Below are positions 1 to 64,000 of a DNA stretch of 64,000 nt, in pieces. This stretch comes from Bordetella parapertussis (lineage in GTDB: Bacteria; Pseudomonadota; Gammaproteobacteria; Burkholderiales; JACQAP01), in contig CAMDKM010000008.1 of assembly GCA_945900965.1 (NCBI GenBank), positions 33,302 through 97,301 on the forward strand, written 5' to 3'. The first letter of the stretch is position 1. Every line of letters starts with the position of its first letter. The notes under the pieces are model-generated. The model had not been told where the DNA came from, did no database searches, and saw nothing but the letters and a program-made list of their open reading frames with translations. The position numbers and the translations under genes were made by a program.

Positions 1-1
1 G

Positions 2-415
2 AATTTATTCCGAGCGGATGGCTGCGAAGAATGCGCCGCGAGGAGGGAGATCCGCAAGGCGAGAGAGCCACAGTTGCGGGAGTTGTCCGAACAGCGCGTT
101 CCTCGTGCGGACATGATCGAATGCGACGAGGAAATTCTGGTCCGTGCCGAAGTGCCGGGTGTGGACAAGAAGGACCTCGACATCTCGGTGACCCAGGATG
201 CCGTCACAATCAGGGGAACCGTCAGACGCAGGAACAAAGCGGGGAAAGAGGAGTACTTCCTTCACGAGATTGGCGAGTCGACGTTCGTTCGCACCATTGC
301 CTTGTTAAGCGAGGTGGATGGCGCTCGCGCCAAGGCGACATTCTGTGATGGCATGGTCGAGATAATGATTCCAAAACTCATCAAATACACCTGTTACCCC
401 GTCAAAGTGGATTAA
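2..415 (+). CDS. Hsp20/alpha-crystallin small heat-shock protein (5' end probably cut by the window edge)
   Basis: The frame is open from nt 2. The alpha-crystallin core ILVRAEVPGVDKKDLDISV...TIRG...EYFLHEIGESTFVRTIALLSEVDGARAKATFCDGMVEIMIPK is present. The ORF-track start at 74 is a TTG. Confidence 0.85.
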   Translation, partial: NLFRADGCEECAARREIRKAREPQLRELSEQRVPRADMIECDEEILVRAEVPGVDKKDLDISVTQDAVTIRGTVRRRNKAGKEEYFLHEIGESTFVRTIALLSEVDGARAKATFCDGMVEIMIPKLIKYTCYPVKVD

Positions 416-525
416 TCGGCCAACTGGCCCTCTCGCCTGATCCGGGCAACGCTTACTCGGTGACAATTTCAGAACGAGCGTGGTACGCGGCCCCTAATGC
501 GCAATGCCGGCAGACTCCTGGACCT

Positions 526-539
526 TTGACTTCGATCAA
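526..539. promoter_or_regulatory. FNR/Anr/Dnr-type box TTGACTTCGATCAA
   Basis: Matches TTGAY-N4-RTCAA. Lies between hsp20 and the small-ORF/HPF genes. Confidence 0.55.
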
Positions 540-572
540 GGTCAGGTGCATGCCCTGTGGTACCGTGAACGC

Positions 573-722
573 ATGAAACCGAGAAGAATGCTTGCCGCGC
601 TACTCGTCGCGCTTGGGGCGGTGATGTTGTTCGCCGCGCCCGAAACTTTCGGCGGCCTGATCGCCATCGCCGCCGGCGTCGTGGTCGAAAGCGTCGGCAT
701 TTTCCTGGAGAAACGCCAATAG
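573..722 (+). CDS. Small two-helix membrane protein, hypothetical
   Basis: Encodes MKPRRMLAALLVALGAVMLFAAPETFGGLIAIAAGVVVESVGIFLEKRQ. The ORF-track start at 504 would read through the box at 526-539, so the start was trimmed. No family recognised. Confidence 0.3.
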   Translation: MKPRRMLAALLVALGAVMLFAAPETFGGLIAIAAGVVVESVGIFLEKRQ

Positions 723-779
723 CGAATGCCGGGCGCATTTGGACATTATTCGATTTTCCCGACCCATCAAAATAAGGCA

Positions 780-1106
780 ATGCAAACCCCCATCCAGATC
801 ACATTCCACGGTATTTCCCACTCGGATGCGCTTGAGGCGCAAATTCGACAGCGGGCCGAAAAACTCGGGGAATTCCATTCGCGCATCATCAGTTGCCGGG
901 CGACGGTGGAAGAATTCCGAAAACACCATCAGCAAGGCCGGCAGTTCCGTGTCAGCATCGATTTGCGGGTGCCGGGCAAGGAAATTGTCGCCAATCGCGA
1001 TCACGATGAAGATGTTTATGTGGCCATGCGTGACGCATTTGATGCCGTCACGCGCCAACTCGAGGAGATTGCCCGTCAGATGCGCGAGGTATCGAGCCGC
1101 ACCTGA
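780..1106 (+). CDS. HPF/RaiA (ribosomal S30Ae) family ribosome-associated factor
   Basis: MQTPIQITFHGISHSDALEAQIRQRAEKLGEFHSRIISCRATVE...DVYVAMRDAFDAVTRQL fits the HPF/YfiA pattern. Start moved to ATG 780. Confidence 0.75.
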   Translation: MQTPIQITFHGISHSDALEAQIRQRAEKLGEFHSRIISCRATVEEFRKHHQQGRQFRVSIDLRVPGKEIVANRDHDEDVYVAMRDAFDAVTRQLEEIARQMREVSSRT

Positions 1107-1113
1107 GGGGAAA

Positions 1114-1776
1114 TCAAACGGACTTGTTTGCTGTGCGCTTACTCGACTGCTGCGACAGGAAGCCGATCACTTCGTTTTCCTCGACTTGGGGAAACCTGCG
1201 ATAAAACTGTGCGACCGCGTAGAACTCCTCGGGCGCTTCGAGGCACACCACTTCATCGGCCAGCGGCCTGACACGCTCCAGGCTGTCGGGCGCCGCAACC
1301 GGTACGGCGCAAATCAAGCGCTGCGGATGTTTGGCGCGCGCGGCATGAAGTGCGGCGATCATTGTCGCCCCGGTAGCCAGGCCATCGTCCACCACGATGA
1401 CGATCCGGTCTTTTGCCTCGATCGATGGTCGTGCAGGCGTGTATTGGGCGCGGCGCTTGCGAAGTGTTTCGCGTTGGGCGCTTTTCTCGCGCTCAATATA
1501 GCCAGGGTCGGCGCCAGAGCTCCTGGCGTGCTCCGCTACATAGGCCCAACCCGATTCATCCACGGCACCCACTGCCAGCTCGGGATTTAAAGGTGCGCGC
1601 AGCTTGCGCACCAGCACCACATCCAACTCGCCTTGCAGTTCGTCGGCCAGCACTTTGCCCATGCCCACCGCGCCGCGCGGGATGGCGAGAATAAGCGGAT
1701 TGCGTCCGCGAAAACGCCCCAGCGCCTGAGCCAGACGCCGCGCGGCATCATTGCGGGAATCGAAATGGATCGTCAT
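1114..1776 (-). CDS. Phosphoribosyltransferase-family protein
   Basis: PRTase loop IVIVVDDGLATGATM is present. Start trimmed to MTIHFDSRNDAARRL because nt 1843-1873 upstream are a REP-like palindrome (gtagggcgcaataagtggagcgcattgcgcc). Confidence 0.8.
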   Translation of the reverse strand: MTIHFDSRNDAARRLAQALGRFRGRNPLILAIPRGAVGMGKVLADELQGELDVVLVRKLRAPLNPELAVGAVDESGWAYVAEHARSSGADPGYIEREKSAQRETLRKRRAQYTPARPSIEAKDRIVIVVDDGLATGATMIAALHAARAKHPQRLICAVPVAAPDSLERVRPLADEVVCLEAPEEFYAVAQFYRRFPQVEENEVIGFLSQQSSKRTANKSV

Positions 1777-1923
1777 CGAAATCACATCATGCGCCGCTGG
1801 CGCCGAGTGTGTTTGCGCAAGGTCAAATGACTCAAAAAAAGCGTAGGGCGCAATAAGTGGAGCGCATTGCGCCGCGCATGTTTGCGAGCGCCGCAAAGCG
1901 GCGCGCAGAGTGATTTAACTATT

Positions 1924-2005
1924 CGCCGTTCACCGTTCACCGATCACCGATCACCCTTCCCCGTTCACGCTCTTACCCTTCACTCATTCACCCATTAACT
2001 TCATT
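1924..2005. repeat. TTCACC/GGTGAA-type short-period array (reverse orientation)
   Basis: Sequence is cgttcaccgttcaccgatcaccgatcacccttccccgttcacgctcttacccttcactcattcaccc. Confidence 0.9.
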
Positions 2006-2199
2006 CCGATATGGAACGATTTTTGGCGGGGTATCGTGAATTGCCTTCCCCGCAATCTCGATGGCTGGACAATGCAGGGCGCCGATTACGGAGGCAATAT
2101 TTCGGGAGACTTTTTCTAAAACCGGGTTATCACAAGGCCATTGGGGAATCCCGCCGCTCGGCAACCGACGTAAAATTATGCACTTTGAAGGAGGCCATC

Positions 2200-2430
2200 A
2201 TGCCTGATAATGTTATTGAGTTGGCTGAGCGCGGAAAAGCCCTTCCGGAGGATGAGCGCTCGCGCCTTGTAGATCTGCTGCTTGAGTCGTGACACGAACC
2301 CACGATCGCCGAGGTTGAAGCAGCCTGGGAGGTGGAGATTGAGCGACGTTTAGCGGAACATGATAGAGGTGAAGTTCAGGCCATAAACGCAGATGAAGTG
2401 TTCGCCAAGGCGAAAAACATTGCCCGGTAA
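2200..2430 (+). pseudogene. Addiction-module antitoxin (TIGR02574-like) with an in-frame TGA
   Basis: RBS gaaggagg precedes ATG 2200. Translation is MPDNVIELAERGKALPEDERSRLVDLLLES*HEPTIAEVEAAWEVEIERRLAEHDRGEVQAINADEVFAKAKNIAR. The TGA at 2290-2292 is in frame, and the conserved EVEAAW...IERR half lies after it. Confidence 0.7.
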
Positions 2431-2738
2431 TAAAGGCTCATTTCCTACCGGCTGCCGAAGCGGAACTACTAAAGCAAGTCGCATACTACTCGATCGCTCG
2501 TGAAGGATTTGGCGTTAAATTTCGAGCGGCAATTATGCTCGCAGTGGAAATGGCTGCTGCCAATCCAGAAAGTGGCGCCGCGTCGCACAAGGGAACACGT
2601 AGGCGTATCGTCAAGGGCTTTCCGTTCAGCGTCGTATATCGCCCAAGCGACACAGAGCTTCTTATAGTCGCCATCGCACCCAATCGACGGAAGCCCCAAA
2701 TACTGGGGCGGTCGCCTTGCTTGACGGCCAACCCATAA
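2430..2738 (+). pseudogene. RelE/ParE-family toxin lacking a start codon (ATA where ATG is expected)
   Basis: The frame reads I-KAHFLPAAEAELLKQVAYYSIAREGFGVKFRAAIMLAVEMAAANPESGAASHKGTRRRIVKGFPFSVVYRPSDTELLIVAIAPNRRKP. No ATG/GTG/TTG lies between the upstream stop (2394-2396) and M at 2535. Confidence 0.6.
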
Positions 2739-2801
2739 TGTGTTTTCTCTGAAAGCGAAGTAATGGGGAGATTTTTGTCATGAATGCGGCGAAATTTATT
2801 G

Positions 2802-2883
2802 GTAGGGCGCAATAGCAGAGCGTCTGGCCCCGAACGATTGTGTCGCGGTCCCGGCGAGTTACGCGTTGCTAACCCGCCCTACG
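2802..2883. repeat. REP-like ~80-bp element (gtagggcgcaatagc...gttacgc..gctaac...ctacg)
   Basis: Second copy at 24996-25073. Related palindromes at 1843-1873 and 28478-28553. Confidence 0.8.
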
Positions 2884-2917
2884 TTCTCACCCCTCACGCC
2901 TCTCGCCTCACCCCTTG

Positions 2918-2931
2918 TTGATCTCGATCAA
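2918..2931. promoter_or_regulatory. FNR-type box TTGATCTCGATCAA (perfect)
   Basis: Lies upstream of the DksA/TraR-like gene. Confidence 0.65.
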
Positions 2932-2966
2932 CAGCATGGGCCGAGTACTTCGATAACGTAATAAAC

Positions 2967-3389
2967 ATGGGTGCCGAGGTGACTGAGAGGAGGATCGCAG
3001 TGCTGAAGCCTGAACAACTGACGAAATTGCGGGCGATGATCGATCAACGCCACATAGCGCTTTCCGCCGAGTTGCACTCCGACGCGGCTCGCTTGAGAAA
3101 CGAGACTTATGGGGAACTTGCCGGTGCGGTGCCGGACAGAGGAGATCAGGCGACCGCGGACGTGATGGCGGATATCGCTCATGCTGATCTGTCGCGCGAT
3201 TTGCGGGAGCTGCGGGCGGTGGAGGCGGCACAGGAACGTATCGCCAGCGGGCAATATGGGTCATGCATGGATTGCGCCGGGAAAATCCCCTTCGAAAGAC
3301 TGCTCGCCCAGCCGACTGCCCTGCGTTGTTTCGATTGCCAGGGGCGTTACGAAAAGAGCCATGTGCATCCGGCAGAGCCGAAGCTTTAG
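2967..3389 (+). CDS. DksA/TraR-family C4 zinc-finger protein
   Basis: C-terminal CMDCAGKIPFERLLAQPTALRCFDCQ motif. A GTG at 3000 with SD gagaggagg is an alternative start. Confidence 0.85.
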   Translation: MGAEVTERRIAVLKPEQLTKLRAMIDQRHIALSAELHSDAARLRNETYGELAGAVPDRGDQATADVMADIAHADLSRDLRELRAVEAAQERIASGQYGSCMDCAGKIPFERLLAQPTALRCFDCQGRYEKSHVHPAEPKL

Positions 3390-3391
3390 GC

Positions 3392-3510
3392 GTGAACGGT
3401 GATCGGTGAACAGTGAACGGTAGTGAAGGGTGTAAAGGCCGTGAAGGCGTGAATGAGTGAAGGGTGAAGGGTGTAAACCCTCAATCCCCGATCCGCAATC
3501 CTCAATCCCC
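3392..3510. repeat. GTGAAGG/GTGAACG array followed by a CCTCAATCC array
   Basis: Sequence is gtgaacggtgatcggtgaacagtgaacggtagtgaagggtgtaaaggccgtgaaggcgtgaatgagtgaagggtgaagggtgtaaaccctcaatccccgatccgcaatcctcaatcccc. Confidence 0.9.
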
Positions 3511-3524
3511 GCCCCTGCTTCACA

Positions 3525-6065
3525 ATGGACTCTGATCCTCATCGCTTGCCTGCTCACACTGGTCTATCCGAGTCCGAGGCGGCGGCACGCCTGCAGCGCT
3601 ACGGGCCCAACGAACTGCCGCGCTCGAAACGTCGGAACGTGCCGGCGATCGCGCTGGAGGTTCTGGGCGAACCGATGTTCATGTTGCTGGTGGCGGGTGG
3701 TGTGATTTATCTGCTGCTGGGGGACTTGCAGGAAGCGCTGATCCTGCTGGTATCGGTGTTTGTCGTGATCGGCATCACAGTTTATCAGGAGCTGAAGACC
3801 GAGCGCGCCCTGGAAGCGCTGCGCGATCTGTCCAGTCCGCGGGCACTGGTGATGCGGGATGGCAAGGAGCGGCGTATCGCCGGGCGGGAGGTGGTTCCCG
3901 GGGATCTCCTGATCCTGCATGAGGGAGATCGGGTGCCGGCCGATGGCGTGATGTTGGAGTGCACCGAACTGTCTGCCGATGAATCCCTGCTGACCGGAGA
4001 ATCCCTGCCGGTTTCCAAGCGCGCAGCGGATGTCGATATTCATGAGATGAGCAAACCCGGAGGTGAGGGACAGCCCTTTGTTTTCTCCGGCACATTGGTG
4101 GTGCAGGGATTTGGCAGAGCGCGCGTTCTTGCCACCGGCGCACGGACGCAAATCGGCGCCATCGGCCGCGCGCTGCAAAGCGTGGAACTCCAAAATACGC
4201 CCCTGCAAGTAAAAACCGCGCAGGTGGTGCGGGTGTTTGCCGGTATAGGACTGTTGTTATGCCTTGCCGTGGTGGTGCTTTACGGCTCGCTGCGCGGCGA
4301 CTGGTTGGCGGGTTTGCTTGCCGGGATCACGCTGGCCATGGCGGTGCTGCCGGAAGAATTTCCGGTGGTACTGACCGTGTTCCTCGCGTTGGGCGCATGG
4401 CGCATCTCGCAGAAAAAAGTGCTGACCCGGCGCATGCCTGCGATTGAAACCCTGGGTTCGGCCACTGTGCTGTGTGTGGACAAGACCGGCACGCTGACGG
4501 AAAACCGCATGGCGGTAGCGGAATTTGCCGCCGCGGGTTATCACCACGATGCCAGGCGCGGCGCCTTGCCGGAATCGGTGATGCCCGTGGTCCGTTTTGC
4601 GGCGCTGGCCTGCGAAACGGATCCTTTCGATCCGATGGAGCGGGCCATTGTTGGCTATGCGGCCGAACACGATGCCGAATCGACGCGGATGCGCAGCCAG
4701 TGGCGGCTCGTGAAGGAATACGACCTGACGCGGGGTCTGCTTGCGGTGACCCATTGCTGGCGCAAGGATGGCGAGATCGTTGTCGCCAGCAAGGGCGCGC
4801 CGGAAGCCATTGCGGCGCTTTGCCGGGCCGATGCTGATCAGACGGCGAGTATCCTGGACGAGACGGCCCGCATGGCCTCGCGGGGACGCAGGGTGCTTGG
4901 GGTAGCGCATGCACGTTTCGAAGGCGGAGAATTCCCTGCCGACCCCGGAGGATTCCAATTTCAATTTGTCGGCTTGATCGCGCTGGCCGATCCGGTACGG
5001 AGTACGGTGCCCCATGCTCTGAAGGAATGTTACGACGCCGGTATCCGCGTAGTGATGATCACCGGCGATTACCCTGGCACGGCGCTGTCGATCGCCCACG
5101 ATATCGGCCTGAAATCGCCGGGCGGAGTGTTGACCGGCGAACAAATCGAGCGCATGAGCAATGCGGAGCTGCGCACACGGGTGGCCGAGGTTGGCATTTT
5201 TGCGCGGGTGGCTCCCGAACAAAAACTTGCGCTGGTCGAGGCGCTGAAGGCGAACGGGGAAATCGTCGCCATGACCGGCGACGGTGTCAACGACGCACCG
5301 GCGCTCAAGAGCGCCCATATCGGCGTGGCCATGGGCGGGCGGGGTACCGACGTGGCGCGCGAGGCCTCCTCTCTGGTGCTGCTCGATGACGACTTCAAAT
5401 CCATCGTCGAGGCGGTGCGCCTTGGCCGGCGCATCTACGACAACATTCTCCACGCCATGATTTACCTGATTGCGGTACATGTACCGACCGCAGGCATGTC
5501 GCTGGTGCCGCTGCTGTTCGGCTGGCCGCTGGTATTCGCGCCGGTGCACATTGTGTTTCTGGAATTTGTCATCGACCCGGCCTGTTCCATTGCTTTCGAA
5601 GCGGAGCCGGGCCATCCCGGCAATATGAAACGTCCGCCGCGCAGCCCCAAGGAACCTTTGCTCGGGGCAAGTTTACTGACCCACGCTTTTATTCAGGGCG
5701 CGGCCATGTTGGTGGCCATCGCCGTCATGTACGGGCTGGTGCTCGATATGGGTTACGGCGAGACGCGGGCACGCGCCATGGCATTCGCCGCGCTGGTGAT
5801 AGGTAACACCGGATTGATTCTCACCAACCGTTCGCGCAGCCGCAATTTGCTGGCGACGCTGCGCATGCCCAACCGGGCATTATGGTGGGTAATCGGTGGC
5901 GCACTCGCAGGGTTGGCGGCGGCGTTGTATCTTCCGCCGCTTCAGGAGGTGTTCCGCTTCGAGGCGCTGGGCGGCACCGATCTGGCGCTGTGCCTGCTGG
6001 CCGCGTCGGCGGGCGTGTTCTGGTCGGAGATGGTTAAGCTGGTGCCCAGATTCAAATTGCAGTAG
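3525..6065 (+). CDS. P-type (P2-like) cation-transporting ATPase, substrate unassigned
   Basis: 846 aa. Contains DKTGTLTEN, MITGDYPGTA and TGDGVNDAPALK. The TM4 motif is LPEEFP rather than PEGLP. Confidence 0.9.
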   Translation: MDSDPHRLPAHTGLSESEAAARLQRYGPNELPRSKRRNVPAIALEVLGEPMFMLLVAGGVIYLLLGDLQEALILLVSVFVVIGITVYQELKTERALEALRDLSSPRALVMRDGKERRIAGREVVPGDLLILHEGDRVPADGVMLECTELSADESLLTGESLPVSKRAADVDIHEMSKPGGEGQPFVFSGTLVVQGFGRARVLATGARTQIGAIGRALQSVELQNTPLQVKTAQVVRVFAGIGLLLCLAVVVLYGSLRGDWLAGLLAGITLAMAVLPEEFPVVLTVFLALGAWRISQKKVLTRRMPAIETLGSATVLCVDKTGTLTENRMAVAEFAAAGYHHDARRGALPESVMPVVRFAALACETDPFDPMERAIVGYAAEHDAESTRMRSQWRLVKEYDLTRGLLAVTHCWRKDGEIVVASKGAPEAIAALCRADADQTASILDETARMASRGRRVLGVAHARFEGGEFPADPGGFQFQFVGLIALADPVRSTVPHALKECYDAGIRVVMITGDYPGTALSIAHDIGLKSPGGVLTGEQIERMSNAELRTRVAEVGIFARVAPEQKLALVEALKANGEIVAMTGDGVNDAPALKSAHIGVAMGGRGTDVAREASSLVLLDDDFKSIVEAVRLGRRIYDNILHAMIYLIAVHVPTAGMSLVPLLFGWPLVFAPVHIVFLEFVIDPACSIAFEAEPGHPGNMKRPPRSPKEPLLGASLLTHAFIQGAAMLVAIAVMYGLVLDMGYGETRARAMAFAALVIGNTGLILTNRSRSRNLLATLRMPNRALWWVIGGALAGLAAALYLPPLQEVFRFEALGGTDLALCLLAASAGVFWSEMVKLVPRFKLQ

Positions 6066-6069
6066 GAGA

Positions 6070-7878
6070 TCAGCGCGGCGCCTCGCACAGGGTTTCGAGC
6101 GAGCGCGGAGCGCCGAAGTAGGAACCCTGCGCATAGTCGATGCCCACGGTTTTGATGCGTTCCGCAGTACGCGCATCTTCCACGTATTCGGCAATGGTCT
6201 TGATATTCATGACGTGTGCGATCTGATGGATGGCGTTGACCACGGCGGCATCGACGGCATCGCCCAGCATGCCCGAGATAAATCGTCCATCGATCTTCAG
6301 GAAGTCGACATGCAGCGTCTTCAGATAGGAAAAGGAGGAAAGTCCGCTGCCGAAGTCATCGAGCGCGAAGCGGCAGCCACGTTTGCGCAACTGGGTGATA
6401 AATTCCAGCGCGTGCCGGTAGTTGGTAATCGCGGCGGTTTCGGTGATTTCGAAGCATAAACGGGAGGCGAGATCCGCTTCACCCAGTGTATCGAGCACAT
6501 ATTCCAGGAACGTGCCGTCGCTCAACGACTGAGCGGAAATATTGATCGAGAGCAGGTCGGGCGCATTCTCCTTGGGGCAGGTCGTAATGAAGTTCAGAGC
6601 GTGGCCGATCACCCATTTGTCCACGGCGACCATCTGATCGTAGCGCTCCGCGGCCGGGATAAATGCTCCGGGCGGAACCACTTCTCCCGACTTATCCAGC
6701 ATGCGCACCAGCACTTCGCCGTGCGCGATCCGGGCCTGGGGGTCGGACAGCGCCACAATGGGCTCGATATCCAGCCGAAAACGATTCTCGGCCAAAGCGC
6801 GCTGAATTTGCGGAATCCAGCGCATCTCGCCATGGCGCCGCGCCAGATCAGTATCGTTGGCCTTGAACAACTGCACCCGGTTGCGCCCCTGGTCCTTGGC
6901 CAGGTAGCAGGCACTGTCCGCTGCCTTCATGATTTCCTGAATCGAATCGCTGGTATCGGTGATGGGCACCACACCAATGCTCACTCCCACGCCAAATTGA
7001 TGCTCTTCCCAGAGGAATCGAAACGCATGGACCGCCCGGCGCATTTTCTCAGCAATCCTCACCGCCAAATCGGAAGAGCAGTGTTCCAGCAGTGCACCAA
7101 ATTCGTCGCCGCCCAGCCGCGCCAGGGTATCGCGTTTGCGCAGGCAGGTTTGCAGAAGCTGGGCGATCTGTTTGAGCATTTCGTCCCCGGCCATGTGCCC
7201 GCAACTGTCGTTGACGATCTTGAATTGATCGAGGTCGAGGTAGAGCAGGGCGTGTTCGTCATGCGGTGCGCGCTCGTCAAATACCCTTTTGAGGCGGTGT
7301 TCGAATTCCTCGCGATTCACCAGCCCGGTCAACGAATCGTGCATTGCCTGGTGGGCAAGCTTGCGGCTCATTTCGCGTTTTTCCGTGACGTCACGAAAGG
7401 AAATGACCGCACCAATGGTCTCGCCCTGGGAATTCTTGATGGGCGATAACGCGCCATCAATGATCGACTTCTCTCCATCGTCCAGAACGACCAGGGTATG
7501 TTCGGTCGAGAAGGATGGATCTCCGCGCAGGCAGGCCTGCACGAGTTCTTCCAGAGGAGCGCGCGAGTGTTCATCCGTCGCGTGGGCTATTTTCTCGATC
7601 TTGAGGCCGAGGGCGTCGCCCTGGGTCCATCCGGTGATTTTCTCCGCAATCGGGTTCATGAACGTGATGCACCGGCGCGCGTCGGTGGTGATGACGGCCT
7701 CGCCGATGGAGGCGAGCGTGACTCGGTAACGCTCTTTTTCCTGATACAGCGCCTCATCCTGCCGGCGGCGCAAATGCATCTTCGCCTCGCCGCCGATGTT
7801 TTTGACCTCGGCGACGGCAACCGCGATTTTGTTTCGATAAGAGGGGTTACTCAACATGGTCATTGAGCGGGTTGTCAT
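6070..7878 (-). CDS. PAS-GGDEF-EAL c-di-GMP turnover protein
   Basis: Contains a PAS domain (VTLASIGEAVITTDARRCITFMNPIAEKITGW), GGDEF (LARLGGDEFGALL) and EAL-domain motifs (EVLVRM, FEITETA, DDFGSG). Confidence 0.9.
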   Translation of the reverse strand: MTTRSMTMLSNPSYRNKIAVAVAEVKNIGGEAKMHLRRRQDEALYQEKERYRVTLASIGEAVITTDARRCITFMNPIAEKITGWTQGDALGLKIEKIAHATDEHSRAPLEELVQACLRGDPSFSTEHTLVVLDDGEKSIIDGALSPIKNSQGETIGAVISFRDVTEKREMSRKLAHQAMHDSLTGLVNREEFEHRLKRVFDERAPHDEHALLYLDLDQFKIVNDSCGHMAGDEMLKQIAQLLQTCLRKRDTLARLGGDEFGALLEHCSSDLAVRIAEKMRRAVHAFRFLWEEHQFGVGVSIGVVPITDTSDSIQEIMKAADSACYLAKDQGRNRVQLFKANDTDLARRHGEMRWIPQIQRALAENRFRLDIEPIVALSDPQARIAHGEVLVRMLDKSGEVVPPGAFIPAAERYDQMVAVDKWVIGHALNFITTCPKENAPDLLSINISAQSLSDGTFLEYVLDTLGEADLASRLCFEITETAAITNYRHALEFITQLRKRGCRFALDDFGSGLSSFSYLKTLHVDFLKIDGRFISGMLGDAVDAAVVNAIHQIAHVMNIKTIAEYVEDARTAERIKTVGIDYAQGSYFGAPRSLETLCEAPR

Positions 7879-8139
7879 GGCTTCGTATTCCTTTCCTTTT
7901 CTGACCGACTTGGAGGGGGGAGGTTCGCGTCACACCCAAAAATCTAATCACCTCTTCCTGTCGGGAAAACTGCCAAAGCTCATAAGGGCGCGATAAAATA
8001 ATTTCATTAAATATATCGATAAGTCATTATGTTACATAATAACTCAAAAGTAAATTAGCGATAATTTCCCCCAAATTAACCGATGGCGAAATCGGCCGCT
8101 TCGACGAGCATCTTTCAGCCCGCCCAAGCTGTCCAATTG

Positions 8140-9156
8140 CTACAACCCGAACAGACGCACGACTTCGAAGTACACCACAAGAGAGAGCACATCTTGCACG
8201 ATCGTTCCGATCGGCCCGGCACCGAGGGCGGGGTCGCGCCCCAGACGAGCAAAAGCCCAGGGCAGTGAAATGCCCAGCACGGCGGCGACGCACCCGGCGG
8301 TGAGAATGGCGCTGGCGACCGCCGCAGATAGCCGCAGGTCGCCGAATGCGAGGTGAACTGCCGGAAATGCGCAGGCGCCAAGGGCAAGACCGATCAACAG
8401 TCCGGTACGCAGTTCGCCGGCTACCAGCTTGGCAATTCCGGAGCGTGTCAGGGACAGGCCACGGACCGCAATGGCTTCGCTCTGCGTGCCGATGGCGTCG
8501 GCAAGATAGACGATCGCGGGTACAAAAAACGCGACTGCGACATTCTCCTGTAACACTGATTCGAATTGCGTCATCGTTACCGTTGCAACACCACTGCCGG
8601 CCAGCCCCACCAGCAGCCAGGGCAGGCGGTGGCGTACTTGCCGCATTGGCGGATCCTCGATGGCGTGGCGTGCTTTGGCGGTTTCGTGTCGAATGCCGGC
8701 GAGCCGATGCAAGTCCTCCACATGCTCTTTGCGCAGCACCTGCATGATTATCTGTGCAGGCATCACCCCTAGCGGTCGGCCCTCCGCGTCAACCACCGGC
8801 AAGGCATCGACGCCATGGTGCAGGGCGATCGTGGCGGCTCGCTCCTGGTCCTCGGCACCGCTGACACGTGGGAAGGACGCATCGATGGCGGTCCCGACCG
8901 GCGTTGCCGGATCGAGGTTGATCAATCTTGCGATTGGTACCACACCTTCCAGCCGGCCGGTGTCGTCAGCGACAAGGATCAGTTCGATGTTCTCGTGACC
9001 GGCGCCATGCAGCCTGGAAAGCACCACACTGGCCGGTTCGGCATGGGCTACGATAGGAACGTTGGCGACGACATGCGTAGCAACCGTCTCATCAGCCAGA
9101 GGCAGAGGTGAGTGAATGTCAGGGCTTTCATGGGGCATACTCATTGGTGAAATCAT
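8140..9156 (-). CDS. MgtE-family divalent-cation transporter (CBS pair plus MgtE membrane domain, no MgtE_N domain)
   Basis: Contains LPVVDAEGRPLGVM (CBS) followed by FVPAIVYLADAIGTQSEAIAVRGL...GTIVQDVLSLVVYF. Confidence 0.8.
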   Translation of the reverse strand: MISPMSMPHESPDIHSPLPLADETVATHVVANVPIVAHAEPASVVLSRLHGAGHENIELILVADDTGRLEGVVPIARLINLDPATPVGTAIDASFPRVSGAEDQERAATIALHHGVDALPVVDAEGRPLGVMPAQIIMQVLRKEHVEDLHRLAGIRHETAKARHAIEDPPMRQVRHRLPWLLVGLAGSGVATVTMTQFESVLQENVAVAFFVPAIVYLADAIGTQSEAIAVRGLSLTRSGIAKLVAGELRTGLLIGLALGACAFPAVHLAFGDLRLSAAVASAILTAGCVAAVLGISLPWAFARLGRDPALGAGPIGTIVQDVLSLVVYFEVVRLFGL

Positions 9157-9179
9157 GCTCTTGAGGGCAATGCCCGTCC

Positions 9180-9193
9180 TTGATCGGCATCAA
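9180..9193. promoter_or_regulatory. FNR-type box TTGATCGGCATCAA (perfect)
   Basis: Lies between the divergent mgtE-like and NSS genes. It is only 24-37 nt from ATG 9156, so the mgtE-like start or the target gene is uncertain. Confidence 0.55.
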
Positions 9194-9257
9194 GCGCTTG
9201 CGCATGCCTTTGCCCATCATGCAAATGAAATAAGGAAACACTGAAAAAGTTCCAATT

Positions 9258-9344
9258 TGTCATTCCCATGGAAACGGGAATCCAGGACTTTCAAAGAACA
9301 CTGGTTCCCCGCTTGCGTGGGGAAGACACTTATTCAGTATTTCC
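9258..9344. mobile_element. Partial copy of the RS3-core MITE (left TIR missing)
   Basis: tgtcattcccatggaaacgggaatccag...ggggaagacacttattcagtatttcc aligns to the reverse complement of 23284-23398. Confidence 0.75.
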
Positions 9345-9400
9345 ATAAAGAAGCTGCTTACTCGAACGTTTTGTCAGCAGGAAATCACAAGGACATCTTG

Positions 9401-10762
9401 ATGGAAAACGGGGAAAAATGGTCGGGGCGAACAGGGTTCATTCTGGCGACCATGGGTTCGGCGGTCGGCATCGGCAGCATCTGGAAATTTCCCTACGAAG
9501 TCGGATCCAATGGCGGCGGTGCCTTTGTCCTCTGCTACCTGGCAGGTCTGGTGCTGGTCGTTGCGCCGCTGTTGCTCGCCGAGTTTGCTATCGGACGCCG
9601 TGGCCGCGGCGACGCGTCAACGAGCATCGCCAATCTGGCCAGGCCTCTGGCGGCCAGTCCGCGTTGGGTCGTCGCGGGTTGGCTGGGTATGGTCACCGGG
9701 TTTCTTATCCTGAGTTTCTATGCCGTCATCGGGGGCTGGGCGCTGGGTTACGCTATGGATACCGCGTTTAACGGGCTGGCTGGCGGCGATGCAGCCATGG
9801 CGCGCGCCCGTTTCGACGCATTCCTGTCTTCGCCTTTCTCTCTCGGTGGGTGGCATGCGGCATTTATGCTTGCAACAGTTTTTATCGTCGCCCGGGGCGT
9901 GGCAAAAGGCATCGAGGCCGCTTCCATGATCCTCATGCCCGTACTCGCCGTCCTGATGATCGCACTTGCCGCCTATTCGATCATTGAGGGCGACGCCCTG
10001 CGCACTCTGCGTTACCTCTTTGTCTTCGACCCGGCAACATTTAATGCGCGTGCCGCGCTGGATGCCTTGGGCCTGGGCTTTTTTTCAATTGGCGTCGGCC
10101 TTGGGCTGATGATTACCTACGGCGCCTACAGCGGTAAGGATATCCGTCTGGGCGAAGTAGCGTTGATCTCGGTGATCGGCGACACGGCCATTTCTATCCT
10201 TGCGGGATTTGCGGTATTTCCCGTCGTGTTTGCCCACGGCCTCGACCCGGCGAGCGGGCCCGGCCTGGTGTTCGTGACGTTGCCAATCGCCTTTGCCCAG
10301 ATGCCTTTCGGCACATTTGCGGCCATCGCATTTTTTGTATTGCTCGTCGTGGCGGCGCTTGCCTCCGCGGTGTCACTATTGGAACTCGTGGTTTCGTTCG
10401 GAGTCGGCAGACTGGGAATGCGACGAATCCATGCGAGCTGGGCCGCTGGCGCGGGCTGCTTCCTGGCGGGAATCCCGACCGTACTCTCGTTCAACCTGCT
10501 GGCCGACTGGCATCCCCTTTCCGGGATTGCCGCTTTCGAACGCTGGACTTTTTTCGACATGCTGGACAACCTGACTTCCAATGTCCTGCTACCGGTTGGG
10601 GGGCTTCTTATCGCGCTCTTCGCCGGTTGGGTACTTCCGATGACAACGATCAGCGAGGAATTGAATCTGGGAAGACGCGGCCGAATGATATTGCATGGGC
10701 TGCTTCGCTATGTGGTTCCCACCGGTATCGGCGCCGTGACGCTTTTGCCGTTGTTCCTGTAA
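9401..10762 (+). CDS. Neurotransmitter:sodium symporter (NSS/SNF) family transporter
   Basis: GSAVGIGSIWKFPYEVGSNGGGAFV signature and a multi-TM body. Start moved to ATG 9401 because the ORF-track TTG start lies in the MITE fragment. Confidence 0.9.
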   Translation: MENGEKWSGRTGFILATMGSAVGIGSIWKFPYEVGSNGGGAFVLCYLAGLVLVVAPLLLAEFAIGRRGRGDASTSIANLARPLAASPRWVVAGWLGMVTGFLILSFYAVIGGWALGYAMDTAFNGLAGGDAAMARARFDAFLSSPFSLGGWHAAFMLATVFIVARGVAKGIEAASMILMPVLAVLMIALAAYSIIEGDALRTLRYLFVFDPATFNARAALDALGLGFFSIGVGLGLMITYGAYSGKDIRLGEVALISVIGDTAISILAGFAVFPVVFAHGLDPASGPGLVFVTLPIAFAQMPFGTFAAIAFFVLLVVAALASAVSLLELVVSFGVGRLGMRRIHASWAAGAGCFLAGIPTVLSFNLLADWHPLSGIAAFERWTFFDMLDNLTSNVLLPVGGLLIALFAGWVLPMTTISEELNLGRRGRMILHGLLRYVVPTGIGAVTLLPLFL

Positions 10763-10792
10763 CTCTAAGCCGGACAAGCCTGAATTTACCTG

Positions 10793-10842
10793 AGAAGTGA
10801 ACGAGTGAATGTGTGAAGGGTGAAGGGTGAAAGGTAAAAAAG
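10793..10842. repeat. GTGAA-type array
   Basis: Sequence is gagaagtgaacgagtgaatgtgtgaagggtgaagggtgaaaggt. Confidence 0.85.
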
Positions 10843-10893
10843 CAAACGCATCGCATTGCGGCGCTCTATTCACCGTAAACCGCATTTCCAGCG

Positions 10894-11106
10894 TCAGGAA
10901 TCGTCCTTGAGCTTGCGCAAAGACCCGCGGCGGCTGGCGGAAAGTTCCACCGCGGCTTCCCATTTGGCTTCCATCCGCGTGATGCGATGGTCGTGATCGC
11001 GCAACTCGCGTGCGACGTCCTTGATCGTTTCGCCGATACGCTTTACATCCTCGGTCAATTTGAGCGCTTCCTTGACGGCGCCGATGGCGTCGCTTAACAC
11101 GCTCAT
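10894..11106 (-). CDS. Hypothetical 70-aa coiled-coil-like protein
   Basis: ATGA overlap with the upstream RHH gene. No family recognised. Confidence 0.45.
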   Translation of the reverse strand: MSVLSDAIGAVKEALKLTEDVKRIGETIKDVARELRDHDHRITRMEAKWEAAVELSASRRGSLRKLKDDS

Positions 11107-11417
11107 GATCGATTCTCAGCCACTTTGCGGGCGCTGCGGGCAGAGGGCATAGTGGCTATTCCTTCGCGCCTGGCGCGCAGTTCGGCGAGAACGGCCTGCG
11201 CCTCATCGAGACCGCTCTTCAGGGTTTTTTTGGCGGCGGCAACCGCTTTGTTGAGCTCGCTGGTCAGCGCGCCAAGCACCGCTTCATCCTGGCTGGGACG
11301 GCGCTCGCAACGCGAGCGCACCAGTTCGGCGACGCTGACGCCCTCGAGCCGCGCTTCTTTGCTTAGAAAGGTCTTGAAGTCCGGCGAGGTGAGTAAGGTT
11401 ACGCGTTGTGTTTTCAT
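11103..11417 (-). CDS. Ribbon-helix-helix-like small protein
   Basis: MKTQRVTLLTSPDFKTFLSKEARLEGVSVAELVRSR has an RHH-like N-terminus. Start trimmed to ATG 11417. Confidence 0.5.
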   Translation of the reverse strand: MKTQRVTLLTSPDFKTFLSKEARLEGVSVAELVRSRCERRPSQDEAVLGALTSELNKAVAAAKKTLKSGLDEAQAVLAELRARREGIATMPSARSARKVAENRS

Positions 11418-11611
11418 GATGGCCTGGGAAGTGTATGTGCATGGACATGATAATGTGCATGCGCCAATTGGGTCAATCCCCACGATTCAACAAGTTCGGG
11501 AGACACTCGCGACCATCTGCCTGTCCGGAAGAGAATGTCCGGAAGAGAATTGTGGGTAAGGCGAATTTTCATTACAATTGTGAAAGTTAATGCGACCGTG
11601 AGGACGATGCA

Positions 11612-11863
11612 ATGACCAAGTTGACTGTTACCGCCAAAGGTCAAGTAACTTTCAGGAAAGACTTGCTGCAACATTTGGGCATCAGGCCGGGCGACAAGAT
11701 CGAGCTCGATCTGCTGCCGGGCGGCCGTGGGATGCTCAAGGCTGCACGGCCCGCCGGTACAATCAAGGATTTCGTCGGATTGCTTGCACGCCGAACCAAA
11801 AAAGTCGCCACTATTGAAGAAATCAACAAGGCGGCGGCACGAGGTTGGGCCGGCAAGAAATGA
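11612..11863 (+). CDS. vapB: AbrB/SpoVT-type antitoxin (VapB-like)
   Basis: Contains TVTAKGQVTFRKDLLQHLGIRPGDKIELDL. ATGA overlap with the PIN gene. Confidence 0.8.
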   Translation: MTKLTVTAKGQVTFRKDLLQHLGIRPGDKIELDLLPGGRGMLKAARPAGTIKDFVGLLARRTKKVATIEEINKAAARGWAGKK

Positions 11864-12255
11864 AGATCGCCGTTGATACCAACGTGCTGATTCGTGCGGT
11901 CGTGCGCGACGATGCGGCGCAAGCGCGTGTTGCGGCCAAGGTCTTGTCCGACGCGAAATTGATCGCGATCGCACTGCCGTGCCTGTGTGAATTCGTGTGG
12001 GTGCTGCGCAGCGTGTATGGTTTTGCATCCACGGACGCCGCAAGCGCGATCCGCGCATTACTCGCAACCGCAAACGTGGAAATAAACAGACCGGCCGTCG
12101 AGGCAGGTTTATCCGTGCTCGATGCGGGCGGGGATTTCGCCGATGGCGTAATTGCCTACGAGGGCAACTGGTTAGGCGGTGAAACGTTCGTTTCGTTCGA
12201 CAAACAGTTGGTGGGCCTGCTCAAGGCACAGGGGCATTCTGCGCGGCTGTTGTGA
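11860..12255 (+). CDS. vapC: PIN-domain toxin (VapC-like)
   Basis: Begins MKIAVDTNVLIRAVVRDD and has acidic PIN residues. Confidence 0.8.
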   Translation: MKIAVDTNVLIRAVVRDDAAQARVAAKVLSDAKLIAIALPCLCEFVWVLRSVYGFASTDAASAIRALLATANVEINRPAVEAGLSVLDAGGDFADGVIAYEGNWLGGETFVSFDKQLVGLLKAQGHSARLL

Positions 12256-12758
12256 ACGCGGACCGCACCGCAGACAGGGTCTCCTGTATTGCACGGCATC
12301 TGGATTTCGTCACAAGCCTCGGCGCTGACTGCGCGGTCGACTACACGGCCGAGGACTTCATGCAAATCGGCGAGACCTTCGATTTCGTGTTCGACACCGT
12401 AGGCAAGACGACGAACTTCCGTTGCCGGCAATTGCCCAAACCCGAAAAGGCCTTTGCAGCAACGGATTCGGGCCCTGGTGCCAGAACCTTCTGCTCACGA
12501 TCTGGTCAGCGATCACCGGGGAGCCACAGGGTCATCGTTCTGCTGCCGCAGAGCGGCAAGGCCAAGGCGTTTGTCGGGTTCTTGAAGATCCGCATGGAGG
12601 CAGGCGAATTCCGCCCGGTCATCGACCGGGAACATCCCCTCGAGGACATCGCAGACGCCTATCGCTATGTGGAAACAGAGCAGGAGACCTGGATCGTCGT
12701 TATCAACGTAAGGTCCGTCGGCGCAAACGCGAGAGGGCCGTTGGTCCGCTTGCGTTAG
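12256..12758 (+). pseudogene. 3' remnant of an MDR-family zinc-type dehydrogenase/quinone oxidoreductase
   Basis: Only the C-terminal half is present (HLDFVTSLGADCAVDYTAEDFMQIGETFDFVFDTVGK ... MEAGEFRPVIDREHPLEDIADAYRYVETEQ). The middle switches frame (GPWCQNLLLTIWSAITG is in the 12422 frame). It starts right after the vapC stop. Confidence 0.7.
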
Positions 12759-12853
12759 TGATGCAGGGCTGGGATGAGTCGAGTGCCGGCGCTACCGACG
12801 AACGGCCGATCGGTGGCCATTCCAGTCGGGGTCGGGCGTTGCAGTCGCCGGGC

Positions 12854-13867
12854 TCATGGGCTGACGGATCGAGCCAGCAACTCGACGATTTCGGTCTGCA
12901 CTTCGTTGTCATGCCGCACGAGCAGATGCCCGCCGTCCTCGAAGCCGACAAACTTCGCCCCTGGAATGCGGCTAGCGGTGTACTGGGCCGTGGCGTAGGT
13001 GCCGAAGCCATCGTCGCGTGCGCTGATTACCAAGGTCGGCGCGCGGACGGACTCCAGTTGGTACGGGCGGAGGCTCTTGCCCAGCCTCGTGTCGTCGCGC
13101 AGACCTGCGGCGCGGATGGACACCGGCAAGATCTGATCGGCCATGGCGTTCACTCGCGCGTGTTCTTGTGCGCTCGCGGCAGCGATCTGTTCGGGAGGGG
13201 TAGCCAACACATAGCGGAAAACCTGGTCGCGCGCCAATGTCAGGGCGGCCCAGACCAGGAAATCCGAGCCGAGCAGGCGCAGGAGCAGCGCGTCCTTTTT
13301 GTCCGACACCGGCGGCGCAGAGTCGGCCACTGTGCCCGGCTTGTAGGCGATAGGAACCACCAGCACAAGGACGCTGACACGCTCTGGATGACGGATCGCC
13401 GTTTGCAGCGCCGAAGGGCCACCGGCCGAGACTCCGATGACGGCCGCTTTTTTGACGCCCAGCGCGTCGAGCAGGCACACATGAGCATTGGCCTGCGCCT
13501 CGGGTGAAGCATCGGCGGGTCTGGGTGTTCCCAGGTATCCGAAGCGCGACGGCGCGATGACGCGCACACCCTGCTGCACGAGCGGTCGTGCCCAGGCCAT
13601 GCCCTGGTCGTGTCCTCCGCCGGAGCCGTGAATCATCAACAGTGGGACGCCTTGACCGGCTGCTTGGTATTCGATGGAGCCGCAGCGTGTTTGAATCATT
13701 ACGCCGCCCTGCGCGGTGCGGGCGCGCGCAGCGGAGATGTCTAGTTGGAAATTGCGCCAGACAAGTAAGCCCGCGACCAATGTCATCAGCGCGACTGCGG
13801 TCAGGATGAATCGTGTCGTGGAACCGGGAATCTTTTTCACTTGAGGACCCTGGATTCCCGTTTCCAC
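12854..13867 (-). CDS. Alpha/beta-hydrolase with N-terminal membrane anchor
   Basis: Contains LLMIHGSGGGHD and the nucleophile elbow GVSAGG. The current start is a GTG inside a 38-bp insertion. The ancestral ATG appears to be at 13893. Confidence 0.8.
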   Translation of the reverse strand: METGIQGPQVKKIPGSTTRFILTAVALMTLVAGLLVWRNFQLDISAARARTAQGGVMIQTRCGSIEYQAAGQGVPLLMIHGSGGGHDQGMAWARPLVQQGVRVIAPSRFGYLGTPRPADASPEAQANAHVCLLDALGVKKAAVIGVSAGGPSALQTAIRHPERVSVLVLVVPIAYKPGTVADSAPPVSDKKDALLLRLLGSDFLVWAALTLARDQVFRYVLATPPEQIAAASAQEHARVNAMADQILPVSIRAAGLRDDTRLGKSLRPYQLESVRAPTLVISARDDGFGTYATAQYTASRIPGAKFVGFEDGGHLLVRHDNEVQTEIVELLARSVSP

Positions 13868-13885
13868 GGTAATGACACTTGAGGA
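13848..13885. mobile_element. 28-bp RS3-core mini-insertion plus a 10-bp direct duplication (cacttgagga)
   Basis: cacttgagga occurs at 13838-13847 and 13876-13885, flanking ccctggattcccgtttccacggtaatga. Confidence 0.7.
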
Positions 13886-14005
13886 GGACTCATTTACGCC
13901 AGAAAAAGCTATTTGCCACAGTGGACACAGAGGAAAATCAAAAATGCAAGCTGTGCTTTATGCTGACCCATTCGGTGACTGCGGCATGCAGACTCAAGTC
14001 CTTGA

Positions 14006-14040
14006 ATCTCACTGTGTTCTCTGTGACCTCTGTGGCTGAA
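14006..14040. repeat. CACAGAGG-family repeat copy
   Basis: tctcactgtgttctctgtgacctctgtggctgaa. Relatives at 31712-31765 and 57506-57643. Confidence 0.7.
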
Positions 14041-14054
14041 TGCGGTGCTTAGGT

Positions 14055-14768
14055 TCAGAGATTCCCGAGGCACAGCAACCCAGAGTGAATGTGCTTGTCG
14101 ATTTGTGTGGCATGTGCAAGCCCATAGAGTCCGAAACCTCCAATAACCACGCCGGAGGTCAGCCGCCAAATTTTGTCCAGGTGCTTGGGCCGAAGATAGT
14201 GCAGCAGCGCACCCGCGGCTAGCAAGTTGGGGAGGGTGCCCAGGCCGAATATCAGCATCATTGCGCCGCCGTTCATGGCGCTTCCCGACAGCAAGGCCAT
14301 GGCCAGGGCGCCATACACCAGACCGCATGGCATGAAGCCCCATAGCAGACCGACGGAGAGAGCCCTTGGCCAAGTCCGCGGCGGAATAAGGGCACGAGTG
14401 ATCGGCGCGATCCATCGCCAGAGCTTGCCGCCCCAACTTTCCACACGGGCAATGGGTTTGTTCCACCCCAGCAGATAGCAGCCGACCATCAGCAGAAGCG
14501 CGTTGGCGAGGACATAGACCCCGATCTGAACGGGAATCCATTTCTCTAACATCGCCGCCATGCTGCCCACACCTCCCACCACGACGCCGAGGACACCGTA
14601 ACTCAGGATTCGCCCGGTGTGGAGCGACATGCGCAGTTGTGCCGCATTGCCACCCGACGACAGGGCGCCGAAGATCCCGCCGCACATTCCCACGCAATGT
14701 AATCCGCCCAACAATCCGGCAAGGAAAAGGCTGAGCAAGACGCTGGTATTCACCGGGTATGCAACCAT
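14055..14768 (-). CDS. DsbD_2/TauE-like membrane protein with an HCxGMCGG motif
   Basis: LLGGLHCVGMCGGIFGAL and a second FMPCGLVYGA motif. Last gene of the cco cluster. Confidence 0.75.
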   Translation of the reverse strand: MVAYPVNTSVLLSLFLAGLLGGLHCVGMCGGIFGALSSGGNAAQLRMSLHTGRILSYGVLGVVVGGVGSMAAMLEKWIPVQIGVYVLANALLLMVGCYLLGWNKPIARVESWGGKLWRWIAPITRALIPPRTWPRALSVGLLWGFMPCGLVYGALAMALLSGSAMNGGAMMLIFGLGTLPNLLAAGALLHYLRPKHLDKIWRLTSGVVIGGFGLYGLAHATQIDKHIHSGLLCLGNL

Positions 14769-14962
14769 TTTGTCAGGCCGCTCGACGCCGCGGCCACCAG
14801 CCAGAAACCAAAGAACCCGATGGAGTAGACGGCCGTGCGGCCCACTTCGATGGGTTCGCCCAGTAAATGAAGCTCCATGGGATCGAAAAACGTGAAGAAG
14901 ATGGCTTCCGCTACCCCGGCGACCAGGAAGGACGGCCAGAGAATTTCAATTGCCGTTCGCAT
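14750..14962 (-). CDS. 70-aa membrane protein, hypothetical
   Basis: Two hydrophobic helices. Overlaps both neighbours (17 and 19 nt) as in a coupled operon. Confidence 0.5.
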   Translation of the reverse strand: MRTAIEILWPSFLVAGVAEAIFFTFFDPMELHLLGEPIEVGRTAVYSIGFFGFWLVAAASSGLTKWLHTR

Positions 14963-15461
14963 GGTTGCCGTACTCCGGAATCCACTCGCCCGCTATGCGC
15001 CAGGTGCCCGCAGAGTCCTCGATGTGAAAATACCACTTCGATGAACTCGCCATGTCCGCTTGATTCAAGCTGCCTTCATAGAGGCCTGCTCCCCGTAAAA
15101 CGAGTTGCACCTGATGATCACGGCTGCCCCGCGTGGGATGGATAAGACGCAGGCGAAGTTCATTGGGCATTTGGCCGATTCCGCGCAGCAGCACACGCAC
15201 TGTTTCCCCAGAGGAAAAAGATAGCTGCGTCCGATAGTCGAGCAGCCGTGCCTGTTGTTCGCGCTCGATCACGCGATTTATGCCCAGACCTTCCTTGTAG
15301 TAGTTGCCTGGAACCATGGGATTCTCGCTGTTCAGCGCCAGAGCGTAGGTGACGATGCCGGCAACAATTGCGGCAATTGGTCCGGCCATGAGAATCCACG
15401 GCCAGGGTTCGGAATACCAGGGGGCGGGGTTTGCAGTGACAGATTGTTCCGTCATGTTCAT
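14946..15461 (-). CDS. ccoH: FixH/CcoH cbb3 assembly protein
   Basis: PWYSEPWPWILMAGPIAAIVAGIVT anchor, plus position directly after ccoG. Confidence 0.8.
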   Translation of the reverse strand: MNMTEQSVTANPAPWYSEPWPWILMAGPIAAIVAGIVTYALALNSENPMVPGNYYKEGLGINRVIEREQQARLLDYRTQLSFSSGETVRVLLRGIGQMPNELRLRLIHPTRGSRDHQVQLVLRGAGLYEGSLNQADMASSSKWYFHIEDSAGTWRIAGEWIPEYGNHANGN

Positions 15462-15464
15462 CTC

Positions 15465-16937
15465 CTAGGGAATCAGAAAACTCGCCTTCTCCACAACTAC
15501 GATTGACGCTCCCTGTGCCGAGGTATCCACCGTTTCCACCCTGAATTCGATCCGGAGGGATCCGCTCTTTCCGCTGGCGGCGGGAGCCAGCACCCGAACC
15601 GGCACGACGCGCGTCGAGGCGGGACCCACACGTACCGGTTGCGGTTCGCTTTGCAATATGATGCCATCCAGTCCCGTGACCCGGACCCGGAATTCGTGGG
15701 GGCGTTCCTCGGTATTCATGATTCTCAGGCGATAGACGTTTTCCACCTCTGCCTGCGAGACATCGTGGCCGACACTGCCGCGGTCCCGGATGACATTGAC
15801 TTTGACCGGGACGCGCCCGTACAAACTGATCGTGGCCGCCGAGATGATGGCGACCAGAATGCCGGCGTAGATCAGTATTCTTGGCCGGATCATGTGGCGC
15901 AGAATGGCCTTGCCGGAATACTTGCGCTTGAGCGCGTTCTCCGTGGAGTAGCGTATCAATCCCGCGGGATAGCTCATCTTGGCCATGACTTGATTGCAGC
16001 CATCGATGCAGGCCCCGCAGCCGATGCACTCGTACTGCAATCCGTTGCGGATATCGATGCCGGTGGGACAGACCTGCACGCAGATTCCGCAATCCACGCA
16101 GTCGCCCAGTCCCCTGGCTTTCGGGTCCACCTTTCGGGCGCGGGATCCGCGCGGTTCTCCGCGCTCCTTGTCGTAGGTGATGACCAGCGTATCGGGATCG
16201 AACATGACCGCCTGGAAGCGGGCGTAGGGGCACATGTACTTGCAGACCTGTTCGCGCATCCAGCCGGCGTTGCCGTAGGTGGCAAAGCCGTAAAACAATA
16301 CCCAGAAGGTTTCCCAAGGTCCGAGGCTTCGCGTCATGACTTCCGCCGCCAGTGTCTGGATGGGCGTGAAATAGCCCACGAAAGTAAAACCCGTCCACAA
16401 GGACAAGGCGATCCACAACGCATGTTTGGTGAGCTTGAGCCGAAACTTGCGTTGGCTCGATCCGCCCTGGTCCAGTTTCATGCGGGCCAGGCGATCGCCT
16501 TCGACCTGGCGCTCGATCCACAGGAACATTTCCGTGTACACCGTTTGCGGGCAGGCGTAACCGCACCACAGGCGCCCGGCCACCGCAGTGAACAAAAAAA
16601 GCGCATAGGCGCTGATGATCAACAGCACAGTCAGGTAAACGATGTCCTGCGGCCAGAAGACCAGGCCGAAGATGTAGAACTTGCGATTCGCCAGATCGAA
16701 CAACACGGCCTGCCGGTCGTTCCATGCCAGCCACGGAACGCCGTAGAAGACGATTTGTGTCAGCCATACGATAGCCCAGCGCCAGGCGGCGAAAATGCCG
16801 GTGACGGCACGCGGATAAATCTTCTGGCGTATTTCATAGAGGCCGACATCGGGGAAAGGCGGTGAGGCGTGAGGCGCGAGGCGCGAGGCGTTCCCTGCCG
16901 CGCCAATTCCCTCCTCACTTGTTGGTCGAAAGACCAT
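15465..16937 (-). CDS. ccoG: CcoG/FixG 4Fe-4S ferredoxin-type assembly protein
   Basis: CVDCGICVQVCP and CIGCGACIDGC motifs. ATG 16937 overlaps the ccoP end by 23 nt. N-terminal residues RLAPHASPP are encoded by a ggtgaggcg array. Confidence 0.85.
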   Translation of the reverse strand: MVFRPTSEEGIGAAGNASRLAPHASPPFPDVGLYEIRQKIYPRAVTGIFAAWRWAIVWLTQIVFYGVPWLAWNDRQAVLFDLANRKFYIFGLVFWPQDIVYLTVLLIISAYALFLFTAVAGRLWCGYACPQTVYTEMFLWIERQVEGDRLARMKLDQGGSSQRKFRLKLTKHALWIALSLWTGFTFVGYFTPIQTLAAEVMTRSLGPWETFWVLFYGFATYGNAGWMREQVCKYMCPYARFQAVMFDPDTLVITYDKERGEPRGSRARKVDPKARGLGDCVDCGICVQVCPTGIDIRNGLQYECIGCGACIDGCNQVMAKMSYPAGLIRYSTENALKRKYSGKAILRHMIRPRILIYAGILVAIISAATISLYGRVPVKVNVIRDRGSVGHDVSQAEVENVYRLRIMNTEERPHEFRVRVTGLDGIILQSEPQPVRVGPASTRVVPVRVLAPAASGKSGSLRIEFRVETVDTSAQGASIVVVEKASFLIP

Positions 16938-17823
16938 AGACGTAAGCCGACAGCAGATGCACTTTGGATTCGCCCAGAAAAGGTCCCCAGGCCGGCATCA
17001 TGTTGCCGCTTCGACCATTGGTCACCGTCTTCATGATGGCGCTTTCGCCGCTGCCATATAACCAGATTTTGTCGGTTAAATCAGGGGCGCCGATGACGGG
17101 ATTGCCTTTTGCCTCGGGCCCATGGCAAGCCGCGCAAGTGGCCTGAAACAGTGGCTTGCCGCGTGCCGATCGCGCTGTATCGTGCGTCAGCCCGGAAAGC
17201 GACAAGACATAATTGGCCGCGTCCTGGACGCCCTGGTCTCCCAACACGCCGCCTAAGGGTGGCATCACTCCTTGCCGACCATTCATGATGCTGGTCTTGA
17301 TCTGATCGGGCTCGCCACCGTAGAGCCAATCGCGGTCGGTTAAATTGGGAAAGCCCTGGCCCCCGCGCGCGTCGGAGGCGTGGCATTGCGCGCAGTGGTT
17401 GAGAAACAGGCGTTGGCCAATTTCCCGAGCGGCGGGATCCGCGGCCAGCAACTTGACATCCGTCGCCGCGAATTTTTCGTAAGCCGGTTCGAATTTCGCT
17501 TTCGCCTGAGCGATCTCGCCGTCGAACTGTCCGGTGGAAGTCCATCCTTTCACACCGGCAAAAGATCCCAAACCCGGATACAACACCAGGTAGGCAATAC
17601 TGAATACGATGGTGATGTAGAACATCCACATCCACCATCGCGGCAGAGGGTTGTTGTACTCCTGCAAGTCTTCATCCCATACATGCCCCATGAGCTCCGC
17701 CTTCTTGCCCTGCGAGAGGCGCTGCGTCGTCATGACTTTTAGCAGAATCGCGCAGGCGGCGATACTTATCACAGTGACCGCCGCGATGTAGAAACTCCAG
17801 AAACCGCTGGTGAAATCGCTCAC
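16915..17823 (-). CDS. ccoP: cbb3 oxidase diheme cytochrome c subunit III
   Basis: CAQCH and CAACH motifs. The GTG start overlaps the ccoQ stop (GTGA). Confidence 0.9.
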   Translation of the reverse strand: MSDFTSGFWSFYIAAVTVISIAACAILLKVMTTQRLSQGKKAELMGHVWDEDLQEYNNPLPRWWMWMFYITIVFSIAYLVLYPGLGSFAGVKGWTSTGQFDGEIAQAKAKFEPAYEKFAATDVKLLAADPAAREIGQRLFLNHCAQCHASDARGGQGFPNLTDRDWLYGGEPDQIKTSIMNGRQGVMPPLGGVLGDQGVQDAANYVLSLSGLTHDTARSARGKPLFQATCAACHGPEAKGNPVIGAPDLTDKIWLYGSGESAIMKTVTNGRSGNMMPAWGPFLGESKVHLLSAYVYGLSTNK

Positions 17824-17993
17824 GGCGCACTCCTTTCCTGGTTTGCCCCGGTGCGGTCCTGGTCATCCAGAATGTGGCGTCCGATGCCATCCAGCAGCCT
17901 CCGGCGCCCGGGTGCGTAGGCCCAGCCCACCACGCCCAGAAACAGGAAAAAACTTGCCACCATCACTGCAATGCGAATTTCGTTCACGTCCAT
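17820..17993 (-). CDS. ccoQ: cbb3 oxidase small subunit CcoQ (57 aa, absent from the ORF track)
   Basis: Hand translation gives MDVNEIRIAVMVASFFLFLGVVGWAYAPGRRRLLDGIGRHILDDQDRTGANQERSAP. It exactly fills the ccoO-ccoP gap. Confidence 0.8.
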   Translation of the reverse strand: MDVNEIRIAVMVASFFLFLGVVGWAYAPGRRRLLDGIGRHILDDQDRTGANQERSAP

Positions 17994-17995
17994 GG

Positions 17996-18625
17996 TTATC
18001 GCACTCCCTTCAATGACGTTCCCAATCCCTGCAAATAGGCAATAAGCGCGTCGGCTTCGGTTTTGCCCTTGACTTCATCGCGTGCCCCGGCGAGCTGCTC
18101 GTCCGTGTAAGGCACGCCAATATGGCGCAGGGCGCGCATCTTGGCTTCGATCTGGGCATCGTCGGCGGGAGTCTTTTCCAGCCATGGATAACCCGGCATG
18201 TTGGATTCCGGCACCACATCGCGCGGATTGTTCAAATGCAGCAGATGCCAATGGTCGCTATAACGCCCTCCCACCCGATGCAGATCGGGCCCGGTGCGTT
18301 TGCTGCCCCATTGGAAGGGATGGTCGTAAACATATTCTCCGGCAACGGAGTAGTGCCCGTAGCGTTCGGTTTCGGCGCGGAAGGGCCGGATCATCTGCGA
18401 GTGGCAGGTGTAACAACCTTCTCTTACGTAAATATCCCGTCCGGTGAGTTGCAGCGGACCATAGGGTTGCAGGCCTGTCACGGGTTCCGTGGTGGAGCGC
18501 TGAAAGAACAGCGGGACGATCTCGACCAGGCCGGCGACGCTGACCACCAGGATGATCAGCAGGATCATCCAACCCATGTTTGTTTCGATGAACTCGTGGC
18601 CGGAGCCTGTTGCGTGTTTTGCCAT
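17996..18625 (-). CDS. ccoO: cbb3 oxidase monoheme cytochrome c subunit II
   Basis: [12 protein letters not shown] motif. Confidence 0.95.
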
Positions 18626-18637
18626 GATTGCCTCCGG

Positions 18638-20104
18638 TCAAGCGTGAGCAAAGGAAGACGAGGCGGGTTTCAACACCGGCGCCGCCACGGGTTTGGCTCC
18701 GCGCAATGTTTGCCAAACGTTGTAGGCCATGATCAGCATTCCCCCCAGGAACAGCACCCCGCCCACCAAGCGGATAACGTAGTAGGGATAGGTGGCCTTG
18801 ACACTTTCGACGAAGGTGTAGGTCAAGGTGCCGTCCGCGTTCACCGCGCGCCACATCAGGCCTTGCATGACGCCGGCGATCCACATGGCGGCGATATAGA
18901 GCACCACGCCGGTGGTGGCGACCCAGAAGTGCGCATTGATCAGCGGCACGCTGTGCATTTCGCTCTTCCCCACCATGCGTGGAATCAGGTAATAGATACA
19001 TCCCACGGACACCATGGCCACCCAACCCAGAGCGCCGGAGTGCACGTGACCGATGGTCCAATCGGTGTAGTGCGACAAGGCGTTCACGGTTTTGATGGAC
19101 ATCATCGGTCCTTCGAAGGTGGACATGCCATAGAAGGACAGCGAGGTAATCAGGAACTTGAGAATGGGATCGGTGCGCAATTTATGCCACGCGCCCGACA
19201 GCGTCATGATGCCGTTGATCATTCCACCCCACGAAGGCGCCAGCAGAATCAGGGAGAACAACATGCCCAGACTTTGCGCCCAATCGGGAAGCGCGGTGTA
19301 ATGCAGGTGATGCGGCCCCGCCCACATGTAGGTGAAGATGAGGGCCCAGAAGTGCACCACCGACAGGCGGTAGCTGTAGATGGGGCGGCCCGCCTGCTTG
19401 GGCACGAAGTAGTACATCATCCCCAGGAAACCGGCGGTGAGGAAAAATCCCACCGCGTTGTGGCCGTACCACCACTGCACCATGGCGTCCTGCACGCCCG
19501 CGTACACCGAGTAGGATTTCCAGAAGCTCACGGGGATCGCCGCGCTGTTGACGAGGTGCAGCAGGGCAACCGTCAGAATGAAAGCGCCGAAGAACCAGTT
19601 CGCCACGTATATGTGCGATACCTTGCGCTTCCACAAGGTGCCGAAGAACACCACGGCGTAGGACACCCATACCAGAGTAATCAGGATGTCGATGGGCCAT
19701 TCCAGCTCGGCGTACTCCTTGGAAGTGGTGATCCCCAGTGGAAGGGTGATGGCCGCCGCCACGATGACCACCTGCCATCCCCAAAACGTGAAGGCGGCCA
19801 AACCATCGGAGAACAGCCGGGTATGGCAGGTGCGCTGAACGCAGTAATACGAGGTGGCAAACAAAGCCGATCCGCCGAAGGCGAAGATCACGGCGTTGGT
19901 ATGCAGCGGTCTCAAGCGGCCATAACTCAACCACGGGATGCCATAAGTCAGGTCGGGCCAGATCAATTGCGCGGCGAGGATCACCCCCACCAACATCCCG
20001 ACAATGCCCCATACCACGGTCACGACGGCGAACTGGTGAACCACCTTGTAGTTGTAGCTGCCTTCGCCTTTTCCTGGAGAAGAGTTTTCAGTCAGATCAG
20101 GCAT
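18638..20104 (-). CDS. ccoN: cbb3 oxidase catalytic subunit I
   Basis: 488 aa heme-copper oxidase with [10 protein letters not shown] and [11 protein letters not shown]. Confidence 0.95.
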
Positions 20105-20329
20105 CGGTTCTCCTTCTTTGGTGACAATTGTTTTTGTTCATGCCGCATTCGTGTAGATCGGTTACGAAGTCCTTCGCATACCACCGTCCGAAACCCTCCC
20201 CTCACCCCCGCCCCTCTGCTCCGCTTCAAGTGTGCCCTTGTCCCCGAGGGCGAGGGGAGAAGGGCCGGGGATGAGGGACGCTTGTGGAAAATGTCGGCCA
20301 AATGTTAGGGAGTGACCCGGTCCGCGCAC

Positions 20330-20343
20330 TTGATCCACGTCAA
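20330..20343. promoter_or_regulatory. FNR-type box TTGATCCACGTCAA
   Basis: Overlaps the ccoS stop codon. Lies about 226 nt upstream of the ccoN ATG, with a REP-like palindrome (about 20195-20285) in between. Confidence 0.6.
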
Positions 20344-20495
20344 ATGCGTGGGCCATGATCGTCGTCTTGAATGACGCGATACGCCGGACCTTCCAGGTCA
20401 TCGAACTGGCCGCTTTTTACGGACCACGAGAAGACCGCGCCGATCAGAAAAACCAGCGCCACGGCCACGGGAATCAGCAGAAAGAGAATGTCCAT
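20340..20495 (-). CDS. ccoS: CcoS/FixS (51 aa, absent from the ORF track)
   Basis: Hand translation gives MDILFLLIPVAVALVFLIGAVFSWSVKSGQFDDLEGPAYRVIQDDDHGPRI, which carries the SGQFDDLEGPA signature. Confidence 0.85.
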   Translation of the reverse strand: MDILFLLIPVAVALVFLIGAVFSWSVKSGQFDDLEGPAYRVIQDDDHGPRI

Positions 20496-20512
20496 CTCTT
20501 AGGGGCTAGGGA

Positions 20513-23008
20513 CTAGGGGCTGGGGGCTAAGGAACCGGGAGATGAGGCTGTCGCGAATGGTCCGGCATGACAGTGTTCCCGGGGCCACAAGCGCAATGCA
20601 TTGAGCATTACGACCAGAGAACTTGCGGCCATGCCGGCGCCAGCCATCCAGGGCGTCAACCACCCGCCGATCGCCAGCGGAAGGGCAATAACGTTGTATG
20701 CCAACGCCCAGGCCAGATTTTGTCGAAGGACGCGCATGGCCCGCTGCGCGATGTGATGACCCTGCGCCAATGCGCCCATGTCGGGCGAGGTCATCACCAC
20801 GTCGGAATGGGCTTGCGCCAGTACCGCGCCGCTACCCATGGCGATGGAAAGGTGCGCGTGCGCAAGCACCGGGGCATCGTTAACTCCGTCGCCGGCCATC
20901 GCTACGAGGGCGCCCTGCGCCTGGAGGGCCTGCATTCGCCGCAATTTGTCCTCGGGCGACAGATCGCCGGCATAGTCCTCGATACCCAGAGCGGCGGCGG
21001 TATGTTGCACAACCGGCTGCGCATCGCCGCTCCAGAGACTGATGCGTATTCCTTGCGAGAGAAACGATCGAACGAGGTCCGACGCGCCGCGTCGAAGATT
21101 GTCTGTGAAATCGAAGTGAGCGAGAACGCCATCCTCATCCCCCATCCACACACGGGTAAGGGATTGCGAAGTCCCTTCGTCGTCGGTGGGGTCCGCCTCG
21201 ATCTGCGTGTCGCATACCCAGCGTCTTTTGCCGAGCCGATATCGCACACCGGCTATGGTGGCTTCGATACCGTGGCCGGGAACATTGCGCACGAAGTCAG
21301 GCACGGGGATCTCGCCGCGACGGGCGCCCAGCGCTTGAAGGAACGCGCGTCCGATGGGGTGCTCGGATTGGCTTTCGATTCCCCCCGCCAATCTCAAGGC
21401 TTCGACTTCGGTCAGTCCTCGATGCGCGACCCCGCGCAGAAGCCGTAGGCGGCCGTCCGTCAAGGTCCCCGTCTTGTCGAATACCATATGCGAGACCCGC
21501 GCCAGCGATTCAATGGCGCGCGCACTGGTGACGATCAAGCCGCGTTTTGCCAGAGATGCAGTAGTCACCGCGAGAACGGTGGGCGTGGCGAGCGAAAGGG
21601 CGCAAGGGCAGGTCACCACCAACACGGCCACTGTAATCCACAGTGCTTTGGATGGGTCGATGAAATACCATCCGATTCCGGTTGCCGTCGCAATCAGCAA
21701 CACCGCCAAGATAAAATAGGCGGCGATCCGGTCGGTAACCTGGATGATGCGCGGCCGCTGCGAGGCGGCACGCTCGACCAGGCGCGCGATGTGCGAGGCT
21801 CGCGTCTGATCGCCGGCGCGCTCCACTTGCATGAGGATTGGCGAAATCCGGTTTACGGCACCTGCAACGACCGCATCGCCGGGTGCGCGGTAGACAGGCC
21901 GGCTCTCACCTGTCAGCAGCGACTCGTCGGTTTCCGTCTCGCCTCGCAGTACGGTCCCATCGGCGGGAATACTTTCGCCTGCCTTAACCAACACAACATC
22001 CCCCGCGGCGAGCAATACCGCAGGTACTTCCTCCTGCTCGTCGCCAAGCGGAAACCCGGGAAGCTTGCGCGCGCTGGCCGGCAACGCGCGCACGATGTAC
22101 TCCAATCCCATGGCCGCTTTTTGTCTGGTTTGCTGTTCGAGGTAACGGGTGAGGAGCAGCAGAAAGGCGAACATGGCGATGGAGTCGAAATAAACTTCTC
22201 CCGTTCCCCGTACGGTGGCGACAGTGCTTGCCAGGAAGGCCGCCAGGATGCCCAGGGCCACTGGCACATCCATGCCCAGAGTGCGATTGCGCAGATCGCG
22301 CCAGGCACCACCAAAAAAGGGGGCGCACGAATACAGCATGACCGGCAAGGTGAGCAGCAGACTTGCCCAGCGCATCAGTGCCTGAATATCCGTGCTCATG
22401 CTGCCGTCCTCGGCCAGATAGGCGGGCAGGGCATACATCATCACTTGCATCATTCCCAGACCGGCGACCGCCAGACGCCACAGGCTGGTGCGGCGCTCCC
22501 GTTGTCGCAACGCATCCACAGCCGCCAGGGTGCTGGGGAACGCCTGGTAACCAATGTCTCTTACGGCCGCCAGGATCCTGGAGAGATGAATGCGGCTCTC
22601 GTCCCAGCGTACCTGCGCGCGCCGCGTCGCGTAATTGACTTCGATTCCAGTAACACCTTCCAGCGCGCCCAGATGCTGTTCGTTCAGCCAGAGGCAGGCC
22701 GAACAGGTAATGCCTTCCAATAACAAGGTGGCCTCGCGTTCGTGCTCGTTCACCCGGCGAACGAAAGTCTTCTGCACCTCCGGGTGGTCGTAGATGGCGT
22801 ATTCATCGGCAGTGCCCGTTGCCGCGAAGGTGGCGGGCAGGGCCGTGCGAGACTCGTAGTAGGAGCCCAATCCCGTGGAAGAAATCATCTCGGCCACCGC
22901 GCGGCACCCCACGCAGCACACGGGCCGGCGGAGATCCAAAACCTGCGCAAACATTGCGGCCCCTGTGGGCAAGGCCTGCCCACAGTGAAAACAACCGGGA
23001 TCGTCCAC
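20513..23008 (-). CDS. ccoI: Copper-translocating P1B-type ATPase CcoI/FixI
   Basis: HMA GITCSAC, TCPCAL, DKTGTLT and GDGVNDAP motifs. The C-terminal SPGSLAPSP is encoded by the taggggctagggactaggggctgggggc repeat. Confidence 0.9.
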   Translation of the reverse strand: MDDPGCFHCGQALPTGAAMFAQVLDLRRPVCCVGCRAVAEMISSTGLGSYYESRTALPATFAATGTADEYAIYDHPEVQKTFVRRVNEHEREATLLLEGITCSACLWLNEQHLGALEGVTGIEVNYATRRAQVRWDESRIHLSRILAAVRDIGYQAFPSTLAAVDALRQRERRTSLWRLAVAGLGMMQVMMYALPAYLAEDGSMSTDIQALMRWASLLLTLPVMLYSCAPFFGGAWRDLRNRTLGMDVPVALGILAAFLASTVATVRGTGEVYFDSIAMFAFLLLLTRYLEQQTRQKAAMGLEYIVRALPASARKLPGFPLGDEQEEVPAVLLAAGDVVLVKAGESIPADGTVLRGETETDESLLTGESRPVYRAPGDAVVAGAVNRISPILMQVERAGDQTRASHIARLVERAASQRPRIIQVTDRIAAYFILAVLLIATATGIGWYFIDPSKALWITVAVLVVTCPCALSLATPTVLAVTTASLAKRGLIVTSARAIESLARVSHMVFDKTGTLTDGRLRLLRGVAHRGLTEVEALRLAGGIESQSEHPIGRAFLQALGARRGEIPVPDFVRNVPGHGIEATIAGVRYRLGKRRWVCDTQIEADPTDDEGTSQSLTRVWMGDEDGVLAHFDFTDNLRRGASDLVRSFLSQGIRISLWSGDAQPVVQHTAAALGIEDYAGDLSPEDKLRRMQALQAQGALVAMAGDGVNDAPVLAHAHLSIAMGSGAVLAQAHSDVVMTSPDMGALAQGHHIAQRAMRVLRQNLAWALAYNVIALPLAIGGWLTPWMAGAGMAASSLVVMLNALRLWPREHCHAGPFATASSPGSLAPSP

Positions 23009-23011
23009 GCC

Positions 23012-23212
23012 CTATGTGGTCTTGGTGCCGCAGGTGTTCATGCCAAAAATCAAATAGGCAGGACACCAGCCGGAGAAAGCCGTGGCCAGCGGCACGATGC
23101 CGATCAGCCCCCACCAACGCATCGGGCCTTCGGCAAAGAGCACCACCAACAGCAACGCAATTCCCAATACGACGCGAACAATCCGGTCCATCTTGCCAAT
23201 GTTCATGTTCAT
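23012..23212 (-). CDS. DUF2892 (YgaP-TM-like) small membrane protein
   Basis: NIGKMDRIVRVVLGIALL...IGIVPLATAFSGWCPAYLIFG. Lies 3 nt upstream of ccoI. Confidence 0.75.
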   Translation of the reverse strand: MNMNIGKMDRIVRVVLGIALLLVVLFAEGPMRWWGLIGIVPLATAFSGWCPAYLIFGMNTCGTKTT

Positions 23213-23283
23213 TCCGAATCTCCCGAGTCAACGACGCATGATCGGCATCCTCGCAATTCGCCGATGACCAATCATCCATTCTT

Positions 23284-23398
23284 AAGGAAACACTGAATAA
23301 GTGTCTTCCCCGCGAAGGCGGTGAACCAGATGTCTTTAAAAAATCTGGATTCTCGTTTTTACGGGAATGACATTTCGGAACTTATTCAGTGTTTCCTT
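23284..23398. mobile_element. 115-bp MITE-like element with perfect 18-bp TIRs and an ATTCCC-N8-GNGAAT core
   Basis: TIRs are aaggaaacactgaataag and cttattcagtgtttcctt. Partial relatives at 9258-9344 and 13848-13875. Confidence 0.8.
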
Positions 23399-23430
23399 AA
23401 AAACTTTGCCAGCTTGCGGGTAAAGGGAGG

Positions 23431-23444
23431 TTGACCTGGATCAA
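23431..23444. promoter_or_regulatory. FNR-type box TTGACCTGGATCAA
   Basis: Reverse complement of the nirK box at 34105. Lies between the divergent DUF2892-ccoIS and DUF5666 lipoprotein genes. Confidence 0.55.
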
Positions 23445-23774
23445 GAAAAATCGGTTCATTCTTCTGTATTAGTTTCGCTCGGGAACCGATGCTTAATCCA
23501 CTCACGAAATGCATCAGGGTCTTGGTGCGAGATTCAGGTTTTCCCTACAGAACGTACCGCCAAATGCCCAGATGATTGTCGGACATCCGACATAGGATTG
23601 CGCGTGAATACCTACATTGCGATCGGTTCTTGGTCTTTTCGTGCAATTCAGAGCTACCAGTGTTGAATGGGGAAGATGTCTGTCTCATAATGAATTCATT
23701 CTTGCGTGCCGCACGAGTCATGAATCTCGGAAAGACCGTGAACGATCTTGAGAAAAGAATTCAGGAGGAAAATC

Positions 23775-24989
23775 ATGTTTATCTTCGCAACGTGGCGCCG
23801 CCGCGTTTCAGTGTCGGCGGTGCTGGCGGGTCTGGTGGGTTCGATGCTTCTGGTGTCTTGTGGCGGGGGTGGTACGGGAGGTACTGGCGGGACGGGCAGT
23901 CCCGCGCCATCGACCGGCGCCAACCTGGCGGTTGGGCCGATAACAGGATTCGGTTCGATCATCGTTAACGGCGTGCGCTACGACGATAGCAGCGCTTCCA
24001 TCGTCGATGATGACGACAGCGCCAGTTCTCGCGACGATCTCAAGCTTGGCGTCGTGGTAGAGGTGAAATCCGGCACGATATCGAACGGCTCGGCCACGGC
24101 ATTGGGGATCGCCTTTGGCAGTTCGCTGGTCGGTCCTGTTGATGCCGGCAGCCAAAACACCGTGGATAAAACCTTGAAGGTTCTGGGCCAAACGGTGAAG
24201 GTCACCGATACTACGGTCTTTGGCGAAGGGCTGACCGGGTTGGATTTAATTGCAGACAACGATATCGTCAATGTTCACGGCATGTTCGATGCCGGCACCG
24301 GCGTCACCACGGCCACCCGCATTGAACTCAAGCCCAATGCGCAGCACTACCGGTTGCGCGGCAAGGTCAGCGATCTGGATATGACCAATAAAACGCTGAA
24401 GATCGGCGGACAATCGGTGAGTTATGCCGAGATGCAAGACAACCCGGTACTGGGGAATCTCGCCAACGACCAGGTAGTGCGTGCACGGCTGAAAACAACA
24501 AAACAAGGGAATTTCTGGGTCGCTACACGCATCAAGTCCGGCGCACCAAGCATGGACGGCGTTAAAGAATTCGAGGTGAAGGGTTTTATCACGGCATTCA
24601 CGACCGCCACGAATTTTAAGATCAACGACCTGCAAGTGGATGCAAGCAACGCGGTGTTCGAAGACGGGCAGGCCGATTTGAAAATCGGGGTTCTGGTCGA
24701 GGTCGAAGGTACGATGCTCAGCGGCGTGCTGGTCGCGAGCAAGGTCGAGGTGGAAGACAGGCGGGATGAACGCATCCCGCGCTTCGAACTGCACGGCGCC
24801 ATTTCGGCGCCCGATACAATAGCCAAGACTTTCGTGCTGCGCGGGCAGACGGTGAATTACGGCGGCACTGTGCAGTACAAGAATGGCGGCGAGGCCGATC
24901 TGAAAATTGGCGCCAGGGTCGAGGTCAAGGGCGTATTGTCGGCCGACAAGACCAGGATCGAAGCGAAAATCATCGAGTTCGAAAGCTGA
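23775..24989 (+). CDS. Lipoprotein built from repeated DUF5666-like beta modules
   Basis: RBS aggagg, lipobox LLVSC and a G/T-rich linker. Recurring units have the form F.V.GQ.V......F..G...DLK.G..VEV.G. Confidence 0.75.
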   Translation: MFIFATWRRRVSVSAVLAGLVGSMLLVSCGGGGTGGTGGTGSPAPSTGANLAVGPITGFGSIIVNGVRYDDSSASIVDDDDSASSRDDLKLGVVVEVKSGTISNGSATALGIAFGSSLVGPVDAGSQNTVDKTLKVLGQTVKVTDTTVFGEGLTGLDLIADNDIVNVHGMFDAGTGVTTATRIELKPNAQHYRLRGKVSDLDMTNKTLKIGGQSVSYAEMQDNPVLGNLANDQVVRARLKTTKQGNFWVATRIKSGAPSMDGVKEFEVKGFITAFTTATNFKINDLQVDASNAVFEDGQADLKIGVLVEVEGTMLSGVLVASKVEVEDRRDERIPRFELHGAISAPDTIAKTFVLRGQTVNYGGTVQYKNGGEADLKIGARVEVKGVLSADKTRIEAKIIEFES

Positions 24990-24995
24990 AGCGCC

Positions 24996-25073
24996 GTAGG
25001 GCACAATAGCGGAGGGTATTGCGCCGAACGATGGTTCCGCGGTTCCGGCCGGTTACGCTTCGCTAACGCTACC
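24996..25073. repeat. REP-like ~80-bp element, second copy
   Basis: Aligns to 2802-2883. Confidence 0.8.
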
Positions 25074-25194
25074 TTTTAACCTATGAAAGTGGCGCGTTGG
25101 GGATTTTCCTGCAATTGGAAAGCGGAAGGGGTCTGGGCCTTTTCGCCGGTTCTGCCGCGCGCCCAGCGCGAAATGGGCGGGCCACCGGAGGACA

Positions 25195-25563
25195 TCAAAG
25201 AGTGCCGGCCAACTGCTTCAATAGCTCCGGCACCTTTTCAAATTCATTGCTCTTGTCGAAGAAGTAATGGGCCCCGTTCTTAATACAAGCTGCGCGGTAC
25301 TGAGGTTCGTTGAAGTTGCTCAAAATGGCCACCTTTGTGGACGGGTGGCTGTGTGCCGTATGTTGGAGCACCCGCATGCCGCTTCCATTGCGCAGGCGGA
25401 TGTCCAGCAGAACCACATCGGGCTGGTGCTGCTGAATTCCGGCGATCGCCGCATCAGGATCTTCGTACATTCCGACCACAACAACGTTGGGAATCGATTC
25501 AAAGGATTCCACCAGTCGTTCCCTGATCGCCTCCGAATCCTCCGCCAGCAGAACTCGTAACAT
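25195..25563 (-). CDS. Receiver-only (CheY-like) response regulator
   Basis: MLRVLLAEDSEAIRERL...PDVVLLDIRLRNGSGMRVL...AILSNF...AHYFFDKS with no output domain. Paralog of 59233-59646. Confidence 0.85.
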   Translation of the reverse strand: MLRVLLAEDSEAIRERLVESFESIPNVVVVGMYEDPDAAIAGIQQHQPDVVLLDIRLRNGSGMRVLQHTAHSHPSTKVAILSNFNEPQYRAACIKNGAHYFFDKSNEFEKVPELLKQLAGTL

Positions 25564-25719
25564 GTGAATTGTTTCCGCGAATCCTTGCTGTGCCCAAACC
25601 AGGCAATCCGCGGCATCTTGAGCCAAGCGGGACTGGTAAGCTGCACACCAAGACTCTTTAATATTAAGAAAATACAACCTCTCTATGGATAATGTTAACC
25701 CGAAAAATAGAATAGTTGT

Positions 25720-25733
25720 TTGACCTCGATCAA
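25720..25733. promoter_or_regulatory. FNR-type box TTGACCTCGATCAA
   Basis: Overlaps the kinase stop codon. Lies about 160 nt upstream of the response-regulator ATG. Confidence 0.5.
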
Positions 25734-28408
25734 GGAAATCCATTGAGAGGGAGAGTGATGCTTACTTTTGTGCCGCCGTCTGTCGATGAACTCAGGTGAA
25801 ATTCGCCGCCGTGAGCCTGAGCCCGTTCACGCATGCCGATGATTCCCCAGTGGCCTGTTTGAACGGACACTGCCGGGTCGAAACCCTTGCCGTTGTCGCT
25901 GATGTCCACGCGGACGGCGCCATTGCTCCGGCTGGCACATAGCGACACCTGAGAAGCGCCAGCGTGACGCCCTACATTGTTAAGGGACTCCTGCACCATG
26001 CGATACAGCGCGTTGGCGATGGCGTCGGGCAAATTGGTACTTTCCACATCTTTGTCGAGTCTTATTTCGCAGGTCATACCGGCGCGCTTCGCTGTTTCTT
26101 GTGTTTGCCACTGGATGGCTGCCCACACACCCAGGGTGTCCAGAATATTCGGGCGCAGATCGTTGATAATGCGGCGGGTGGACTGAATGGCGGCATCGGT
26201 CAGTTCCAGTGACGCGCCAAGGCGCGAAACGACCTTCTCCTTGTCTTCGGCCAACGCGTTTTTCGCCTCGGTCAAGTCCATCTTGATGCCGGTCAGGGTG
26301 GACGCCAGGTCATCGTGAAGCTCGCGTGCAATACGGGTGCGCTCGGATTCCCGCACGTTTTCCATGTGCGTCGAGAGCTCTCGTAGCTGTTCGTTGGTTT
26401 GGGCCAATCTTAAGCGGGCGTTGGTCACCTCGGTTACATCCATCACCGTAACGATCATCCCCACGATTTCGCCCATGTTGTCACGATGCGGAGAGAAAGA
26501 GGAAAGGGTCCAGAGCAAGCTGGGGTCATCCATTGACTCGGCCTCCTCAGGCGTAAGATATCTGTTACTGCCGCGCAGGCGCGGAATGGGGCGTTCGCTT
26601 GTCATGTATTCACCTGCGAGGGCGCGTTGCAAAGTGGCGTCCAGACGCATCGCGCGAATATCCGGAAACAATTCGTAGATATTCCTGCCCATCGCATGGT
26701 CTTTTGAGTGGCCGGTCAGCACTTCGAGAGACCGGTTCCAGGCCACCACCCGAAGATCCCGGTCGTAGACTGCAATGCCTTCATTGACGCTGCTCATCAC
26801 CTCTTCGTTGAAGCGAAGCGAGCCCTTGAGGGCATCCTCGGCCGCCTTGCGGACGGAGATGTCGCGCAAAATCACGGTGTAACGATGCTGGGCATCTTCA
26901 CTCAGCCGGGAAATCGAGGCGTCAATCGGAAACTCCTCGCCGTTGGCGCGCAAGCCGAACAAGGGGAGGTCCGTTCCCATGGCGCGGACCGTCTCGCCAG
27001 TGGTGCCGAAGTTGTTGACGCGAGCGTGATGGCGGTGTCGAAAGCGCTCGGGGATCAGAAGGTCCAGGGGCGTACCCAACATTTGTTCGCGGGTCCAGCC
27101 GAAGATCTTCTCCGCCGCCGGATTGAACAATACGATGTGCTGGGCATCGTCGATGGTGATGATGGCCTCCTGGGCCAACTCTATGATCCGTTGGAGTTGT
27201 GATTGGGTCTGGTAATGGGCCTGTTTTTTCTGGCGTGCCGTATTCTCCGCACGCCGCCGTGTGGAGGCACTGGACCAACTTGCAAAAAACAAAAATATGC
27301 TGATAAGGCCTCCGCCTATCAGGGTGTGGATCGGTTTTCCGGTATTGAATGCCTCCGCGAATTCGGGCTTGGCAAAGATTTCGATGGACCAGGTCCGGCC
27401 GTAAACTGGCACGGAGATGGATTTGTGCAGGGTCGCATTCAACATAGTTGAATAGTGCCGGTCGCCGGTCCGATAAAGTAAGGACTCCAAAGACTGGATT
27501 GCAGTGTCCGAGATTTCGATGTCCAAGGAGGCAAAGGACTCGGTATGCCCTTTGGCGAAGAAGTCTTTTGCCCTGAAAGCTGCAAATACAAAGCCTGATA
27601 CATCGTGCTCGGATGGCCGGGCGGAATGTGTTGCGTCGGTATACACGGGTAAATAAAGCAGCAAGCCCGGATCAGGATAAACCTGATTGGCGTCTTGAGC
27701 GAGCACCACCTTGGAGGTGAGCCCCGGCGAGCCCGAACGCCGCGCGTGCAGCAGGGCATCACGCCGAACCACTTCGGAATACATGTCGAAACCCAAGGCC
27801 TTGCGATTGATGGCATTCAAGGGCTCGACATAGGTGACGGGAGTCATCAGCGGCCTTTCGCCCGGCGGATAGATGGCGAAGCCTGGAGTCTCTGCCTTCT
27901 CGGCGCGTTCAAGGCCAGCCCGCTGGCGTCCTGAAATCAGGGGTGCATATCCGAAAGACTGAATTTCGGGAAAATAGCGCTGAGGGTGCAGGGTCGCGAC
28001 GTATTCCCTCCAGGCAGAGTGGTCCACGCCGCGATGCACGGCGAACAACCCCTGGGCGCCACGCAATAAATGCTCATAGTCGTTCAACCGGCTGACAATG
28101 GATGCCGCCTGCTGGTGCGCACGAACCTGAAATGCCGCGTCGATACCTTCCCGAATATCCTGACGCAACATATGCCAGGCGGCAAAGGTGCACGCCAGGC
28201 AGACCAGCAGCAGTGTCCAGGGCAGGGCCGAGCGCAGGCCATTCCTGGAGGGCAAGGTCATGCCGAGAATATGTGGGGTCGACATAGGGAAAAGGCTAAA
28301 GGGTCTGTGGACAGTGTGCCAACTCATATTACCCGGACAATTGCCACTACCGGAACTACTTTCAATAGATCGAGGTAATCCGTGTACTGAAAACATGGGG
28401 TGAACCAC
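25730..28408 (-). CDS. CHASE-PAS-PAS HisKA_3 sensor histidine kinase
   Basis: CHASE-like periplasmic region (GFDMYSEVVRRDALLHARRSG), two PAS domains, H-box ARELHDDLAS and an HATPase domain. The true start among several Met codons is uncertain. Confidence 0.85.
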   Translation of the reverse strand: MVHPMFSVHGLPRSIESSSGSGNCPGNMSWHTVHRPFSLFPMSTPHILGMTLPSRNGLRSALPWTLLLVCLACTFAAWHMLRQDIREGIDAAFQVRAHQQAASIVSRLNDYEHLLRGAQGLFAVHRGVDHSAWREYVATLHPQRYFPEIQSFGYAPLISGRQRAGLERAEKAETPGFAIYPPGERPLMTPVTYVEPLNAINRKALGFDMYSEVVRRDALLHARRSGSPGLTSKVVLAQDANQVYPDPGLLLYLPVYTDATHSARPSEHDVSGFVFAAFRAKDFFAKGHTESFASLDIEISDTAIQSLESLLYRTGDRHYSTMLNATLHKSISVPVYGRTWSIEIFAKPEFAEAFNTGKPIHTLIGGGLISIFLFFASWSSASTRRRAENTARQKKQAHYQTQSQLQRIIELAQEAIITIDDAQHIVLFNPAAEKIFGWTREQMLGTPLDLLIPERFRHRHHARVNNFGTTGETVRAMGTDLPLFGLRANGEEFPIDASISRLSEDAQHRYTVILRDISVRKAAEDALKGSLRFNEEVMSSVNEGIAVYDRDLRVVAWNRSLEVLTGHSKDHAMGRNIYELFPDIRAMRLDATLQRALAGEYMTSERPIPRLRGSNRYLTPEEAESMDDPSLLWTLSSFSPHRDNMGEIVGMIVTVMDVTEVTNARLRLAQTNEQLRELSTHMENVRESERTRIARELHDDLASTLTGIKMDLTEAKNALAEDKEKVVSRLGASLELTDAAIQSTRRIINDLRPNILDTLGVWAAIQWQTQETAKRAGMTCEIRLDKDVESTNLPDAIANALYRMVQESLNNVGRHAGASQVSLCASRSNGAVRVDISDNGKGFDPAVSVQTGHWGIIGMRERAQAHGGEFHLSSSTDGGTKVSITLPLNGFP

Positions 28409-28455
28409 TTAGGAAAAAAATATCCCGGGAAGCCGGTCTACCACGCAGCGGCACT

Positions 28456-28469
28456 TTGATACCGGTCAA
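28456..28469. promoter_or_regulatory. FNR-type box TTGATACCGGTCAA
   Basis: Lies 48-61 nt upstream of the longest kinase ORF start. Confidence 0.5.
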
Positions 28470-28477
28470 CTCGAAAG

Positions 28478-28553
28478 GCGCAATAAGCGCAGCGCATTGC
28501 GCCCTTGCGTGATGACGGTTTACATTCGGCGCAATAACGATTGCGCCCTACGG
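28478..28553. repeat. Two REP-like palindromes (ggcgcaataagcgcagcgcattgcgcc; ggcgcaataacgattgcgccctacgg)
   Basis: Inverted-repeat structure read directly from the sequence. Confidence 0.8.
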
Positions 28554-28830
28554 TCCTTTGCCAACCAAGGTTAACAAGTCCTCGTCATCAACGAAGTAGG
28601 AGCTAACTCGGTAGATGCGACGAAGAAGGCAAAAGACAAGGCCTGACCCCACATCTCCGTTCGCGCTGAGCTTGTCGAAGCGTCGCACTTTGAGAAAGGG
28701 CTTCGACGAGCTATATACGTAGATCAGCGTAAGTCTCACGGTCCTCGAGCCCATCCTGATATCGAAATTTCCACGCTTGAAAAGTTGTTCCGCGATCGGT
28801 AACGAATTGTCGAAGGCGCGTGACGGACAT

Positions 28831-28844
28831 TTGATCTGGATCAA
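28831..28844. promoter_or_regulatory. FNR-type box TTGATCTGGATCAA (perfect) abutting a C10 tract
   Basis: Lies in a gene-poor segment. The ORF-track TTG start at 28844 is the box itself. Confidence 0.5.
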
Positions 28845-28845
28845 T

Positions 28846-28855
28846 CCCCCCCCCC
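28846..28855. repeat. Homopolymer C10 (G10 on the minus strand)
   Basis: tcaatcccccccccccgag, counted by hand as 10 C. Confidence 0.85.
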
Positions 28856-29076
28856 GAGTTGGGAAACTCTGTTCCCGTACTTGGAGTCTCGAATGCAGTG
28901 AAATTTACCAAGACCTTAAGAAATGCACACTGAGTGCAAATCCTTCAACGGGAAGCGAAGGATTCGCCAACGATATTTTGTATGTCCCGGGTGGCATTAA
29001 ACCAACGACCGGTGCCCGGCACCGCGCTAAACAGTAGCGAAGCGTGTATTAGAGACCTTAAGAAAAGGAGATTGAG

Positions 29077-29307
29077 ATGATACGTACCACGTGCCCCAAC
29101 GCATCGAGCTTGATTCTGGCAGCCACCTTGTTGGGTGGCTCGCAATTGGCGGGCGCTCAAGATACCGGGCTGCCTGACTATCTCGCCGACCGCGGCGATG
29201 CCATCCGTACCTCGCTGCTGGCCACCTACATCCGGCCCAGGGAATTCATCTTCTACCCGTTCTACGAATACACGCGCACCTCCAACATAGATGTGGCAAT
29301 GATGTGA
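29077..29307 (+). pseudogene. Signal-peptide ORF, likely the truncated 5' fragment of an exported or outer-membrane protein
   Basis: RBS aaaaggag. Encodes MIRTTCPNASSLILAATLLGGSQLAGAQD...FYPFYEYTRTSN and then stops. No continuation was found in any frame. Confidence 0.4.
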
Positions 29308-29779
29308 AGGAAGATATCAGCTTGGGTTCGTGATCAGATTGAAGCCGGGAAATCAGGCCGCTGAAGCGCCGGCAATAAAAGGATGGGAGAAAATTCTCTC
29401 CAGCGCACAAACCGGAAGAGGTCACTGTCAGGCTTGGTTTTGTTGTCGATGCCCGACGCGGGGAAACGCGGAAATCGACTGATACAGTGGCGTGATCGTA
29501 CGTCTAGACTTCACGATACCAGGCTGGGCCCCTTAAAATCGGGTTGGCGCCCTGCTGCATTTGCCGGCAATCGGCACTGTCGTCAAAACCCCACATTGGC
29601 AACGGCCCATAGAACCTAAGCCAGACAAGGCGGAACCAAACAGGCGCAGATGGAAAATACCGCAACCGTAGTTCCTATGGTTGCTGGCTTGCTTGCTTTT
29701 CCTCGCGCTTCGGTCATTCGAGGGCAAGCTTCGCGAGAATGACCCATAATATAGAGACACCCTTAAAAACGCCAATGAC

Positions 29780-31030
29780 TCAGTAGTTGAAGACCAACGT
29801 CGCCCACACCCGGGTGAGGTCCGTTTTCCCTGAGGCCGGATCGCCGGCCCGGTAGTCCGCATATTCGATTTTGCCCACAAGTTGTGGCGTCAGTGCGTAC
29901 GCCGCGCTGACATCGAACTCCCGCCCGAACTCGATATTGCCGACGTCGGAATTGAAGTGATGGTATTCGCCGAGAAGTTGCAGCTTCTCTATCTTTGTCC
30001 CCGCGGTATAGAACACATCCTGAATGCCTTGCCTGGGCGTGACGAGAAATTGATCGGCCCAACCCTGGAAGAGGTGGTTGGTCGCCAGCGGGAACTGGAA
30101 GGCATATTCGCCCCGATTGCTGCCTAGTATCTCCTGGTCGGCGCGAATGAAGGTATCGCGCCACTGGCCGCCGATGCCGATGCGCCGGTATTCGGCGTCG
30201 ATGCGCAGGTCGCTTCCCGCGTGTGGGTGCTGTTTGGCGACTTCTCCGGTATAGAGGAATTTCCATTCCTCGCCTAAAGGGCGAGTGCCGTCCAGGCGCA
30301 GCCCGGTGATCCGGTTGGATGTGTTCGTCGGTGGCGCGGTGGCGAATGCCGAAGGACTGATGGCGTTCGCCTGATTTTGAAAATAGCCGTAAGCCGCCAG
30401 AGTATCGGTGGGAGAAAGCGAGACACGCGCGTTGAGAAGTACGGTGTCCGTCTCGAACTGCCGCGTGCTGACGGTTTTCACCCGGCCGAGGTAGCCCATG
30501 ATAATGCGCGTGCCGGGAAGGCTGCGATTCTCAAAGGTAATGCCGTTGAATACCTGCATCACCTGGCGGAATTCGACATTGCCGATGAATCGCACATTGT
30601 CGAGTTTGATCGACTGTCGGCCAGTTCGAATCACGGTGTCGGGCAAGCCGGAATAGTCCACGAAAAGCTGATTGACATCCGTATTGTCCGGGTCGGCGAT
30701 CACGGGGTATTGAATCTTGCCATTGAGGCTGTCGTTGTAATCGTCGTTCAGCCGGCCGACATCGATCAATTCCACTGTGCCGGAAAATCCCCGCCATGAC
30801 CCGCTGCGCCAGCCTGCAAGCGTGCGAAGCGTCGTGGCGTTGCCGTTATCTCTTGCTTCCTGTTGGGCGCGCTCATGACGCAGACGAAAACTCAGAATGG
30901 GCTTGCCGAAGAAAAACCCCTCTTCGGGAATTGCATTGTCCGCGGCCCAGGCGCCACCTGTTGCGATGAGCAGGAGGCCGATGAACGAAAATCGGCAGGC
31001 TATATTGCAATGTCTTGCGGGGTGCGGCAT
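29780..31030 (-). CDS. Outer-membrane beta-barrel channel (alginate-export/AlgE-like family, assigned by pattern)
   Basis: Signal peptide ...LLLIATGGAWA, alternating beta pattern and a C-terminal TLVFNY. The ATG overlaps the senC stop (ATGA). Confidence 0.75.
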   Translation of the reverse strand: MPHPARHCNIACRFSFIGLLLIATGGAWAADNAIPEEGFFFGKPILSFRLRHERAQQEARDNGNATTLRTLAGWRSGSWRGFSGTVELIDVGRLNDDYNDSLNGKIQYPVIADPDNTDVNQLFVDYSGLPDTVIRTGRQSIKLDNVRFIGNVEFRQVMQVFNGITFENRSLPGTRIIMGYLGRVKTVSTRQFETDTVLLNARVSLSPTDTLAAYGYFQNQANAISPSAFATAPPTNTSNRITGLRLDGTRPLGEEWKFLYTGEVAKQHPHAGSDLRIDAEYRRIGIGGQWRDTFIRADQEILGSNRGEYAFQFPLATNHLFQGWADQFLVTPRQGIQDVFYTAGTKIEKLQLLGEYHHFNSDVGNIEFGREFDVSAAYALTPQLVGKIEYADYRAGDPASGKTDLTRVWATLVFNY

Positions 31031-31617
31031 CAGGATCGCCTCGATGCCGCCAGCGCCTTACGTGCCGCGGCGAGAAATTCCGCATCCAGTGCGCCCAGCC
31101 TGGTCGTACGCGCCACAATACGTCCCTGTCTATCCAGCAGTATCAGAACGCTGGAATGATTGAACTCGCCGTTAGCAAGTTGTCGGTACTGCACCCCAAG
31201 CACGCCGGCAATCTTGCGCACCGAAGGAGTGTCCGTCGTGAGTAGCGCCCAGCGGGATTCGTCAATGTGGCGTTGTTTCGACAATACCTTGAGCTTCGCC
31301 GGGGTGTCGTGAGCCGGGTCGAGCGAAATCAGCGAAGTACGTAGCTCGGCTCGTTCGGTCTGGCCAAGCGCGTCTTCGGTCATCTTGAGCGTTTCAACAA
31401 TCAGCGGGCAGACATTGGAGCAGCCCGAGTAGAACATGGCAATGAACGAGACATGCCCATGGGTAGCGGCCAACGTGCGACGTCCGCCGTTCTGATCCAG
31501 CAGCGGTGCCTGCATGTGATAGATCGAGTCAGCAGGCAGAGCCATCTCCCCGGCTCGAACGCCCACGCCTGCCAGCAATGCCAGCGCCAGAGAAATGAGA
31601 GCCGTAGTTGATCTCAT
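31030..31617 (-). CDS. senC: SCO1/SenC-family copper chaperone
   Basis: Thioredoxin-like fold with CSNVCP (CxxxC) and a downstream His (FNHSSVLILLD). Has a signal/anchor. Confidence 0.85.
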   Translation of the reverse strand: MRSTTALISLALALLAGVGVRAGEMALPADSIYHMQAPLLDQNGGRRTLAATHGHVSFIAMFYSGCSNVCPLIVETLKMTEDALGQTERAELRTSLISLDPAHDTPAKLKVLSKQRHIDESRWALLTTDTPSVRKIAGVLGVQYRQLANGEFNHSSVLILLDRQGRIVARTTRLGALDAEFLAAARKALAASRRS

Positions 31618-31711
31618 CGAAAAAATTCAAGAGTGGGGATGGAATTCACATCAGGTTCGGCGCTAAGAGCTTTGCCTCAAGATCAGATCGAGAAAGTGCT
31701 ATATGAGTCCC

Positions 31712-31765
31712 GATGGTTTCTCTGTGTCCTCTGTTTTCTCTGTGCCCTCTGTGTCGAATGCTCTT
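31712..31765. repeat. CACAGAGG-family repeat copy
   Basis: Sequence is gatggtttctctgtgtcctctgttttctctgtgccctctgtgtcg. Confidence 0.75.
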
Positions 31766-31773
31766 GACCTGTT

Positions 31774-32559
31774 TCATCGCGTTACTCCATCGAGGTCGCG
31801 CGCGCAGCGGAATCCCAGGTTGCCGGTGGTATCGGCGGCTCGCAAAGACGACAGCAGGGCAATGCGCATCAGAATGGCGTAATTCTCCCGATCCGACACG
31901 CTCAGCGCCCCGGCTCCGCAAAATTTTCGCAGGTCCGGATCGCCCTGTTCGCGGTTGTCGCTGGAGACCATCATGCCCGCATGATCCTCCACCCATTCCC
32001 ATATCAAGCCGTGAAGATCCTGAATGCCGTAGAGGTTGGGCGGCGATTTTCCCACGGCGGGAAGCGGGGAAACGGACGGGCGCGCGTACCAGGACAGGAT
32101 GTGCTCCCGCCATGCCGGATCATCGCGCGCGTCCCTGCGCGTTTCGTCGGCCGCGGCGGCCCATTCCCATTCGTGCCAGGTCGGCAGTCTGGCGGCTTCG
32201 CCTTCGCAAAAAGCCTGGGCAGCAAACCAACTGACATGGGTGACAGGGCTATTGCGTCCGGCCTTGCCTGGGAGATTCGCGGACGCCCAGTGGCTAAGGT
32301 AACGTCCGTCGACAAAAATATCGGGAGCGTGCCCACGCTGCCAGGCGGGGTGACTTAAGACGAAGGCAAGAAATTCGCCATTGGTGACGGGCCGGGCGCG
32401 CAATTCGAACGACGTTACCTTCGCTGTTGGCGAGGCCGCGTCGGGCGGCAGTACGCTGCGCAATTCCCCGCCGGCGACCCGGCGGTACGCGACCGGCTGC
32501 GCCAGCGCCCCGAAGGCACTGGCGCCGAGCACCACGAGCACCAGAAGTCTTGCCATCAT
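31774..32559 (-). CDS. nirV: NirV (formylglycine-generating-enzyme/sulfatase-modifying-factor family)
   Basis: VTNGEFLAFV, PVTHVSWFAAQAFC, WEW, and LGFRCAR at the C-terminus. Lies immediately downstream of nirK. Confidence 0.85.
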   Translation of the reverse strand: MMARLLVLVVLGASAFGALAQPVAYRRVAGGELRSVLPPDAASPTAKVTSFELRARPVTNGEFLAFVLSHPAWQRGHAPDIFVDGRYLSHWASANLPGKAGRNSPVTHVSWFAAQAFCEGEAARLPTWHEWEWAAAADETRRDARDDPAWREHILSWYARPSVSPLPAVGKSPPNLYGIQDLHGLIWEWVEDHAGMMVSSDNREQGDPDLRKFCGAGALSVSDRENYAILMRIALLSSLRAADTTGNLGFRCARDLDGVTR

Positions 32560-32565
32560 TCATTG

Positions 32566-34041
32566 TTACTCGGCGGCACCTTTGGGTCGGGGCGTGCTGG
32601 CGCGCACTTTGGCGACGTCTTCGCGACTGATGCGGCCGCCCCTATTGCCCCAACTGTTGGCGACATAGGTCAGGATGTTGGCAATCTCGTCGTCGTTGAG
32701 CTGGCTCATCGGCGGCATCACCGAGTTGTAGTCACGGCCATTGACCTTGACCGGGCCAGTCAATCCGTTTAGCACCACCGGAATCGCTTTGCGCGGGTCG
32801 GTGCCCAGCCAGTCGGACTTGGCCAGAGGCGGAAATACTCCCGGCAACCCTTCGCCATTGGCTTGATGGCACACCGAGCAGGTGCCGGCAAACAGCGCCT
32901 CGCCCGCTTTGGCTTGTTGCTCACTTGTAAGTGTGCCGTTGGCTGCTGCCGAGGTCGCCTGTTCGATGGCGCCCGAAGGTTGTGCCTTGTCGGCGAGGTA
33001 AACGGAATCGACCTCCTTGCCGGAATAGATGGCTTTGTTTTCCGGACCCTCGACCTTAAGCATACCGAGTGCGCCTTTGTTGAAGGCGCGAAGCAGCGCA
33101 TGATCGACCAGGATGTAGGTGCCGGGTACTTCCAGCTTGAACTCCACGATGGCTGATCCGCCCGCCGGAACCATGGTGGTCTGCACGTTTTCCTGATACC
33201 GGGTTCCACCTTCGGTGTAGACCTTGTCGAAGATTTCGCCGATCACATGAAAACTTGACGACAGGTTTGGCCCGCCGTTGCCCACAAACATCCGCACGCG
33301 TTCGCCAACTTTGGCCTTCAGGGCCTTGTCCCCGACCATCGCCCCTTCGGAACCGTTGAACACGACATAGGTGGCATTTTCGTCGATGGCCTTTTGCATA
33401 TCGAAGGGCTGCAAGCCTTTGGCCCGATATTTACCGACCGTGTAAAAATCTCCCTGCACGACCTGGAATTCGCGATCCACCGGTGGCAAGCCCTCCGGTG
33501 GCTCAACCAGGATCAATCCGTACATGCCGTTGGCCACATGCATGCCAACCGGCGCGGTTGCACAGTGATACACATAAAGACCTTGGTTCAGCGCTTTGAA
33601 GGTGAACTGCGAGGCGTGGCCCGGTGCGGTGAAACTGGAAGCCGCGCCGCCACCTGGACCCGTGACGGCGTGCAGGTCGATGTTGTGCGGCATCTTCGAG
33701 TCGGGATGATTTTTGAGGTGAAATTCCACGGTGTCGCCCTGGCGCACGCGAATAAACGAGCCGGGGACCGTGCCGCCAAAAGTCCAGAACGTATAGATGA
33801 CTCCTTCGGCCATCGGTTTTTCGATTTCGCGCACTTCCAGATCGACGATGACCTTGGCGGGTTTTTTTCGATTGACCGGAGGTGGGACTTCGGGCGGACT
33901 GGTCAATACCGCTTGAATCGGCTCGCCCTGGGGTGGGCCGAAGTCGCCGGCAGCCGAACCCCCGGTGTCCTGGGATTTGTTGCAGGCCGAGAGCGATACG
34001 GTCAATACGACCAACGCATGGAGGGCGATATTTTTCGTCAA
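32566..34041 (-). CDS. nirK: Copper nitrite reductase NirK, lipoprotein form with a C-terminal cytochrome c domain
   Basis: Lipobox LSAC, Cu ligand motifs [10 protein letters not shown] and [20 protein letters not shown], and a C-terminal [11 protein letters not shown]...MPPM. Confidence 0.92.
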
Positions 34042-34104
34042 GGAAGGCTCCTATACGGTTATTGAGTCTGGGGAAAACGTTAACCCCGAAGAGCCTGGCT
34101 GCGT

Positions 34105-34118
34105 TTGATCCAGGTCAA
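34105..34118. promoter_or_regulatory. FNR/NnrR/Dnr-type box TTGATCCAGGTCAA
   Basis: Lies 64-77 nt upstream of the nirK ATG. Confidence 0.7.
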
Positions 34119-34144
34119 CAGCGCTAGGGGGGAACAGCCCGGGA

Positions 34145-34756
34145 TCAACGTGGTGGCGTCGCCTGGTGGTTCTTCTTTGCCAGCATGCTCAGCAAGCCAT
34201 CGATACCACTGCGTTGTACTTCCTCGTTGAACTGCGAACGATAGGTCAGCACCACGCTTACGTTCTCCACCGCGATGTCATAGACCTTCCATCCGTCCGG
34301 GGATTGCCACATTGCGTAATTCACCCGCACCGGCTGGGCGCCGCTAATTTCGAATCGGGTCCGTACCGTCACATCGTTATCCGCGGGGCCGAATTGCAGG
34401 GGTTCCACGACCGCTTGCTGGCCCTGATAGGCATCGATGGCAAAGGAATAGGTGCGCGTGATGAGCGTGCTGAATTCCGCAACCATGAGACGGCGTTGCT
34501 CCGGAGAAGCATTACGCCAGGCACGGCCCATGGCAAACCGGGTCATTTTTTCAAAGTCGATGAGAGGAAGAATCTTCTTCCTGGCAATGGCCAGTGCTTC
34601 CTCGCGGGGTTTCCCGGTCTTTTGCGTATGTTCTATGGCGGCGAGAACGTCGCTCAAGACTTGTTCGACCAGACGGTCCGGCGCCAGTCCGTCCGCCTTG
34701 CAATAACCGCATAGGCAGGCCAGAAACGCGAGTGTCGCCGCAGCCCGGCCGATCAT
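34145..34756 (-). CDS. MlaC/Ttg2D-like periplasmic lipid-binding protein (solitary)
   Basis: Contains ILPLIDFEKMTRFAMGRAWRNASPEQRRLMVAEFSTLITRTYS...WKVYDIAVENVSVVLTYRSQF. Start trimmed to MIGRAAATLAFL. Confidence 0.75.
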   Translation of the reverse strand: MIGRAAATLAFLACLCGYCKADGLAPDRLVEQVLSDVLAAIEHTQKTGKPREEALAIARKKILPLIDFEKMTRFAMGRAWRNASPEQRRLMVAEFSTLITRTYSFAIDAYQGQQAVVEPLQFGPADNDVTVRTRFEISGAQPVRVNYAMWQSPDGWKVYDIAVENVSVVLTYRSQFNEEVQRSGIDGLLSMLAKKNHQATPPR

Positions 34757-34864
34757 TCTCTTGCTTGGAGCCGGCCGCAAGCTCCAGGCCGCAGCGACTG
34801 CGCCAACTTTGTGTCGGATAGCTTGAATCATGCCGGTACGCTAGAACAGTACATCGCAATCGAC

Positions 34865-34878
34865 TTGACCTGCATCAA
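34865..34878. promoter_or_regulatory. FNR-type box TTGACCTGCATCAA
   Basis: Lies 61-74 nt upstream of the cytochrome c ATG 34939. Divergent from the mlaC-like gene. Confidence 0.65.
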
Positions 34879-34938
34879 ACTCTGTCCGGCCGCCTTGAGT
34901 AGCCTTCATGAGTAATCATTACTCGGAGGAAATAAATC

Positions 34939-35454
34939 ATGGCGGCGTCAATCAAACATTGGATCAGTGTCGTTGTTTATCTTGCCTCGGCGATCGTGCT
35001 GGCGGGCACGGCTGCCGTAGAGGCGGACGAAGGGGTTCCTCCGCCAGGCACCTATCGCGTGCTCGATGGCAAGGTGGACCCGGGAACTTACACAGGCTGG
35101 TTTGTTTTTCACATGGCCTGCCACACCTGTCATGGAGAGGGGGCGGTTCCCATCGGCGTCGCTCCGGACTTGCGAAAGAGCCTCAAGACGCTGAGTCAGT
35201 CCGCCTTCACCAACAAGGTGCTGTCGCGCTACCGGATCCTCGTCCCGCCCTCGGAAGCGGCCTCCGAACAGGTGCTACGCGACTCGGTGATGGAAGAAGT
35301 GTTGCGTCAGGAGCGCGGCGAACGCGGCAAGATTTCGATGCCGGCATGGGTGGATAACAAGGCCATGGCGCCTCATGTCCTCGATATCTATGCCTATCTG
35401 AAGGCGCGTTCGGACGAGGCCATCGGCGCGGAGCCTCCGCGTTATTACAAGTGA
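34939..35454 (+). CDS. Monoheme c-type cytochrome, exported
   Basis: Signal peptide plus CHTCH. Confidence 0.8.
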   Translation: MAASIKHWISVVVYLASAIVLAGTAAVEADEGVPPPGTYRVLDGKVDPGTYTGWFVFHMACHTCHGEGAVPIGVAPDLRKSLKTLSQSAFTNKVLSRYRILVPPSEAASEQVLRDSVMEEVLRQERGERGKISMPAWVDNKAMAPHVLDIYAYLKARSDEAIGAEPPRYYK

Positions 35455-35690
35455 CGGGTGAACGGTGATCGGTGGCGTATAAAAGCGTAATAGCGTGAAG
35501 GGTGAATGAGTGAATGAGTGAATGAGTGAAGGGAGAATGCGTGAAGGGTGAACGACTCTGACGGCGTGAAGGGTGAGGAGTTAGGAGTGAGGGGTGAAAC
35601 CTCAATCCCCAATCCCGCTCCTCGATCCCCAATCCCGCTCTTCGCCCCTCGTCCCTCGCCGCAATTGACTGCGGCGCAAAGTTATTTGCC
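35452..35690. repeat. Composite array: GTGAA units, then AATCC units, then CCTCG units
   Basis: Sequence is gtgacgggtgaacggtgatcgg...gtgaatgagtgaatgagtgaatgagtgaaggg...cctcaatccccaatcccgctcctcgatccccaatcccgctcttcgcccctcgtccctcgcc. Confidence 0.9.
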
Positions 35691-35694
35691 ATTC

Positions 35695-36024
35695 CTAAGA
35701 CAGCTTGCTTGAAACTAAGCGGTTCAGACTAATTCCGGATTCGGCCGCCTGGATGACTAGAGAACGGTGAGTTTGCGGTGGAATACGAATCATAAATTTC
35801 CCACTAAACGCTTTCGTGGCGATGGGTTCGGGCACGACTTCGCTACTTTTTCGCATGTCTGCGATGGTTTCTTTCACGAGCCTCCGAATTCCCTGTAACG
35901 CCTTTTCGGGCGTTTTCTCCAACCAGCTCAAACTTGGAAACTCGGCGCATAGTCCAACATGCTCTCCATCTTCTTCGGACCAGGTAACCCGGTATGTATA
36001 TCGGTCAATTGCCTTATTCATCAT
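35695..36024 (-). CDS. hicB: HicB-family antitoxin with a C-terminal RHH
   Basis: Contains YTYRVTWSEEDGEHVGLCAEFPSLSWLEKTPEKALQGIRRLVKETIADM and FSGKFMIRIPPQTHRSLVIQAAESGISLNRLV. Confidence 0.8.
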   Translation of the reverse strand: MMNKAIDRYTYRVTWSEEDGEHVGLCAEFPSLSWLEKTPEKALQGIRRLVKETIADMRKSSEVVPEPIATKAFSGKFMIRIPPQTHRSLVIQAAESGISLNRLVSSKLS

Positions 36025-36265
36025 TTCTCTCCAGACGGTCGATTGCCAGCAGCACTTGGCGTACCTGATAGGGTTTTGCTTTAGCTCGGTCATTTTGAAT
36101 ATTGACGCGAGGATCGCCTTGCCAAGGAGTCTTATAGATTCGGTGACTTGTGCCAGATTGCCTCGGCTTTCCGAAGTATTTGTCGCAAACCTTACAAAGG
36201 TCATTGAAACTAATCCCTTTCGGGTTTTGGCTCATCAGTTTGACGATGTCGACTACCGAAGCCAT
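36014..36265 (-). CDS. hicA: HicA-family mRNA-interferase toxin
   Basis: Contains GISFNDLCKVCDKYFGKPRQSGTSHRIYKTPWQGDPRVNIQNDRAKAKPYQVRQVL. Start trimmed to ATG 36265. Confidence 0.8.
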   Translation of the reverse strand: MASVVDIVKLMSQNPKGISFNDLCKVCDKYFGKPRQSGTSHRIYKTPWQGDPRVNIQNDRAKAKPYQVRQVLLAIDRLERNDE

Positions 36266-36438
36266 GAGGAGAATGGTATCAGTATTGGTACTACTGAGCA
36301 AGGACGCGGATTTGCGTTGTGGGGAGTAAGTTAGTTGTCCGGTTCTGTAGCACGTAATGTGTCCGGTTTTTGGGTGAGCCATGGAAATACCCATAAGCCG
36401 GGCGCGTTGGTTTCAGGAGATGCGGACATTGAGATTTC

Positions 36439-36753
36439 AAGAGGGGGCGGTACCCATTGGCGTTGCCCCCGACTTGAGAATAAGCCTCAAGACGCTGACA
36501 CGCCTTCACCAACAAGGTGCTGTCGCGCTACCTGATCCTCGTCCCGCCCTCGGAAGCGGCCTTCGAACAGGCGCTACGCGACTCGGTCATGGAAGAAGTG
36601 TTGCGTCAGGAGCGCGGCGAACGCGGCAAGATTGCGATGCCGGCATGGGTGGATAACAAGGCCATGGCGCCTCATATCCTCGACATCTATGCCTATCTGA
36701 AGGCGCGTTCGGACGAGGCTATCGGTGCGGAGCCTCCGCGGTATTACAAGTGA
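36439..36753 (+). pseudogene. 3' fragment of a second copy of the 34939 cytochrome c gene (no heme site, frameshifted)
   Basis: Aligns to about 35138-35454 at roughly 90% identity by eye. Has a 5-nt deletion (ctgagtcagtccgcc versus ctgacacgcc). CHTCH is absent. Confidence 0.8.
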
Positions 36754-36935
36754 CGGGTGAACGGTGAATGAGTGAATGGGTGAATGAGTGAAGGAGTGAA
36801 GGGGGAATGCGTGAAGGGTGAGGAGTCAGGAGTGAGGGGTGAAACCTCAATCCTCAATCCCCAATCCTCGATCCCGCTCCTCGATCCTCGATCCTCGTCC
36901 CTCGCCCCTCGTCCCTATTGGCTGCGGCGCTTGCG
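36751..36935. repeat. Composite GTGAA/AATCC/CCTCG array (paralog of 35452-35690)
   Basis: Read directly from the sequence. Confidence 0.9.
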
Positions 36936-36939
36936 GGAA

Positions 36940-37224
36940 TCAAAAGAACGTCGTCAAGTCGGACGGCGTGTAGCCCCCTATCGATTCGGGCGCCTGCGTG
37001 ATGAGACGTTCAATGTCGCATCCCATGACGCGCACGGCGGTGCCAAATTGGAGCGTTGATACTTTGAGTGCGTCAAAAGTGACCATGACGTGAGGGCCAT
37101 CCGGGGAGGCCACCACACGCTGTACTCCGTGAATGCAGGCCAATGCGCTGCACACGCCTCTTAAGGGCGGATCTGATACCGGACCCGTGATTTCCAGTTC
37201 GACCGTTTGCAACAACATTTGCAT
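36940..37224 (-). CDS. Small HMA-like (ferredoxin-fold) protein without a CxxC motif, paralog A
   Basis: ELEITGPVSDPPLRGVCSALACIHGVQRV...VTFDALKVSTLQFGTAVRVMGCDIERL. About 55-60% identical by eye to 54945-55241. Confidence 0.6.
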   Translation of the reverse strand: MQMLLQTVELEITGPVSDPPLRGVCSALACIHGVQRVVASPDGPHVMVTFDALKVSTLQFGTAVRVMGCDIERLITQAPESIGGYTPSDLTTFF

Positions 37225-37673
37225 GACCGTTCCTCCGTGCCAAGTTGTTCTGGTTACCGGGAATGCAGATCAAAAGCAAAGTCATTAAGGTTGGGTCAAA
37301 GGGTCAAAGCATATCGAATGCCAGCGCGGCAACAGGGACGGCCGCGGCCTGAGGTCTGGCCATACCGGGCTACCTTGCGCGAATAACATTGGGTTGCATC
37401 AAGTAGCGCGATATTGGCTCGCGGAAATCTTTTCCTTGCAATTCAAAGCCGGGCAGCGGCAAGAATGTTTGGCGCCCCGTGGAGCGGTCGTTGGTGGCGG
37501 GCTCCGCGCCCGCGGCAAGACTTGGCAAGGTGTCAATTCGACGCGAGAGTTCGAAGATCGACTTGACGCCTATCGGCGACTCGACCTCGTCTTTGTTGAC
37601 ATTTCCTGGCAGCGGATCGTGGCTTCACAAATGGGATTGAGTGCCGGATAACGGCTTTCGCAGGCGTGACTAA

Positions 37674-37687
37674 TTGATAAAGATCAA
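37674..37687. promoter_or_regulatory. FNR-type box TTGATAAAGATCAA (perfect)
   Basis: Lies 61-74 nt upstream of the TTG 37748 start of the heme-PAS GGDEF-EAL gene. Confidence 0.65.
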
Positions 37688-37747
37688 GCGAGAGGAGTGT
37701 CCGATGCGATTCAATGCAACGGGATCAGGGAAGTAGGGGGGTGATTC

Positions 37748-40045
37748 TTGCTTCGTTTCCTGAATCAGCGGAGAGCACCCACCATGAAGCTGCAAAAAAA
37801 AATGCACGCACATTCTCCGGACAACGGCGATAATCAGGCAACCTTGATCAGAGACTCGCGTTTCGATGCGATAGCGCGGGCCATCCCTGATGGGCTAATC
37901 GTCATCAGCGAACGCGGACTGATCCAGAGTTTCAGCCCCGGCGCGGAACGTTTATTCGGCTACACGCCAGATGAGGCGATCGGGCGAAACATATCGTTTC
38001 TCATGCCTTCTCCCGATCGCGAGTCGCATGACACTTATATCGCGCGTTATCTCGCCACCGGCGTCAGACACATCCTCGGTGTCGGGCGCGAGGTGAGAGC
38101 CCGCCACAAGGACGGCCGTCTGATGCCGGTATACTTATCGGTGGGCGAAGCGGAGTACTCCAAGAGCCGGGTATTCGTTGGCATTGTCCACGATCTGACC
38201 GAATTCAATAACAAGGAAGAGCAGGCGCAGCGCGCGGAAGGATCGCGTCTGCTCAATGAATCACTTATGCAGGAAGTGGCGAAGCGCGAGCAAGCAGAGC
38301 AAGCCTTGTTCCATGAAAAGCAGCGCTACCAGGTGACGCTGGCTTCCATCAGCGAAGGCGTCATTTCCACCGACATGCGCGGACGGATTGTCTTTTTTAA
38401 TCCCATTGCCGAGCAACTGACCGGATGGACGAGCAAAGAAGCCCTGGGCCAGAGATTGGCCCATGTCCTGCGACTGATCGACGAAACGACGCGCAGACCC
38501 TTGAAAGGCCTGCTGAGGGTTCTTCGCACCGGAGTCCGGTCCAGGCTGCCGGAGAATACGCTCATCATTCGTCGCGACGGTGCGGAGCTGGCCGTGGAGG
38601 ACGCCATATCGCCCATAAAAAGCGCCAACGGGTCAATTATAGGGAGCGTAATGACCTTGCGGGACATCACCGAAAAGCGTGGCCTGGCACGCCAACTTGC
38701 CCATCAGGCCACGCACGATCCGCTGACCGGGTTGGTGAATCGCGCGGAGTTCGAGCGGCGGCTGAAACGCCTGACCGAGTCTCGTACCGAGCAAGAGAGT
38801 CATGCGTTGCTCTATCTCGACCTCGATCAGTTCAAGATTGTGAACGACACCTGCGGACACGCCGCGGGAGACGAATTGCTCCGGCAGATCGCCGCTCTTC
38901 TGCAAACTCATTTGAGAAAACGGGACACCCTTGCCCGGCTGGGTGGCGATGAATTCGGAGCGTTGCTCGAACATTGCGCGATCGACCGGGCCGCAAGCAT
39001 TGCCGAGCAATTGCGGCGCGCGGTGCATGGGTTTCGTTTTCTGTGGGAGAAACGGCAGTTCAGTGTCGGAGTCAGCATCGGTCTGGTGCCGATTTCCGAG
39101 GCCAGCGGCAGTTTTCAGGAGATCATGATCGCGGCCGATAGCGCCTGTTATGTGGCGAAAGAGCAGGGCAGGAACAAGGTTCACGTGAATCAGTCCGGAG
39201 ACACGGATCTTGCGCGCAGGGACGGCCAGATGCAATGGATTCCGCGCATCCAGCATGCCTTGGCCGAAAGCCGCTTCTATCTGGATTTTCAGCCCATCGT
39301 TTCCTTGGGTCAGCCTGCTGCGGGGGTGGAACATTGCGAAGTGTTGCTGCGCATGGTGGATATCCACGGCAATGTTGTCGCCCCGAACAATTTTATTCCC
39401 GCGGCGGAGCGCTACGATCAGATGGTGGCCGTGGACGAATGGGTCGTCGAGCATGCGCTCGATGCCATACAAGGATGGTCGCCGGGATTCTGTCCCGAGA
39501 CCGTTTCAATCAATATCTCGGCCCAGGCCCTGTGCGACAAGCGGTTTCTGGCGTTTGTGGTCGACAAGCTGAGCAGGCAAGACGTGGCATCGAAATTGTG
39601 TTTCGAGATCACGGAGACCGCCGCCATCAGCAACCTGCGGGAGGCGAAGCATTTCATTTCGGAGCTACGCGGCATGGGCTGCCGATTCGCGCTGGACGAT
39701 TTCGGCAGCGGACTGTCGTCGTTCCCTTATCTCAAGAATCTGTGCGTGGACTATCTGAAAATCGATGGCAGCTTCGTCAGCCGGATGATGGATGACCCGG
39801 TGGATAACGCCATGGTCAAGGCGATTCACGACATCGCGCATGTGATGCAAATCAAGACCATTGCCGAGTCCGTCGAAGACGAGCGCACCGCGATCCGCTT
39901 GACCGAATTGGGCACGGATTTCGCACAGGGCTGGTTTTTCGGGCGTCCGAGCGCGATGGATGTCATGCTCAGAATGGAAATACCCGTGGCAGCCAGACGC
40001 CAAGGGCCGGTCAGGAAAACAGGGCAGAGAAGCAGGTCGAAATAG
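37748..40045 (+). CDS. FixL-type heme-PAS / PAS / GGDEF / EAL protein (putative O2-sensing c-di-GMP enzyme)
   Basis: LMPSPDRESHDTYIARYLATGVRHILGVGREVRARHKDGRLMPVYLSVGE closely parallels the remembered BjFixL heme pocket LMPEPDRSRHDSYISRYRTTSDPHIIGIGRIVTGKRRDGTTFPMHLSIGE. Also has GGDEF and EAL motifs. The start is either TTG 37748 or ATG 37784. Confidence 0.85.
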   Translation: MLRFLNQRRAPTMKLQKKMHAHSPDNGDNQATLIRDSRFDAIARAIPDGLIVISERGLIQSFSPGAERLFGYTPDEAIGRNISFLMPSPDRESHDTYIARYLATGVRHILGVGREVRARHKDGRLMPVYLSVGEAEYSKSRVFVGIVHDLTEFNNKEEQAQRAEGSRLLNESLMQEVAKREQAEQALFHEKQRYQVTLASISEGVISTDMRGRIVFFNPIAEQLTGWTSKEALGQRLAHVLRLIDETTRRPLKGLLRVLRTGVRSRLPENTLIIRRDGAELAVEDAISPIKSANGSIIGSVMTLRDITEKRGLARQLAHQATHDPLTGLVNRAEFERRLKRLTESRTEQESHALLYLDLDQFKIVNDTCGHAAGDELLRQIAALLQTHLRKRDTLARLGGDEFGALLEHCAIDRAASIAEQLRRAVHGFRFLWEKRQFSVGVSIGLVPISEASGSFQEIMIAADSACYVAKEQGRNKVHVNQSGDTDLARRDGQMQWIPRIQHALAESRFYLDFQPIVSLGQPAAGVEHCEVLLRMVDIHGNVVAPNNFIPAAERYDQMVAVDEWVVEHALDAIQGWSPGFCPETVSINISAQALCDKRFLAFVVDKLSRQDVASKLCFEITETAAISNLREAKHFISELRGMGCRFALDDFGSGLSSFPYLKNLCVDYLKIDGSFVSRMMDDPVDNAMVKAIHDIAHVMQIKTIAESVEDERTAIRLTELGTDFAQGWFFGRPSAMDVMLRMEIPVAARRQGPVRKTGQRSRSK

Positions 40046-40075
40046 CAGTCCGGATTGATCAAGCGGAGTGCGTAC

Positions 40076-41830
40076 ATGAGGCGCAATCGGCATAAACAGG
40101 TAGCGCCCATTCTCGAATGGGTTCCGGCTTATTCCAGCACGCAGGCGCTAAGCGATTTGCTCGCAGCGCTCATCGTGACCGTCATGCTGATTCCTCAGAG
40201 CCTCGCTTACGCGATGCTCGCCGGCTTGCCGCCGCAAATGGGTCTGTATGCCTCGATCCTGCCGCTGGTCGCCTACGCGTTACTGGGCACGAGCCGCACG
40301 CTGGCGGTCGGACCGGTGGCGGTGGTGTCGCTGATGAGCGCCGCGGCCGCCGGACAAGTTGCAGCGCCGGGAACGCCGGAATATCTGAGCGCGGCCATCA
40401 CGCTCGCCCTGCTTTCCGGCATCGTGCTGATCGGCATGTCGGTTCTGCGCCTGGGCTTCGTGGCCAATCTGTTGAGCCATCCGGTGATCTCGGGCTTTAT
40501 CAGCGCTTCGGCCATTCTGATCGCGGCAAGCCAGGTGAAGCATATCCTCGGCATCCACGCCGAGGGCGACACACTGCCGCGCATTTGCCTGCAGCTCGCT
40601 CGAGACCTCACTCACACCAATGTTTCCACGCTCGCCATTGGGTTGGCCGCGATGGGGTTTCTGTTCTGGGCCCGAAGCAGTCTGAAACCACTGCTGATCG
40701 GCGCAGGCATCAAGCCCGGAGCAGCCGATCTCACGGCCAAGTGCGCACCGGCGCTGGGGATTGCGCTGTCGATCGGCGCCGTTGTTGTTCTGGGACTGGA
40801 TGCCAGGGGCGTTCGGACCGTGGGCGCCATTCCCGCCGGGCTGCCGCCCTTTTCACTGCCGGGCTTCGATGCGCCACTTTGGGGCCGCCTGCTGCCCGCG
40901 GCGGTGTTGATCAGTATTGTTGGTTTTGTCGAATCCGTTTCCGTCGCACAAACACTCGCCGCCCGACGCAGGCAGCGTATCGTGCCCAATCGGGAACTCG
41001 CCGGTCTGGGTGCGGCGAATGTGGCGGCCGCGCTTTCCGGGGGCTTCCCGGTGACGGGTGGCTTCGCCCGCTCAGTGGTCAATGATGACGCCGGTGCGCA
41101 AACCCCGGCGGCCGGCGTGTACACGGCGGTGGGCATACTTGGGGTGAGTTTGTTTCTGACGCCGGTTTTCCGGCTACTGCCGCAAGCGGCGCTGGCCGCC
41201 ACCATCATTGTCGCTGTGCTCTCGCTGATCGACCTGGCCGCGATCCGGCGAACCTTCGTTTACTCGAAGGCGGATTTCTCCGCCATGGCAGCCACCATCG
41301 GATTCGTGTTGCTGGCGAGCGTCGAGGCGGGGATCGTTGCCGGGGTCGCGCTTTCGCTGCTGTTATTCCTGTGGCGCACCAGTCAGCCGCATATCGCCAT
41401 CGTCGGCCAGGTCCCGGGAACGGAACATTTCCGCAATGTCGAGCGGCACAAGGTAATCGTCCATCCGGAAATTCTCTCCATGAGGGTGGACGAGAGTCTG
41501 TATTTCGCCAATGCGCGCTTTCTGGAAGACGCCATTCATGCGCAGGTCGCCGGGCGGCCCGAAATAAAGCATGTGGTGCTCATGTGTCCGGCAGTGAACC
41601 TGATCGATGCCAGCGCGCTGGAGAGCCTGGAGGCCATCGGTCAGCGGCTCAACGCGGCCGGCGTCGGATTTCATCTTTCCGAAGTGAAGGGGCCGGTGAT
41701 GGATGCGCTCAAGCGTTCCGATTTTTTGGCGCATTTCCAAGGCAGGGTATATCTCACGCAGTTCGAAGCGGTGAACGATCTGATTGCGACCTGTGCGGCG
41801 GGAAAGCAGGAAAGCGCGCAACTCCGGTAG
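40076..41830 (+). CDS. SulP-family anion transporter with a C-terminal STAS domain
   Basis: About 585 aa, multi-TM, with a STAS-like tail (ILSMRVDESLYFANARFLED...VVLMCPAVNLIDASALESL). Confidence 0.9.
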   Translation: MRRNRHKQVAPILEWVPAYSSTQALSDLLAALIVTVMLIPQSLAYAMLAGLPPQMGLYASILPLVAYALLGTSRTLAVGPVAVVSLMSAAAAGQVAAPGTPEYLSAAITLALLSGIVLIGMSVLRLGFVANLLSHPVISGFISASAILIAASQVKHILGIHAEGDTLPRICLQLARDLTHTNVSTLAIGLAAMGFLFWARSSLKPLLIGAGIKPGAADLTAKCAPALGIALSIGAVVVLGLDARGVRTVGAIPAGLPPFSLPGFDAPLWGRLLPAAVLISIVGFVESVSVAQTLAARRRQRIVPNRELAGLGAANVAAALSGGFPVTGGFARSVVNDDAGAQTPAAGVYTAVGILGVSLFLTPVFRLLPQAALAATIIVAVLSLIDLAAIRRTFVYSKADFSAMAATIGFVLLASVEAGIVAGVALSLLLFLWRTSQPHIAIVGQVPGTEHFRNVERHKVIVHPEILSMRVDESLYFANARFLEDAIHAQVAGRPEIKHVVLMCPAVNLIDASALESLEAIGQRLNAAGVGFHLSEVKGPVMDALKRSDFLAHFQGRVYLTQFEAVNDLIATCAAGKQESAQLR

Positions 41831-41837
41831 CGGAAAT

Positions 41838-42829
41838 TCAATGGTACTGGCCTGCCCGCGCCTTGCCCCGGAACACGCGGTAAGCAAGCGCCGTGTAACC
41901 GATCAGAAGTGGCAGTACGATCAGAGTGCCGATCAGCACGAACTTGAGCGACGACGCATGCGCGGCGGCGTCCCAGATGGTTATCCGATCCATGACCAGA
42001 TAGGGAAACAAACTGTAAGCCAGCCCCGCGAAGGCGCAGGCGAAAATGGCCACCGCGCCGGCGAAAGGCGTCCAATCGGAGGCGCGCCGCGAGTGCTCGA
42101 TACGGCGCGTGGCGTGCCAGGTCCACAACCACAGCGCCAACGTGGCCAACGGTAGAAGCATCAAGGGTAGCGTGCGCGGCAGATCGAACCACTTGGTGCG
42201 CACCGTTTCGCTGGCAAGCGGCGTGGTGAGCGACACCAGCACGATGCCGAACGCTACCCAGAGCAAACCCCAGCGCGCCCAGCCAAGGGCCTTCTTCTTG
42301 AGTGCATTTTCGCCGCGCGCGATCAGCCAGGTTGCTCCAAGCAGCACGTAGCCTCCGCATAACGCGCCGGCGGTGAGCAGCGAGAACAATAGATAGCCGA
42401 ATCCGGGCTGGAAGCCGGTAATGGTGCGCCCGAGCATGAAGCCTTGCGCGAGACTCGCGAGAAACGACCCGAACCAGAACAATCCGTTCCAGAGTTCCGC
42501 GTGCCATCCCTCGGCCTTGACGCGGAACTCGTAGGCGGCCCCGCGCAGCATGAGCCCGATCAGCATCACCGCCACCGGCAGGTAGAGCGCGCCGAGTATG
42601 ACGCCGTGTGCCTTCGGGAAGGCGACCAGCAGCAGTCCCACGCCGAGCACCAGCCAAGTCTCGTTGGCATCCCAGAACGGACCGATGGAGGCGACCATCA
42701 CGTCTTGCTCGGCGGCAGTTGCCGCCGGCATGAGCATGCCCACGCCCAGATCGTAGCCATCGAGCACGACGTAGGCGAGAATCGCCGCGCCGATCAGGAT
42801 GGCGAATATCAGCGGCAGGTCGATATTCA
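41838..42829 (-). CDS. cydB: Cytochrome bd-type quinol oxidase subunit II, with no cydA partner
   Basis: (L/M)NIDLPLIFAILIGAAILAYVVLDGYDLGVGML...GPFWDANETWLV. Likely TTG start at 42829. The ORF-track start at 42938 adds a non-CydB-like leader. Confidence 0.85.
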
Positions 42830-43049
42830 AGCGCCGCTCCCGGTTGCCGGTGTGGCGGAATCGGCGGCTTCCATCAAGTAAGTCTGGGTTCAAGCATGCG
42901 AATGCATGGGGCATGATTGTAGAGTACCTGAGAGGCAATCCGAAAACTCCTCGCCATTAAGCACGAGGTAAGGAGTTATTTTTCTCCCACCCGGGAGAGC
43001 GTTCGACAGCCGGCCGCACGGCCGACCCTACAGGTAAGCCACATCCGGG

Positions 43050-43063
43050 TTGACCCAGGTCAA
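43050..43063. promoter_or_regulatory. FNR-type box TTGACCCAGGTCAA
   Basis: Lies between the divergent cydB and RND adaptor genes, 84-97 nt from ATG 43147. Confidence 0.5.
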
Positions 43064-43146
43064 GCGCCGCGCGCCGGACGCCAATAGCATGCCTGAAGTC
43101 ACTGCGTAACCTTTGTCACAGACGCCAGTGTGCTGTCGGGGGGAGC

Positions 43147-44184
43147 ATGGCAATCATGTCAAAGACAACTTCCTGGAAAACCGCGCTGTTTCGAAGCGCA
43201 TTGTTGCTGGGTGCGACGGCGCCGGCGTGGGCACAGCCGCCAAACATCGCAACAGTCGAGTATCGCGAAGTCGATACCACTTATGCGGCCGAGGCGGTGA
43301 TCGAGGCGGTCCGACAATCCACCGTGTCCGCGCAGGTGGTCGGTCGCATCGTGGAGCTCAATTACGATGTCGGCGACTACGTGAAGAAAGGCCAGGTGAT
43401 CGTGCGCATCGACCAGGCCGAAGCGCGCCAGATCGTCGCCGGAAGCGAAGCGCAAGTGGCACAGGCGCGGGCTTCCTACGAGAACGCGCGCATCGCGCTG
43501 GAACGCAATCGGCAACTCGCGGCACAGAAATTCATCAGCCAGGCGGCGCTGGACAAAGCCGAGGCGGATTTCCACGTAGCCGAAGCGCGGTTGAAGGCCG
43601 CGATGGCGGGTGCGGGCCAGGCGGCTACGACTAAAGCGTACACCGTGGTGGTCGCGCCCTATAGCGGCGTGGTCGCGGCGCGCCATGTGGAACTCGGCGA
43701 AATGGCCTCCCCGGGCAAGCCCTTGATGACCGGTTTTGATCCCGCCGACATGCGCGTGATTGCCACCGTGCCGCAATACAAAGTGGCGGAAGTCCGCGCC
43801 AGCCCGCGAGCGATGGTGGAAATTCCTTCGTTGAATAAATGGATACAAGCCAAGGCGATCACAGTGCTTCCGGCGGCGGATCCGCGCACGCACGCGACCA
43901 TGGTGCGGATTGATTTGCCGGAGACCACGCGTGAAGTCTATCCAGGCATGTTCGCGCGCGCCTATTTCACCGTAGGGCGTGCCCGCAAACTCGTGGTACC
44001 AGCCTCGGCGGTCATCAAACGCAGTGAAGTGACGGGCGTGTATGTGATCAATGACCAAGGCGCGGCGGTGTTGCGCCAGATTCGGCTCGGTGAACCGGCG
44101 GGGCAGGGATATATCGAGATTCTCGCGGGGCTCACCGCAGGCGAAAAAGTCGCGCTGGAGCCGGTGAAGGCGGGGATCAAGTAA
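43147..44184 (+). CDS. RND efflux periplasmic adaptor (membrane-fusion protein)
   Basis: Signal peptide, lipoyl-like VGDYVKKGQVIVRID, coiled coil and beta-barrel regions. Confidence 0.9.
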   Translation: MAIMSKTTSWKTALFRSALLLGATAPAWAQPPNIATVEYREVDTTYAAEAVIEAVRQSTVSAQVVGRIVELNYDVGDYVKKGQVIVRIDQAEARQIVAGSEAQVAQARASYENARIALERNRQLAAQKFISQAALDKAEADFHVAEARLKAAMAGAGQAATTKAYTVVVAPYSGVVAARHVELGEMASPGKPLMTGFDPADMRVIATVPQYKVAEVRASPRAMVEIPSLNKWIQAKAITVLPAADPRTHATMVRIDLPETTREVYPGMFARAYFTVGRARKLVVPASAVIKRSEVTGVYVINDQGAAVLRQIRLGEPAGQGYIEILAGLTAGEKVALEPVKAGIK

Positions 44185-44295
44185 GGGGCGAGGAACGAGG
44201 GGCGCGGGACAAAGCAATTCACTTTTCACTCATTCACGCCTTCACCCTTCACCCCAAGCCCTCGCCCCTCGTCCCCCGTCCCTCGCCCCTGCCCT
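44184..44295. repeat. Composite array (GGGGCGAGG units / TTCAC units / CCTCGCCCC units)
   Basis: Sequence is aaggggcgaggaacgaggggcgcggg...ttcacttttcactcattcacgccttcacccttcacc...ccctcgcccctcgtcccccgtccctcgcccc. Confidence 0.9.
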
Positions 44296-44296
44296 T

Positions 44297-47200
44297 ATGG
44301 GTTTCTCCGGCAACATCGCCAAGTTCTTCCTCACCTCCCAGCTCACGCCGCTGGTGGCGCTGGTGGCGTTGCTGCTCGGGCTGTTCGCGGTGGCGGTGAC
44401 GCCGCGCGAGGAAGAGCCGCAGATCAACGTCACCATGGCGAACGTATTTATTCCTTTCCCGGGCGCGTCTGCGCGCGATGTGGAGAGTCTGGTGGCCACC
44501 CCCGCGGAACAGGTTCTCTCGCGCATCTCCGGCATCGATCACGTGTATTCGGTTTCCAGGCCAGGCATGGCGGTGCTGACCGCTCAGTTCAAGGTGGGCA
44601 TCGCGCACGAAACCGCGGTGGTGCGACTGATGGACACCATTCAGTCGAGGAGGGACTGGGTGTCGCCGACGTTGGGCGTGGGCGATCCGATTATCAAACC
44701 CATGGGCATCGACGACGTGCCGATGGTCACGCTCACGCTGTGGACCGCGGACCCGCAGCGTGGCGCCTTCGATCTCGAACGCGTCGCGCACGCGGCGGAA
44801 ATCGAACTCAAGCGCGTGGCAGGCACCCGCGACGTCTACACGATTGGCGGTCCGCGCCATGTGGTGCGTGTGCTCATGGACCCGGAACTGATGGCCTCCT
44901 ATGGCATCGCCGCGCAAGATGTGGCCGGCGCCTTGCAACTCGCCAATGCCTCGCAACCTGCCGGCACGCTCACCCGCGACAATCGCGAAATTCTGGTGCA
45001 GACCGGCACTTTTCTTTCCAGCGCAACGGACGTGCGTGCGCTGGTGGTGGGTGTGCACGACAATCGGCCGATCTTCGTGAGCGACATCGCGCGCGTGGAC
45101 GACGGCCCGGATCTGCCGGCGCGTTATGTGTGGACCGGCGCCGGACCGCAGGCGGAGAAAAAGGGCGTGGCCCAACCCGGCGAACATCCGGCCGTGACCA
45201 TCGCGATCACCAAGAAGCCGGGCGAAAACGCGGTGGAGGTGGCCGATCGCATTACGCAACAAGTGGCGCTGTTGCGTGGTACGGTAATTCCCGAAGGCGT
45301 GGAGGTCACGGTCACGCGCAACTATGGCGAGACTGCCAACGACAAGGCCATGAAGCTGATCCAGAAGCTGATGTTCGCCACGGCTTCGGTGGTGGCGTTG
45401 GTGTTCGCCGCATTGGGCCGGCGCGAAGCCGTGATCGTCGGGGTGGCCGTGATCCTGACGCTGGCGGCAACGCTGTTTGCCTCCTGGGCCTGGGGCTTTA
45501 CGTTGAATCGGGTGTCGCTGTTCGCGCTGATTTTTTCCATCGGCATTCTGGTTGATGACGCGATCGTGGTCGTGGAGAACATTCACCGGCACCGGCTATT
45601 GTCGGAAAAGCCGCTGGCCGAGATCATTCCCGGCGCGGTGGACGAAGTCGGCGGGCCGACCATTCTGGCGACCTTCACTGTCATCGCGGCGCTGCTGCCC
45701 ATGGCATTCGTCAGCGGGTTGATGGGACCGTACATGAGTCCGATCCCGATTAATGCGTCGATCGGCATGCTGATCTCGCTCGCGATCGCCTTTGTCGTGA
45801 CGCCCTGGCTGACGCTGCGTCTGCTCGGCGGGCATGCCCAGCATGCCGGGCCTTCGCGCCTGGATGTGAAACTTGCCGCCGGATTCGGCTGGCTGCTGCA
45901 ACCGTTTCTGCGCGGGCGCGAAGGCGGGCGTGCCCGGCTGGCGCTGTATGCGGGCGTGGTGTTGGCGATTCTGTTGGCGGTGTCGCTGGCGGCGTTCAAG
46001 CTGGTGGTCATGAAGATGCTGCCCTTCGACAACAAATCGGAATTCCAGGTGGTGCTGGACATGCCGGTGGGCACACCGCTGGAAAAGACGGCCGGGGTGC
46101 TGCGAGAAATGTCCGCGCATCTGTCCACGGTGCCGGAAGTCACCGACTATCAAGCCTATGCCGGAGCCGCCAGCCCGATCAATTTTAATGGTCTGGTGCG
46201 CCAGTATTACCTGCGCGAGTCCGCGGAGCAGGGGGATATCCAGGTCAATCTCATCGACAAGCATCAACGCAACCGCCAGAGCCACGAGATCGCGCAGTCG
46301 GTGCGCCCGGCGCTGGAAGCCATCGCGCGGCTGCGCGGCGCGGAAGTCAAGGTGGTGGAAGTGCCGCCGGGGCCGCCGGTACTGTCGCCCATCGTGGCCG
46401 AGGTCTACGGGCCGGATTACGTGGGACAGATGAGCGTGGCGAAAAAAATCCGCGCCCGCTTCGAGGCCACCGCGGACATCGTGGCCATCGACGACAGCGT
46501 GGATGACAACGCACCGAAACTCACGGTGCGCGTGCTTCAGAACAAGGCGGCGCTCGCTGGTGTGTCGGCGCGCGATATCGTGTCCACCATGCGCATGGGG
46601 CTGGCCGGGGAATACGTAACGCCGATCCATAGCGGGGAAGCCAAGTACGAAATTCCGGTGCGCTTGACGCTGCCGCCGGAACGCCTCTCCGGCACGGACG
46701 AGCTGCTCAAGCTGACGGTGCGCTCTTCCCAAGGCCATCTCGTCCCTCTGTCCGAACTGACCCAGATCCTGTCGGCGCAGCGCGAACAAACCATTTTTCA
46801 CAAGGACCTGCTGCCGGTGGTCTACGTGTTGGGCGACATGGCCGGAAAACTCGACAGCCCGCTTTACGGCATGTTCGGCATGCGCTCGCAATTGAGCGGC
46901 ATGGCGCTGGAAGAAGGGGGCAGGCTTGCGGAACGCTTTGTCAGCCCGCCCGAGGACCGCTATCGCCACTACACCCTGAAGTGGGACGGGGAATGGAAAG
47001 TGACCTACGAGACTTTCCGCGACATGGGCATCGCATATGCGGTCGGTCTGATACTGATCTACCTGCTGGTGGTCGCGCAGTTCAAGTCCTACCTCACGCC
47101 GCTCATCATCATGGCGCCGATTCCGCTGACGGTCATCGGCGTCATGCCGGGGCATGCGCTGCTCGGCGCGCAGTTCACCGCGACATCCATGATCGGCATG

Positions 47201-47491
47201 ATCGCGCTGGCCGGCATCATCGTGCGCAATTCCATTCTGCTGGTGGATTTCATCAACCTGCAGGTAGCGCAGGGCACGGACTTGCAGCAGGCGGTCATCA
47301 ATGCCGCGTCGGCGCGCGCGAAACCCATTGTGCTGACCGGGCTGGCGGCGATGCTGGGCGCGTTCTTTATCCTGGACGATCCGATTTTCAACGGCCTCGC
47401 GGTGGCGCTGATCTTCGGTATCCTGGTGTCCACACTGCTGACGCTGGTGGTGATACCTGTTCTTTATTACGCAACACAGCGATCGTCCTGA
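44297..47491 (+). CDS. RND efflux permease (AcrB/CzcA superfamily)
   Basis: 1064 aa with twin 6-TM architecture and large periplasmic loops. Confidence 0.92.
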   Translation: MGFSGNIAKFFLTSQLTPLVALVALLLGLFAVAVTPREEEPQINVTMANVFIPFPGASARDVESLVATPAEQVLSRISGIDHVYSVSRPGMAVLTAQFKVGIAHETAVVRLMDTIQSRRDWVSPTLGVGDPIIKPMGIDDVPMVTLTLWTADPQRGAFDLERVAHAAEIELKRVAGTRDVYTIGGPRHVVRVLMDPELMASYGIAAQDVAGALQLANASQPAGTLTRDNREILVQTGTFLSSATDVRALVVGVHDNRPIFVSDIARVDDGPDLPARYVWTGAGPQAEKKGVAQPGEHPAVTIAITKKPGENAVEVADRITQQVALLRGTVIPEGVEVTVTRNYGETANDKAMKLIQKLMFATASVVALVFAALGRREAVIVGVAVILTLAATLFASWAWGFTLNRVSLFALIFSIGILVDDAIVVVENIHRHRLLSEKPLAEIIPGAVDEVGGPTILATFTVIAALLPMAFVSGLMGPYMSPIPINASIGMLISLAIAFVVTPWLTLRLLGGHAQHAGPSRLDVKLAAGFGWLLQPFLRGREGGRARLALYAGVVLAILLAVSLAAFKLVVMKMLPFDNKSEFQVVLDMPVGTPLEKTAGVLREMSAHLSTVPEVTDYQAYAGAASPINFNGLVRQYYLRESAEQGDIQVNLIDKHQRNRQSHEIAQSVRPALEAIARLRGAEVKVVEVPPGPPVLSPIVAEVYGPDYVGQMSVAKKIRARFEATADIVAIDDSVDDNAPKLTVRVLQNKAALAGVSARDIVSTMRMGLAGEYVTPIHSGEAKYEIPVRLTLPPERLSGTDELLKLTVRSSQGHLVPLSELTQILSAQREQTIFHKDLLPVVYVLGDMAGKLDSPLYGMFGMRSQLSGMALEEGGRLAERFVSPPEDRYRHYTLKWDGEWKVTYETFRDMGIAYAVGLILIYLLVVAQFKSYLTPLIIMAPIPLTVIGVMPGHALLGAQFTATSMIGMIALAGIIVRNSILLVDFINLQVAQGTDLQQAVINAASARAKPIVLTGLAAMLGAFFILDDPIFNGLAVALIFGILVSTLLTLVVIPVLYYATQRSS

Positions 47492-47575
47492 CATTGGTGA
47501 TGAAAGTCACATGCCAATTTGACAGCTAGGCGGATACTGAGCTTCGAATGCAGATAAATTACAGGAGACTAGAGC

Positions 47576-47965
47576 ATGAGTAGGTACGTATTCGGCAAGA
47601 CAGTGAGATTGAATTGCGACCAGGCCGTGGAAGCGGTGATCCAGGGCCTCGCCAAGGAAGGCTTCGGCGTGCTGACCGAAATCGACGTCGCGGCGACGCT
47701 GAAAAAGAAGCTCAATCTTGATTGGCCCCCTTACAAGATTCTTGGCGCCTGCAATCCGCAATTCGCCGCTCGTGCTCTGGAGATGGAGCCGCAGATCGGG
47801 GCGCTGCTTCCTTGCAATGTCGTGGTGCGCCAGAACGCAGACGGGAAAACAGTGGTCGAATTCATGGACCCGAACGCGGTGCTGGAACTGACTGAACGCC
47901 CGGAAGTTGGCGCCATCGCCGGCGAAGTTCGCGACCGACTTCAGCGCGTCATGAACGCGCTGTGA
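47576..47965 (+). CDS. DUF302-domain protein
   Basis: Contains EGFGVLTEIDVAATLKKKL...YKILGACNPQFAARAL...LLPCNVVV. Confidence 0.8.
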   Translation: MSRYVFGKTVRLNCDQAVEAVIQGLAKEGFGVLTEIDVAATLKKKLNLDWPPYKILGACNPQFAARALEMEPQIGALLPCNVVVRQNADGKTVVEFMDPNAVLELTERPEVGAIAGEVRDRLQRVMNAL

Positions 47966-48327
47966 AAATGAGGCGCCGGCCGATAATGACCCGACGTGAC
48001 GTGCACTTTCTGTTCGACTTTCACCAGGCGAGCCGAGATGACCCTTTTCGCCTGCGCGGCCTCAACCGCCAGATACAGCCTGTTTTCTCCCACAGGCCCG
48101 TCCTCCGGTACCAAAGCAAAACTCTGAGCTGAGTCGATTCCCGCCGTATTGATCCGCGCGACGAATTCATCCTCGAATATGCGGTGGGTACTGGGCTGCC
48201 GGGTTACTCCTATGACCATTGTTCGATTGAAGGCGGGCCTGGCGTATTCCGAGCCCTTCCAGTTATTGACCAGGCTGGTGGTGGCGCATGCCGCGAGCGC
48301 GACGGCGAGCGCCAGTCCAATTGGCAT
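47941..48327 (-). CDS. Hypothetical lipoprotein
   Basis: Lipobox ALAAC. Its 3' end overlaps the DUF302 gene by 25 nt. Confidence 0.55.
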   Translation of the reverse strand: MPIGLALAVALAACATTSLVNNWKGSEYARPAFNRTMVIGVTRQPSTHRIFEDEFVARINTAGIDSAQSFALVPEDGPVGENRLYLAVEAAQAKRVISARLVKVEQKVHVTSGHYRPAPHFHSAFMTR

Positions 48328-48501
48328 CTATTCGACAGGCCGATTCATCTGCGTGCGCCGATCAAGAAATTATTCCGACTGTACCTACGGGAAGGAATTT
48401 GTGTACTCTTCATGATGGTGGCAATTCTTCGATAGCGTTTATTGCACGCTATTGCATACGATCGATAGTGTATTTGACATGTGACATTAAGGAGCGCGCA
48501 A

Positions 48502-48981
48502 ATGGCAATCAAGCGAAGCGAATTTTCGGCACGCGGCGGGTGGTGGGTCTTGGCGCAGGCCCCGATCATGATCATAGCGGCGCTCGTGCCGCTGTTTTGG
48601 GGCGCCAGATCGTTCGACGGTACGAATGCGATCCAGGTCATCGGGACGGTGATGTCTGCGCTGGGCGTTCTGCTTGCTATCGCGGGCGTCGCTGCGCTCG
48701 GACGCGGCCTGACGCCTTTCCCCCGGCCAATGCCGCAGGCGCAATTGCAGCAAGGGGGCATATATGGACTGGTTCGCCATCCGATCTACAGCGGGTTCAT
48801 CCTGGCGAGCATCGGCTGGTCTCTGGTATGGCTGAGCGGACCGGGGCTGATTTCCTGCTTCGTTGTCGCGATTTTCTTCGATCGCAAGAGCGCTTTCGAG
48901 GAGACGTTGCTGCGCGCGAAGTTTCTCGAGTACACCGATTACATGCGGCATACCTGCAAACTATTGCCCTGGATCTATTGA
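48502..48981 (+). CDS. Isoprenylcysteine carboxyl / phospholipid methyltransferase-family membrane protein
   Basis: RBS aaggag and the GGIYGLVRHPIYSGF motif. Confidence 0.75.
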   Translation: MAIKRSEFSARGGWWVLAQAPIMIIAALVPLFWGARSFDGTNAIQVIGTVMSALGVLLAIAGVAALGRGLTPFPRPMPQAQLQQGGIYGLVRHPIYSGFILASIGWSLVWLSGPGLISCFVVAIFFDRKSAFEETLLRAKFLEYTDYMRHTCKLLPWIY

Positions 48982-49303
48982 ATCCACGTCGCGAGCCGGC
49001 GAGAAACACGGACGATGGGCACACAGCGCTCGGCATTGACCTGGCGCAAACGAGTTGCAGGGCGTTGGCTTAAGCTTCAATTAAGTGCTCCCGTGTGCCT
49101 TAGTTTTTGTCAACTCAAAAATGCGAGGTGGAAAAATACTCTCTCTCCTTTGACGGGAGAGAGAAGGAGAGAGGGTGAGCTAGGATCGAGGATCGAGGGG
49201 ATAGGGCATTACACCCTTCACGCATTCACCCCATCTCGTTCCGGCTTGTCTGGCTTAGGGTTGATCTTGATTCCGAAATGTTCTAGCCAAGGAGATCGAA
49301 AAT

Positions 49304-49606
49304 ATGGAACGAGCCAATACCGAAAAACTGATGAAGGATCTTCATCTCGTTGTGCAAGATGCGGAAGAATTGTTGAAAGCAACCGCCGGCCAAGCGGGCG
49401 AAAAGGTGAGCGCGGTGCGCGCCCGGGCGGAAGAATCCATCCGCGCGGCGAAGGCACGGCTCGCGGAAACTGGCGAGCACATGGTCGAGAGTACCCGGGT
49501 CGCGGCGCAGGTTACCGACAAATACGTCCATGACAATCCGTGGACCGTAGTGGGGGTGGGTGCGGGACTCGGGTTTCTTATTGGCTATCTGATCGGCCGC
49601 CGCTAA
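49304..49606 (+). CDS. YqjD/ElaB (DUF883) membrane-anchored stress protein
   Basis: Contains LKATAGQAGEKVSAVRARAEESIRAAKARL...VHDNPWTVVGVGAGLGFLIGYLIGRR. Confidence 0.85.
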   Translation: MERANTEKLMKDLHLVVQDAEELLKATAGQAGEKVSAVRARAEESIRAAKARLAETGEHMVESTRVAAQVTDKYVHDNPWTVVGVGAGLGFLIGYLIGRR

Positions 49607-49613
49607 GTTCAGC

Positions 49614-50012
49614 ATGCAGGACGATCCGCAACCGAATGCGGCGCGGGCCGGTTTGTTTGATTCGGTGAAGGGGCTGCTCGGCACGCTGGTGAGCATCACC
49701 CATACGCGCATCGAATTGGTCAGCACCGAAGTGCGCGAGGAAGCCGACCGCATCCGCACGTTACTGATGCGGTCATTGGCTGCGCTGTTCTTTCTTGGCC
49801 TGGGCGTCGTGCTGGCGACGGTTGCGGTGATCATCGCCTTCTGGGATTCCTACCGGGTGCCCGTCGCGGTGCTGCTTGCTGCCGGCAGCCTGGTCGTGGG
49901 CGGGATCCTCTGGCTGCGCTTGAGCGCGGCGATTCGGGAGCGGCCGCGCCTGCTTGATGCAACACTGGGCGAACTGGCCCGGGATGCCGAAGCATTGCGA
50001 AACCGGTCATGA
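49614..50012 (+). CDS. YqjE-like (DUF1469) membrane protein
   Basis: Contains LLGTLVSITHTRIELVSTEVREE and two TM helices. Confidence 0.75.
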   Translation: MQDDPQPNAARAGLFDSVKGLLGTLVSITHTRIELVSTEVREEADRIRTLLMRSLAALFFLGLGVVLATVAVIIAFWDSYRVPVAVLLAAGSLVVGGILWLRLSAAIRERPRLLDATLGELARDAEALRNRS

Positions 50013-50299
50013 GCCCCCGAACGCGCCAGTGGGCCGAGAGGCGCGAAGCCCTCGTGCTTCGCTGCCAGGCGGAGCGTGAGCAACTCGCTCGATCCGCGCA
50101 ACCCCTGGAGTCGGCATTTCGCCTCGGCGATCGCGCGGTTCGCGTGGCGGTTTTCCTGCGCGTGCACCCTTTTTTGACAGTGCTGGGCGTTACCGCAGTC
50201 ATGGTCGCCAGCCGGGGCCGACTACTGCGCTGGATTGCCGCATCGCTGCCATTTGTTGGACTGGCTATGCGCGCAGGGCGTCTGTTCAGGCGTTCATAG
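50009..50299 (+). CDS. YqjK-like protein
   Basis: RREALVLRCQAEREQLA and a C-terminal TM helix. ATGA overlap with the previous gene. Confidence 0.6.
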   Translation: MSPRTRQWAERREALVLRCQAEREQLARSAQPLESAFRLGDRAVRVAVFLRVHPFLTVLGVTAVMVASRGRLLRWIAASLPFVGLAMRAGRLFRRS

Positions 50300-50451
50300 C
50301 CCGTGAGTCGACGGACGCATCTTGTGCCGATTGACGTTTCCATAATGCACGGCACCAAGGGCCCCTTATCTCAACCCTTCTGCCCCGCTTCAAGTGTTCC
50401 CTTGTCCTGGAGGAAAAGGGCTTTTTGGCTCCCGCTCCCTCGGGCACAGGC

Positions 50452-50488
50452 AAGAAAAAACAACCCCTCGCCGAAATAGCGAGGGGTT
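50452..50488 (-). terminator. Rho-independent terminator downstream of the multicopper oxidase gene
   Basis: On the minus strand, a 10-bp perfect stem aacccctcgc/gcgaggggtt with a 7-nt loop is followed by gttttttcttg. Confidence 0.7.
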
Positions 50489-50512
50489 TACGGATATCCC
50501 CTGGCGGGGACT

Positions 50513-52612
50513 CTAAACTATGTCGTAGGGCCGCATCATCTCGTGGTCTTCGTGCTCCAGAATATGGCAGTGCCAGGCGTAACGGCCTGGTACCGCATGA
50601 CGGAAGTCTGCTATCACCCGCGTAACCTCTCCGGGATAAGTGACGACCGTGTCCTTGAAGCCAGTCTCGTAGGGCAGGGCGGGAATCGCAGCGCCTTTCA
50701 ACGCAATCGGGAAAGGAGGGATTGCTACGCCGCACACACCCGCCACCAATTTCTTATTGACCGTGATAGCCTGGCGATCCACAACGCTGAACAAGATTTC
50801 ATGGAGGTGGATCGGGTGCGAATCCGCTGTGGTGTTGTAAATTTCCCAGATCTCGACGGCGCCGGAAGTCACCGTTTCCGTGACGGGATCGGCCCACAAT
50901 TTGGGCGTCGCGGTCACCACGCCCAGGACCGGCGGAGATACCGAGCCCAGCAATGGCTGGATTCTTCCGAACGCGTCGAGGCCTTCATACAATAGCACCC
51001 CGCGTCGCGGCGTTGTAGGTGTTAGCAGCGATAGGGGGGTTGGCGTGGAATTGAGGATCTGGGGCAAGGCCACCGTAATCTGCGGCACCTGGGTCTGGGC
51101 CGCCCGCACGACAAATTGCATCACCATGCCGTCCGTTTGCACATTTGTCGGCGCGCCTCCAGGGAACGGCTTCTTCGCCCCGCGATTCGTTAAGGTAAAA
51201 GACTGACCGGCGAAAGCTCGAAAATCGACGAGCACGTCCATGCGTTCCGCCGGGCCCATCAGCAACGAGTTCTGCAGAACCGCACCGGGCAGCAGCCCAC
51301 CCTCGGTTCCGATGATGGTAAACGTCGGCCCCACTTTGGCGCCGCCTGCCGCACTAAGGTCCAGCACCAGGAAACGCGAATTGCAGCCATTGAGGAACCG
51401 CAGCCGGTAGATCGCCGGGTCCACGGTGAAGGATGGCCACGCCTTGCCGTTGACCACCATGACATCGCCAAAATATTCGGGCATCGTCGAGACATCCGCG
51501 AAGGGCCATAACAGCGGGCAGCCGGCAACGGGCAATGCAGGCATGTCGGGATAGGCCAGCCTGCCGCCCGGATAAAACATCCGATCCTGGATGACGAGCG
51601 GAACATCGAACGCTCCGCCGAGCGCCGGCAGACTGCCGGCCCCGATCAAGCCCTGCTCGTTTGCGTCTGTTATCAGATAGCCGCCGGCGAGACCCGCGTA
51701 GACGTTGAGCCGGGTAATGCCCAAGGCGTGGTCGTGGTACCAAACAAGCGAGGCTCCGTGCGCGTTCGGATAGTGATGCAAATGCGCTCCCGGTACCAAT
51801 CCGGAATCGGGAATCGTCCCTGTGGCAGTCGGCAAGTTTTGCGTCCCGTCCGGCGTGACCCAGGCTTCCGAATAGCCGTCCGAGTTCGGAGCGACCTCGG
51901 CTCCGCCATGCAGGTGAGCGATGAAACGTACCTGCGGCTCACCCATGTCCGTGCCGTGAACATGCAGGTCAACGACGCTTTGGGTCGGGATAAGTCCTCG
52001 GCGAACGATGTGTTCCCTCAAGCCGTTTGCTGCTGTGAACAGTGGTGAGTAATCGTAGGTGATATCGACCTGCATACCTTTCGCCGCCACGAGCGTCGGG
52101 CCCAGATAGGTAACGTCCGCGGTGTCGGGGGGAATCGCATTCGCATTCGTAGGGTCATTGCGGTAGGCCCACACCGGCGTCGGACCGCTGACGCCGCCCG
52201 GAATCACCGGTGGCAATATCTGCGCATTGCGCTGCGCCACATACAAAGTGTGCGGGCCACCCAAACTAAGATCCACCACGGGCCAGTCTGTCCCAGGTGT
52301 CGGCAAAGCTTGCGCGAACTTTGGAATTGCCCGTGGATCGATGACCGGCGCACTGAAGCGCGGGTCGTTGATCAGGCCGACTACCGGGCGCGCCGCCTCT
52401 GCCTTGCGGCTCGTCAACACGAATGGCGCGCCGAACCCAAGGCTCGTCACGACGCCAGCAATGCCGCTCGCCGCACCGGCCTGCATAACCTCCCGCCGGG
52501 TCCACTTGCCTTTCGGTGTCAGCGATACATTCAGGGAGCCGTCATTGGACAGCGCAGCGGCCTCGCATGGCGCGTCATCTTTTTCTTTCGAACTTTCGAT
52601 TTCGTGAATCAT
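50513..52612 (-). CDS. Tat-exported three-domain multicopper oxidase (CotA/bilirubin-oxidase-like), about 700 aa
   Basis: RBS aaggaggtg and a Tat-like WTRREVMQAGAA. Four copper motifs are present: AHLHGG, WYHDHA, HPIHLHE and HCHILEHEDHEMM. Confidence 0.9.
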   Translation of the reverse strand: MIHEIESSKEKDDAPCEAAALSNDGSLNVSLTPKGKWTRREVMQAGAASGIAGVVTSLGFGAPFVLTSRKAEAARPVVGLINDPRFSAPVIDPRAIPKFAQALPTPGTDWPVVDLSLGGPHTLYVAQRNAQILPPVIPGGVSGPTPVWAYRNDPTNANAIPPDTADVTYLGPTLVAAKGMQVDITYDYSPLFTAANGLREHIVRRGLIPTQSVVDLHVHGTDMGEPQVRFIAHLHGGAEVAPNSDGYSEAWVTPDGTQNLPTATGTIPDSGLVPGAHLHHYPNAHGASLVWYHDHALGITRLNVYAGLAGGYLITDANEQGLIGAGSLPALGGAFDVPLVIQDRMFYPGGRLAYPDMPALPVAGCPLLWPFADVSTMPEYFGDVMVVNGKAWPSFTVDPAIYRLRFLNGCNSRFLVLDLSAAGGAKVGPTFTIIGTEGGLLPGAVLQNSLLMGPAERMDVLVDFRAFAGQSFTLTNRGAKKPFPGGAPTNVQTDGMVMQFVVRAAQTQVPQITVALPQILNSTPTPLSLLTPTTPRRGVLLYEGLDAFGRIQPLLGSVSPPVLGVVTATPKLWADPVTETVTSGAVEIWEIYNTTADSHPIHLHEILFSVVDRQAITVNKKLVAGVCGVAIPPFPIALKGAAIPALPYETGFKDTVVTYPGEVTRVIADFRHAVPGRYAWHCHILEHEDHEMMRPYDIV

Positions 52613-52687
52613 TTCACACCTCCTTGTTTGTCCTTGCAATAGCATTGCTGTGCATTGTCATATTGCAACGCGCGCTGGAGGATCGGT

Positions 52688-52701
52688 TTGATGGAGATCA
52701 A
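52688..52701. promoter_or_regulatory. FNR-type box TTGATGGAGATCAA (perfect)
   Basis: Lies 76-89 nt upstream of the MCO ATG 52612. Confidence 0.65.
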
Positions 52702-53178
52702 TTTTATTGCTTGGAGGTGGAGATATAGGGTTGGATCGATTCAGCATCCATAAAGGCATAGCCGCCAATACCTTGGATTCAATTGAACAACTGCGTTATC
52801 AAGAGACGTTACCGAAAAACCTTAAGAAAAGAGATGGACAATGATCGTTTTCTGCTACTGCGACCGGCGTGATCTTGAGGTAATCGCTCCGAGTGCGTCG
52901 GAGATTGCAACCGGACACTCAGTTCAGTACGCGCAGGACGTCATGGGACCGAACATTTCGGCCGGCCATCCAAGCTCAGAATTCGGAAACGCCACGCTGA
53001 TGCAATGGTGTTAAGTGTCGGCGGTGGCGGATGCGTAGCAGGCTAATGGCGGCGACCGCCGCGCTAGGCTTTATGAACAGACGACAGACAACGATTAAAT
53101 CCTGACGAACGAGCCGCGCATGCTCGAAGTGTAGGCAGTCGGTCCGCACGGACAGCCGCTGGCGGCGCCTCGCGTCGG

Positions 53179-53868
53179 CTATTGCCGGCTCGAAGTCAAT
53201 TCCGCCAGCGCTTTCGGGTCCAGCACGTTGACCCGCTCGCGTTCCAGTCTTACCCAGCCGCGCTCCTCGAAACTGCGCAGCAGCCGGCTGACAATTTCGC
53301 GCACGCTGCCGAGTTCATCGGCGAGCTTCTGGTGGGTGGATAGCACCAGCGGTCCACGATGGACCAGAAGTTGCGCCAAACGCGCATCCAGCCTGCGAAA
53401 CGCCACTTCCTCCACCAGTTCCATCACTTCCGCCAGACGTTCCCCGTACATACCGAAGACGAAACGCCTGAAGGGCTCGAATTCGATCATGAGGTCGTGG
53501 AATAGCTGGGGTGGAATGCTGAGATACACCACATCACGCTCGGCGATTCCGGTCGCCGAATAATCCGAGTGCCCGAGCAGACAGCCACCCGAAAGAATGC
53601 AGCCCTGGCCGGGTTCCACCCGGTAGAGCAGGATCTCGCGGCCGCCGGGGGAGGTCTTGGCCACGCGCACGCTGCCTTCGATCAGGAGCGGAAAGCCGCG
53701 GCAGGGCTGTCTGGCGTCGAAAAGAATGCCGCCTGCGCTCGCGCGATGCCACTGCGCCTGGTCGATGAGTCCGTCGAGCCGCGCGTCCGGCAATTCGGCG
53801 AACACGGGGAAACGCTCCAGCAACTGCCGGCGACGCGCGTCTTTATTGTTGGCTGTAACAATTGTCAT
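53179..53868 (-). CDS. CRP/FNR-family regulator without an N-terminal Cys cluster (Dnr/NnrR-like)
   Basis: cNMP-like barrel plus an HTH with REIVSR (E--SR) in the recognition helix. No CX2CX5C motif. Confidence 0.85.
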   Translation of the reverse strand: MTIVTANNKDARRRQLLERFPVFAELPDARLDGLIDQAQWHRASAGGILFDARQPCRGFPLLIEGSVRVAKTSPGGREILLYRVEPGQGCILSGGCLLGHSDYSATGIAERDVVYLSIPPQLFHDLMIEFEPFRRFVFGMYGERLAEVMELVEEVAFRRLDARLAQLLVHRGPLVLSTHQKLADELGSVREIVSRLLRSFEERGWVRLERERVNVLDPKALAELTSSRQ

Positions 53869-53975
53869 ATCCTGAACCTTAGCACGGAGCAGTCGATGCA
53901 GACGAGCTATGGAACAAAGGTCACAGACCGGCGTTACGCGGCTGGTTAGACTTTCCCCGTGTTCATTGTTGTTTT

Positions 53976-53989
53976 TTGATGGAGGTCAA
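53976..53989. promoter_or_regulatory. Candidate FNR-type box TTGATGGAGGTCAA
   Basis: Lies about 110 nt upstream of the dnr-like gene, but overlaps the possible ATG 53979 of the DUF2892 gene and contains its ggagg. Confidence 0.35.
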
Positions 53990-54212
53990 CGTGACAACGG
54001 AAAGACTGGTGAGAATTGTGGCGGGATTTTTTGTGCTGGCATCACTTGCGCTCGGGGTCGAAGCAAGCCCAGTGTTCGTGAACCAGAATTTTCTGTGGTT
54101 TACCGCATTTGTCGGCGCCAATCTGTTTCAAAGCGGATTCACGCGCCTATGCCCGCTGGAGACGATCCTGCGCAAACTCGGCGTGAAAAGCGGTGGCACG
54201 GCTTGCGCATGA
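53979..54212 (+). CDS. DUF2892 (YgaP-TM-like) small membrane protein
   Basis: Contains ERLVRIVAGFFVLASL...FVGANLFQSGFTRLCPLETILRKLG. A GTG at 53991 is an alternative start. Confidence 0.7.
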   Translation: MEVNVTTERLVRIVAGFFVLASLALGVEASPVFVNQNFLWFTAFVGANLFQSGFTRLCPLETILRKLGVKSGGTACA

Positions 54213-54222
54213 CGAGGACTCG

Positions 54223-54672
54223 ATGATGACGACCGCAGTGATCGAGCGCGTGCATGTGGTGTGCCCGGCGTGTCTGGCGGAAAACCGGGTGCCGGCAGGG
54301 CGCCTGGATGAGGCGCCCAAGTGCGGCAAGTGCGGAGCGGATTTGCTCGACGGCAAACCTACGGCACTTGACGGAACGGGTTTCAATACCTTTGTCGAAA
54401 AAAATTCCCAGCCGGTGCTGGTGGATTTCTGGGCCGCATGGTGCGCGCCCTGCCGGGCGATGGCGCCGGCATTCGAGGCCGCAGCCGCCGATCTGCGCAC
54501 CAAAGTGCGTTTCGCCAAGGTCGATACGGACAAGACACCGACCGTCTCAATGCGTCACCGTATCCGCGGCATCCCGACGCTGGTCCTGTACAAGGATGGA
54601 ATGGAGGCCGCCCGTACTTCGGGTGCGATGGACAAGGCATCGTTGCTGCGCTGGATTGCACAACATGCGTAA
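54223..54672 (+). CDS. trxC: Thioredoxin 2 (zinc-finger N-terminal extension)
   Basis: CPACLAENRVPAGRLDEAPKCGKCG followed by WAAWCAPCR. Confidence 0.9.
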   Translation: MMTTAVIERVHVVCPACLAENRVPAGRLDEAPKCGKCGADLLDGKPTALDGTGFNTFVEKNSQPVLVDFWAAWCAPCRAMAPAFEAAAADLRTKVRFAKVDTDKTPTVSMRHRIRGIPTLVLYKDGMEAARTSGAMDKASLLRWIAQHA

Positions 54673-54675
54673 AGT

Positions 54676-54830
54676 TAGGAAGTGATTAAGTGATTAAGTG
54701 ATTAAGTGATTAAGTGATTAAGTGAATGAGTGAAGGGTGATCGGTAAACGGCGAAAGTTGAAGCGGGATGGCGTGAATGAGTGAAGGGTGAACACCCTAG
54801 CCCCTAATCCCTGAACTTGGTGCCTCCCCC
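54676..54830. repeat. Array starting with a perfect 8-bp x5 microsatellite (gtgattaa, 54682-54721), then GTGAA and CCCTAATCC units
   Basis: Read directly from the sequence. Confidence 0.9.
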
Positions 54831-54944
54831 CCCTCTTCCCTGGCGTTAAATCTTCGCCAAAACCGTTTCGTGTGATATGAGCCTGAAAATCCCACTATCG
54901 CGGCACAGCGAAGGACGGTTGCTCCGGAGCGACTATTCCGAAGA

Positions 54945-55241
54945 TCAACTCAAGTAGTCTTGCGCCAGCGACGCCGTGGTCGCCGGCATGTTCTCGGGGG
55001 TCTGAATGACCAGACGTTCGACATTGCAGCCCATGACGCGTACCGCCGTTTCGAACTGAAGCGGGGAAACTCTGTAAGCGTCAAAGATCACAGTAACGCG
55101 ACGATTCTCCGGCGCGGGGTCGACATGCTGGACCCCGCGAATGGACTCCAGCGCGCTGCATACGCCCCGCGATGCTGGCCCGGGGATGAGTCCTCGGATC
55201 TTCAATTCCGCCATCCGCATCAACACTTGCATGATTGCCAT
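54945..55241 (-). CDS. Small HMA-like protein without a CxxC motif, paralog B
   Basis: Contains ELKIRGLIPGPASRGVCSALESIRGVQHV...VIFDAYRVSPLQFETAVRVMGCNVERL. Confidence 0.6.
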   Translation of the reverse strand: MAIMQVLMRMAELKIRGLIPGPASRGVCSALESIRGVQHVDPAPENRRVTVIFDAYRVSPLQFETAVRVMGCNVERLVIQTPENMPATTASLAQDYLS

Positions 55242-55307
55242 GTCTCCTTTGGAGAAAAGTGAGGAAATTCAACTTTTTAATTCTGAAGGAAAATAGGGCG
55301 GCAAGCC

Positions 55308-55321
55308 TTGATCTATATCAA
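55308..55321. promoter_or_regulatory. FNR-type box TTGATCTATATCAA (perfect)
   Basis: Lies 67-80 nt upstream of ATG 55241 on the minus strand. Confidence 0.65.
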
Positions 55322-55397
55322 TACCGGGCCGGTCGAGTCCGGCGAGTGCAGCGCCAGTGGAGTACGACAACCGGCTCCGCCGAATCGCACGATGCGC

Positions 55398-55411
55398 TTG
55401 ACCTGAATCAA
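55398..55411. promoter_or_regulatory. FNR-type box TTGACCTGAATCAA
   Basis: Lies 59-72 nt upstream of the USP ATG 55470. Confidence 0.65.
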
Positions 55412-55469
55412 ACCGCCCTTTCCGGAAGTGCGTGAGGATCTTTCTTATTATTCAGAGGAGAAATTAATC

Positions 55470-55922
55470 ATGAGAATTCTGCTCCCAGTAGATGGCTCGC
55501 AAGCCGCCGAACATGCGGCGAAGGCGTTAATTCGCTATTTGCCAGATTGGCGATCGAATCCGGAAATCGACTTGATGTTTGTCAATCTGCCAATTAAGGC
55601 CTTGCCCACTTTCCGAGGCTCCACGGAGGAAAAAGAAATCATTGAAAAATATTACAAGACCGAAGCCGATCAGGCGAAGGCCGGGGTGAAGAACTTACTC
55701 AAGGCCGCCCGCGTCGAATTTACCGAATCCAGCGCCGTGGGCGAGCCGGCGGAAGAGCTCTGCAAGGCGGCCAAGGAAAGAAAATGCGACATGATCTGGA
55801 TGGGAACTCGCGGTCTGAGCACCCTGGGAAATCTGTTGTTGGGTTCCATCGCGACCAAGGTTGTGCATCGGTCAACTGTGCCAGTGGTGCTGGTGCGACC
55901 GGAAGATGCTGCCCGGAATTGA
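55470..55922 (+). CDS. Universal stress protein (UspA family)
   Basis: Contains MRILLPVDGS and GSIATKVVHRSTVPVVLVR. Confidence 0.9.
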   Translation: MRILLPVDGSQAAEHAAKALIRYLPDWRSNPEIDLMFVNLPIKALPTFRGSTEEKEIIEKYYKTEADQAKAGVKNLLKAARVEFTESSAVGEPAEELCKAAKERKCDMIWMGTRGLSTLGNLLLGSIATKVVHRSTVPVVLVRPEDAARN

Positions 55923-55924
55923 AA

Positions 55925-56040
55925 AGAAGGAGGCGAGGGGAGAGGGACGAGGGACGAGGGGTCGAGCGCCGCGAAGCGGCGCGTAATATGTTCCAGCCGT
56001 TCCCCGATCACCGTTCACCGATTACTGTTCACCTTTCACT
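55925..56040. repeat. Composite array (GAGGGACGAGGG units, then TTCACC units)
   Basis: Sequence is aggaggcgaggggagagggacgagggacgagggg...ccgatcaccgttcaccgattactgttcacctttcac. Confidence 0.85.
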
Positions 56041-56043
56041 TCC

Positions 56044-56334
56044 TCATGGAGTCGGGAAGGAGTAGTAGTGCTGATTGAGGTAGGAAGTCACTGCTTCGAT
56101 CTCTTCCTCGCCCCATTCCGCACCCACCTGTTTGGCCCAGAGTTTTACCCAGTTGCGCACGTCCCCATAATTCAGCGCCGCGGGTTTATGACGTTTGTGC
56201 AGACTATCCCGGTGACACTGAATACATTGCAAGTCGTAAAGTGCCTGGCCGCGATGCGCCTGGGTCTCTGCCAGTGCGGATGTGCCGACCCCAAAAAAAG
56301 CCATTGCGGTGATGCCCATCAGAAAATGTCGCAT
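56044..56334 (-). CDS. Small monoheme c-type cytochrome, exported
   Basis: Signal peptide plus CIQCH. Confidence 0.8.
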   Translation of the reverse strand: MRHFLMGITAMAFFGVGTSALAETQAHRGQALYDLQCIQCHRDSLHKRHKPAALNYGDVRNWVKLWAKQVGAEWGEEEIEAVTSYLNQHYYSFPTP

Positions 56335-56399
56335 GTCGAGTCTCCGTGTAAGAACGGGTAATAAGGTGGCCCAGTATGTGGATTCTCCGCATCGACATC

Positions 56400-56413
56400 T
56401 TGATCCCGGTCAA
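56400..56413. promoter_or_regulatory. FNR-type box TTGATCCCGGTCAA
   Basis: Lies between the divergent cytochrome c gene (66 nt away) and USP gene (about 100 nt away). Confidence 0.65.
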
Positions 56414-56514
56414 AGCGATGCCGGCGAATGAAAGCAAACTACATTGGAAGGATGGGCGGTTCGAAACATTTCGGACCGGGAATCGCAGCTAACTCAAATG
56501 GGAAAGGAGCTTTT

Positions 56515-56958
56515 ATGTACCAACACATTCTGGTCGCGACCGATGGTTCCCGGCTGTCTGACAAGGCGGCGAAAACGGCAACATTACTGGCCAAAGGAGT
56601 GGGTGCTCGACTGACATGTTTCAACGTGATGGAAGAATATCCATTGCCGGCGTATTCCGAATTCGGCCCGGTGGTGGCGCCTCCCTTGGGGGCGTGGAAG
56701 CAGAGCCAGAAGAAACACGCACTGCATGTGCTTGCGAAAGTCGAAAAACTCGCCCGGGCGAACGGCGTGCCCTGTGCAACGGCTTTCGCCACCAGCCACT
56801 GGCCCTACAAGGCAATTATCGAAACGGCCAAGAAAAGGAAATGCGATCTGATCGTGATGGCCTCCCACGGACGGCGCGGTCTGGGCGCTTTGCTCCTCGG
56901 CAGCGAGACATCGAAGGTGTTGACGCATAGCAAGATACCCGTGCTGGTGTGCCGCTAA
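56515..56958 (+). CDS. Universal stress protein (UspA family)
   Basis: Contains MYQHILVATDGS and GSETSKVLTHSKIPVLVCR. Confidence 0.9.
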   Translation: MYQHILVATDGSRLSDKAAKTATLLAKGVGARLTCFNVMEEYPLPAYSEFGPVVAPPLGAWKQSQKKHALHVLAKVEKLARANGVPCATAFATSHWPYKAIIETAKKRKCDLIVMASHGRRGLGALLLGSETSKVLTHSKIPVLVCR

Positions 56959-57016
56959 GCGCCGGCAGAGGCGGCGAGCTGTCCTTAGTGTGGTCGCAAG
57001 TCAAAAGGTGCAAATC

Positions 57017-57475
57017 ATGTCAATCAAACATATCTGCAACCAGGAAGTCTTCACCGCGGGTCGCTCCATCACGGCGAGGGCCGCTGCACAATTGATGCGC
57101 GAGCACCACGTCAGGAGCCTGGTGGTGGTGGAGGATGCCGACGAGCGTCGTTCTCCAGTCGGCATGATCACCGATCGCGACATTGTGGTGGCGGTGGTGG
57201 CGCTTGGCCTCGATGCCCAAGCCATCCACGTGGAAGACGTGATGAGCGGAGAATTGCTGGCGGTGGATGAGGACGCAGGAATTTCCGAGACGCTGGAGCT
57301 TATGCGTCTGAGGGGCGTTCGCCGGCTGCCGGTTACACGAGAAGGAGGCGAGCTTGTCGGCATCGTAACCTCTGATGACTTGTTTGCCCTGTTGTCCGAG
57401 GAAATGGCCTCATTGTCGAAAATTGTCTTACGAGGACGTAAACGCGAAATCGAAACTCGCAGGCACCTGCGCTAA
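57017..57475 (+). CDS. CBS-pair domain protein
   Basis: Two CBS motifs: VRSLVVVEDADERRSPVGMITDRDIV and VRRLPVTREGGELVGIVTSDDL. Confidence 0.85.
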   Translation: MSIKHICNQEVFTAGRSITARAAAQLMREHHVRSLVVVEDADERRSPVGMITDRDIVVAVVALGLDAQAIHVEDVMSGELLAVDEDAGISETLELMRLRGVRRLPVTREGGELVGIVTSDDLFALLSEEMASLSKIVLRGRKREIETRRHLR

Positions 57476-57505
57476 CCCGGCATTGCCGGATTCATCCTAA
57501 AAACC

Positions 57506-57643
57506 GCACCACAGAGACACGGAGACACCGAGAAGAACAATATATCAATCAGTTGTCATGCCAGCAGTATTCATCTTTTTGATGAGTGCACGGGTAGAAG
57601 CAACAATTTGTTTTTTCTCGGTGTTCTCAGTGCCTCTGTGGTT
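57506..57643. repeat. MITE-like element with imperfect ~34-bp inverted arms of the CACAGAGG family
   Basis: Arms are accgcaccacagagacacggagacaccgagaagaac and ttttttctcggtgttctcagtgcctctgtggttc. Confidence 0.75.
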
Positions 57644-57679
57644 CAACTGCTTTTTCTAGGTTCATTGGAAAGGAAAATC

Positions 57680-58183
57680 ATGCGCTCCTCCGAGACACGA
57701 AGCCGGACAAAAACCCATCGCGACCGCCAGATCAAGGAAGTCGGACACGACCCTTACATGGCTCGCGACAAGCCTGAAGGAACCCTGCTCTGCCCGAAAT
57801 GCCGGTTGGTTTGTCGGACCGGGCGCTGGGTTCGCTTGCAGGCGCGCCCACTGAAAGCCAAGCCGCATTTGTGTCCGGCCTGCCATCGGATCGGCGATAA
57901 ATTTCCGGCGGGTTATGTGAAGCTTTCGGGAGAATTTCTGGCGGCGAAGCGAGCAGAGTTGCTAAGGCTGGTGAAAAACGAGGCCGCGCGTGCATCCAGC
58001 CGTCATCCCCTGCAGCGCCTCATGGGCATCGAGGACGAGGAGGGCGGCGTCGTGATGGTGACGACAACCGACGTCCATTTGGCACGACGCATTGGTGAAG
58101 CCCTGCACCACGCCTTTCTGGGCAATCTCGAAATCAAATACGGTCCCGACCAGTATCTCGTTCGGGTCGATTGGTCTCGTTAG
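57680..58183 (+). CDS. Zinc-ribbon protein (CPKC...CPAC), conserved hypothetical
   Basis: RBS ggaaagg. Encodes MRSSETRSRTKTHRDRQIKEVGHDPYM...LLCPKCRLV...HLCPACHRI...VMVTTTDVHLARRIGEALHHAF. Resemblance to the NMD3-like N-terminal fold is only a memory-level guess. Confidence 0.6.
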   Translation: MRSSETRSRTKTHRDRQIKEVGHDPYMARDKPEGTLLCPKCRLVCRTGRWVRLQARPLKAKPHLCPACHRIGDKFPAGYVKLSGEFLAAKRAELLRLVKNEAARASSRHPLQRLMGIEDEEGGVVMVTTTDVHLARRIGEALHHAFLGNLEIKYGPDQYLVRVDWSR

Positions 58184-58203
58184 GCTAACTCGTTAATTCA
58201 CTC

Positions 58204-58376
58204 TCACCGCAGAGGACGCGGAGGAAAAGCAACAATAAGACATTCACAATGTCGATGAAGACGACTGTACAAACATCATCGGCACGGTAGAGGTCGTAAC
58301 GGTGGATCATCGTCAACGGTCGCCTGTGACGATCATTCGCTTTGCTCGTGACTTTCCTCCGCGTCCTCTGCGGTGA
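58204..58376. repeat. 173-bp element bounded by perfect 24-bp inverted repeats
   Basis: tcaccgcagaggacgcggaggaaa (58204-58227) and tttcctccgcgtcctctgcggtga (58353-58376). Confidence 0.85.
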
Positions 58377-58429
58377 AAGAGCTGCTCTTTGGGTTAGCTC
58401 TCCGTGAGTTGCGCAGTGAGAGTGGGTCT

Positions 58430-59212
58430 TCAGTGCGTCTGGCCGACGATTTCGCGCAGCCCTTGTACGTTGGTGATGCGTACGTGTTTTTGCTGCACCG
58501 AAATGTGGCCGGTTTCCTGCAGCCGGGAGAACAGGCGGCTGACCGTTTCGAGCTTCAGACCCAGATAACTGCCGATTTCTTCGCGGGTCATGCGAAGGTA
58601 AAACTCCGAAGGCGAGTAGCCCCGGGCGGTGAAACGTTGCGACAAATTGAGCAGAAAAACGGCCAGGCGTTCCTCGGCGGACATACTGCCCAGCAGCATC
58701 ATGATGCCGTGATCGCGCACGATTTCCCTCGACAACACCGCGTGCAAATTGCGTTGCAGTGCGCGGACCTTGCTGGTGGCCTCTTCGATGCCGGCGTAGG
58801 GCATGACACAAACTTCGCTGTCCTCCAGCGCGATGGCCGTGGCGTCCTGCCGGTTGGACCCCAGTCCGTCCAGGCCAAGCAGTTCGCCGCCCATGAAGAA
58901 CCCGGTCACCTGTTCGCGTCCGTCGTTGTCGACGACACTGGACTTGAAAAATCCGCTGCGCACCGAGTAGATGGCGGCAAAGGGGTCACCGGCATGAAAC
59001 AGGATTTCCCCGCGTTTGATGCGGCGCCGGGAAGTGACCACTTGATCCATGCACTGTATGACCTCCTCGGACATGCCACGCGGCAGACAGAGTTCGCGAA
59101 GATTGCAGTTGGTGCAGGTTCCCTTGGCAATTGCGGGAAATGCGGCCTCCTGTGTCGTCGTCATCAAGGGAACAACTCTGAGCGGTATACGTGCCACGGC
59201 AGCGGTTTGCAT
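58430..59212 (-). CDS. fnr: FNR (oxygen-sensing [4Fe-4S] CRP/FNR-family regulator)
   Basis: CTNCNLRELC (CX2CX5C), central Cys (SEVCVMP) and an HTH with ETVSR. The start is ATG 59212 or ATG 59164. Confidence 0.9.
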   Translation of the reverse strand: MQTAAVARIPLRVVPLMTTTQEAAFPAIAKGTCTNCNLRELCLPRGMSEEVIQCMDQVVTSRRRIKRGEILFHAGDPFAAIYSVRSGFFKSSVVDNDGREQVTGFFMGGELLGLDGLGSNRQDATAIALEDSEVCVMPYAGIEEATSKVRALQRNLHAVLSREIVRDHGIMMLLGSMSAEERLAVFLLNLSQRFTARGYSPSEFYLRMTREEIGSYLGLKLETVSRLFSRLQETGHISVQQKHVRITNVQGLREIVGQTH

Positions 59213-59232
59213 GGTGATTGTCTTCTTTGTTG

Positions 59233-59646
59233 TTAGTGAACGGTCTGGTGGGCGAGCGTGACAATTGCCCGGTGCAATTCCGCGAATTGATGGCTCTTGT
59301 CGAAATACGCCGAGGCGCCCAGCTCCAGGGCGACGCGCCGGTAGAGGGGGGGCGAACAATTACTCAGCATGTAATAAACAATGGTCGGCATGTGCGGCCG
59401 AACCTTGCGCAATACCTCCAGGCCGCTGCCCTGCGCCAGTTGCAAGTCAAGCAGCACCACGTTGGGGTGTGCTTCGAGAATGCCCCGGATTGCGTCACCG
59501 GCTGTGCTGGCGTGCCCGGCATTAAAAGTACCGGGGATTTCCGCGAGCATTTCCTCGAGGCGCACACGCACGATGGGCGAGTCTTCGACGATGAATACCC
59601 CAAGTTGGGCTTCCGACACGGGAGGCGATTGATTTAGTGAATTCAT
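59233..59646 (-). CDS. Receiver-only response regulator, directly upstream of fnr
   Basis: Contains VFIVEDSPIVRVRL...PNVVLLDLQLAQGSGLEVL...LSN...ASAYFDKS. There is a 20-nt gap to fnr. Confidence 0.85.
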   Translation of the reverse strand: MNSLNQSPPVSEAQLGVFIVEDSPIVRVRLEEMLAEIPGTFNAGHASTAGDAIRGILEAHPNVVLLDLQLAQGSGLEVLRKVRPHMPTIVYYMLSNCSPPLYRRVALELGASAYFDKSHQFAELHRAIVTLAHQTVH

Positions 59647-59724
59647 GTGAAGCAGTGTGGTGCGGGCATTTGCCGCGCACCATAGGTAGGCGCTGAATTG
59701 GGAGGTAGGAATTCGCCAAAGGGC

Positions 59725-59746
59725 GGGGTAGGAAATTTCCTACCCC
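59725..59746. promoter_or_regulatory. Perfect 22-bp palindrome ggggtaggaaatttcctacccc, candidate operator
   Basis: Lies about 80-100 nt upstream of the RR-fnr operon. Contains TACCCCT/TACCCCG half-sites. Confidence 0.4.
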
Positions 59747-59905
59747 TTGCCGAAATGGCCGGTAGTCATGGCGTCGCCTTATGGATCTGACGCCCTATCG
59801 GCAGCCGGTCGAACTTTGCCGTTCGAAAACGAAAAGATGGGAGAGCGAGGAAAGATTTGAAGATTTTCAGCGAGTCTTGCGAATAGAGAATGGACCACTT
59901 CTCAT

Positions 59906-60060
59906 GGCACTACCTTAATAAAGGCGCAGTACGTAGCCCGTATGCAGCGCAGCGGAATACGGGGAAAATGCACAGTTGCGGCACCATTACCCGGATTGCG
60001 CTGCGCTCCATCCGGGCTACATACCATGGTTGTCCCGGCATCCGGTTCTAAGGTAGTGCC
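59906..60060. repeat. Nested palindromic REP/MITE-like element
   Basis: Outer 12-bp inverted repeat ggcactacctta/taaggtagtgcc. Inner arms gtagcccgtatgcagcgcagcggaatacggg / cccggattgcgctgcgctccatccgggctac. Confidence 0.8.
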
Positions 60061-60122
60061 TGAAGATCAGATTCGACTATTCGCCTGATTTCCCGGGCGA
60101 CAGGTCGGAAAGCACCGATTTC

Positions 60123-60767
60123 TCAGCCGTCGGCGTTGCGCTCCAGCAGGCCATGCTCCAGGGCGTAGCGCACCAGTTCCGCCGAGTTGGCGAGATTCAT
60201 TTTTTCCAGGACATGGGTCTTGTGCGTGCTGACGGTTTTGACCGACAGGTTGAGTCGTTGTCCAATCTCGGTCAGCCCATGGCCTTGCGCGATGAATTTG
60301 AAGATTTCAAATTCCCGATCGGAGAGCCGGGTATGGGGCGGGGTGTCTCCGCGTACCGTTGCGGCCAGCAGCACCTGGGTGGCGGAGTCGGAGAGGTAAA
60401 CGCCGCCCTGGGCGATCTTGCGTATGGCGACGATAAGTTGTTCGGATGCGCAGTCCTTTGTTAGATAGCCCAATGCGCCGGCCCTGAGCGCGCGGGCCGC
60501 GTACTGGTTTTCGGCGTGCATCGACAGCACGAGCATGCGCAGTTTCGGTTTTTCCAGTTTCAGGCGCTTGATGAGTGCAATGCCGGACAAGCCCGGCATC
60601 GACAGGTCGAGCACTGCGATATCGAATTCCCGGGCTTTTGCCTGGGCGAGTGCCTCGTCCCCGGTAGCGGCTTCGGCCGCAATTTCGATATCCGCGCTTT
60701 GGCCGAGAATCTGCTTGAGCCCTTCGCGAACCAGTTGATGATCGTCGGCCAGCAGCAGGCGGATCAT
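60123..60767 (-). CDS. NarL/FixJ-family response regulator (REC plus LuxR HTH)
   Basis: Contains MIRLLLADDHQLVREGL, DIAVLDLSMPGLSG, and LSDREFEIFKFIAQGHGLTEIGQRLNLSVKTVSTHK. Confidence 0.92.
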   Translation of the reverse strand: MIRLLLADDHQLVREGLKQILGQSADIEIAAEAATGDEALAQAKAREFDIAVLDLSMPGLSGIALIKRLKLEKPKLRMLVLSMHAENQYAARALRAGALGYLTKDCASEQLIVAIRKIAQGGVYLSDSATQVLLAATVRGDTPPHTRLSDREFEIFKFIAQGHGLTEIGQRLNLSVKTVSTHKTHVLEKMNLANSAELVRYALEHGLLERNADG

Positions 60768-60770
60768 GGA

Positions 60771-62084
60771 CTACTCCGTTGGGAGGGGGGGCTGCAAGGG
60801 GACCTGTACGCTCACCCGGGTTCCGCCCAGAGGCGTTTGGCCGATATCGAGGGTGCCGCCGACATGATTTGCGCGTTGGCGCATGCCACGGATGCCCAGA
60901 GTACGTGTTTTGCCCAGATCATCGGGGGCAATGCCGCGCCCGTCATCCTCGACTTCCAGTTGCAATACCCCGTCATCGATCGCCAGCCGTATCCAGGTAT
61001 TGCGTGCCTGGGCATGGCGCGCAACATTGGTCAGCGCCTCCTGCAGGATGCGGAACAGGGTCATGACGCGGCCACGATTCAGTTCCGCCAGGGCATCCTC
61101 GGCGGGCATCTGGATGTCGCATGGGATGCCGAAACGTTCGGAGAAGTCTTCGGCCAGCCAGGCAACGGCATCGGGAAATCCCAGGTCATCGAGCATCAGC
61201 GGGCCCAGGTGCGCCGAAATACGGCGCACCGAGGCAATCGTCTGGTCCAATGTGTGATTCATGCGCCCGGCTTTGGCAGCCGTTGCCGCATCGCCATCCG
61301 GCAGACGGTCGCGCAGCCAGATCAGATCCATTTTCAGCGCGGTCAACAACTGGCCGAGTTCGTCGTGCAATTCGCGCGCGATGCGGGTTTTTTCTTCTTC
61401 GCGGGCTTCGTGAATCTGGCCTGACAGCACATGGAGTTCGTGCTGGTGGAGTTTGATTTTTTCTTCCTGGCTGCAGCGCTCGCTGACATCGCGCAGAATC
61501 ACGGTAAACAATTGGCCCCCCTCTCCCGAGCTGTGCGATATCGACGCTTCGATCGGAAATTCCTCGCCGCTGTCAAGGCGCCGCGCCCATAACACGGTGG
61601 TGTCGCCCATACGGCGGCTGGTTACCCCGGTTTTTCCGAAGGTTTCCACATGGTTCCGGTGCGCGGCGTGAAAGCGCTCAGGTATGAAGCGGTCGAGGGA
61701 GGCGCCCAGCGCCTGGTCACGTCGGCAGCGAAACAACTGTTCCGCCGCCCGGTTGAACAGAACGATGCGCAGCCCGGCGTCCACGGTGATGATGGCATCC
61801 ATGGCGGAATGCACAATGGTGGCCAGTCTTGCCTCGGTGACGTCCAGCCTGTCGGACAGGTGCCGAGATTGGACCCGGGCACCCAAGGCGGTGCGCGTAA
61901 TGATAAGTAGGAACGCCCCGATCAGCGCCAAATCGATCATCGAGTCCAGTGCATCCAGCCAAGGCCGGTCCTCGGGGTACCGCTGGATGGCGAAATGCAC
62001 CACCAATTCCGCGGCGACGACACCGATCGTGGCCGCGATCATCCAGGGTTTGATGGTAGAACGCACCGACATTTCAGGCTTCAA
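60771..62084 (-). CDS. Membrane PAS HisKA_3 sensor histidine kinase
   Basis: Two TM helices, a PAS domain (IITVDAGLRIVLFNRAAEQLF...IPERFHAAHRNHVETF), H-box ARELHDELGQ and an HATPase domain. Confidence 0.9.
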   Translation of the reverse strand: MKPEMSVRSTIKPWMIAATIGVVAAELVVHFAIQRYPEDRPWLDALDSMIDLALIGAFLLIITRTALGARVQSRHLSDRLDVTEARLATIVHSAMDAIITVDAGLRIVLFNRAAEQLFRCRRDQALGASLDRFIPERFHAAHRNHVETFGKTGVTSRRMGDTTVLWARRLDSGEEFPIEASISHSSGEGGQLFTVILRDVSERCSQEEKIKLHQHELHVLSGQIHEAREEEKTRIARELHDELGQLLTALKMDLIWLRDRLPDGDAATAAKAGRMNHTLDQTIASVRRISAHLGPLMLDDLGFPDAVAWLAEDFSERFGIPCDIQMPAEDALAELNRGRVMTLFRILQEALTNVARHAQARNTWIRLAIDDGVLQLEVEDDGRGIAPDDLGKTRTLGIRGMRQRANHVGGTLDIGQTPLGGTRVSVQVPLQPPLPTE

Positions 62085-62101
62085 ACCTTCAAACTGATTG
62101 A

Positions 62102-62115
62102 TTGATACATATCAA
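62102..62115. promoter_or_regulatory. FNR-type box TTGATACATATCAA (perfect)
   Basis: Lies 77-90 nt upstream of the hemN ATG 62192 and 18 nt from the divergent kinase start. Confidence 0.75.
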
Positions 62116-62191
62116 TCCTGGGTGGGCGGATAACTGGCAATGTGACGGCCAAGAACGTGCAATTCAAGTGACTTGGAGGATTTTGACCCAA

Positions 62192-63586
62192 ATGAATTAC
62201 CCTTCATCGGATATGGTGGTCGATCCGGCGCTCATTCGTAAGTACGACAAGAGTGGGCCGCGTTATACCTCGTACCCCAGCGCCGATCACTTCGTGGAGG
62301 CCTTCGGCGAGAAGAATTACCTGCATTGGCTCGCGAATCGCAACATCGGTGGCATCCAGCAGCCGCTGTCACTATACCTGCATCTGCCATTTTGCGAATC
62401 GCTGTGTTTTTATTGCGCCTGCAACAAGGTCGTGACCCGCGATCATCGTCGTTCCGGAAAGTATATCAATTACTTAATGCTCGAAATGGGTCTGATATCG
62501 GAACTGCTCGCCGCCGATCGCCAGGTATCGCATCTACACTGGGGGGGCGGCACCCCGAACTTTCTGACCCAGGACGAGATGTCCCAGTTGATGGCGGCTT
62601 TCAACACCCATTTTGAACGGCTCCCGGACTTCGAGGCTGCCATCGAAATCGATCCCAGAACGGCGGAACCCGGTTTGATGGGGTTTCTTGCCGGGCTGGG
62701 ATTTCGCCGTGTTTCCCTTGGTGTGCAGGATTTTGACCCTGAAGTTCAGAAAGCCGTCCATCGCGTCCAAAGCGAATCGGTTACGCAAAGGGTCATGGAA
62801 GAGGCCAGGGCAGAAGGATACCAATCCATCAATGTCGATCTGATTTATGGTTTGCCCAAACAGACGCTGGATGGTTTCAACTCGACGCTGGACCGGATTA
62901 TCGCGCTCAACCCGGATAGAATCGCACTCTACCGTTATGCCCATCTTCCGCTCCAATTCAAGCCGCAACGCCGCATTGCCGAGGCGGATTTGCCCTCCGC
63001 GGAAACCGATCTGCAGATTCTTACCCTGGCCGTGGGCAGGCTGATCGCAGCGGGGTATCTTTATATCGGCATGGATCATTTCGCCAAGCCGAACAATGCG
63101 TTGGCCGTGGCTCAGCACCAGGGCCGCTTGCATCGCAATTTCCAGGGTTACTCGGCACAAGCGGAATCGGACATGCTGGGATTTGGCGTATCCGCGATCG
63201 GGCGCGTCGGCCCGACCTACGAACAGAACATGAAGAACATCGAGGACTATTACGCCGCCATCGATGCCGGGCGGCTGCCGGTGTTTCGCGGGCTGGTTTT
63301 ATCCCAGGACGATCTGTTGCGGCGCGCCGTGATCCAGGCCTTGATCTGCCAGTTTCGTCTGTCGCTGGAATCTATCGAACTGGCCTATCTGATCGAATTC
63401 AGGAAGTACTTTTCCCAGGAACTACAAGAATTGAAACCGCTCGAAGACGACGGGCTGGTGGAAGTTCAACCCGATTGGATCATCGTCACGCCCAAGGGCA
63501 GGCTGATGGTGCGCATTGTCTGCATGGTGTTCGACCGTTATCTGAGGCAGAGCCGGCAGCACGAGGGCTATTCCAAGGTGATGTAA
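62192..63586 (+). CDS. hemN: Oxygen-independent coproporphyrinogen-III oxidase (radical SAM)
   Basis: LYLHLPFCESLCFYCACN (CX3CX2C) and GPRYTSYP. Start trimmed to MNYPSSDMVVDPALIRKYD. Confidence 0.92.
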   Translation: MNYPSSDMVVDPALIRKYDKSGPRYTSYPSADHFVEAFGEKNYLHWLANRNIGGIQQPLSLYLHLPFCESLCFYCACNKVVTRDHRRSGKYINYLMLEMGLISELLAADRQVSHLHWGGGTPNFLTQDEMSQLMAAFNTHFERLPDFEAAIEIDPRTAEPGLMGFLAGLGFRRVSLGVQDFDPEVQKAVHRVQSESVTQRVMEEARAEGYQSINVDLIYGLPKQTLDGFNSTLDRIIALNPDRIALYRYAHLPLQFKPQRRIAEADLPSAETDLQILTLAVGRLIAAGYLYIGMDHFAKPNNALAVAQHQGRLHRNFQGYSAQAESDMLGFGVSAIGRVGPTYEQNMKNIEDYYAAIDAGRLPVFRGLVLSQDDLLRRAVIQALICQFRLSLESIELAYLIEFRKYFSQELQELKPLEDDGLVEVQPDWIIVTPKGRLMVRIVCMVFDRYLRQSRQHEGYSKVM

Positions 63587-63622
63587 TAGCGCGCTCGGGC
63601 GGCTGCCTCGTTTGCATGGGCG

Positions 63623-64000
63623 CTACAAATCGCGTGCGTTCGCATTGAGTACCTGCCTCGCAGCGTCGATGACTTCGGAAGCCGTCAGGCCAGCAGGTCC
63701 GATGCCGCTCGCAACGAGTTTGTCGGCGGCCAGGCCGTGCAGATGCACTCCGGCCAGTAATGCCTGATCGGGATCGCGGCATTGTGCGGTCAGCGACGCG
63801 ATGATGCCGGTCAGTACGTCACCCATGCCCGCCGTCGCCATGCCGGGGTTACCGCTGGTAGTGATATACCAATTGGCGTTTTTCAGGGTGCAGATGCTGC
63901 CATTGCCTTTTAATACCACGCTGGCGTTGAAACGCTCGGACAGTGCACGCGCCGCCGCGATGCGGTCCTCCTGAATATTCGCCGTGCTGGCGGCGAGCAG
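63623..64000 (-). CDS. nnr: NAD(P)H-hydrate dehydratase (YjeF C-terminal/Nnr), 3' part only; the gene runs off the window
   Basis: Contains VLKGNGSIC...TSGNPGMATAGMGDVLTGIIASL...GVHLHGLAADKL. The frame stays open to nt 64000. Confidence 0.8.
   Translation of the reverse strand: MLAASTANIQEDRIAAARALSERFNASVVLKGNGSICTLKNANWYITTSGNPGMATAGMGDVLTGIIASLTAQCRDPDQALLAGVHLHGLAADKLVASGIGPAGLTASEVIDAARQVLNANARDL

Follow-up and report, generated by a model that had tools for sequence, protein, structure and literature searches.

Sites and genes in the window

The window (the whole stretch of DNA that was analysed, 64 kb in length, from an uncultured soil Burkholderiales bacterium) carries 19 exact matches to TTGAY-N4-RTCAA (TTGAYNNNNRTCAA), the predicted binding sequence of FNR. 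These boxes are listed below with the genes that they adjoin; offsets give the distance in nt to a -10-like hexamer.

526-539: FNR box (TTGACTTCGATCAA); predicted + strand targets: 588-722, small membrane ORF; 780-1106, HPF/RaiA-like gene (Pfam Ribosomal_S30AE, 62 bits)
2918-2931: perfect FNR box; predicted + strand targets, a dksA-like gene (3000-3389) and a P-type cation ATPase gene (3525-6065); TAACGT at offset 22
9180-9193: perfect FNR box between divergent MgtE-like (8140-9144, - strand) and NSS/SNF transporter (9401-10762, + strand) genes; -10-like hexamers on both sides
20330-20343: FNR box upstream of the cbb3 oxidase genes ccoN-ccoO-ccoP-ccoG (- strand, ccoN start 20104); TAACAT at offset 22
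23431-23444: FNR box between a YgaP-like TM gene with ccoI (- strand, start 23212) and a DUF5666 gene (+ strand, start 23775); weak CAAAGT at offset 22 on the - side
25720-25733: FNR box upstream of a REC-only response regulator gene (25195-25677, - strand); TAACAT at offset 22
28456-28469: FNR box 54-66 nt upstream of a CHASE-PAS-PAS-HisKA_3 kinase gene (25730-28396, - strand)
28831-28844: perfect FNR box within 1.4 kb of gene-poor DNA, with only a weak hexamer at offset 20; nearest candidate target, a 76-aa signal-peptide ORF (29077-29307, + strand)
34105-34118: FNR box before a - strand operon (start 34041) of nirK (cytochrome c fusion; TIGR02376 Cu nitrite reductase, 359 bits), nirV-like, SCO1 and porin genes; TAACGT at offset 22
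34865-34878: FNR box between divergent MlaC (- strand, start 34756) and cytochrome c (+ strand, start 34939) genes; TAGCGT and TAGCCT, both at offset 21
37674-37687: perfect FNR box upstream of FixL-type haem-PAS GGDEF-EAL (37784-40045, + strand) and SulP-STAS (40055-41830, + strand) genes
43050-43063: FNR box (TTGAC...GTCAA) between an orphan cydB-like gene (- strand) and an MFP-RND-DUF302 operon (+ strand, start 43156)
52688-52701: perfect FNR box preceding the gene for a 699-aa multicopper oxidase (50513-52612, - strand); CAATAT at offset 22
53976-53989: FNR box (TTGACCTCCATCAA) between a Cys-triad Crp/Fnr regulator gene (- strand, start 53868) and a thioredoxin 2 (Trx2) gene (+ strand, start 54223)
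55308-55321: perfect FNR box preceding an HMA-like ORF of 98 aa (54945-55241, - strand; weak HMA match, E = 0.017); CAGAAT at offset 22
55398-55411: FNR box upstream of USP1 (55470-55922, + strand); GAGGAT at offset 22
55572-55585: box within the USP1 coding sequence, function doubtful
56400-56413: FNR box between a divergent cytochrome c gene (- strand, start 56334) and a USP2-CBS-BCAM0308-family operon (+ strand, start 56515); hexamers on both sides
62102-62115: perfect FNR box between divergent hemN (+ strand, start 62192) and a PAS kinase and NarL-type regulator operon (- strand, start 62072); CAATGT at offset 22 on the hemN side

Dinucleotide shuffles of the window yielded a mean of 0.26 matches and a maximum of 2, and none of 100 reached 19. 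All 18 boxes reported in the first-pass annotation exist at exactly the coordinates given there, the match at 55572 having been overlooked, and the boxes with the perfect sequence TTGAT-N4-ATCAA number seven (2918, 9180, 28831, 37674, 52688, 55308 and 62102) instead of the eight claimed. Seventeen of the 19 boxes are wholly non-coding in a window of which 17.1% is non-coding (binomial P = 1e-11), and the comparison of densities that had been proposed as a check gave 1.55 boxes per kb of non-coding DNA versus 0.04 per kb of coding DNA. The exceptions are the box inside USP1 and that at 25720, where 4 nt are shared with the stop codon of the CHASE kinase gene. A one-mismatch scan added only 11 sites, near the chance level of roughly 6, and the majority of them fall within genes; those at 18628 and 58303 are intergenic, and one (62183) abuts the hemN start.

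The flanks of the boxes are unrelated to each other, indicating isolated palindromes and not a repeat element. Intergenic repeats are abundant in the window: tandem arrays of 8-nt units, REP-like palindromes and a MITE-like element. Two MITE copies are found 31-37 nt away from boxes, and a transcript driven by box 23431 on the - side would carry the MITE-like element at 23282-23399 in its 5' UTR.

The box-to-start distances noted earlier were reproduced for nirK (64 nt), cytochrome c (61 nt), the multicopper oxidase (76 nt), hemN (77 nt), the HMA-like ORF (67 nt), USP (59 nt) and the haem-PAS GGDEF-EAL gene (61 nt, or 97 nt with the ATG at 37784, which has a Shine-Dalgarno sequence). Our own tally on the gene map gives about 22 boxed transcription units out of roughly 31, which is most of them and not 'almost every operon'. 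The box-free units are a PIN/ADH/hydrolase block, HicAB, a PEMT-holin-YqjK block, REC-fnr and a PRTase gene.

Promoter geometry

In both the window and related contigs, -10-like hexamers (NANNNT) peak 21-22 nt past the box. Offset 22 is so occupied in 12 of the 38 box orientations in the window (background, 2.0), and among relatives the hexamer is found in 132 of 252 orientations (14.7 expected), covering 113 of 126 boxes. Judged from the sequence, this spacing is the geometry of class II FNR/CRP activators. Box 526 is followed 21 nt downstream by TACCGT, and its transcription start is therefore predicted at about 573. Long 5' UTRs are predicted for ccoN (about 190 nt), Trx2 (about 200 nt) and NSS (about 175 nt).

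The target of box 43050 had been given as an RND pump or the orphan cydB; TAGCAT lies at offset 21 on the + side only, which favours the RND operon and not cydB, and in relatives the MFP-RND genes lie within a Trx2-MFP-RND operon behind a box. The -10 at canonical spacing is poor for boxes 28456, 37674 and 28831: box 37674 has no canonical -10 at offset 21-22, and box 28456 has no -10-like hexamer at canonical spacing, which makes function there less certain.

Conservation in related loci

Comparison of orthologous regions, another check proposed earlier, revealed that relatives with 55-80% protein identity keep boxes in front of the same genes. Given a chance rate of 0.028 exact boxes per 300 nt, an exact box was found upstream of hemN in 25 of 25, ccoN in 5 of 5, the sensor kinase gene in 19 of 28, USP2 in 7 of 16, the Cys-triad regulator homologue in 16 of 54 and Trx2 in 11 of 30 relatives, counts that overstate the number of independent observations because the loci are not phylogenetically independent. 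No exact box precedes the internal operon genes RND (0/21), ccoG (0/13) and the NarL-type regulator gene (0/32) in relatives. Individual loci repeat other pairings: a box stands directly before an HPF homologue in one, upstream of dksA-like or P-type ATPase homologues in four, and 5' of MgtE-like and NSS genes in three and one, respectively. For the multicopper oxidase gene, the search recovered no orthologous locus. A box identical to TTGACCTCCATCAA occurs in four loci, in one of which a paired box adjoins an HMA-like homologue.

Regulators encoded in the window

The regulatory genes and an associated palindrome are as follows.

53179-53868, - strand: second Crp/Fnr regulator, Cys-triad, 3DV8-like clade
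58430-59212, - strand: fnr, canonical FNR/Anr regulator of the [4Fe-4S] type and probably the protein that chiefly reads the boxes
59233-59646, - strand: REC-only response regulator, directly upstream of fnr with a 20-nt gap (Pfam Response_reg, 59 bits)
59727-59744: palindrome GGTAGGAAATTTCCTACC, about 90 nt upstream of the REC-fnr operon
60123-60767, - strand: NarL/FixJ-type response regulator (REC and GerE HTH)
60771-62072, - strand: PAS-HisKA_3 sensor kinase, PAS related to FixL and DosP haem PAS domains

The CX2CX5C motif attributed to FNR is present as C33-X2-C36-X5-C42, together with C135. Its NCBIfam Fnr score barely clears the cut-off (228.1 versus 228 bits), and it matches A. fischeri FNR (5CVR) at 7e-54, with the cysteines aligned. 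As the first-pass annotation had stated, both Crp/Fnr proteins carry an E--SR recognition helix (ETVSR in FNR, REIVSR in the second regulator). This helix is common to the two regulators of the window, and further regulators may be encoded beyond it.

The second regulator had been described as Cys-less and Dnr/NnrR-like, neither of which is correct. It contains C56, C90 and C96, conserved across phyla in 55, 56 and 53 of 56 homologues, respectively, and its score against P. aeruginosa DNR is only 23 bits (4e-4), compared with 101 bits (7e-28) for the uncharacterised PDB entry 3DV8; we therefore rejected a Dnr/NnrR identity. Sequence comparison places it in an uncharacterised clade with three conserved cysteines, whose genes are syntenic with Trx2-MFP-RND, DUF302 and YgaP-like TM genes.

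The REC-only gene probably opens the fnr operon, and in most of the 80 metagenomic loci fnr follows one or two REC genes. The first-pass annotation overlooked this gene, as well as the palindrome, the HPF/RaiA gene behind box 526 and the published lxa precedent. No box of its own precedes fnr in the window, and only 1 of 67 relatives has one. The gene order kinase-regulator-palindrome-REC-fnr is kept in relatives, and 33 of 46 of their regulator-gene-to-fnr intervals contain GTAGG-N6-CCTAC when one mismatch is allowed. The palindrome GGTAGGAAATTTCCTACC is a candidate operator of the adjacent NarL/FixJ-type regulator, which scores below all NCBIfam equivalog cut-offs (FixJ, 83.9 versus 255). 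The PAS domain of the sensor kinase matches BjFixL at 7e-11, with the proximal His aligned and the distal Arg not conserved. For the GGDEF-EAL protein, the PAS match to the BjFixL haem domain reaches 1e-33, and both the His and the Arg of the haem pocket are conserved.

A proposed low-oxygen regulon

Placement, geometry, conservation and the encoded FNR together support the core of the earlier proposal, namely that FNR-family activator sites draw the majority of the window's transcription units into a single low-oxygen regulon. We consider it probable that the window is an lxa-type low-oxygen island in which the boxes are class II activator sites read by FNR. The genes ccoN, hemN, nirK and USP are textbook FNR/Anr/FixK targets. 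Because FNR is canonical and the targets are classical, we assign the boxes to FNR as their likely principal reader. Points that weigh against this reading are the three boxes with a poor -10, the box within USP1, the long 5' UTRs, the E--SR helix common to two regulators and the narrow margin of the NCBIfam Fnr score.

At low O2, FNR would retain its [4Fe-4S] cluster and dimerise, and the dimer would bind the boxes, centred about 41 bp upstream of the transcription start, and recruit RNA polymerase to the -10 hexamer 21-22 nt beyond. About 17 of the 19 boxes would be class II activator sites of -35-less promoters, with activation possibly in both directions in the six divergent regions. Predicted targets in respiration are the high-affinity cbb3 oxidase, Cu nitrite reductase, two c-type cytochromes and hemN (O2-independent haem synthesis); those in dormancy and stress are two USP genes, the CBS protein, the BCAM0308-family protein and HPF; and those in ion transport are the P-type ATPase with the DksA-like protein, MgtE-like, NSS and SulP. 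The FixL-type haem-PAS GGDEF-EAL protein would link c-di-GMP turnover to the regulon, and the RND pump, the multicopper oxidase and further signalling proteins are also predicted targets. The position of fnr behind the boxed PAS kinase/NarL-type operon implies positive feedback. Some boxes are probably also read by the second Crp/Fnr protein, whose recognition helix has the same E--SR pattern: those before its own gene, Trx2, YgaP-like and MFP-RND.

It is conceivable, but unlikely, that this second regulator is instead the main reader and acts as a cysteine/haem redox or reactive-sulfur sensor, the island then answering thiol, sulfide or redox stress and not O2. Its R-E-x-x-S-R helix, the exact boxes before its homologues (16/54), the three cysteines kept across phyla including 3DV8, and synteny with Trx2, YgaP-like TM protein, DUF302, OsmC and RND pump genes are consistent with such a role. 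A Bergeyella homologue also lies amid genes for a TauE sulfite exporter, an MBL-rhodanese fusion, a rhodanese and OsmC, and PgRsp, modelled on 3DV8, has been described as a haem-binding redox sensor (PMC6955866). However, many loci with fnr retain the boxes of hemN, ccoN and the kinase, and the paralogue was not found in the stretches retrieved around fnr; the classical targets also argue against it. Moreover, Val replaces the box-contacting Glu in 13 of 56 homologues, and no box feature splits the boxes into two classes.

Still less probable is a regulon driven by the two-component system in a FixLJ- or DosSR-like manner, in which the box-binding protein would be a passive FixK-type relay whose abundance, and not O2 sensing, sets expression. 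The conserved order of kinase, regulator, palindrome, REC and fnr, the kinase PAS akin to that of FixL with its proximal His aligned, the near-general lack of a box before fnr (1/67) and the FixLJ-FixK-Lxa model for Burkholderia (PMC12071387) favour it. In contrast to FixK proteins, however, FNR has all four cluster cysteines, in register with solved FNR; the kinase lacks the distal Arg and has HisKA_3 instead of the FixL-type HisKA, and the NarL-type regulator falls under the FixJ cut-off. Finally, a non-regulatory origin of the boxes, as chance palindromes or pieces of an intergenic repeat or mobile element, which the many repeats and the two nearby MITE copies might suggest, is refuted, within the reach of sequence analysis, by the shuffles, the unrelated flanks, the fixed spacing to -10 hexamers and conservation upstream of orthologous first genes only.

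Comparison with known systems

The lxa locus of B. cenocepacia comprises 50 genes over 50 kb, with 17 intergenic TGA-N6-TCA motif sites, and is induced by low O2; it holds six USPs, alpha-crystallin, SulP, a cytochrome c and a cation ATPase, plus an Anr-like CRP regulator and a two-component system (PMC3721108). The window has similar contents, namely USPs, HSP20, a P-type ATPase, a BCAM0308-family protein (lxa_BCAM0308 equivalog, 168.5 bits versus a cut-off of 100) and an Anr-like regulator with a two-component system, and its reading as a further instance of the known lxa-type pattern is well supported. In our reading, this lxa-type island is joined to cco (cbb3 oxidase), nirK and hemN genes. 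Because fnr lies behind the kinase/regulator operon and the conserved TAGGA-N6-TCCTA palindrome, the circuit resembles FixLJ-FixK, except that the terminal regulator of the window would itself be an O2 sensor. A FixLJ-FixK-Lxa model has already been proposed for Burkholderia (PMC12071387).

Distribution and nature of the FNR-type boxes

A search with TTGAYNNNNRTCAA identified 19 exact matches in the 64-kb window to TTGAY-N4-RTCAA, the FNR/Anr/Dnr-type box, each of which is named here by its start coordinate. The G+C content is ~59% all along the window, and dinucleotide-preserving shuffles contained a mean of 0.26 matches, with none of the 100 shuffles coming near 19. All 18 box positions reported in the first-pass annotation were correct, but box 55572 had been overlooked, and the number of perfect TTGAT-N4-ATCAA boxes is seven rather than eight. 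Seventeen of the 19 boxes are located in non-coding DNA, which occupies 17.1% of the window according to our own gene map (binomial P = 1e-11). The density is 1.55 boxes per kb in non-coding DNA versus 0.04 per kb in coding DNA; therefore, the similar coding and intergenic densities that were to count against a shared regulon are not observed within the window. By a count on the gene map, ~22 of the ~31 transcription units have a box, which is most of them, but not almost every operon as first proposed.

The 25-nt flanks on each side are unrelated among the boxes. The boxes are therefore isolated palindromes, and the view that they are copies of a repeat element was rejected. A division into two classes, TTGAT..ATCAA for FNR and TTGAC..GTCAA for a second Crp/Fnr-family regulator, was not supported either, as no separation was found and ccoN and hemN in relatives also have the C/G variants. 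When one mismatch was allowed, 11 further sites were detected versus ~6 expected, mostly inside genes, and these were left out of the count.

Gene content of the window

The gene map was built from ORFs and from Pfam and NCBIfam scans.

Gene content of the window by region

Window start: HSP20; small membrane ORF with HPF/RaiA-like gene; phosphoribosyltransferase; DksA-like gene with P-type cation ATPase
Window start, continued: PAS-GGDEF-EAL; MgtE-like transporter; NSS transporter
Block without boxes: PIN, ADH fragment, hydrolase
Respiration: ccoN, ccoO, ccoP, ccoG, DsbD_2 gene; YgaP-like TM gene with ccoI; DUF5666
Signalling: CHASE-PAS kinase with REC-only regulator
Denitrification: nirK (cytochrome c fusion), nirV-like, SCO1, porin; MlaC; cytochrome c; HicAB
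Middle: FixL-type haem-PAS GGDEF-EAL with SulP; orphan cydB-like gene; MFP-RND-DUF302; PEMT/holin-like/YqjK block; multicopper oxidase
Regulatory end, first half: Crp/Fnr regulator; thioredoxin 2 (Trx2); HMA-like ORF; USP; cytochrome c
Regulatory end, second half: USP with CBS and BCAM0308-family genes; fnr; REC-only; NarL-type regulator; PAS kinase; hemN

The HPF/RaiA gene (780-1106 (+), frame 726/780-1106), which matches Pfam Ribosomal_S30AE, encodes a ribosome hibernation factor that had escaped the first-pass annotation; it is located downstream of box 526, after a 44-aa membrane ORF. The nirK operon (29780-34041 (-)) encodes NirK with a C-terminal cytochrome c domain, an FGE-sulfatase (NirV-like) protein, SCO1/SenC and an Alginate_exp-type porin, and a metagenome contig (L001) in the public run ERR5863202 is identical to the window over 6.5 kb. 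In the GGDEF-EAL protein encoded at 37784-40045, the first PAS is a FixL-type haem PAS (1e-33) in which the equivalents of H200, R206, H214 and R220 are conserved, confirming the earlier heme-PAS label. The divergent cydB-like orphan (41838-42938 (-)) has no cydA and scores 101 bits against TIGR00203 (cut-off, 117), over the N-terminal part only. The exact-protein look-up of the multicopper oxidase returned no record, and an Rfam search of the whole window, including the gene-poor stretches, found nothing above the gathering score.

Promoter geometry

In class II promoters of FNR/CRP-family activators, the box takes the place of the -35 element. At the boxes of the window, a -10-like hexamer NANNNT (often TAACGT, TAACAT or TAGCNT) is located 21-22 nt past the box edge. 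At offset 22, it was found in 12 of the 38 orientations versus a background of 2.0 per offset; in related contigs, 132 of the 252 orientations have a hexamer at offsets 21-22 (14.7 expected), corresponding to 113 of the 126 boxes. This spacing would place the box centre ~41 bp upstream of the predicted start. As judged from such predicted start sites, the arrangement corresponds to that of class II promoters, in which the box lies ~41.5 bp from the start and replaces the -35 element, with the -10 element ~22 nt beyond it. Hexamers are present on both sides at six divergent regions (9180, 34865, 53976 and 56400, and more weakly 25720 and 62102), and a good hexamer at the canonical spacing is absent at boxes 28456, 37674 and 28831. 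Box 55572-55585 is located inside the USP1 coding sequence, and its upstream flank AATCGAC is common to box 34865. This match could be a site internal to the gene or could be due to chance; hexamers flank it on either side at offsets 21-22.

Conservation of the boxes in relatives

The window derives from an uncultured betaproteobacterium (Burkholderiales), and the nearest species-representative genomes are soil and sediment MAGs. In 148 related loci, exact boxes were counted within 300 nt upstream of homologues of the genes in the window.

Related loci with an exact box ≤300 nt upstream of the homologue (chance, 0.028 per 300 nt; the loci share ancestry, and counts are not independent events)

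hemN: 25 of 25
ccoN: 5 of 5
PAS kinase: 19 of 28
USP2: 7 of 16
MgtE-like: 2 of 5
Trx2: 11 of 30
Second Crp/Fnr regulator: 16 of 54
RND (internal gene): 0 of 21
ccoG (internal gene): 0 of 13
ccoP (internal gene): 0 of 10
Response regulator (internal gene): 0 of 32
fnr: 1 of 67

In single loci, boxes also precede P-ATPase or DksA-like homologues (L009, L091, L100 and L136) and an NSS homologue (L031), one is located directly before an HPF homologue (L148), and a paired box is present at an HMA-like gene (L070). Thus, several of the targets that had been regarded as unusual appear to be conserved regulon members. The overall density is 0.30 boxes per kb in the window versus 0.09 per kb in the related loci, which were selected around regulators.

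Repeat elements and duplications

MITE-like elements of ~118 nt, bounded by terminal inverted repeats of 20 nt (TAAGGAAACACTGAATAAGT...), are present at 9231-9348 and 23282-23399, and a relic is present at 13826-13877. The two full copies are 82% alike, start at the predicted transcription start sites of boxes 9180 (+) and 23431 (-), and are located 31-37 nt from these boxes; therefore, they would lie in the 5' UTRs of the box-driven transcripts of NSS and of the YgaP-like gene with ccoI. An FNR-activated small RNA was considered for this element, but the element, which has terminal inverted repeats and a third, decayed copy, is better read as a MITE that inserted into two 5' UTRs.

Several other repeats were identified. 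Tandem arrays of an 8-nt unit (GTGAAKGR, e.g. GTGAATGAGTGAAGGG) occupy many intergenic regions, mostly directly 3' of genes, at the following positions:

8-nt arrays: 3441-3476, 10781-10846, 35494-35559, 36764-36829, 54664-54806
8-nt arrays, reverse complement: 1926-2000, 44218-44253, 49217-49237

The 3' end of the cytochrome c gene is copied in a direct duplication (35202-35468/36501-36767; 267 nt, 96% identity), accompanied by a 59-nt one (35136-35194/36440-36498; 86%). The copies are 1.3 kb apart and flank a HicB-containing cassette (35207-36204), an arrangement resembling a cassette insertion that duplicated its target. Another 59-nt direct repeat (78% identity) is shared by the long ccoN leader (20198-20256) and the region just downstream of the multicopper oxidase gene (50362-50420).

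Two Crp/Fnr-family regulators

The window encodes two candidate readers of the box:

58430-59212 (-), fnr
53179-53868 (-), second Crp/Fnr-family regulator, with a cysteine triad

The former is a canonical FNR/Anr-type [4Fe-4S] regulator, as predicted from several features. The E--SR of the recognition helix specifies TTGAT, and the helix of this protein, ETVSR, aligns with ETISR of FNR. It also has the cluster cysteines (N-terminal C33-X2-C36-X5-C42, plus C135), aligns over the full length with the solved A. fischeri FNR (5CVR; 7e-54) with the cysteines in register, and marginally passes NCBIfam NF008365 Fnr (228.1 bits versus a cut-off of 228).

The second regulator had been described as a Cys-less, Dnr/NnrR-like protein with E--SR in its recognition helix. 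The helix assignment holds (R-E-x-x-S-R), but the protein contains C56, C90 and C96, which are conserved in 55, 56 and 53 of 56 homologues, respectively. These homologues include proteins from Anaerolineae and Chthonomonadaceae and the Eubacterium rectale protein 3DV8, and identity in the MAG relatives is 60–80%. The three sensor-domain cysteines are conserved from Burkholderiales to Firmicutes and Bacteroidota. A Dnr/NnrR identity was rejected: among solved structures, 3DV8 is the best match (101 bits, 7e-28) versus 23 bits (4e-4) for P. aeruginosa DNR (3DKW), and there is no nir/nor linkage, since nirK is 19 kb away in the window and was not seen beside the homologue in the relatives' loci. 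None of the NCBIfam families reaches its cut-off for this protein. The Cys-triad clade is widespread (loci L003-L070), and 3DV8 is its only solved structure. PgRsp of P. gingivalis, for which 3DV8 was used as a template, has been assigned to a 'novel family' and described as a redox sensor that binds haem (PMC6955866).

The conserved neighbours of the second regulator in Burkholderiales are a divergent Trx2-MFP-RND operon, DUF302 and a YgaP-like TM gene, and further neighbours of its homologues include OsmC and a pyridine-nucleotide-disulfide oxidoreductase. A Bergeyella locus (L063) contains genes for a TauE sulfite exporter, an MBL-rhodanese fusion, a rhodanese, OsmC and OEP-MFP-RND next to the homologue. 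From homology and gene context, we conclude that the second regulator probably belongs to an uncharacterised redox-linked clade, and is not Dnr or NnrR. This clade may act as a thiol or reactive-sulfur sensor. Through the regulator, the Trx2, YgaP-like and MFP-RND-DUF302 promoters would then also receive a thiol, persulfide or haem-redox signal. In Flavobacteriales, the homologue is located within a persulfide dioxygenase-rhodanese, TauE, OsmC and RND cluster; therefore, the Cys-triad regulator could be a sensor of reactive sulfur species, which would be the first in the Crp/Fnr family.

A candidate operator upstream of fnr

No box is present at fnr in the window, and a sigma-70 consensus scan upstream of fnr found nothing. 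The following elements precede the gene:

59233-59646 (-), REC-only gene, 20 nt upstream of fnr
59727-59744, palindrome GGTAGGAAATTTCCTACC, ~90 nt before the REC-only gene

The palindrome has the form nTAGGA-N4-TCCTAn or TAGGA-N6-TCCTA between the NarL-type regulator gene and REC-fnr (e.g. 2604-2619 in the related locus L009), and GTAGG-N6-CCTAC with ≤1 mismatch was found in 33 of the 46 intervals between the regulator gene and fnr in relatives (estimated chance, ~0.02 per interval). The order hemN, box, PAS kinase, NarL-type regulator, palindrome, one or two REC genes, fnr and often USP is conserved in dozens of metagenomic contigs. The palindrome is a candidate operator through which the two-component system could act on fnr. 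REP-like G+C-rich palindromes (59950-60030, 1842-1873 and 28472-28503; e.g. GCGCAATAAGCGCAGCGCATTGCGCC and AGCCCGGATGGAGCGCAGCGCAATCCGGG) also occur in the window. In combination with ~470 nt of non-coding DNA, they lie between the regulator gene and REC-fnr, a gap that usually measures 20–150 nt in relatives.

The kinase contains a HisKA_3 domain, and its PAS resembles the haem PAS of FixL and DosP; the proximal His aligns, but the residues corresponding to R206 and R220 are not conserved. Against the FixL and FixJ equivalog models, the two-component system at 60123-62072 scores below both cut-offs (FixL, 58.6 versus 850; FixJ, 83.9 versus 255). In the most economical reading, which we infer from the conserved arrangement, the adjacent NarL-type regulator would bind the palindrome and control fnr, and FNR would feed back on the kinase operon through box 62102. 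A joint reading would place three sensors on one box: the two-component system would act on fnr via TAGGA-N6-TCCTA, FNR would sense O2, and the Cys-triad clade would share the box. We regard this scheme, taken as a whole, as rather doubtful.

Comparison with known systems

The box clustering was confirmed, and its interpretation as a low-oxygen regulon is supported with corrections by the genomic evidence. This kind of system is already well known; novelty lies more in the Crp/Fnr clade with the Cys triad and in the conserved candidate operator before fnr. The former, with its links to thioredoxin, rhodanese and RND genes, may outweigh the regulon itself in value. For a lineage that has been unculturable so far, the analysis provides conserved candidate regulon members, namely the ribosome hibernation factor, the DksA-like gene with the P-type ATPase, the MgtE-like and NSS transporters, the RND pump and the FixL-type haem-PAS c-di-GMP enzyme, and testable cis elements, namely the boxes and the palindrome that precedes fnr.

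The likeness to the DosR regulon of Mycobacterium tuberculosis is a functional analogy only: hypoxia-induced USPs, alpha-crystallin, a cation ATPase and a ribosome hibernation factor, for which induction in the window is presumed, and a HisKA_3-class sensor kinase with a NarL-type regulator. The DosR regulon differs in that its cis element is the DosR palindrome and no Crp/Fnr master regulator is involved.

The Anr/Dnr regulon of P. aeruginosa and the FNR regulon of E. coli share with the window the box TTGAT-N4-ATCAA centred near -41.5 in class II promoters, the cbb3 oxidase genes, hemN and USPs as targets, and a canonical Fe-S FNR accompanied by another Crp/Fnr paralogue whose recognition helix is the same. 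However, their targets are scattered, whereas those in the window are physically clustered, and fnr in the window is located downstream of a two-component system. Unlike Dnr, the paralogue in the window contains conserved cysteines, and its gene lies with Trx2 and RND genes rather than with nir/nor.

The FixLJ-FixK systems of rhizobia, Caulobacter and the Burkholderia cepacia complex similarly have a PAS kinase and a LuxR-type regulator beside a Crp/Fnr gene, Crp/Fnr boxes before the cbb3 oxidase genes (rhizobial fixNOQP), hemN and nirK, and an apparently autoregulated kinase operon. In contrast to these systems, the terminal regulator in the window retains the cysteine cluster of FNR, the kinase carries a HisKA_3 domain and lacks part of the FixL haem pocket, and one or two REC-only genes intervene between the regulator gene and fnr.

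The main precedent is lxa, the low-oxygen-activated locus of B. cenocepacia J2315, in which 50 genes in ~51 kb are induced 2- to 240-fold at low O2 and 17 intergenic points contain an Anr/FNR-like inverted repeat (PMC3721108; Sass et al. 2013). The locus encodes six USPs, alpha-crystallin, a SulP-family transporter, cytochrome c and a cation ATPase, and an Anr-related CRP regulator beside a response regulator and a kinase (PMC3721108). A chain of FixLJ, FixK and Lxa has been proposed for Burkholderia in a 2025 review, which equated the motif with the Anr box (PMC12071387). The window is comparable in scale (19 boxes in 64 kb versus 17 motif points in ~50 kb) and in composition: it combines clustered intergenic motifs with several USPs, HSP20/alpha-crystallin, SulP-family, cytochrome c and cation P-type ATPase genes, and with an Anr-related CRP regulator beside a response regulator and sensor kinase. 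It also encodes an equivalog of the BCAM0308 family, an NCBIfam family named after an lxa gene (168.5 bits versus a cut-off of 100). The host differs (Burkholderia versus an uncultured soil Burkholderiales), orthology to lxa was shown for this one gene, and our gene map has no counterpart of the PHA synthesis, ribonucleotide reductase, ribokinase and acetate kinase genes of lxa. Beyond lxa, the window contains the classical respiratory targets ccoNOP-ccoG with ccoI, nirK and hemN, as well as targets unlisted for lxa (HPF, MgtE-like, NSS, multicopper oxidase, RND pump and haem-PAS GGDEF-EAL). From the shared content and the BCAM0308 equivalog, the window thus appears to be an lxa-type island joined to classical FNR/FixK targets, i.e. 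the cbb3 oxidase genes, hemN and nirK. A pattern described in a pathogen would thereby be extended to uncultured soil Burkholderiales, as an environmental island in which an lxa-like dormancy and low-oxygen cluster is merged with genes for microaerobic respiration and denitrification.

Follow-up and report, generated by a model that had tools for sequence, protein, structure and literature searches.

Does an outer-membrane β-barrel encoded behind a copper nitrite reductase supply that enzyme with its metal or with its substrate? The question is raised by a four-gene module on the reverse strand of the window, the whole stretch of 64,000 nucleotides analysed here, which the initial annotation had interpreted as a dedicated copper route from the barrel through a Sco chaperone to NirV and NirK. 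Open reading frames and domain searches agree that the module is real and consists of a predicted lipoprotein NirK fused to cytochrome c, NirV, a SCO1/SenC protein and an Alginate_exp barrel. Of the proposed route, Sco-assisted maturation can be upheld as suggested by a conserved gene triad, but the barrel as the point of copper entry cannot. From the sequence we consider it fairly probable that the locus is an FNR-dependent nitrite-respiration operon comprising NirK, two maturation factors and an outer-membrane channel permeable to nitrate and nitrite.

Organization of the locus

All features lie on the minus strand. The nirK gene (491 aa; 32566-34041) starts with a TTG codon preceded by AGGAG, and nirV (261 aa; 31774-32559) begins 6 nt past the nirK stop. 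An FNR/Dnr/NnrR-type box, TTGACCTGGATCAA (34105-34118), is present upstream of nirK as had been claimed; it matches the pattern TTGAYN4RTCAA perfectly and is 63 nt from the TTG start. The 64-kb window contains 19 perfect sites of this pattern versus 0.26 expected by chance. Further downstream, senC (195 aa; 31030-31617) overlaps the barrel gene (416 aa; 29780-31030) as described, but the sequence of the overlap is TGATG, with the single base 31030 shared, and not ATGA. The barrel ATG has GAGG 8 nt upstream. On the coding strand no terminator-like site was found from nirK through the barrel gene, and the first such site is located approximately 360 nt beyond the barrel stop. The four genes probably form one oxygen-regulated operon, in which the FNR-type box would place nirK-nirV-senC-barrel under the control of oxygen and N-oxides.

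The gap after nirV, described earlier as filled with repeats, is a spacer of 156 nt (31618-31773) containing about four tandem copies of the 9-nt unit CTCTGTGNC at 31714-31755, and this unit belongs to a short repeat dispersed through the genome. The coding strand of the spacer showed neither a promoter-like nor a terminator-like site. Among 66 loci having both nirV and senC, the window is alone in showing a gap of more than 30 nt between them; in the closest relative, L011, the two genes overlap (TTGA) where the window has the spacer. L011 is also the only other genome sharing the arrangement of the window locus.

NirK and its candidate maturation factors

NirK scores 358.6 bits against TIGR02376, above the equivalog cut-off of 296.3, with matches to both Cu-oxidase_3 and Cu-oxidase_2 and with the segment SSSFHVIGE, which holds the clade II active-site motif SSFHV. 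Residues 377-464 match PF00034 (Cytochrom_C), and CSVCH...MPPM (CxxCH plus distal Met) identifies a C-terminal class I cytochrome c. By these sequence features, NirK is a clade II, haem-c-fused copper nitrite reductase. Its N terminus has a K-containing n-region, a hydrophobic h-region and an L-S-A-C lipobox followed by Asn at +2, and NirK is thus predicted to be a lipoprotein; in the public annotation, gene call P0121 (479 aa) begins 12 codons further in and would lack the signal peptide. Both the lipobox and the cytochrome c noted in the initial annotation are visible in the translation. Their combination, regarded there as not previously described, is the norm in the clade: among the 120 nearest NirK cluster representatives, CxxCH is present in all 120 and a strict lipobox ([LVI][ASTVI][GAS]C) in at least 77 (at least 64%).

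Among solved structures, the best match is to chain 3ziy_A with its variants, annotated as "copper-containing nitrite reductase" (802 bits, residues 30-490), which we take to be the Ralstonia pickettii enzyme RpNiR. This chain and 2zoo_A (641 bits), presumably the three-domain nitrite reductase of Pseudoalteromonas haloplanktis, have the cupredoxin-cupredoxin-cytochrome c architecture and the CxxCH...M ligands of the window NirK. However, the solved chains begin past the signal peptide, whereas the window precursor has a lipobox, so that they are uninformative on lipidation. Neisseria AniA (1kbv; 461 bits) is likewise a clade II enzyme and an outer-membrane lipoprotein, but in gonococcal AniA a glycosylated C-terminal region takes the place of the cytochrome c (PMC13006917). 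The NirK of Neisseria weaveri has a C-terminal haem-c extension, and NirK (AniA) of this genus is described as outer-membrane-bound (PMC4770552). The putatively lipid-anchored window enzyme would convert periplasmic nitrite to NO, with electrons entering through its own cytochrome c domain.

NirV matches PF03781 (FGE-sulfatase; E 1.9e-27) and is predicted to be a periplasmic protein of the FGE-sulfatase fold with three invariant cysteines, C118, C214 and C252. Its earlier assignment to the FGE family is correct with respect to the fold, but the accompanying emphasis on FGE as a Cu(I) enzyme does not carry over: when NirV was aligned with human FGE chains by phmmer, it showed Ser/Val and Ala opposite C336 and C341. 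We therefore rejected NirV as a Cu(I)-dependent FGE, given that both Cu(I)-binding cysteines are absent and only the fold is in common; the copper chemistry of FGE is not transferable to NirV. In Rhodobacter sphaeroides 2.4.3, nirV is located directly downstream of nirK (Jain and Shapleigh 2001, as cited in PMC4770552), the same position as in the window, and NirV is present in approximately 61% of the NirK genomes surveyed (PMC4770552). As far as this survey covers nirV, senC is not mentioned as a third member, whereas in the clade of the window NirK senC follows nirV at 53 of 54 loci.

SenC matches PF02630 (SCO1-SenC) at 62 bits (cut-off 22.8; E 7e-17) and has a signal peptide, the CxxxC motif CSNVC and a distal His (FNH), indicating a periplasmic protein. 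By domain and ligands it qualifies as an SCO1/SenC copper chaperone, with putative copper binding and transfer. Synteny of nirK-nirV with senC, whose examination had been proposed, was assessed at 54 metagenome loci anchored on NirK and having 1.6 kb or more of downstream sequence. NirV is encoded at 53, SenC at 53 and both at 52, a conserved triad in which nirV and senC mostly overlap by 4 nt (23 exact 4-nt overlaps). By its distribution, senC is a near-universal companion of haem-c-fused clade II NirK. Because the triad is conserved, nirV and senC overlap and the CxxxC...H set is invariant (67/67 NirK-linked SenC sequences), we infer on good grounds that maturation of NirK in this clade includes a step dependent on Sco. 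NirV and SenC, normally a translationally coupled pair, would most likely mature NirK jointly, and their likeliest role would be to deliver Cu(I) to apo-NirK or to keep its ligand residues copper-receptive.

SenC might instead be a thiol:disulfide oxidoreductase, acting on the NirV cysteines or giving protection from the oxidative or nitrosative stress that NirK generates, in which case NirK would be metalated by a PCuAC protein or spontaneously. The fold of Sco proteins is that of thioredoxin, and Neisseria Sco reportedly protects against oxidative stress rather than acting in oxidase assembly. The three invariant cysteines of NirV and the translational coupling of nirV with senC would fit such a function as well. 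Moreover, the PCuAC-type chaperone AccA is needed to metalate Neisseria AniA (PMC13006917), and the genome of the window encodes a PCuAC homologue, so that Sco is perhaps not the copper donor for NirK. Nevertheless, the full Sco copper-ligand set is invariant and senC is tied to a copper enzyme, at nearly all loci in the above tally, which makes a purely redox role of SenC the less likely explanation, if one to be taken seriously. In contrast to AniA with its PCuAC-type chaperone, the conserved neighbours of the window NirK are of the Sco type together with NirV. The work on AccA and AniA left open an "alternative, unidentified" metallochaperone system (PMC13006917).

Fold and family of the barrel

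The barrel precursor has a signal peptide ending in AWA/AD and matches PF13372 (Alginate_exp; E 5e-11). Its AlphaFold2 model has 18 strands and no plug (pLDDT 78.5). The initial description as a 416-aa AlgE-like β-barrel is thus accurate for both Pfam domain and fold. Foldseek placed the model near Occ/OprD channels (OpdQ 3t24, OpdK, OprD), AlgE and the Campylobacter MOMP, with TM scores of 0.57-0.66 and structure-based sequence identities of 10-15%. An AlgE-type alginate export porin, which would be encoded together with AlgK in an alginate biosynthesis (alg) cluster, was rejected: no alg genes flank the barrel gene in the window, nor do any recur as neighbours at 164 related loci, and the barrel belongs to the family by domain only. 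Although AlgE and Occ/OprD channels resemble the barrel in their Alginate_exp match and 18-strand fold, they are not reported from nar, nas/nrt or nirK clusters, the setting in which the barrel family is embedded. Expression of OpdQ responds to nitrate via NarXL (PMC4694141).

The family has the invariant motifs NVRFxGNVEFRQVMQVF and HLFQGWAD, and EFRQVMQV and HLFQGWAD are invariant in both A1 and A2. The conserved charged residues that a crude strand-parity estimate assigns to the predicted lumen number about 10 basic and 9 acidic, a count that does not establish anion selectivity. Copper entry across the outer membrane has a precedent in NosA/OprC, a TonB-dependent channel for the metal that is associated with N2O reductase. 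A channel of this type was rejected for the window, since searches of the barrel for TonB_dep_Rec and Plug domains gave no match and the 18-strand model is plugless.

Gene neighbourhoods of the barrel family and the transported solute

The closest relatives of the barrel (57-69% identity) adjoin narXL-narK-narGHJI, three close homologues (57-68% identity) being divergently oriented beside narXL-narK1K2-narG, and more distant relatives are inside nrtABC-nirBD-nasA clusters, some of them flanked immediately by nrtABC on one side and nirBD on the other. A paralogue in the genome of the window itself (52% identity) is located 99 nt upstream of nasA. In a maximum-likelihood tree, the window barrel falls inside a nar-linked subclade (SH-aLRT 95-100). 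The initial annotation had named clustering with unrelated substrate-specific porins as the outcome speaking against its copper route, and such clustering was observed: the barrel falls among those flanking narXL-narK-narGHJI and nrtABC-nirBD-nasA, whose gene products are molybdenum and iron enzymes as well as transporters of nitrate/nitrite.

When the flanking ORFs of 84 loci were clustered without bias and one representative per cluster was compared with NCBIfam, seven of them scoring above the model cut-off, the recurrent neighbours were NarK (36 loci), NirB, NirD, CobA, NasA, NtrB, NarX, NarL, NarG and NarH, with NarK, NarX, NarL and NasA named by their best sub-cut-off matches. Of the barrel loci, 36 extend 5 kb or more to either side; nar genes were found at 17 and nas genes at 12 (29 together), nirK at one, the window, and none of these at six; two of the six have NirS (cd1; L078) and an NrtA-like binding protein, respectively. 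Of 400 genomes sampled evenly from the class, 78 contain a family member, approximately one in five. Among the top 40 of these 78 contexts, about 26 have nitrate/nitrite genes (nrtB, nirBD, nasA, narK, narGH), and none has nirK or senC near the barrel; in the class sample one representative ATPase was above the ntrCD cut-off.

Taken as a copper entry channel feeding SenC and, through it, NirV and NirK, the barrel would account for the overlap of the senC stop with the barrel start, a possible sign of functional pairing with Sco, for the zero gap between the two genes in L101, and for a barrel clade accompanying nirK-nirV-senC at 11 of 27 well-flanked NirK loci. These barrels occur in four different positions and orientations, however, often distant from senC or encoded on the other strand. 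The nearest relatives and the own paralogue flank nar or nas genes encoding no copper enzyme, the 40 sampled contexts lack nirK and senC, copper-handling genes are not recurrent neighbours, and relatives occur near haem-type nitrite reductases, namely NirS in L078 and NrfA in the Bacteroides thetaiotaomicron nrfAH operon, which includes an Alginate_exp protein but encodes a haem enzyme without copper (PMC10434189). We regard copper entry through the window barrel as very improbable. Since the family adjoins nitrate/nitrite genes of every cofactor type, nitrite is likelier than copper as the solute.

Judged by gene neighbourhood alone, the barrel is most likely selective for nitrate/nitrite. 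It would be a monomeric, 18-strand, substrate-specific channel that most likely passes nitrite, and nitrate, across the outer membrane, supplying NirK with substrate and not with metal. In the own genome, tblastn gave a single weak match for NarG (25% identity) and none for NarH, NarK, NirB, NirD or qNor; with no nar genes detected, the barrel would bring external nitrite to NirK. The same logic applies to substrate-specific porins encoded beside their own uptake systems, OprP with pst and LamB with malEFGK, but these are 16- or 18-strand trimers, whereas the window barrel is a probable 18-strand monomer with a predicted substrate.

At 6 of the 36 well-flanked loci, and at about 14 of 40 in the class sample, the nitrate/nitrite genes of the reference panel are missing, which leaves some room for another solute that co-varies with anaerobic or nitrogen-limited life, such as a small anion, or for release of NO or N2O. 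Alternatively, the position of the barrel gene may be an accident of rearrangement without any tie to NirK: the window locus is rearranged, with a repeat inserted between nirV and senC and a barrel of the nar type, and its exact arrangement recurs only in L011. Yet the barrels are very strongly associated with genes for nitrate/nitrite uptake, across three pathways (nar, nas/nrt and nirK) that have the oxyanion substrate, and not a product gas, in common, and some barrels are encoded directly between nrtABC and nirBD. We thus consider this pair of explanations unlikely, and a nitrate/nitrite channel remains our preferred interpretation.

The porin family is widespread and uncharacterised, is found beside nitrate/nitrite genes of all kinds, and appears to lack a description; the window barrel belongs to it by recurrent placement and by the EFRQVMQV and HLFQGWAD motifs, its selectivity being predicted. 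Tentatively, and with somewhat less than even confidence, we propose that Alginate_exp barrels with these two motifs are widespread, undescribed nitrate/nitrite-specific channels for nar, nas/nrt, nirK and perhaps nirS/nrf clusters, and that the "alternative, unidentified" metallochaperone system serving haem-c-fused clade II NirK is the NirV-Sco pair. The separate NirK-linked barrel clade was observed only beside nirK-nirV-senC and may have a copper role; a single origin of all NirK-linked barrels is compatible with the AU test (p = 0.235, not rejected).

Layout and predicted regulation of the nirK locus

Four ORFs that read in one direction on the minus strand (29780-34041) encode NirK, NirV, SenC and an outer-membrane β-barrel protein, so that the four-gene module of the initial annotation was recovered with all of its ORFs and domains. 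NirK (491 aa) scored 358.6 bits against the NCBIfam equivalog for copper nitrite reductase (cut-off 296) and carries a C-terminal Cytochrom_C domain at residues 377-464. NirV (261 aa) matches the FGE-sulfatase domain, SenC (195 aa) matches SCO1-SenC, and the barrel (416 aa) matches Alginate_exp (PF13372) at residues 63-271. Spacing is 6 nt between nirK and nirV and 156 nt between nirV and senC. The senC stop and the barrel start have a single base in common (TGATG, in place of the ATGA overlap described initially), with GAGG positioned 8 nt upstream. On the coding strand from nirK to the end of the barrel gene, no terminator-like or promoter-like site was found. Based on the ORFs, their domains and spacing, and the lack of such sites, the original observation is thus confirmed with this one small correction. 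The preferred reading of the locus is an FNR-dependent operon for nitrite respiration, comprising the enzyme, NirV and Sco as conserved maturation partners, and an outer-membrane channel for the oxyanion substrate.

The 156-nt gap between nirV and senC (31618-31773) was considered as a possible operon boundary and was ruled out: it contains no promoter-like or terminator-like site, is unique to G000, the genome to which the window belongs, and is filled by a dispersed repeat. It could still influence expression. Approximately four tandem CTCTGTGNC units occupy positions 31714-31755, and matches to this repeat, which is built from 9-nt units in tandem (CTCTGTGNC / GNCACAGAG), are spread over many G000 contigs, often as inverted pairs approximately 80-130 nt apart, for example, at C5:112170-112292, C15:48056-48209 and C24:30774-30929. 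The 9-nt-unit repeat resembles a REP- or MITE-like element, and its presence in the spacer suggests that a small dispersed repeat inserted there in this lineage.

A perfect FNR-type box, TTGACCTGGATCAA, is located at 34105-34118, 63 nt upstream of the nirK start, in agreement with the FNR/NnrR-type box noted initially. Perfect TTGAYN4RTCAA boxes number 19 in the 64-kb window versus 0.26 expected by chance (for example, at positions 526, 2918, 9180, 20330, 23431, 25720, 28456, 28831, 34105 and 34865), which places the locus in a dense FNR-type (low-oxygen) regulon island. The window also contains a Crp/Fnr-family gene at approximately 58469-59116 and hemN at approximately 62222-63583. Upstream of nirK in the NirK-anchored metagenome loci L089-L168, hemN, a Crp/Fnr regulator, qNor and NnrS recur according to labels assigned by eye, and a conserved membrane protein of approximately 133 aa directly precedes nirK in 30 of 81 NirK-anchored loci, following NnrS in the block.

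NirK and its conserved partners

The NirK precursor begins at a TTG codon preceded by AGGAG and has a lipobox with Asn at position +2. In a public gene call for this protein (P0121, 479 aa), the start is set 12 codons further downstream than the TTG chosen here (window 34006-34041), which would remove the signal peptide and put the lipobox cysteine at a distance of 8 residues from the N terminus; the longer form is backed by homologues. Among proteins of known structure, the closest is chain 3ziy_A with its variants (802 bits, residues 30-490), deposited as a copper-containing nitrite reductase; this is the haem-c enzyme of Ralstonia pickettii. The next relatives of known structure are 2zoo_A and then Neisseria AniA (1kbv). 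The combination of a lipobox with a cytochrome c domain, regarded initially as unusual, is the norm in this clade: CxxCH is present in the C-terminal region of all 120 best NirK cluster representatives (74-89% identity), at least 77 of the same 120 have a strict lipobox, and many others have a looser version of it. Haem-c extensions were described in 39 further NirK proteins, beyond earlier cases from Burkholderia, Ralstonia and Bdellovibrio (Decleyre et al., PMC4770552). Neisseria NirK was classed there as outer-membrane-bound, and Neisseria weaveri NirK is mentioned as having a haem-c extension where a separate analysis is cited (PMC4770552).

In a survey of 80 metagenome loci with close NirK relatives, in which all flanking ORFs were clustered without prior labels, the clusters holding NirV and SenC of the window ranked first and second in frequency among the real neighbours of nirK. 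Where at least 1.6 kb of sequence was available downstream of nirK (n = 54), NirV was present in 53 loci, SenC in 53 and both in 52. In 23 loci, nirV and senC overlap by exactly 4 nt; a further 35 show an overlap when the longest-ORF start is used, and 7 have a gap of at most 30 nt. In the closest relative, L011, the junction is a TTGA overlap. Only the window has a gap exceeding 30 nt among the surveyed loci. The nirK-nirV-senC triad thus appears to be near-universal in this NirK clade, a pattern that would reach beyond the window.

All 67 SenC homologues retain MFY..C...CP and the distal His, that is, a complete Sco copper site. NirV homologues share three invariant cysteines. An alignment with human FGE places Ser/Val and Ala of NirV opposite the Cu(I)-binding cysteine pair. 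With both Cu(I) cysteines absent and the FGE fold kept, NirV was ruled out as an FGE-like copper enzyme, and the link to FGE Cu(I) chemistry drawn initially does not hold. From the conservation of the triad, the intact Sco copper site, synteny and motifs, the Sco/NirV pair can be proposed, on good grounds, as a candidate NirK maturation system. In the searchable literature we found no paper linking senC to nirK; the matches concern sNOR/eNOR-senC and qCuANOR clusters. The PCuAC-type copper chaperone AccA metalates AniA, and PCuAC is not present in all NirK-containing bacteria (PMC13006917). A PCuAC homologue and a second Sco-like protein are also encoded elsewhere in G000. The near-universal triad points to a concrete candidate mechanism of NirK metalation and provides a first testable partner for NirV, a protein without an assigned function since 2001.

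Genomic contexts and predicted structure of the barrel family

The initial annotation had proposed a copper supply route leading from the barrel through Sco to NirV and NirK. Its periplasmic part is supported as an inference from the triad and the Sco copper site, but its outer-membrane part is contradicted, given that relatives of the barrel lie beside nitrate and nitrite genes. More than 1,000 homologues of the barrel are present in public data. Three of these (57-68% identity, on long contigs) are all divergently oriented beside narXL or narK1K2, followed by narG. In the G000 region C4:71319-75490, a paralogue (52% identity) precedes a nasA-like gene for assimilatory nitrate reductase by 99 nt. 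Two ORFs in the vicinity of this paralogue, at C4:69375-70790 and 75812-76801, are transposase-like by eye only.

Scanning species-representative genomes yielded 80 further barrel loci, whose neighbours were clustered without labels and named by comparing one representative per cluster with NCBIfam. Recurrent neighbours were NarK (36 loci), NirB, NirD, CobA, NasA, the nitrate ABC permease NtrB, NarX, NarL, NarG and NarH; NirB, NirD, CobA, NarG, NarH and NtrB passed curated cut-offs, and the names NarK, NarX, NarL and NasA are best sub-cut-off matches. The contexts of 84 loci were nar in 24, nas in 26, narK only in 3, nirK in 2 (the window and L011) and none of these in 29, many of the latter being short contigs. 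When each flank had to extend for at least 5 kb, 36 loci remained, with nar in 17, nas in 12, nirK in 1 and none in 6, and two of these last six have either a cd1 NirS 3 kb away or an adjoining NrtA-like binding protein. In an even sample of the class, 78 of 400 genomes contained a family member, and approximately 26 of the best 40 of these 78 contexts included nitrate ABC transporter genes, nirBD, nasA, narK or narGH; neither nirK nor senC was found near the barrel in any of these 40. Among the neighbours in this sample, the scores of a representative ATPase (ntrCD) and of a NarK-family transporter exceeded the cut-offs of the respective models. Published data include an Alginate_exp gene in the nrfAH operon of Bacteroides thetaiotaomicron (PMC10434189).

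The factor common to Nar, Nas/Nrt, NirBD, NirK, NirS and Nrf is nitrate or nitrite, not copper. Judged by these neighbourhoods, the barrel has little resemblance to a copper channel, and a role in copper import is unsupported: it groups with porins linked to nitrate and nitrite genes, and clustering with unrelated substrate-specific porins was an outcome that the initial annotation had itself named as refuting a copper route.

An AlphaFold2 model of the barrel (52 sequences; pLDDT 78.5, pTM 0.77) has 18 strands, and the most conserved motifs of the family are in long loops modelled with low confidence. Foldseek matched the model to OpdQ, OpdK, OprD, other Occ proteins, Campylobacter MOMP and AlgE (TM 0.57-0.66), which are monomeric 18-strand specific channels. 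OpdQ is nitrate-regulated via NarXL (PMC4694141). According to a crude strand-parity estimate, the conserved residues that face the lumen of the modelled barrel comprise 10 basic and 9 acidic ones, which would be compatible with a specific channel without establishing selectivity.

Nitrate and nitrite are generally assumed to pass the outer membrane via general porins. In the open-access literature we found no description of a nitrate/nitrite porin, and alginate export was mentioned together with nitrate, porin or nitrite reductase only incidentally, an absence that is not proof. The contexts surveyed here suggest a family of porins that is widespread, associated with nitrate and nitrite genes and not confined to the window, and for which we found no description. 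If so, a dedicated channel family inside assimilatory and respiratory N-oxide clusters would constitute an unrecognised and possibly rate-limiting step, with possible consequences, where substrate is scarce, for nitrate scavenging, denitrification and NO/N2O production, and thousands of "alginate export" genes would be re-annotated. In anammox MAGs, "alginate export" genes were transcribed at more than 100 times the median, which the authors read as EPS export (PMC6714388); this reading would need to be revisited if the family passes nitrite.

Origins of the barrels beside nirK

Of 81 NirK-anchored loci, the window among them, 20 have a barrel of the same family, as do 11 of the 27 related loci with good flanks. 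They occur in four arrangements relative to nirK: upstream co-directional, upstream divergent, downstream convergent and downstream co-directional, the last exemplified by a related locus (L101) in which the barrel abuts senC without a gap. In a joint maximum-likelihood tree, 19 NirK-linked barrels form their own deep clade, with 28-35% identity to the window barrel, and the barrels of the window and L011 nest in a nar-linked subclade (SH-aLRT 95-100). A tree holding all 21 NirK-linked barrels together was not rejected by the AU test (p = 0.235), probably because moving the long branch that leads to the NirK-linked clade to another point lowers the likelihood only slightly, and since one clade is not rejected we do not claim convergence. 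Recruitment of barrels to nirK clusters has probably occurred on more than one occasion, the maximum-likelihood topology favouring two origins.

A tblastn search of G000 (96.8% complete) recovered NirK and a weak match only for NarG (25% identity), and gave no match for NarH, NarK, NirB, NirD, a qNor-type NO reductase, NnrS or nrtB. A nar-type barrel now serving NirK would be a plausible route for external nitrite. Another barrel of the nar-linked subclade, in locus L024 (JBQTIV010000166), lies between a gene for haem-copper oxidase subunit I and a gene for an MtrB/PioB-type outer-membrane protein, flanks that hint at an iron-oxidiser-like relative.
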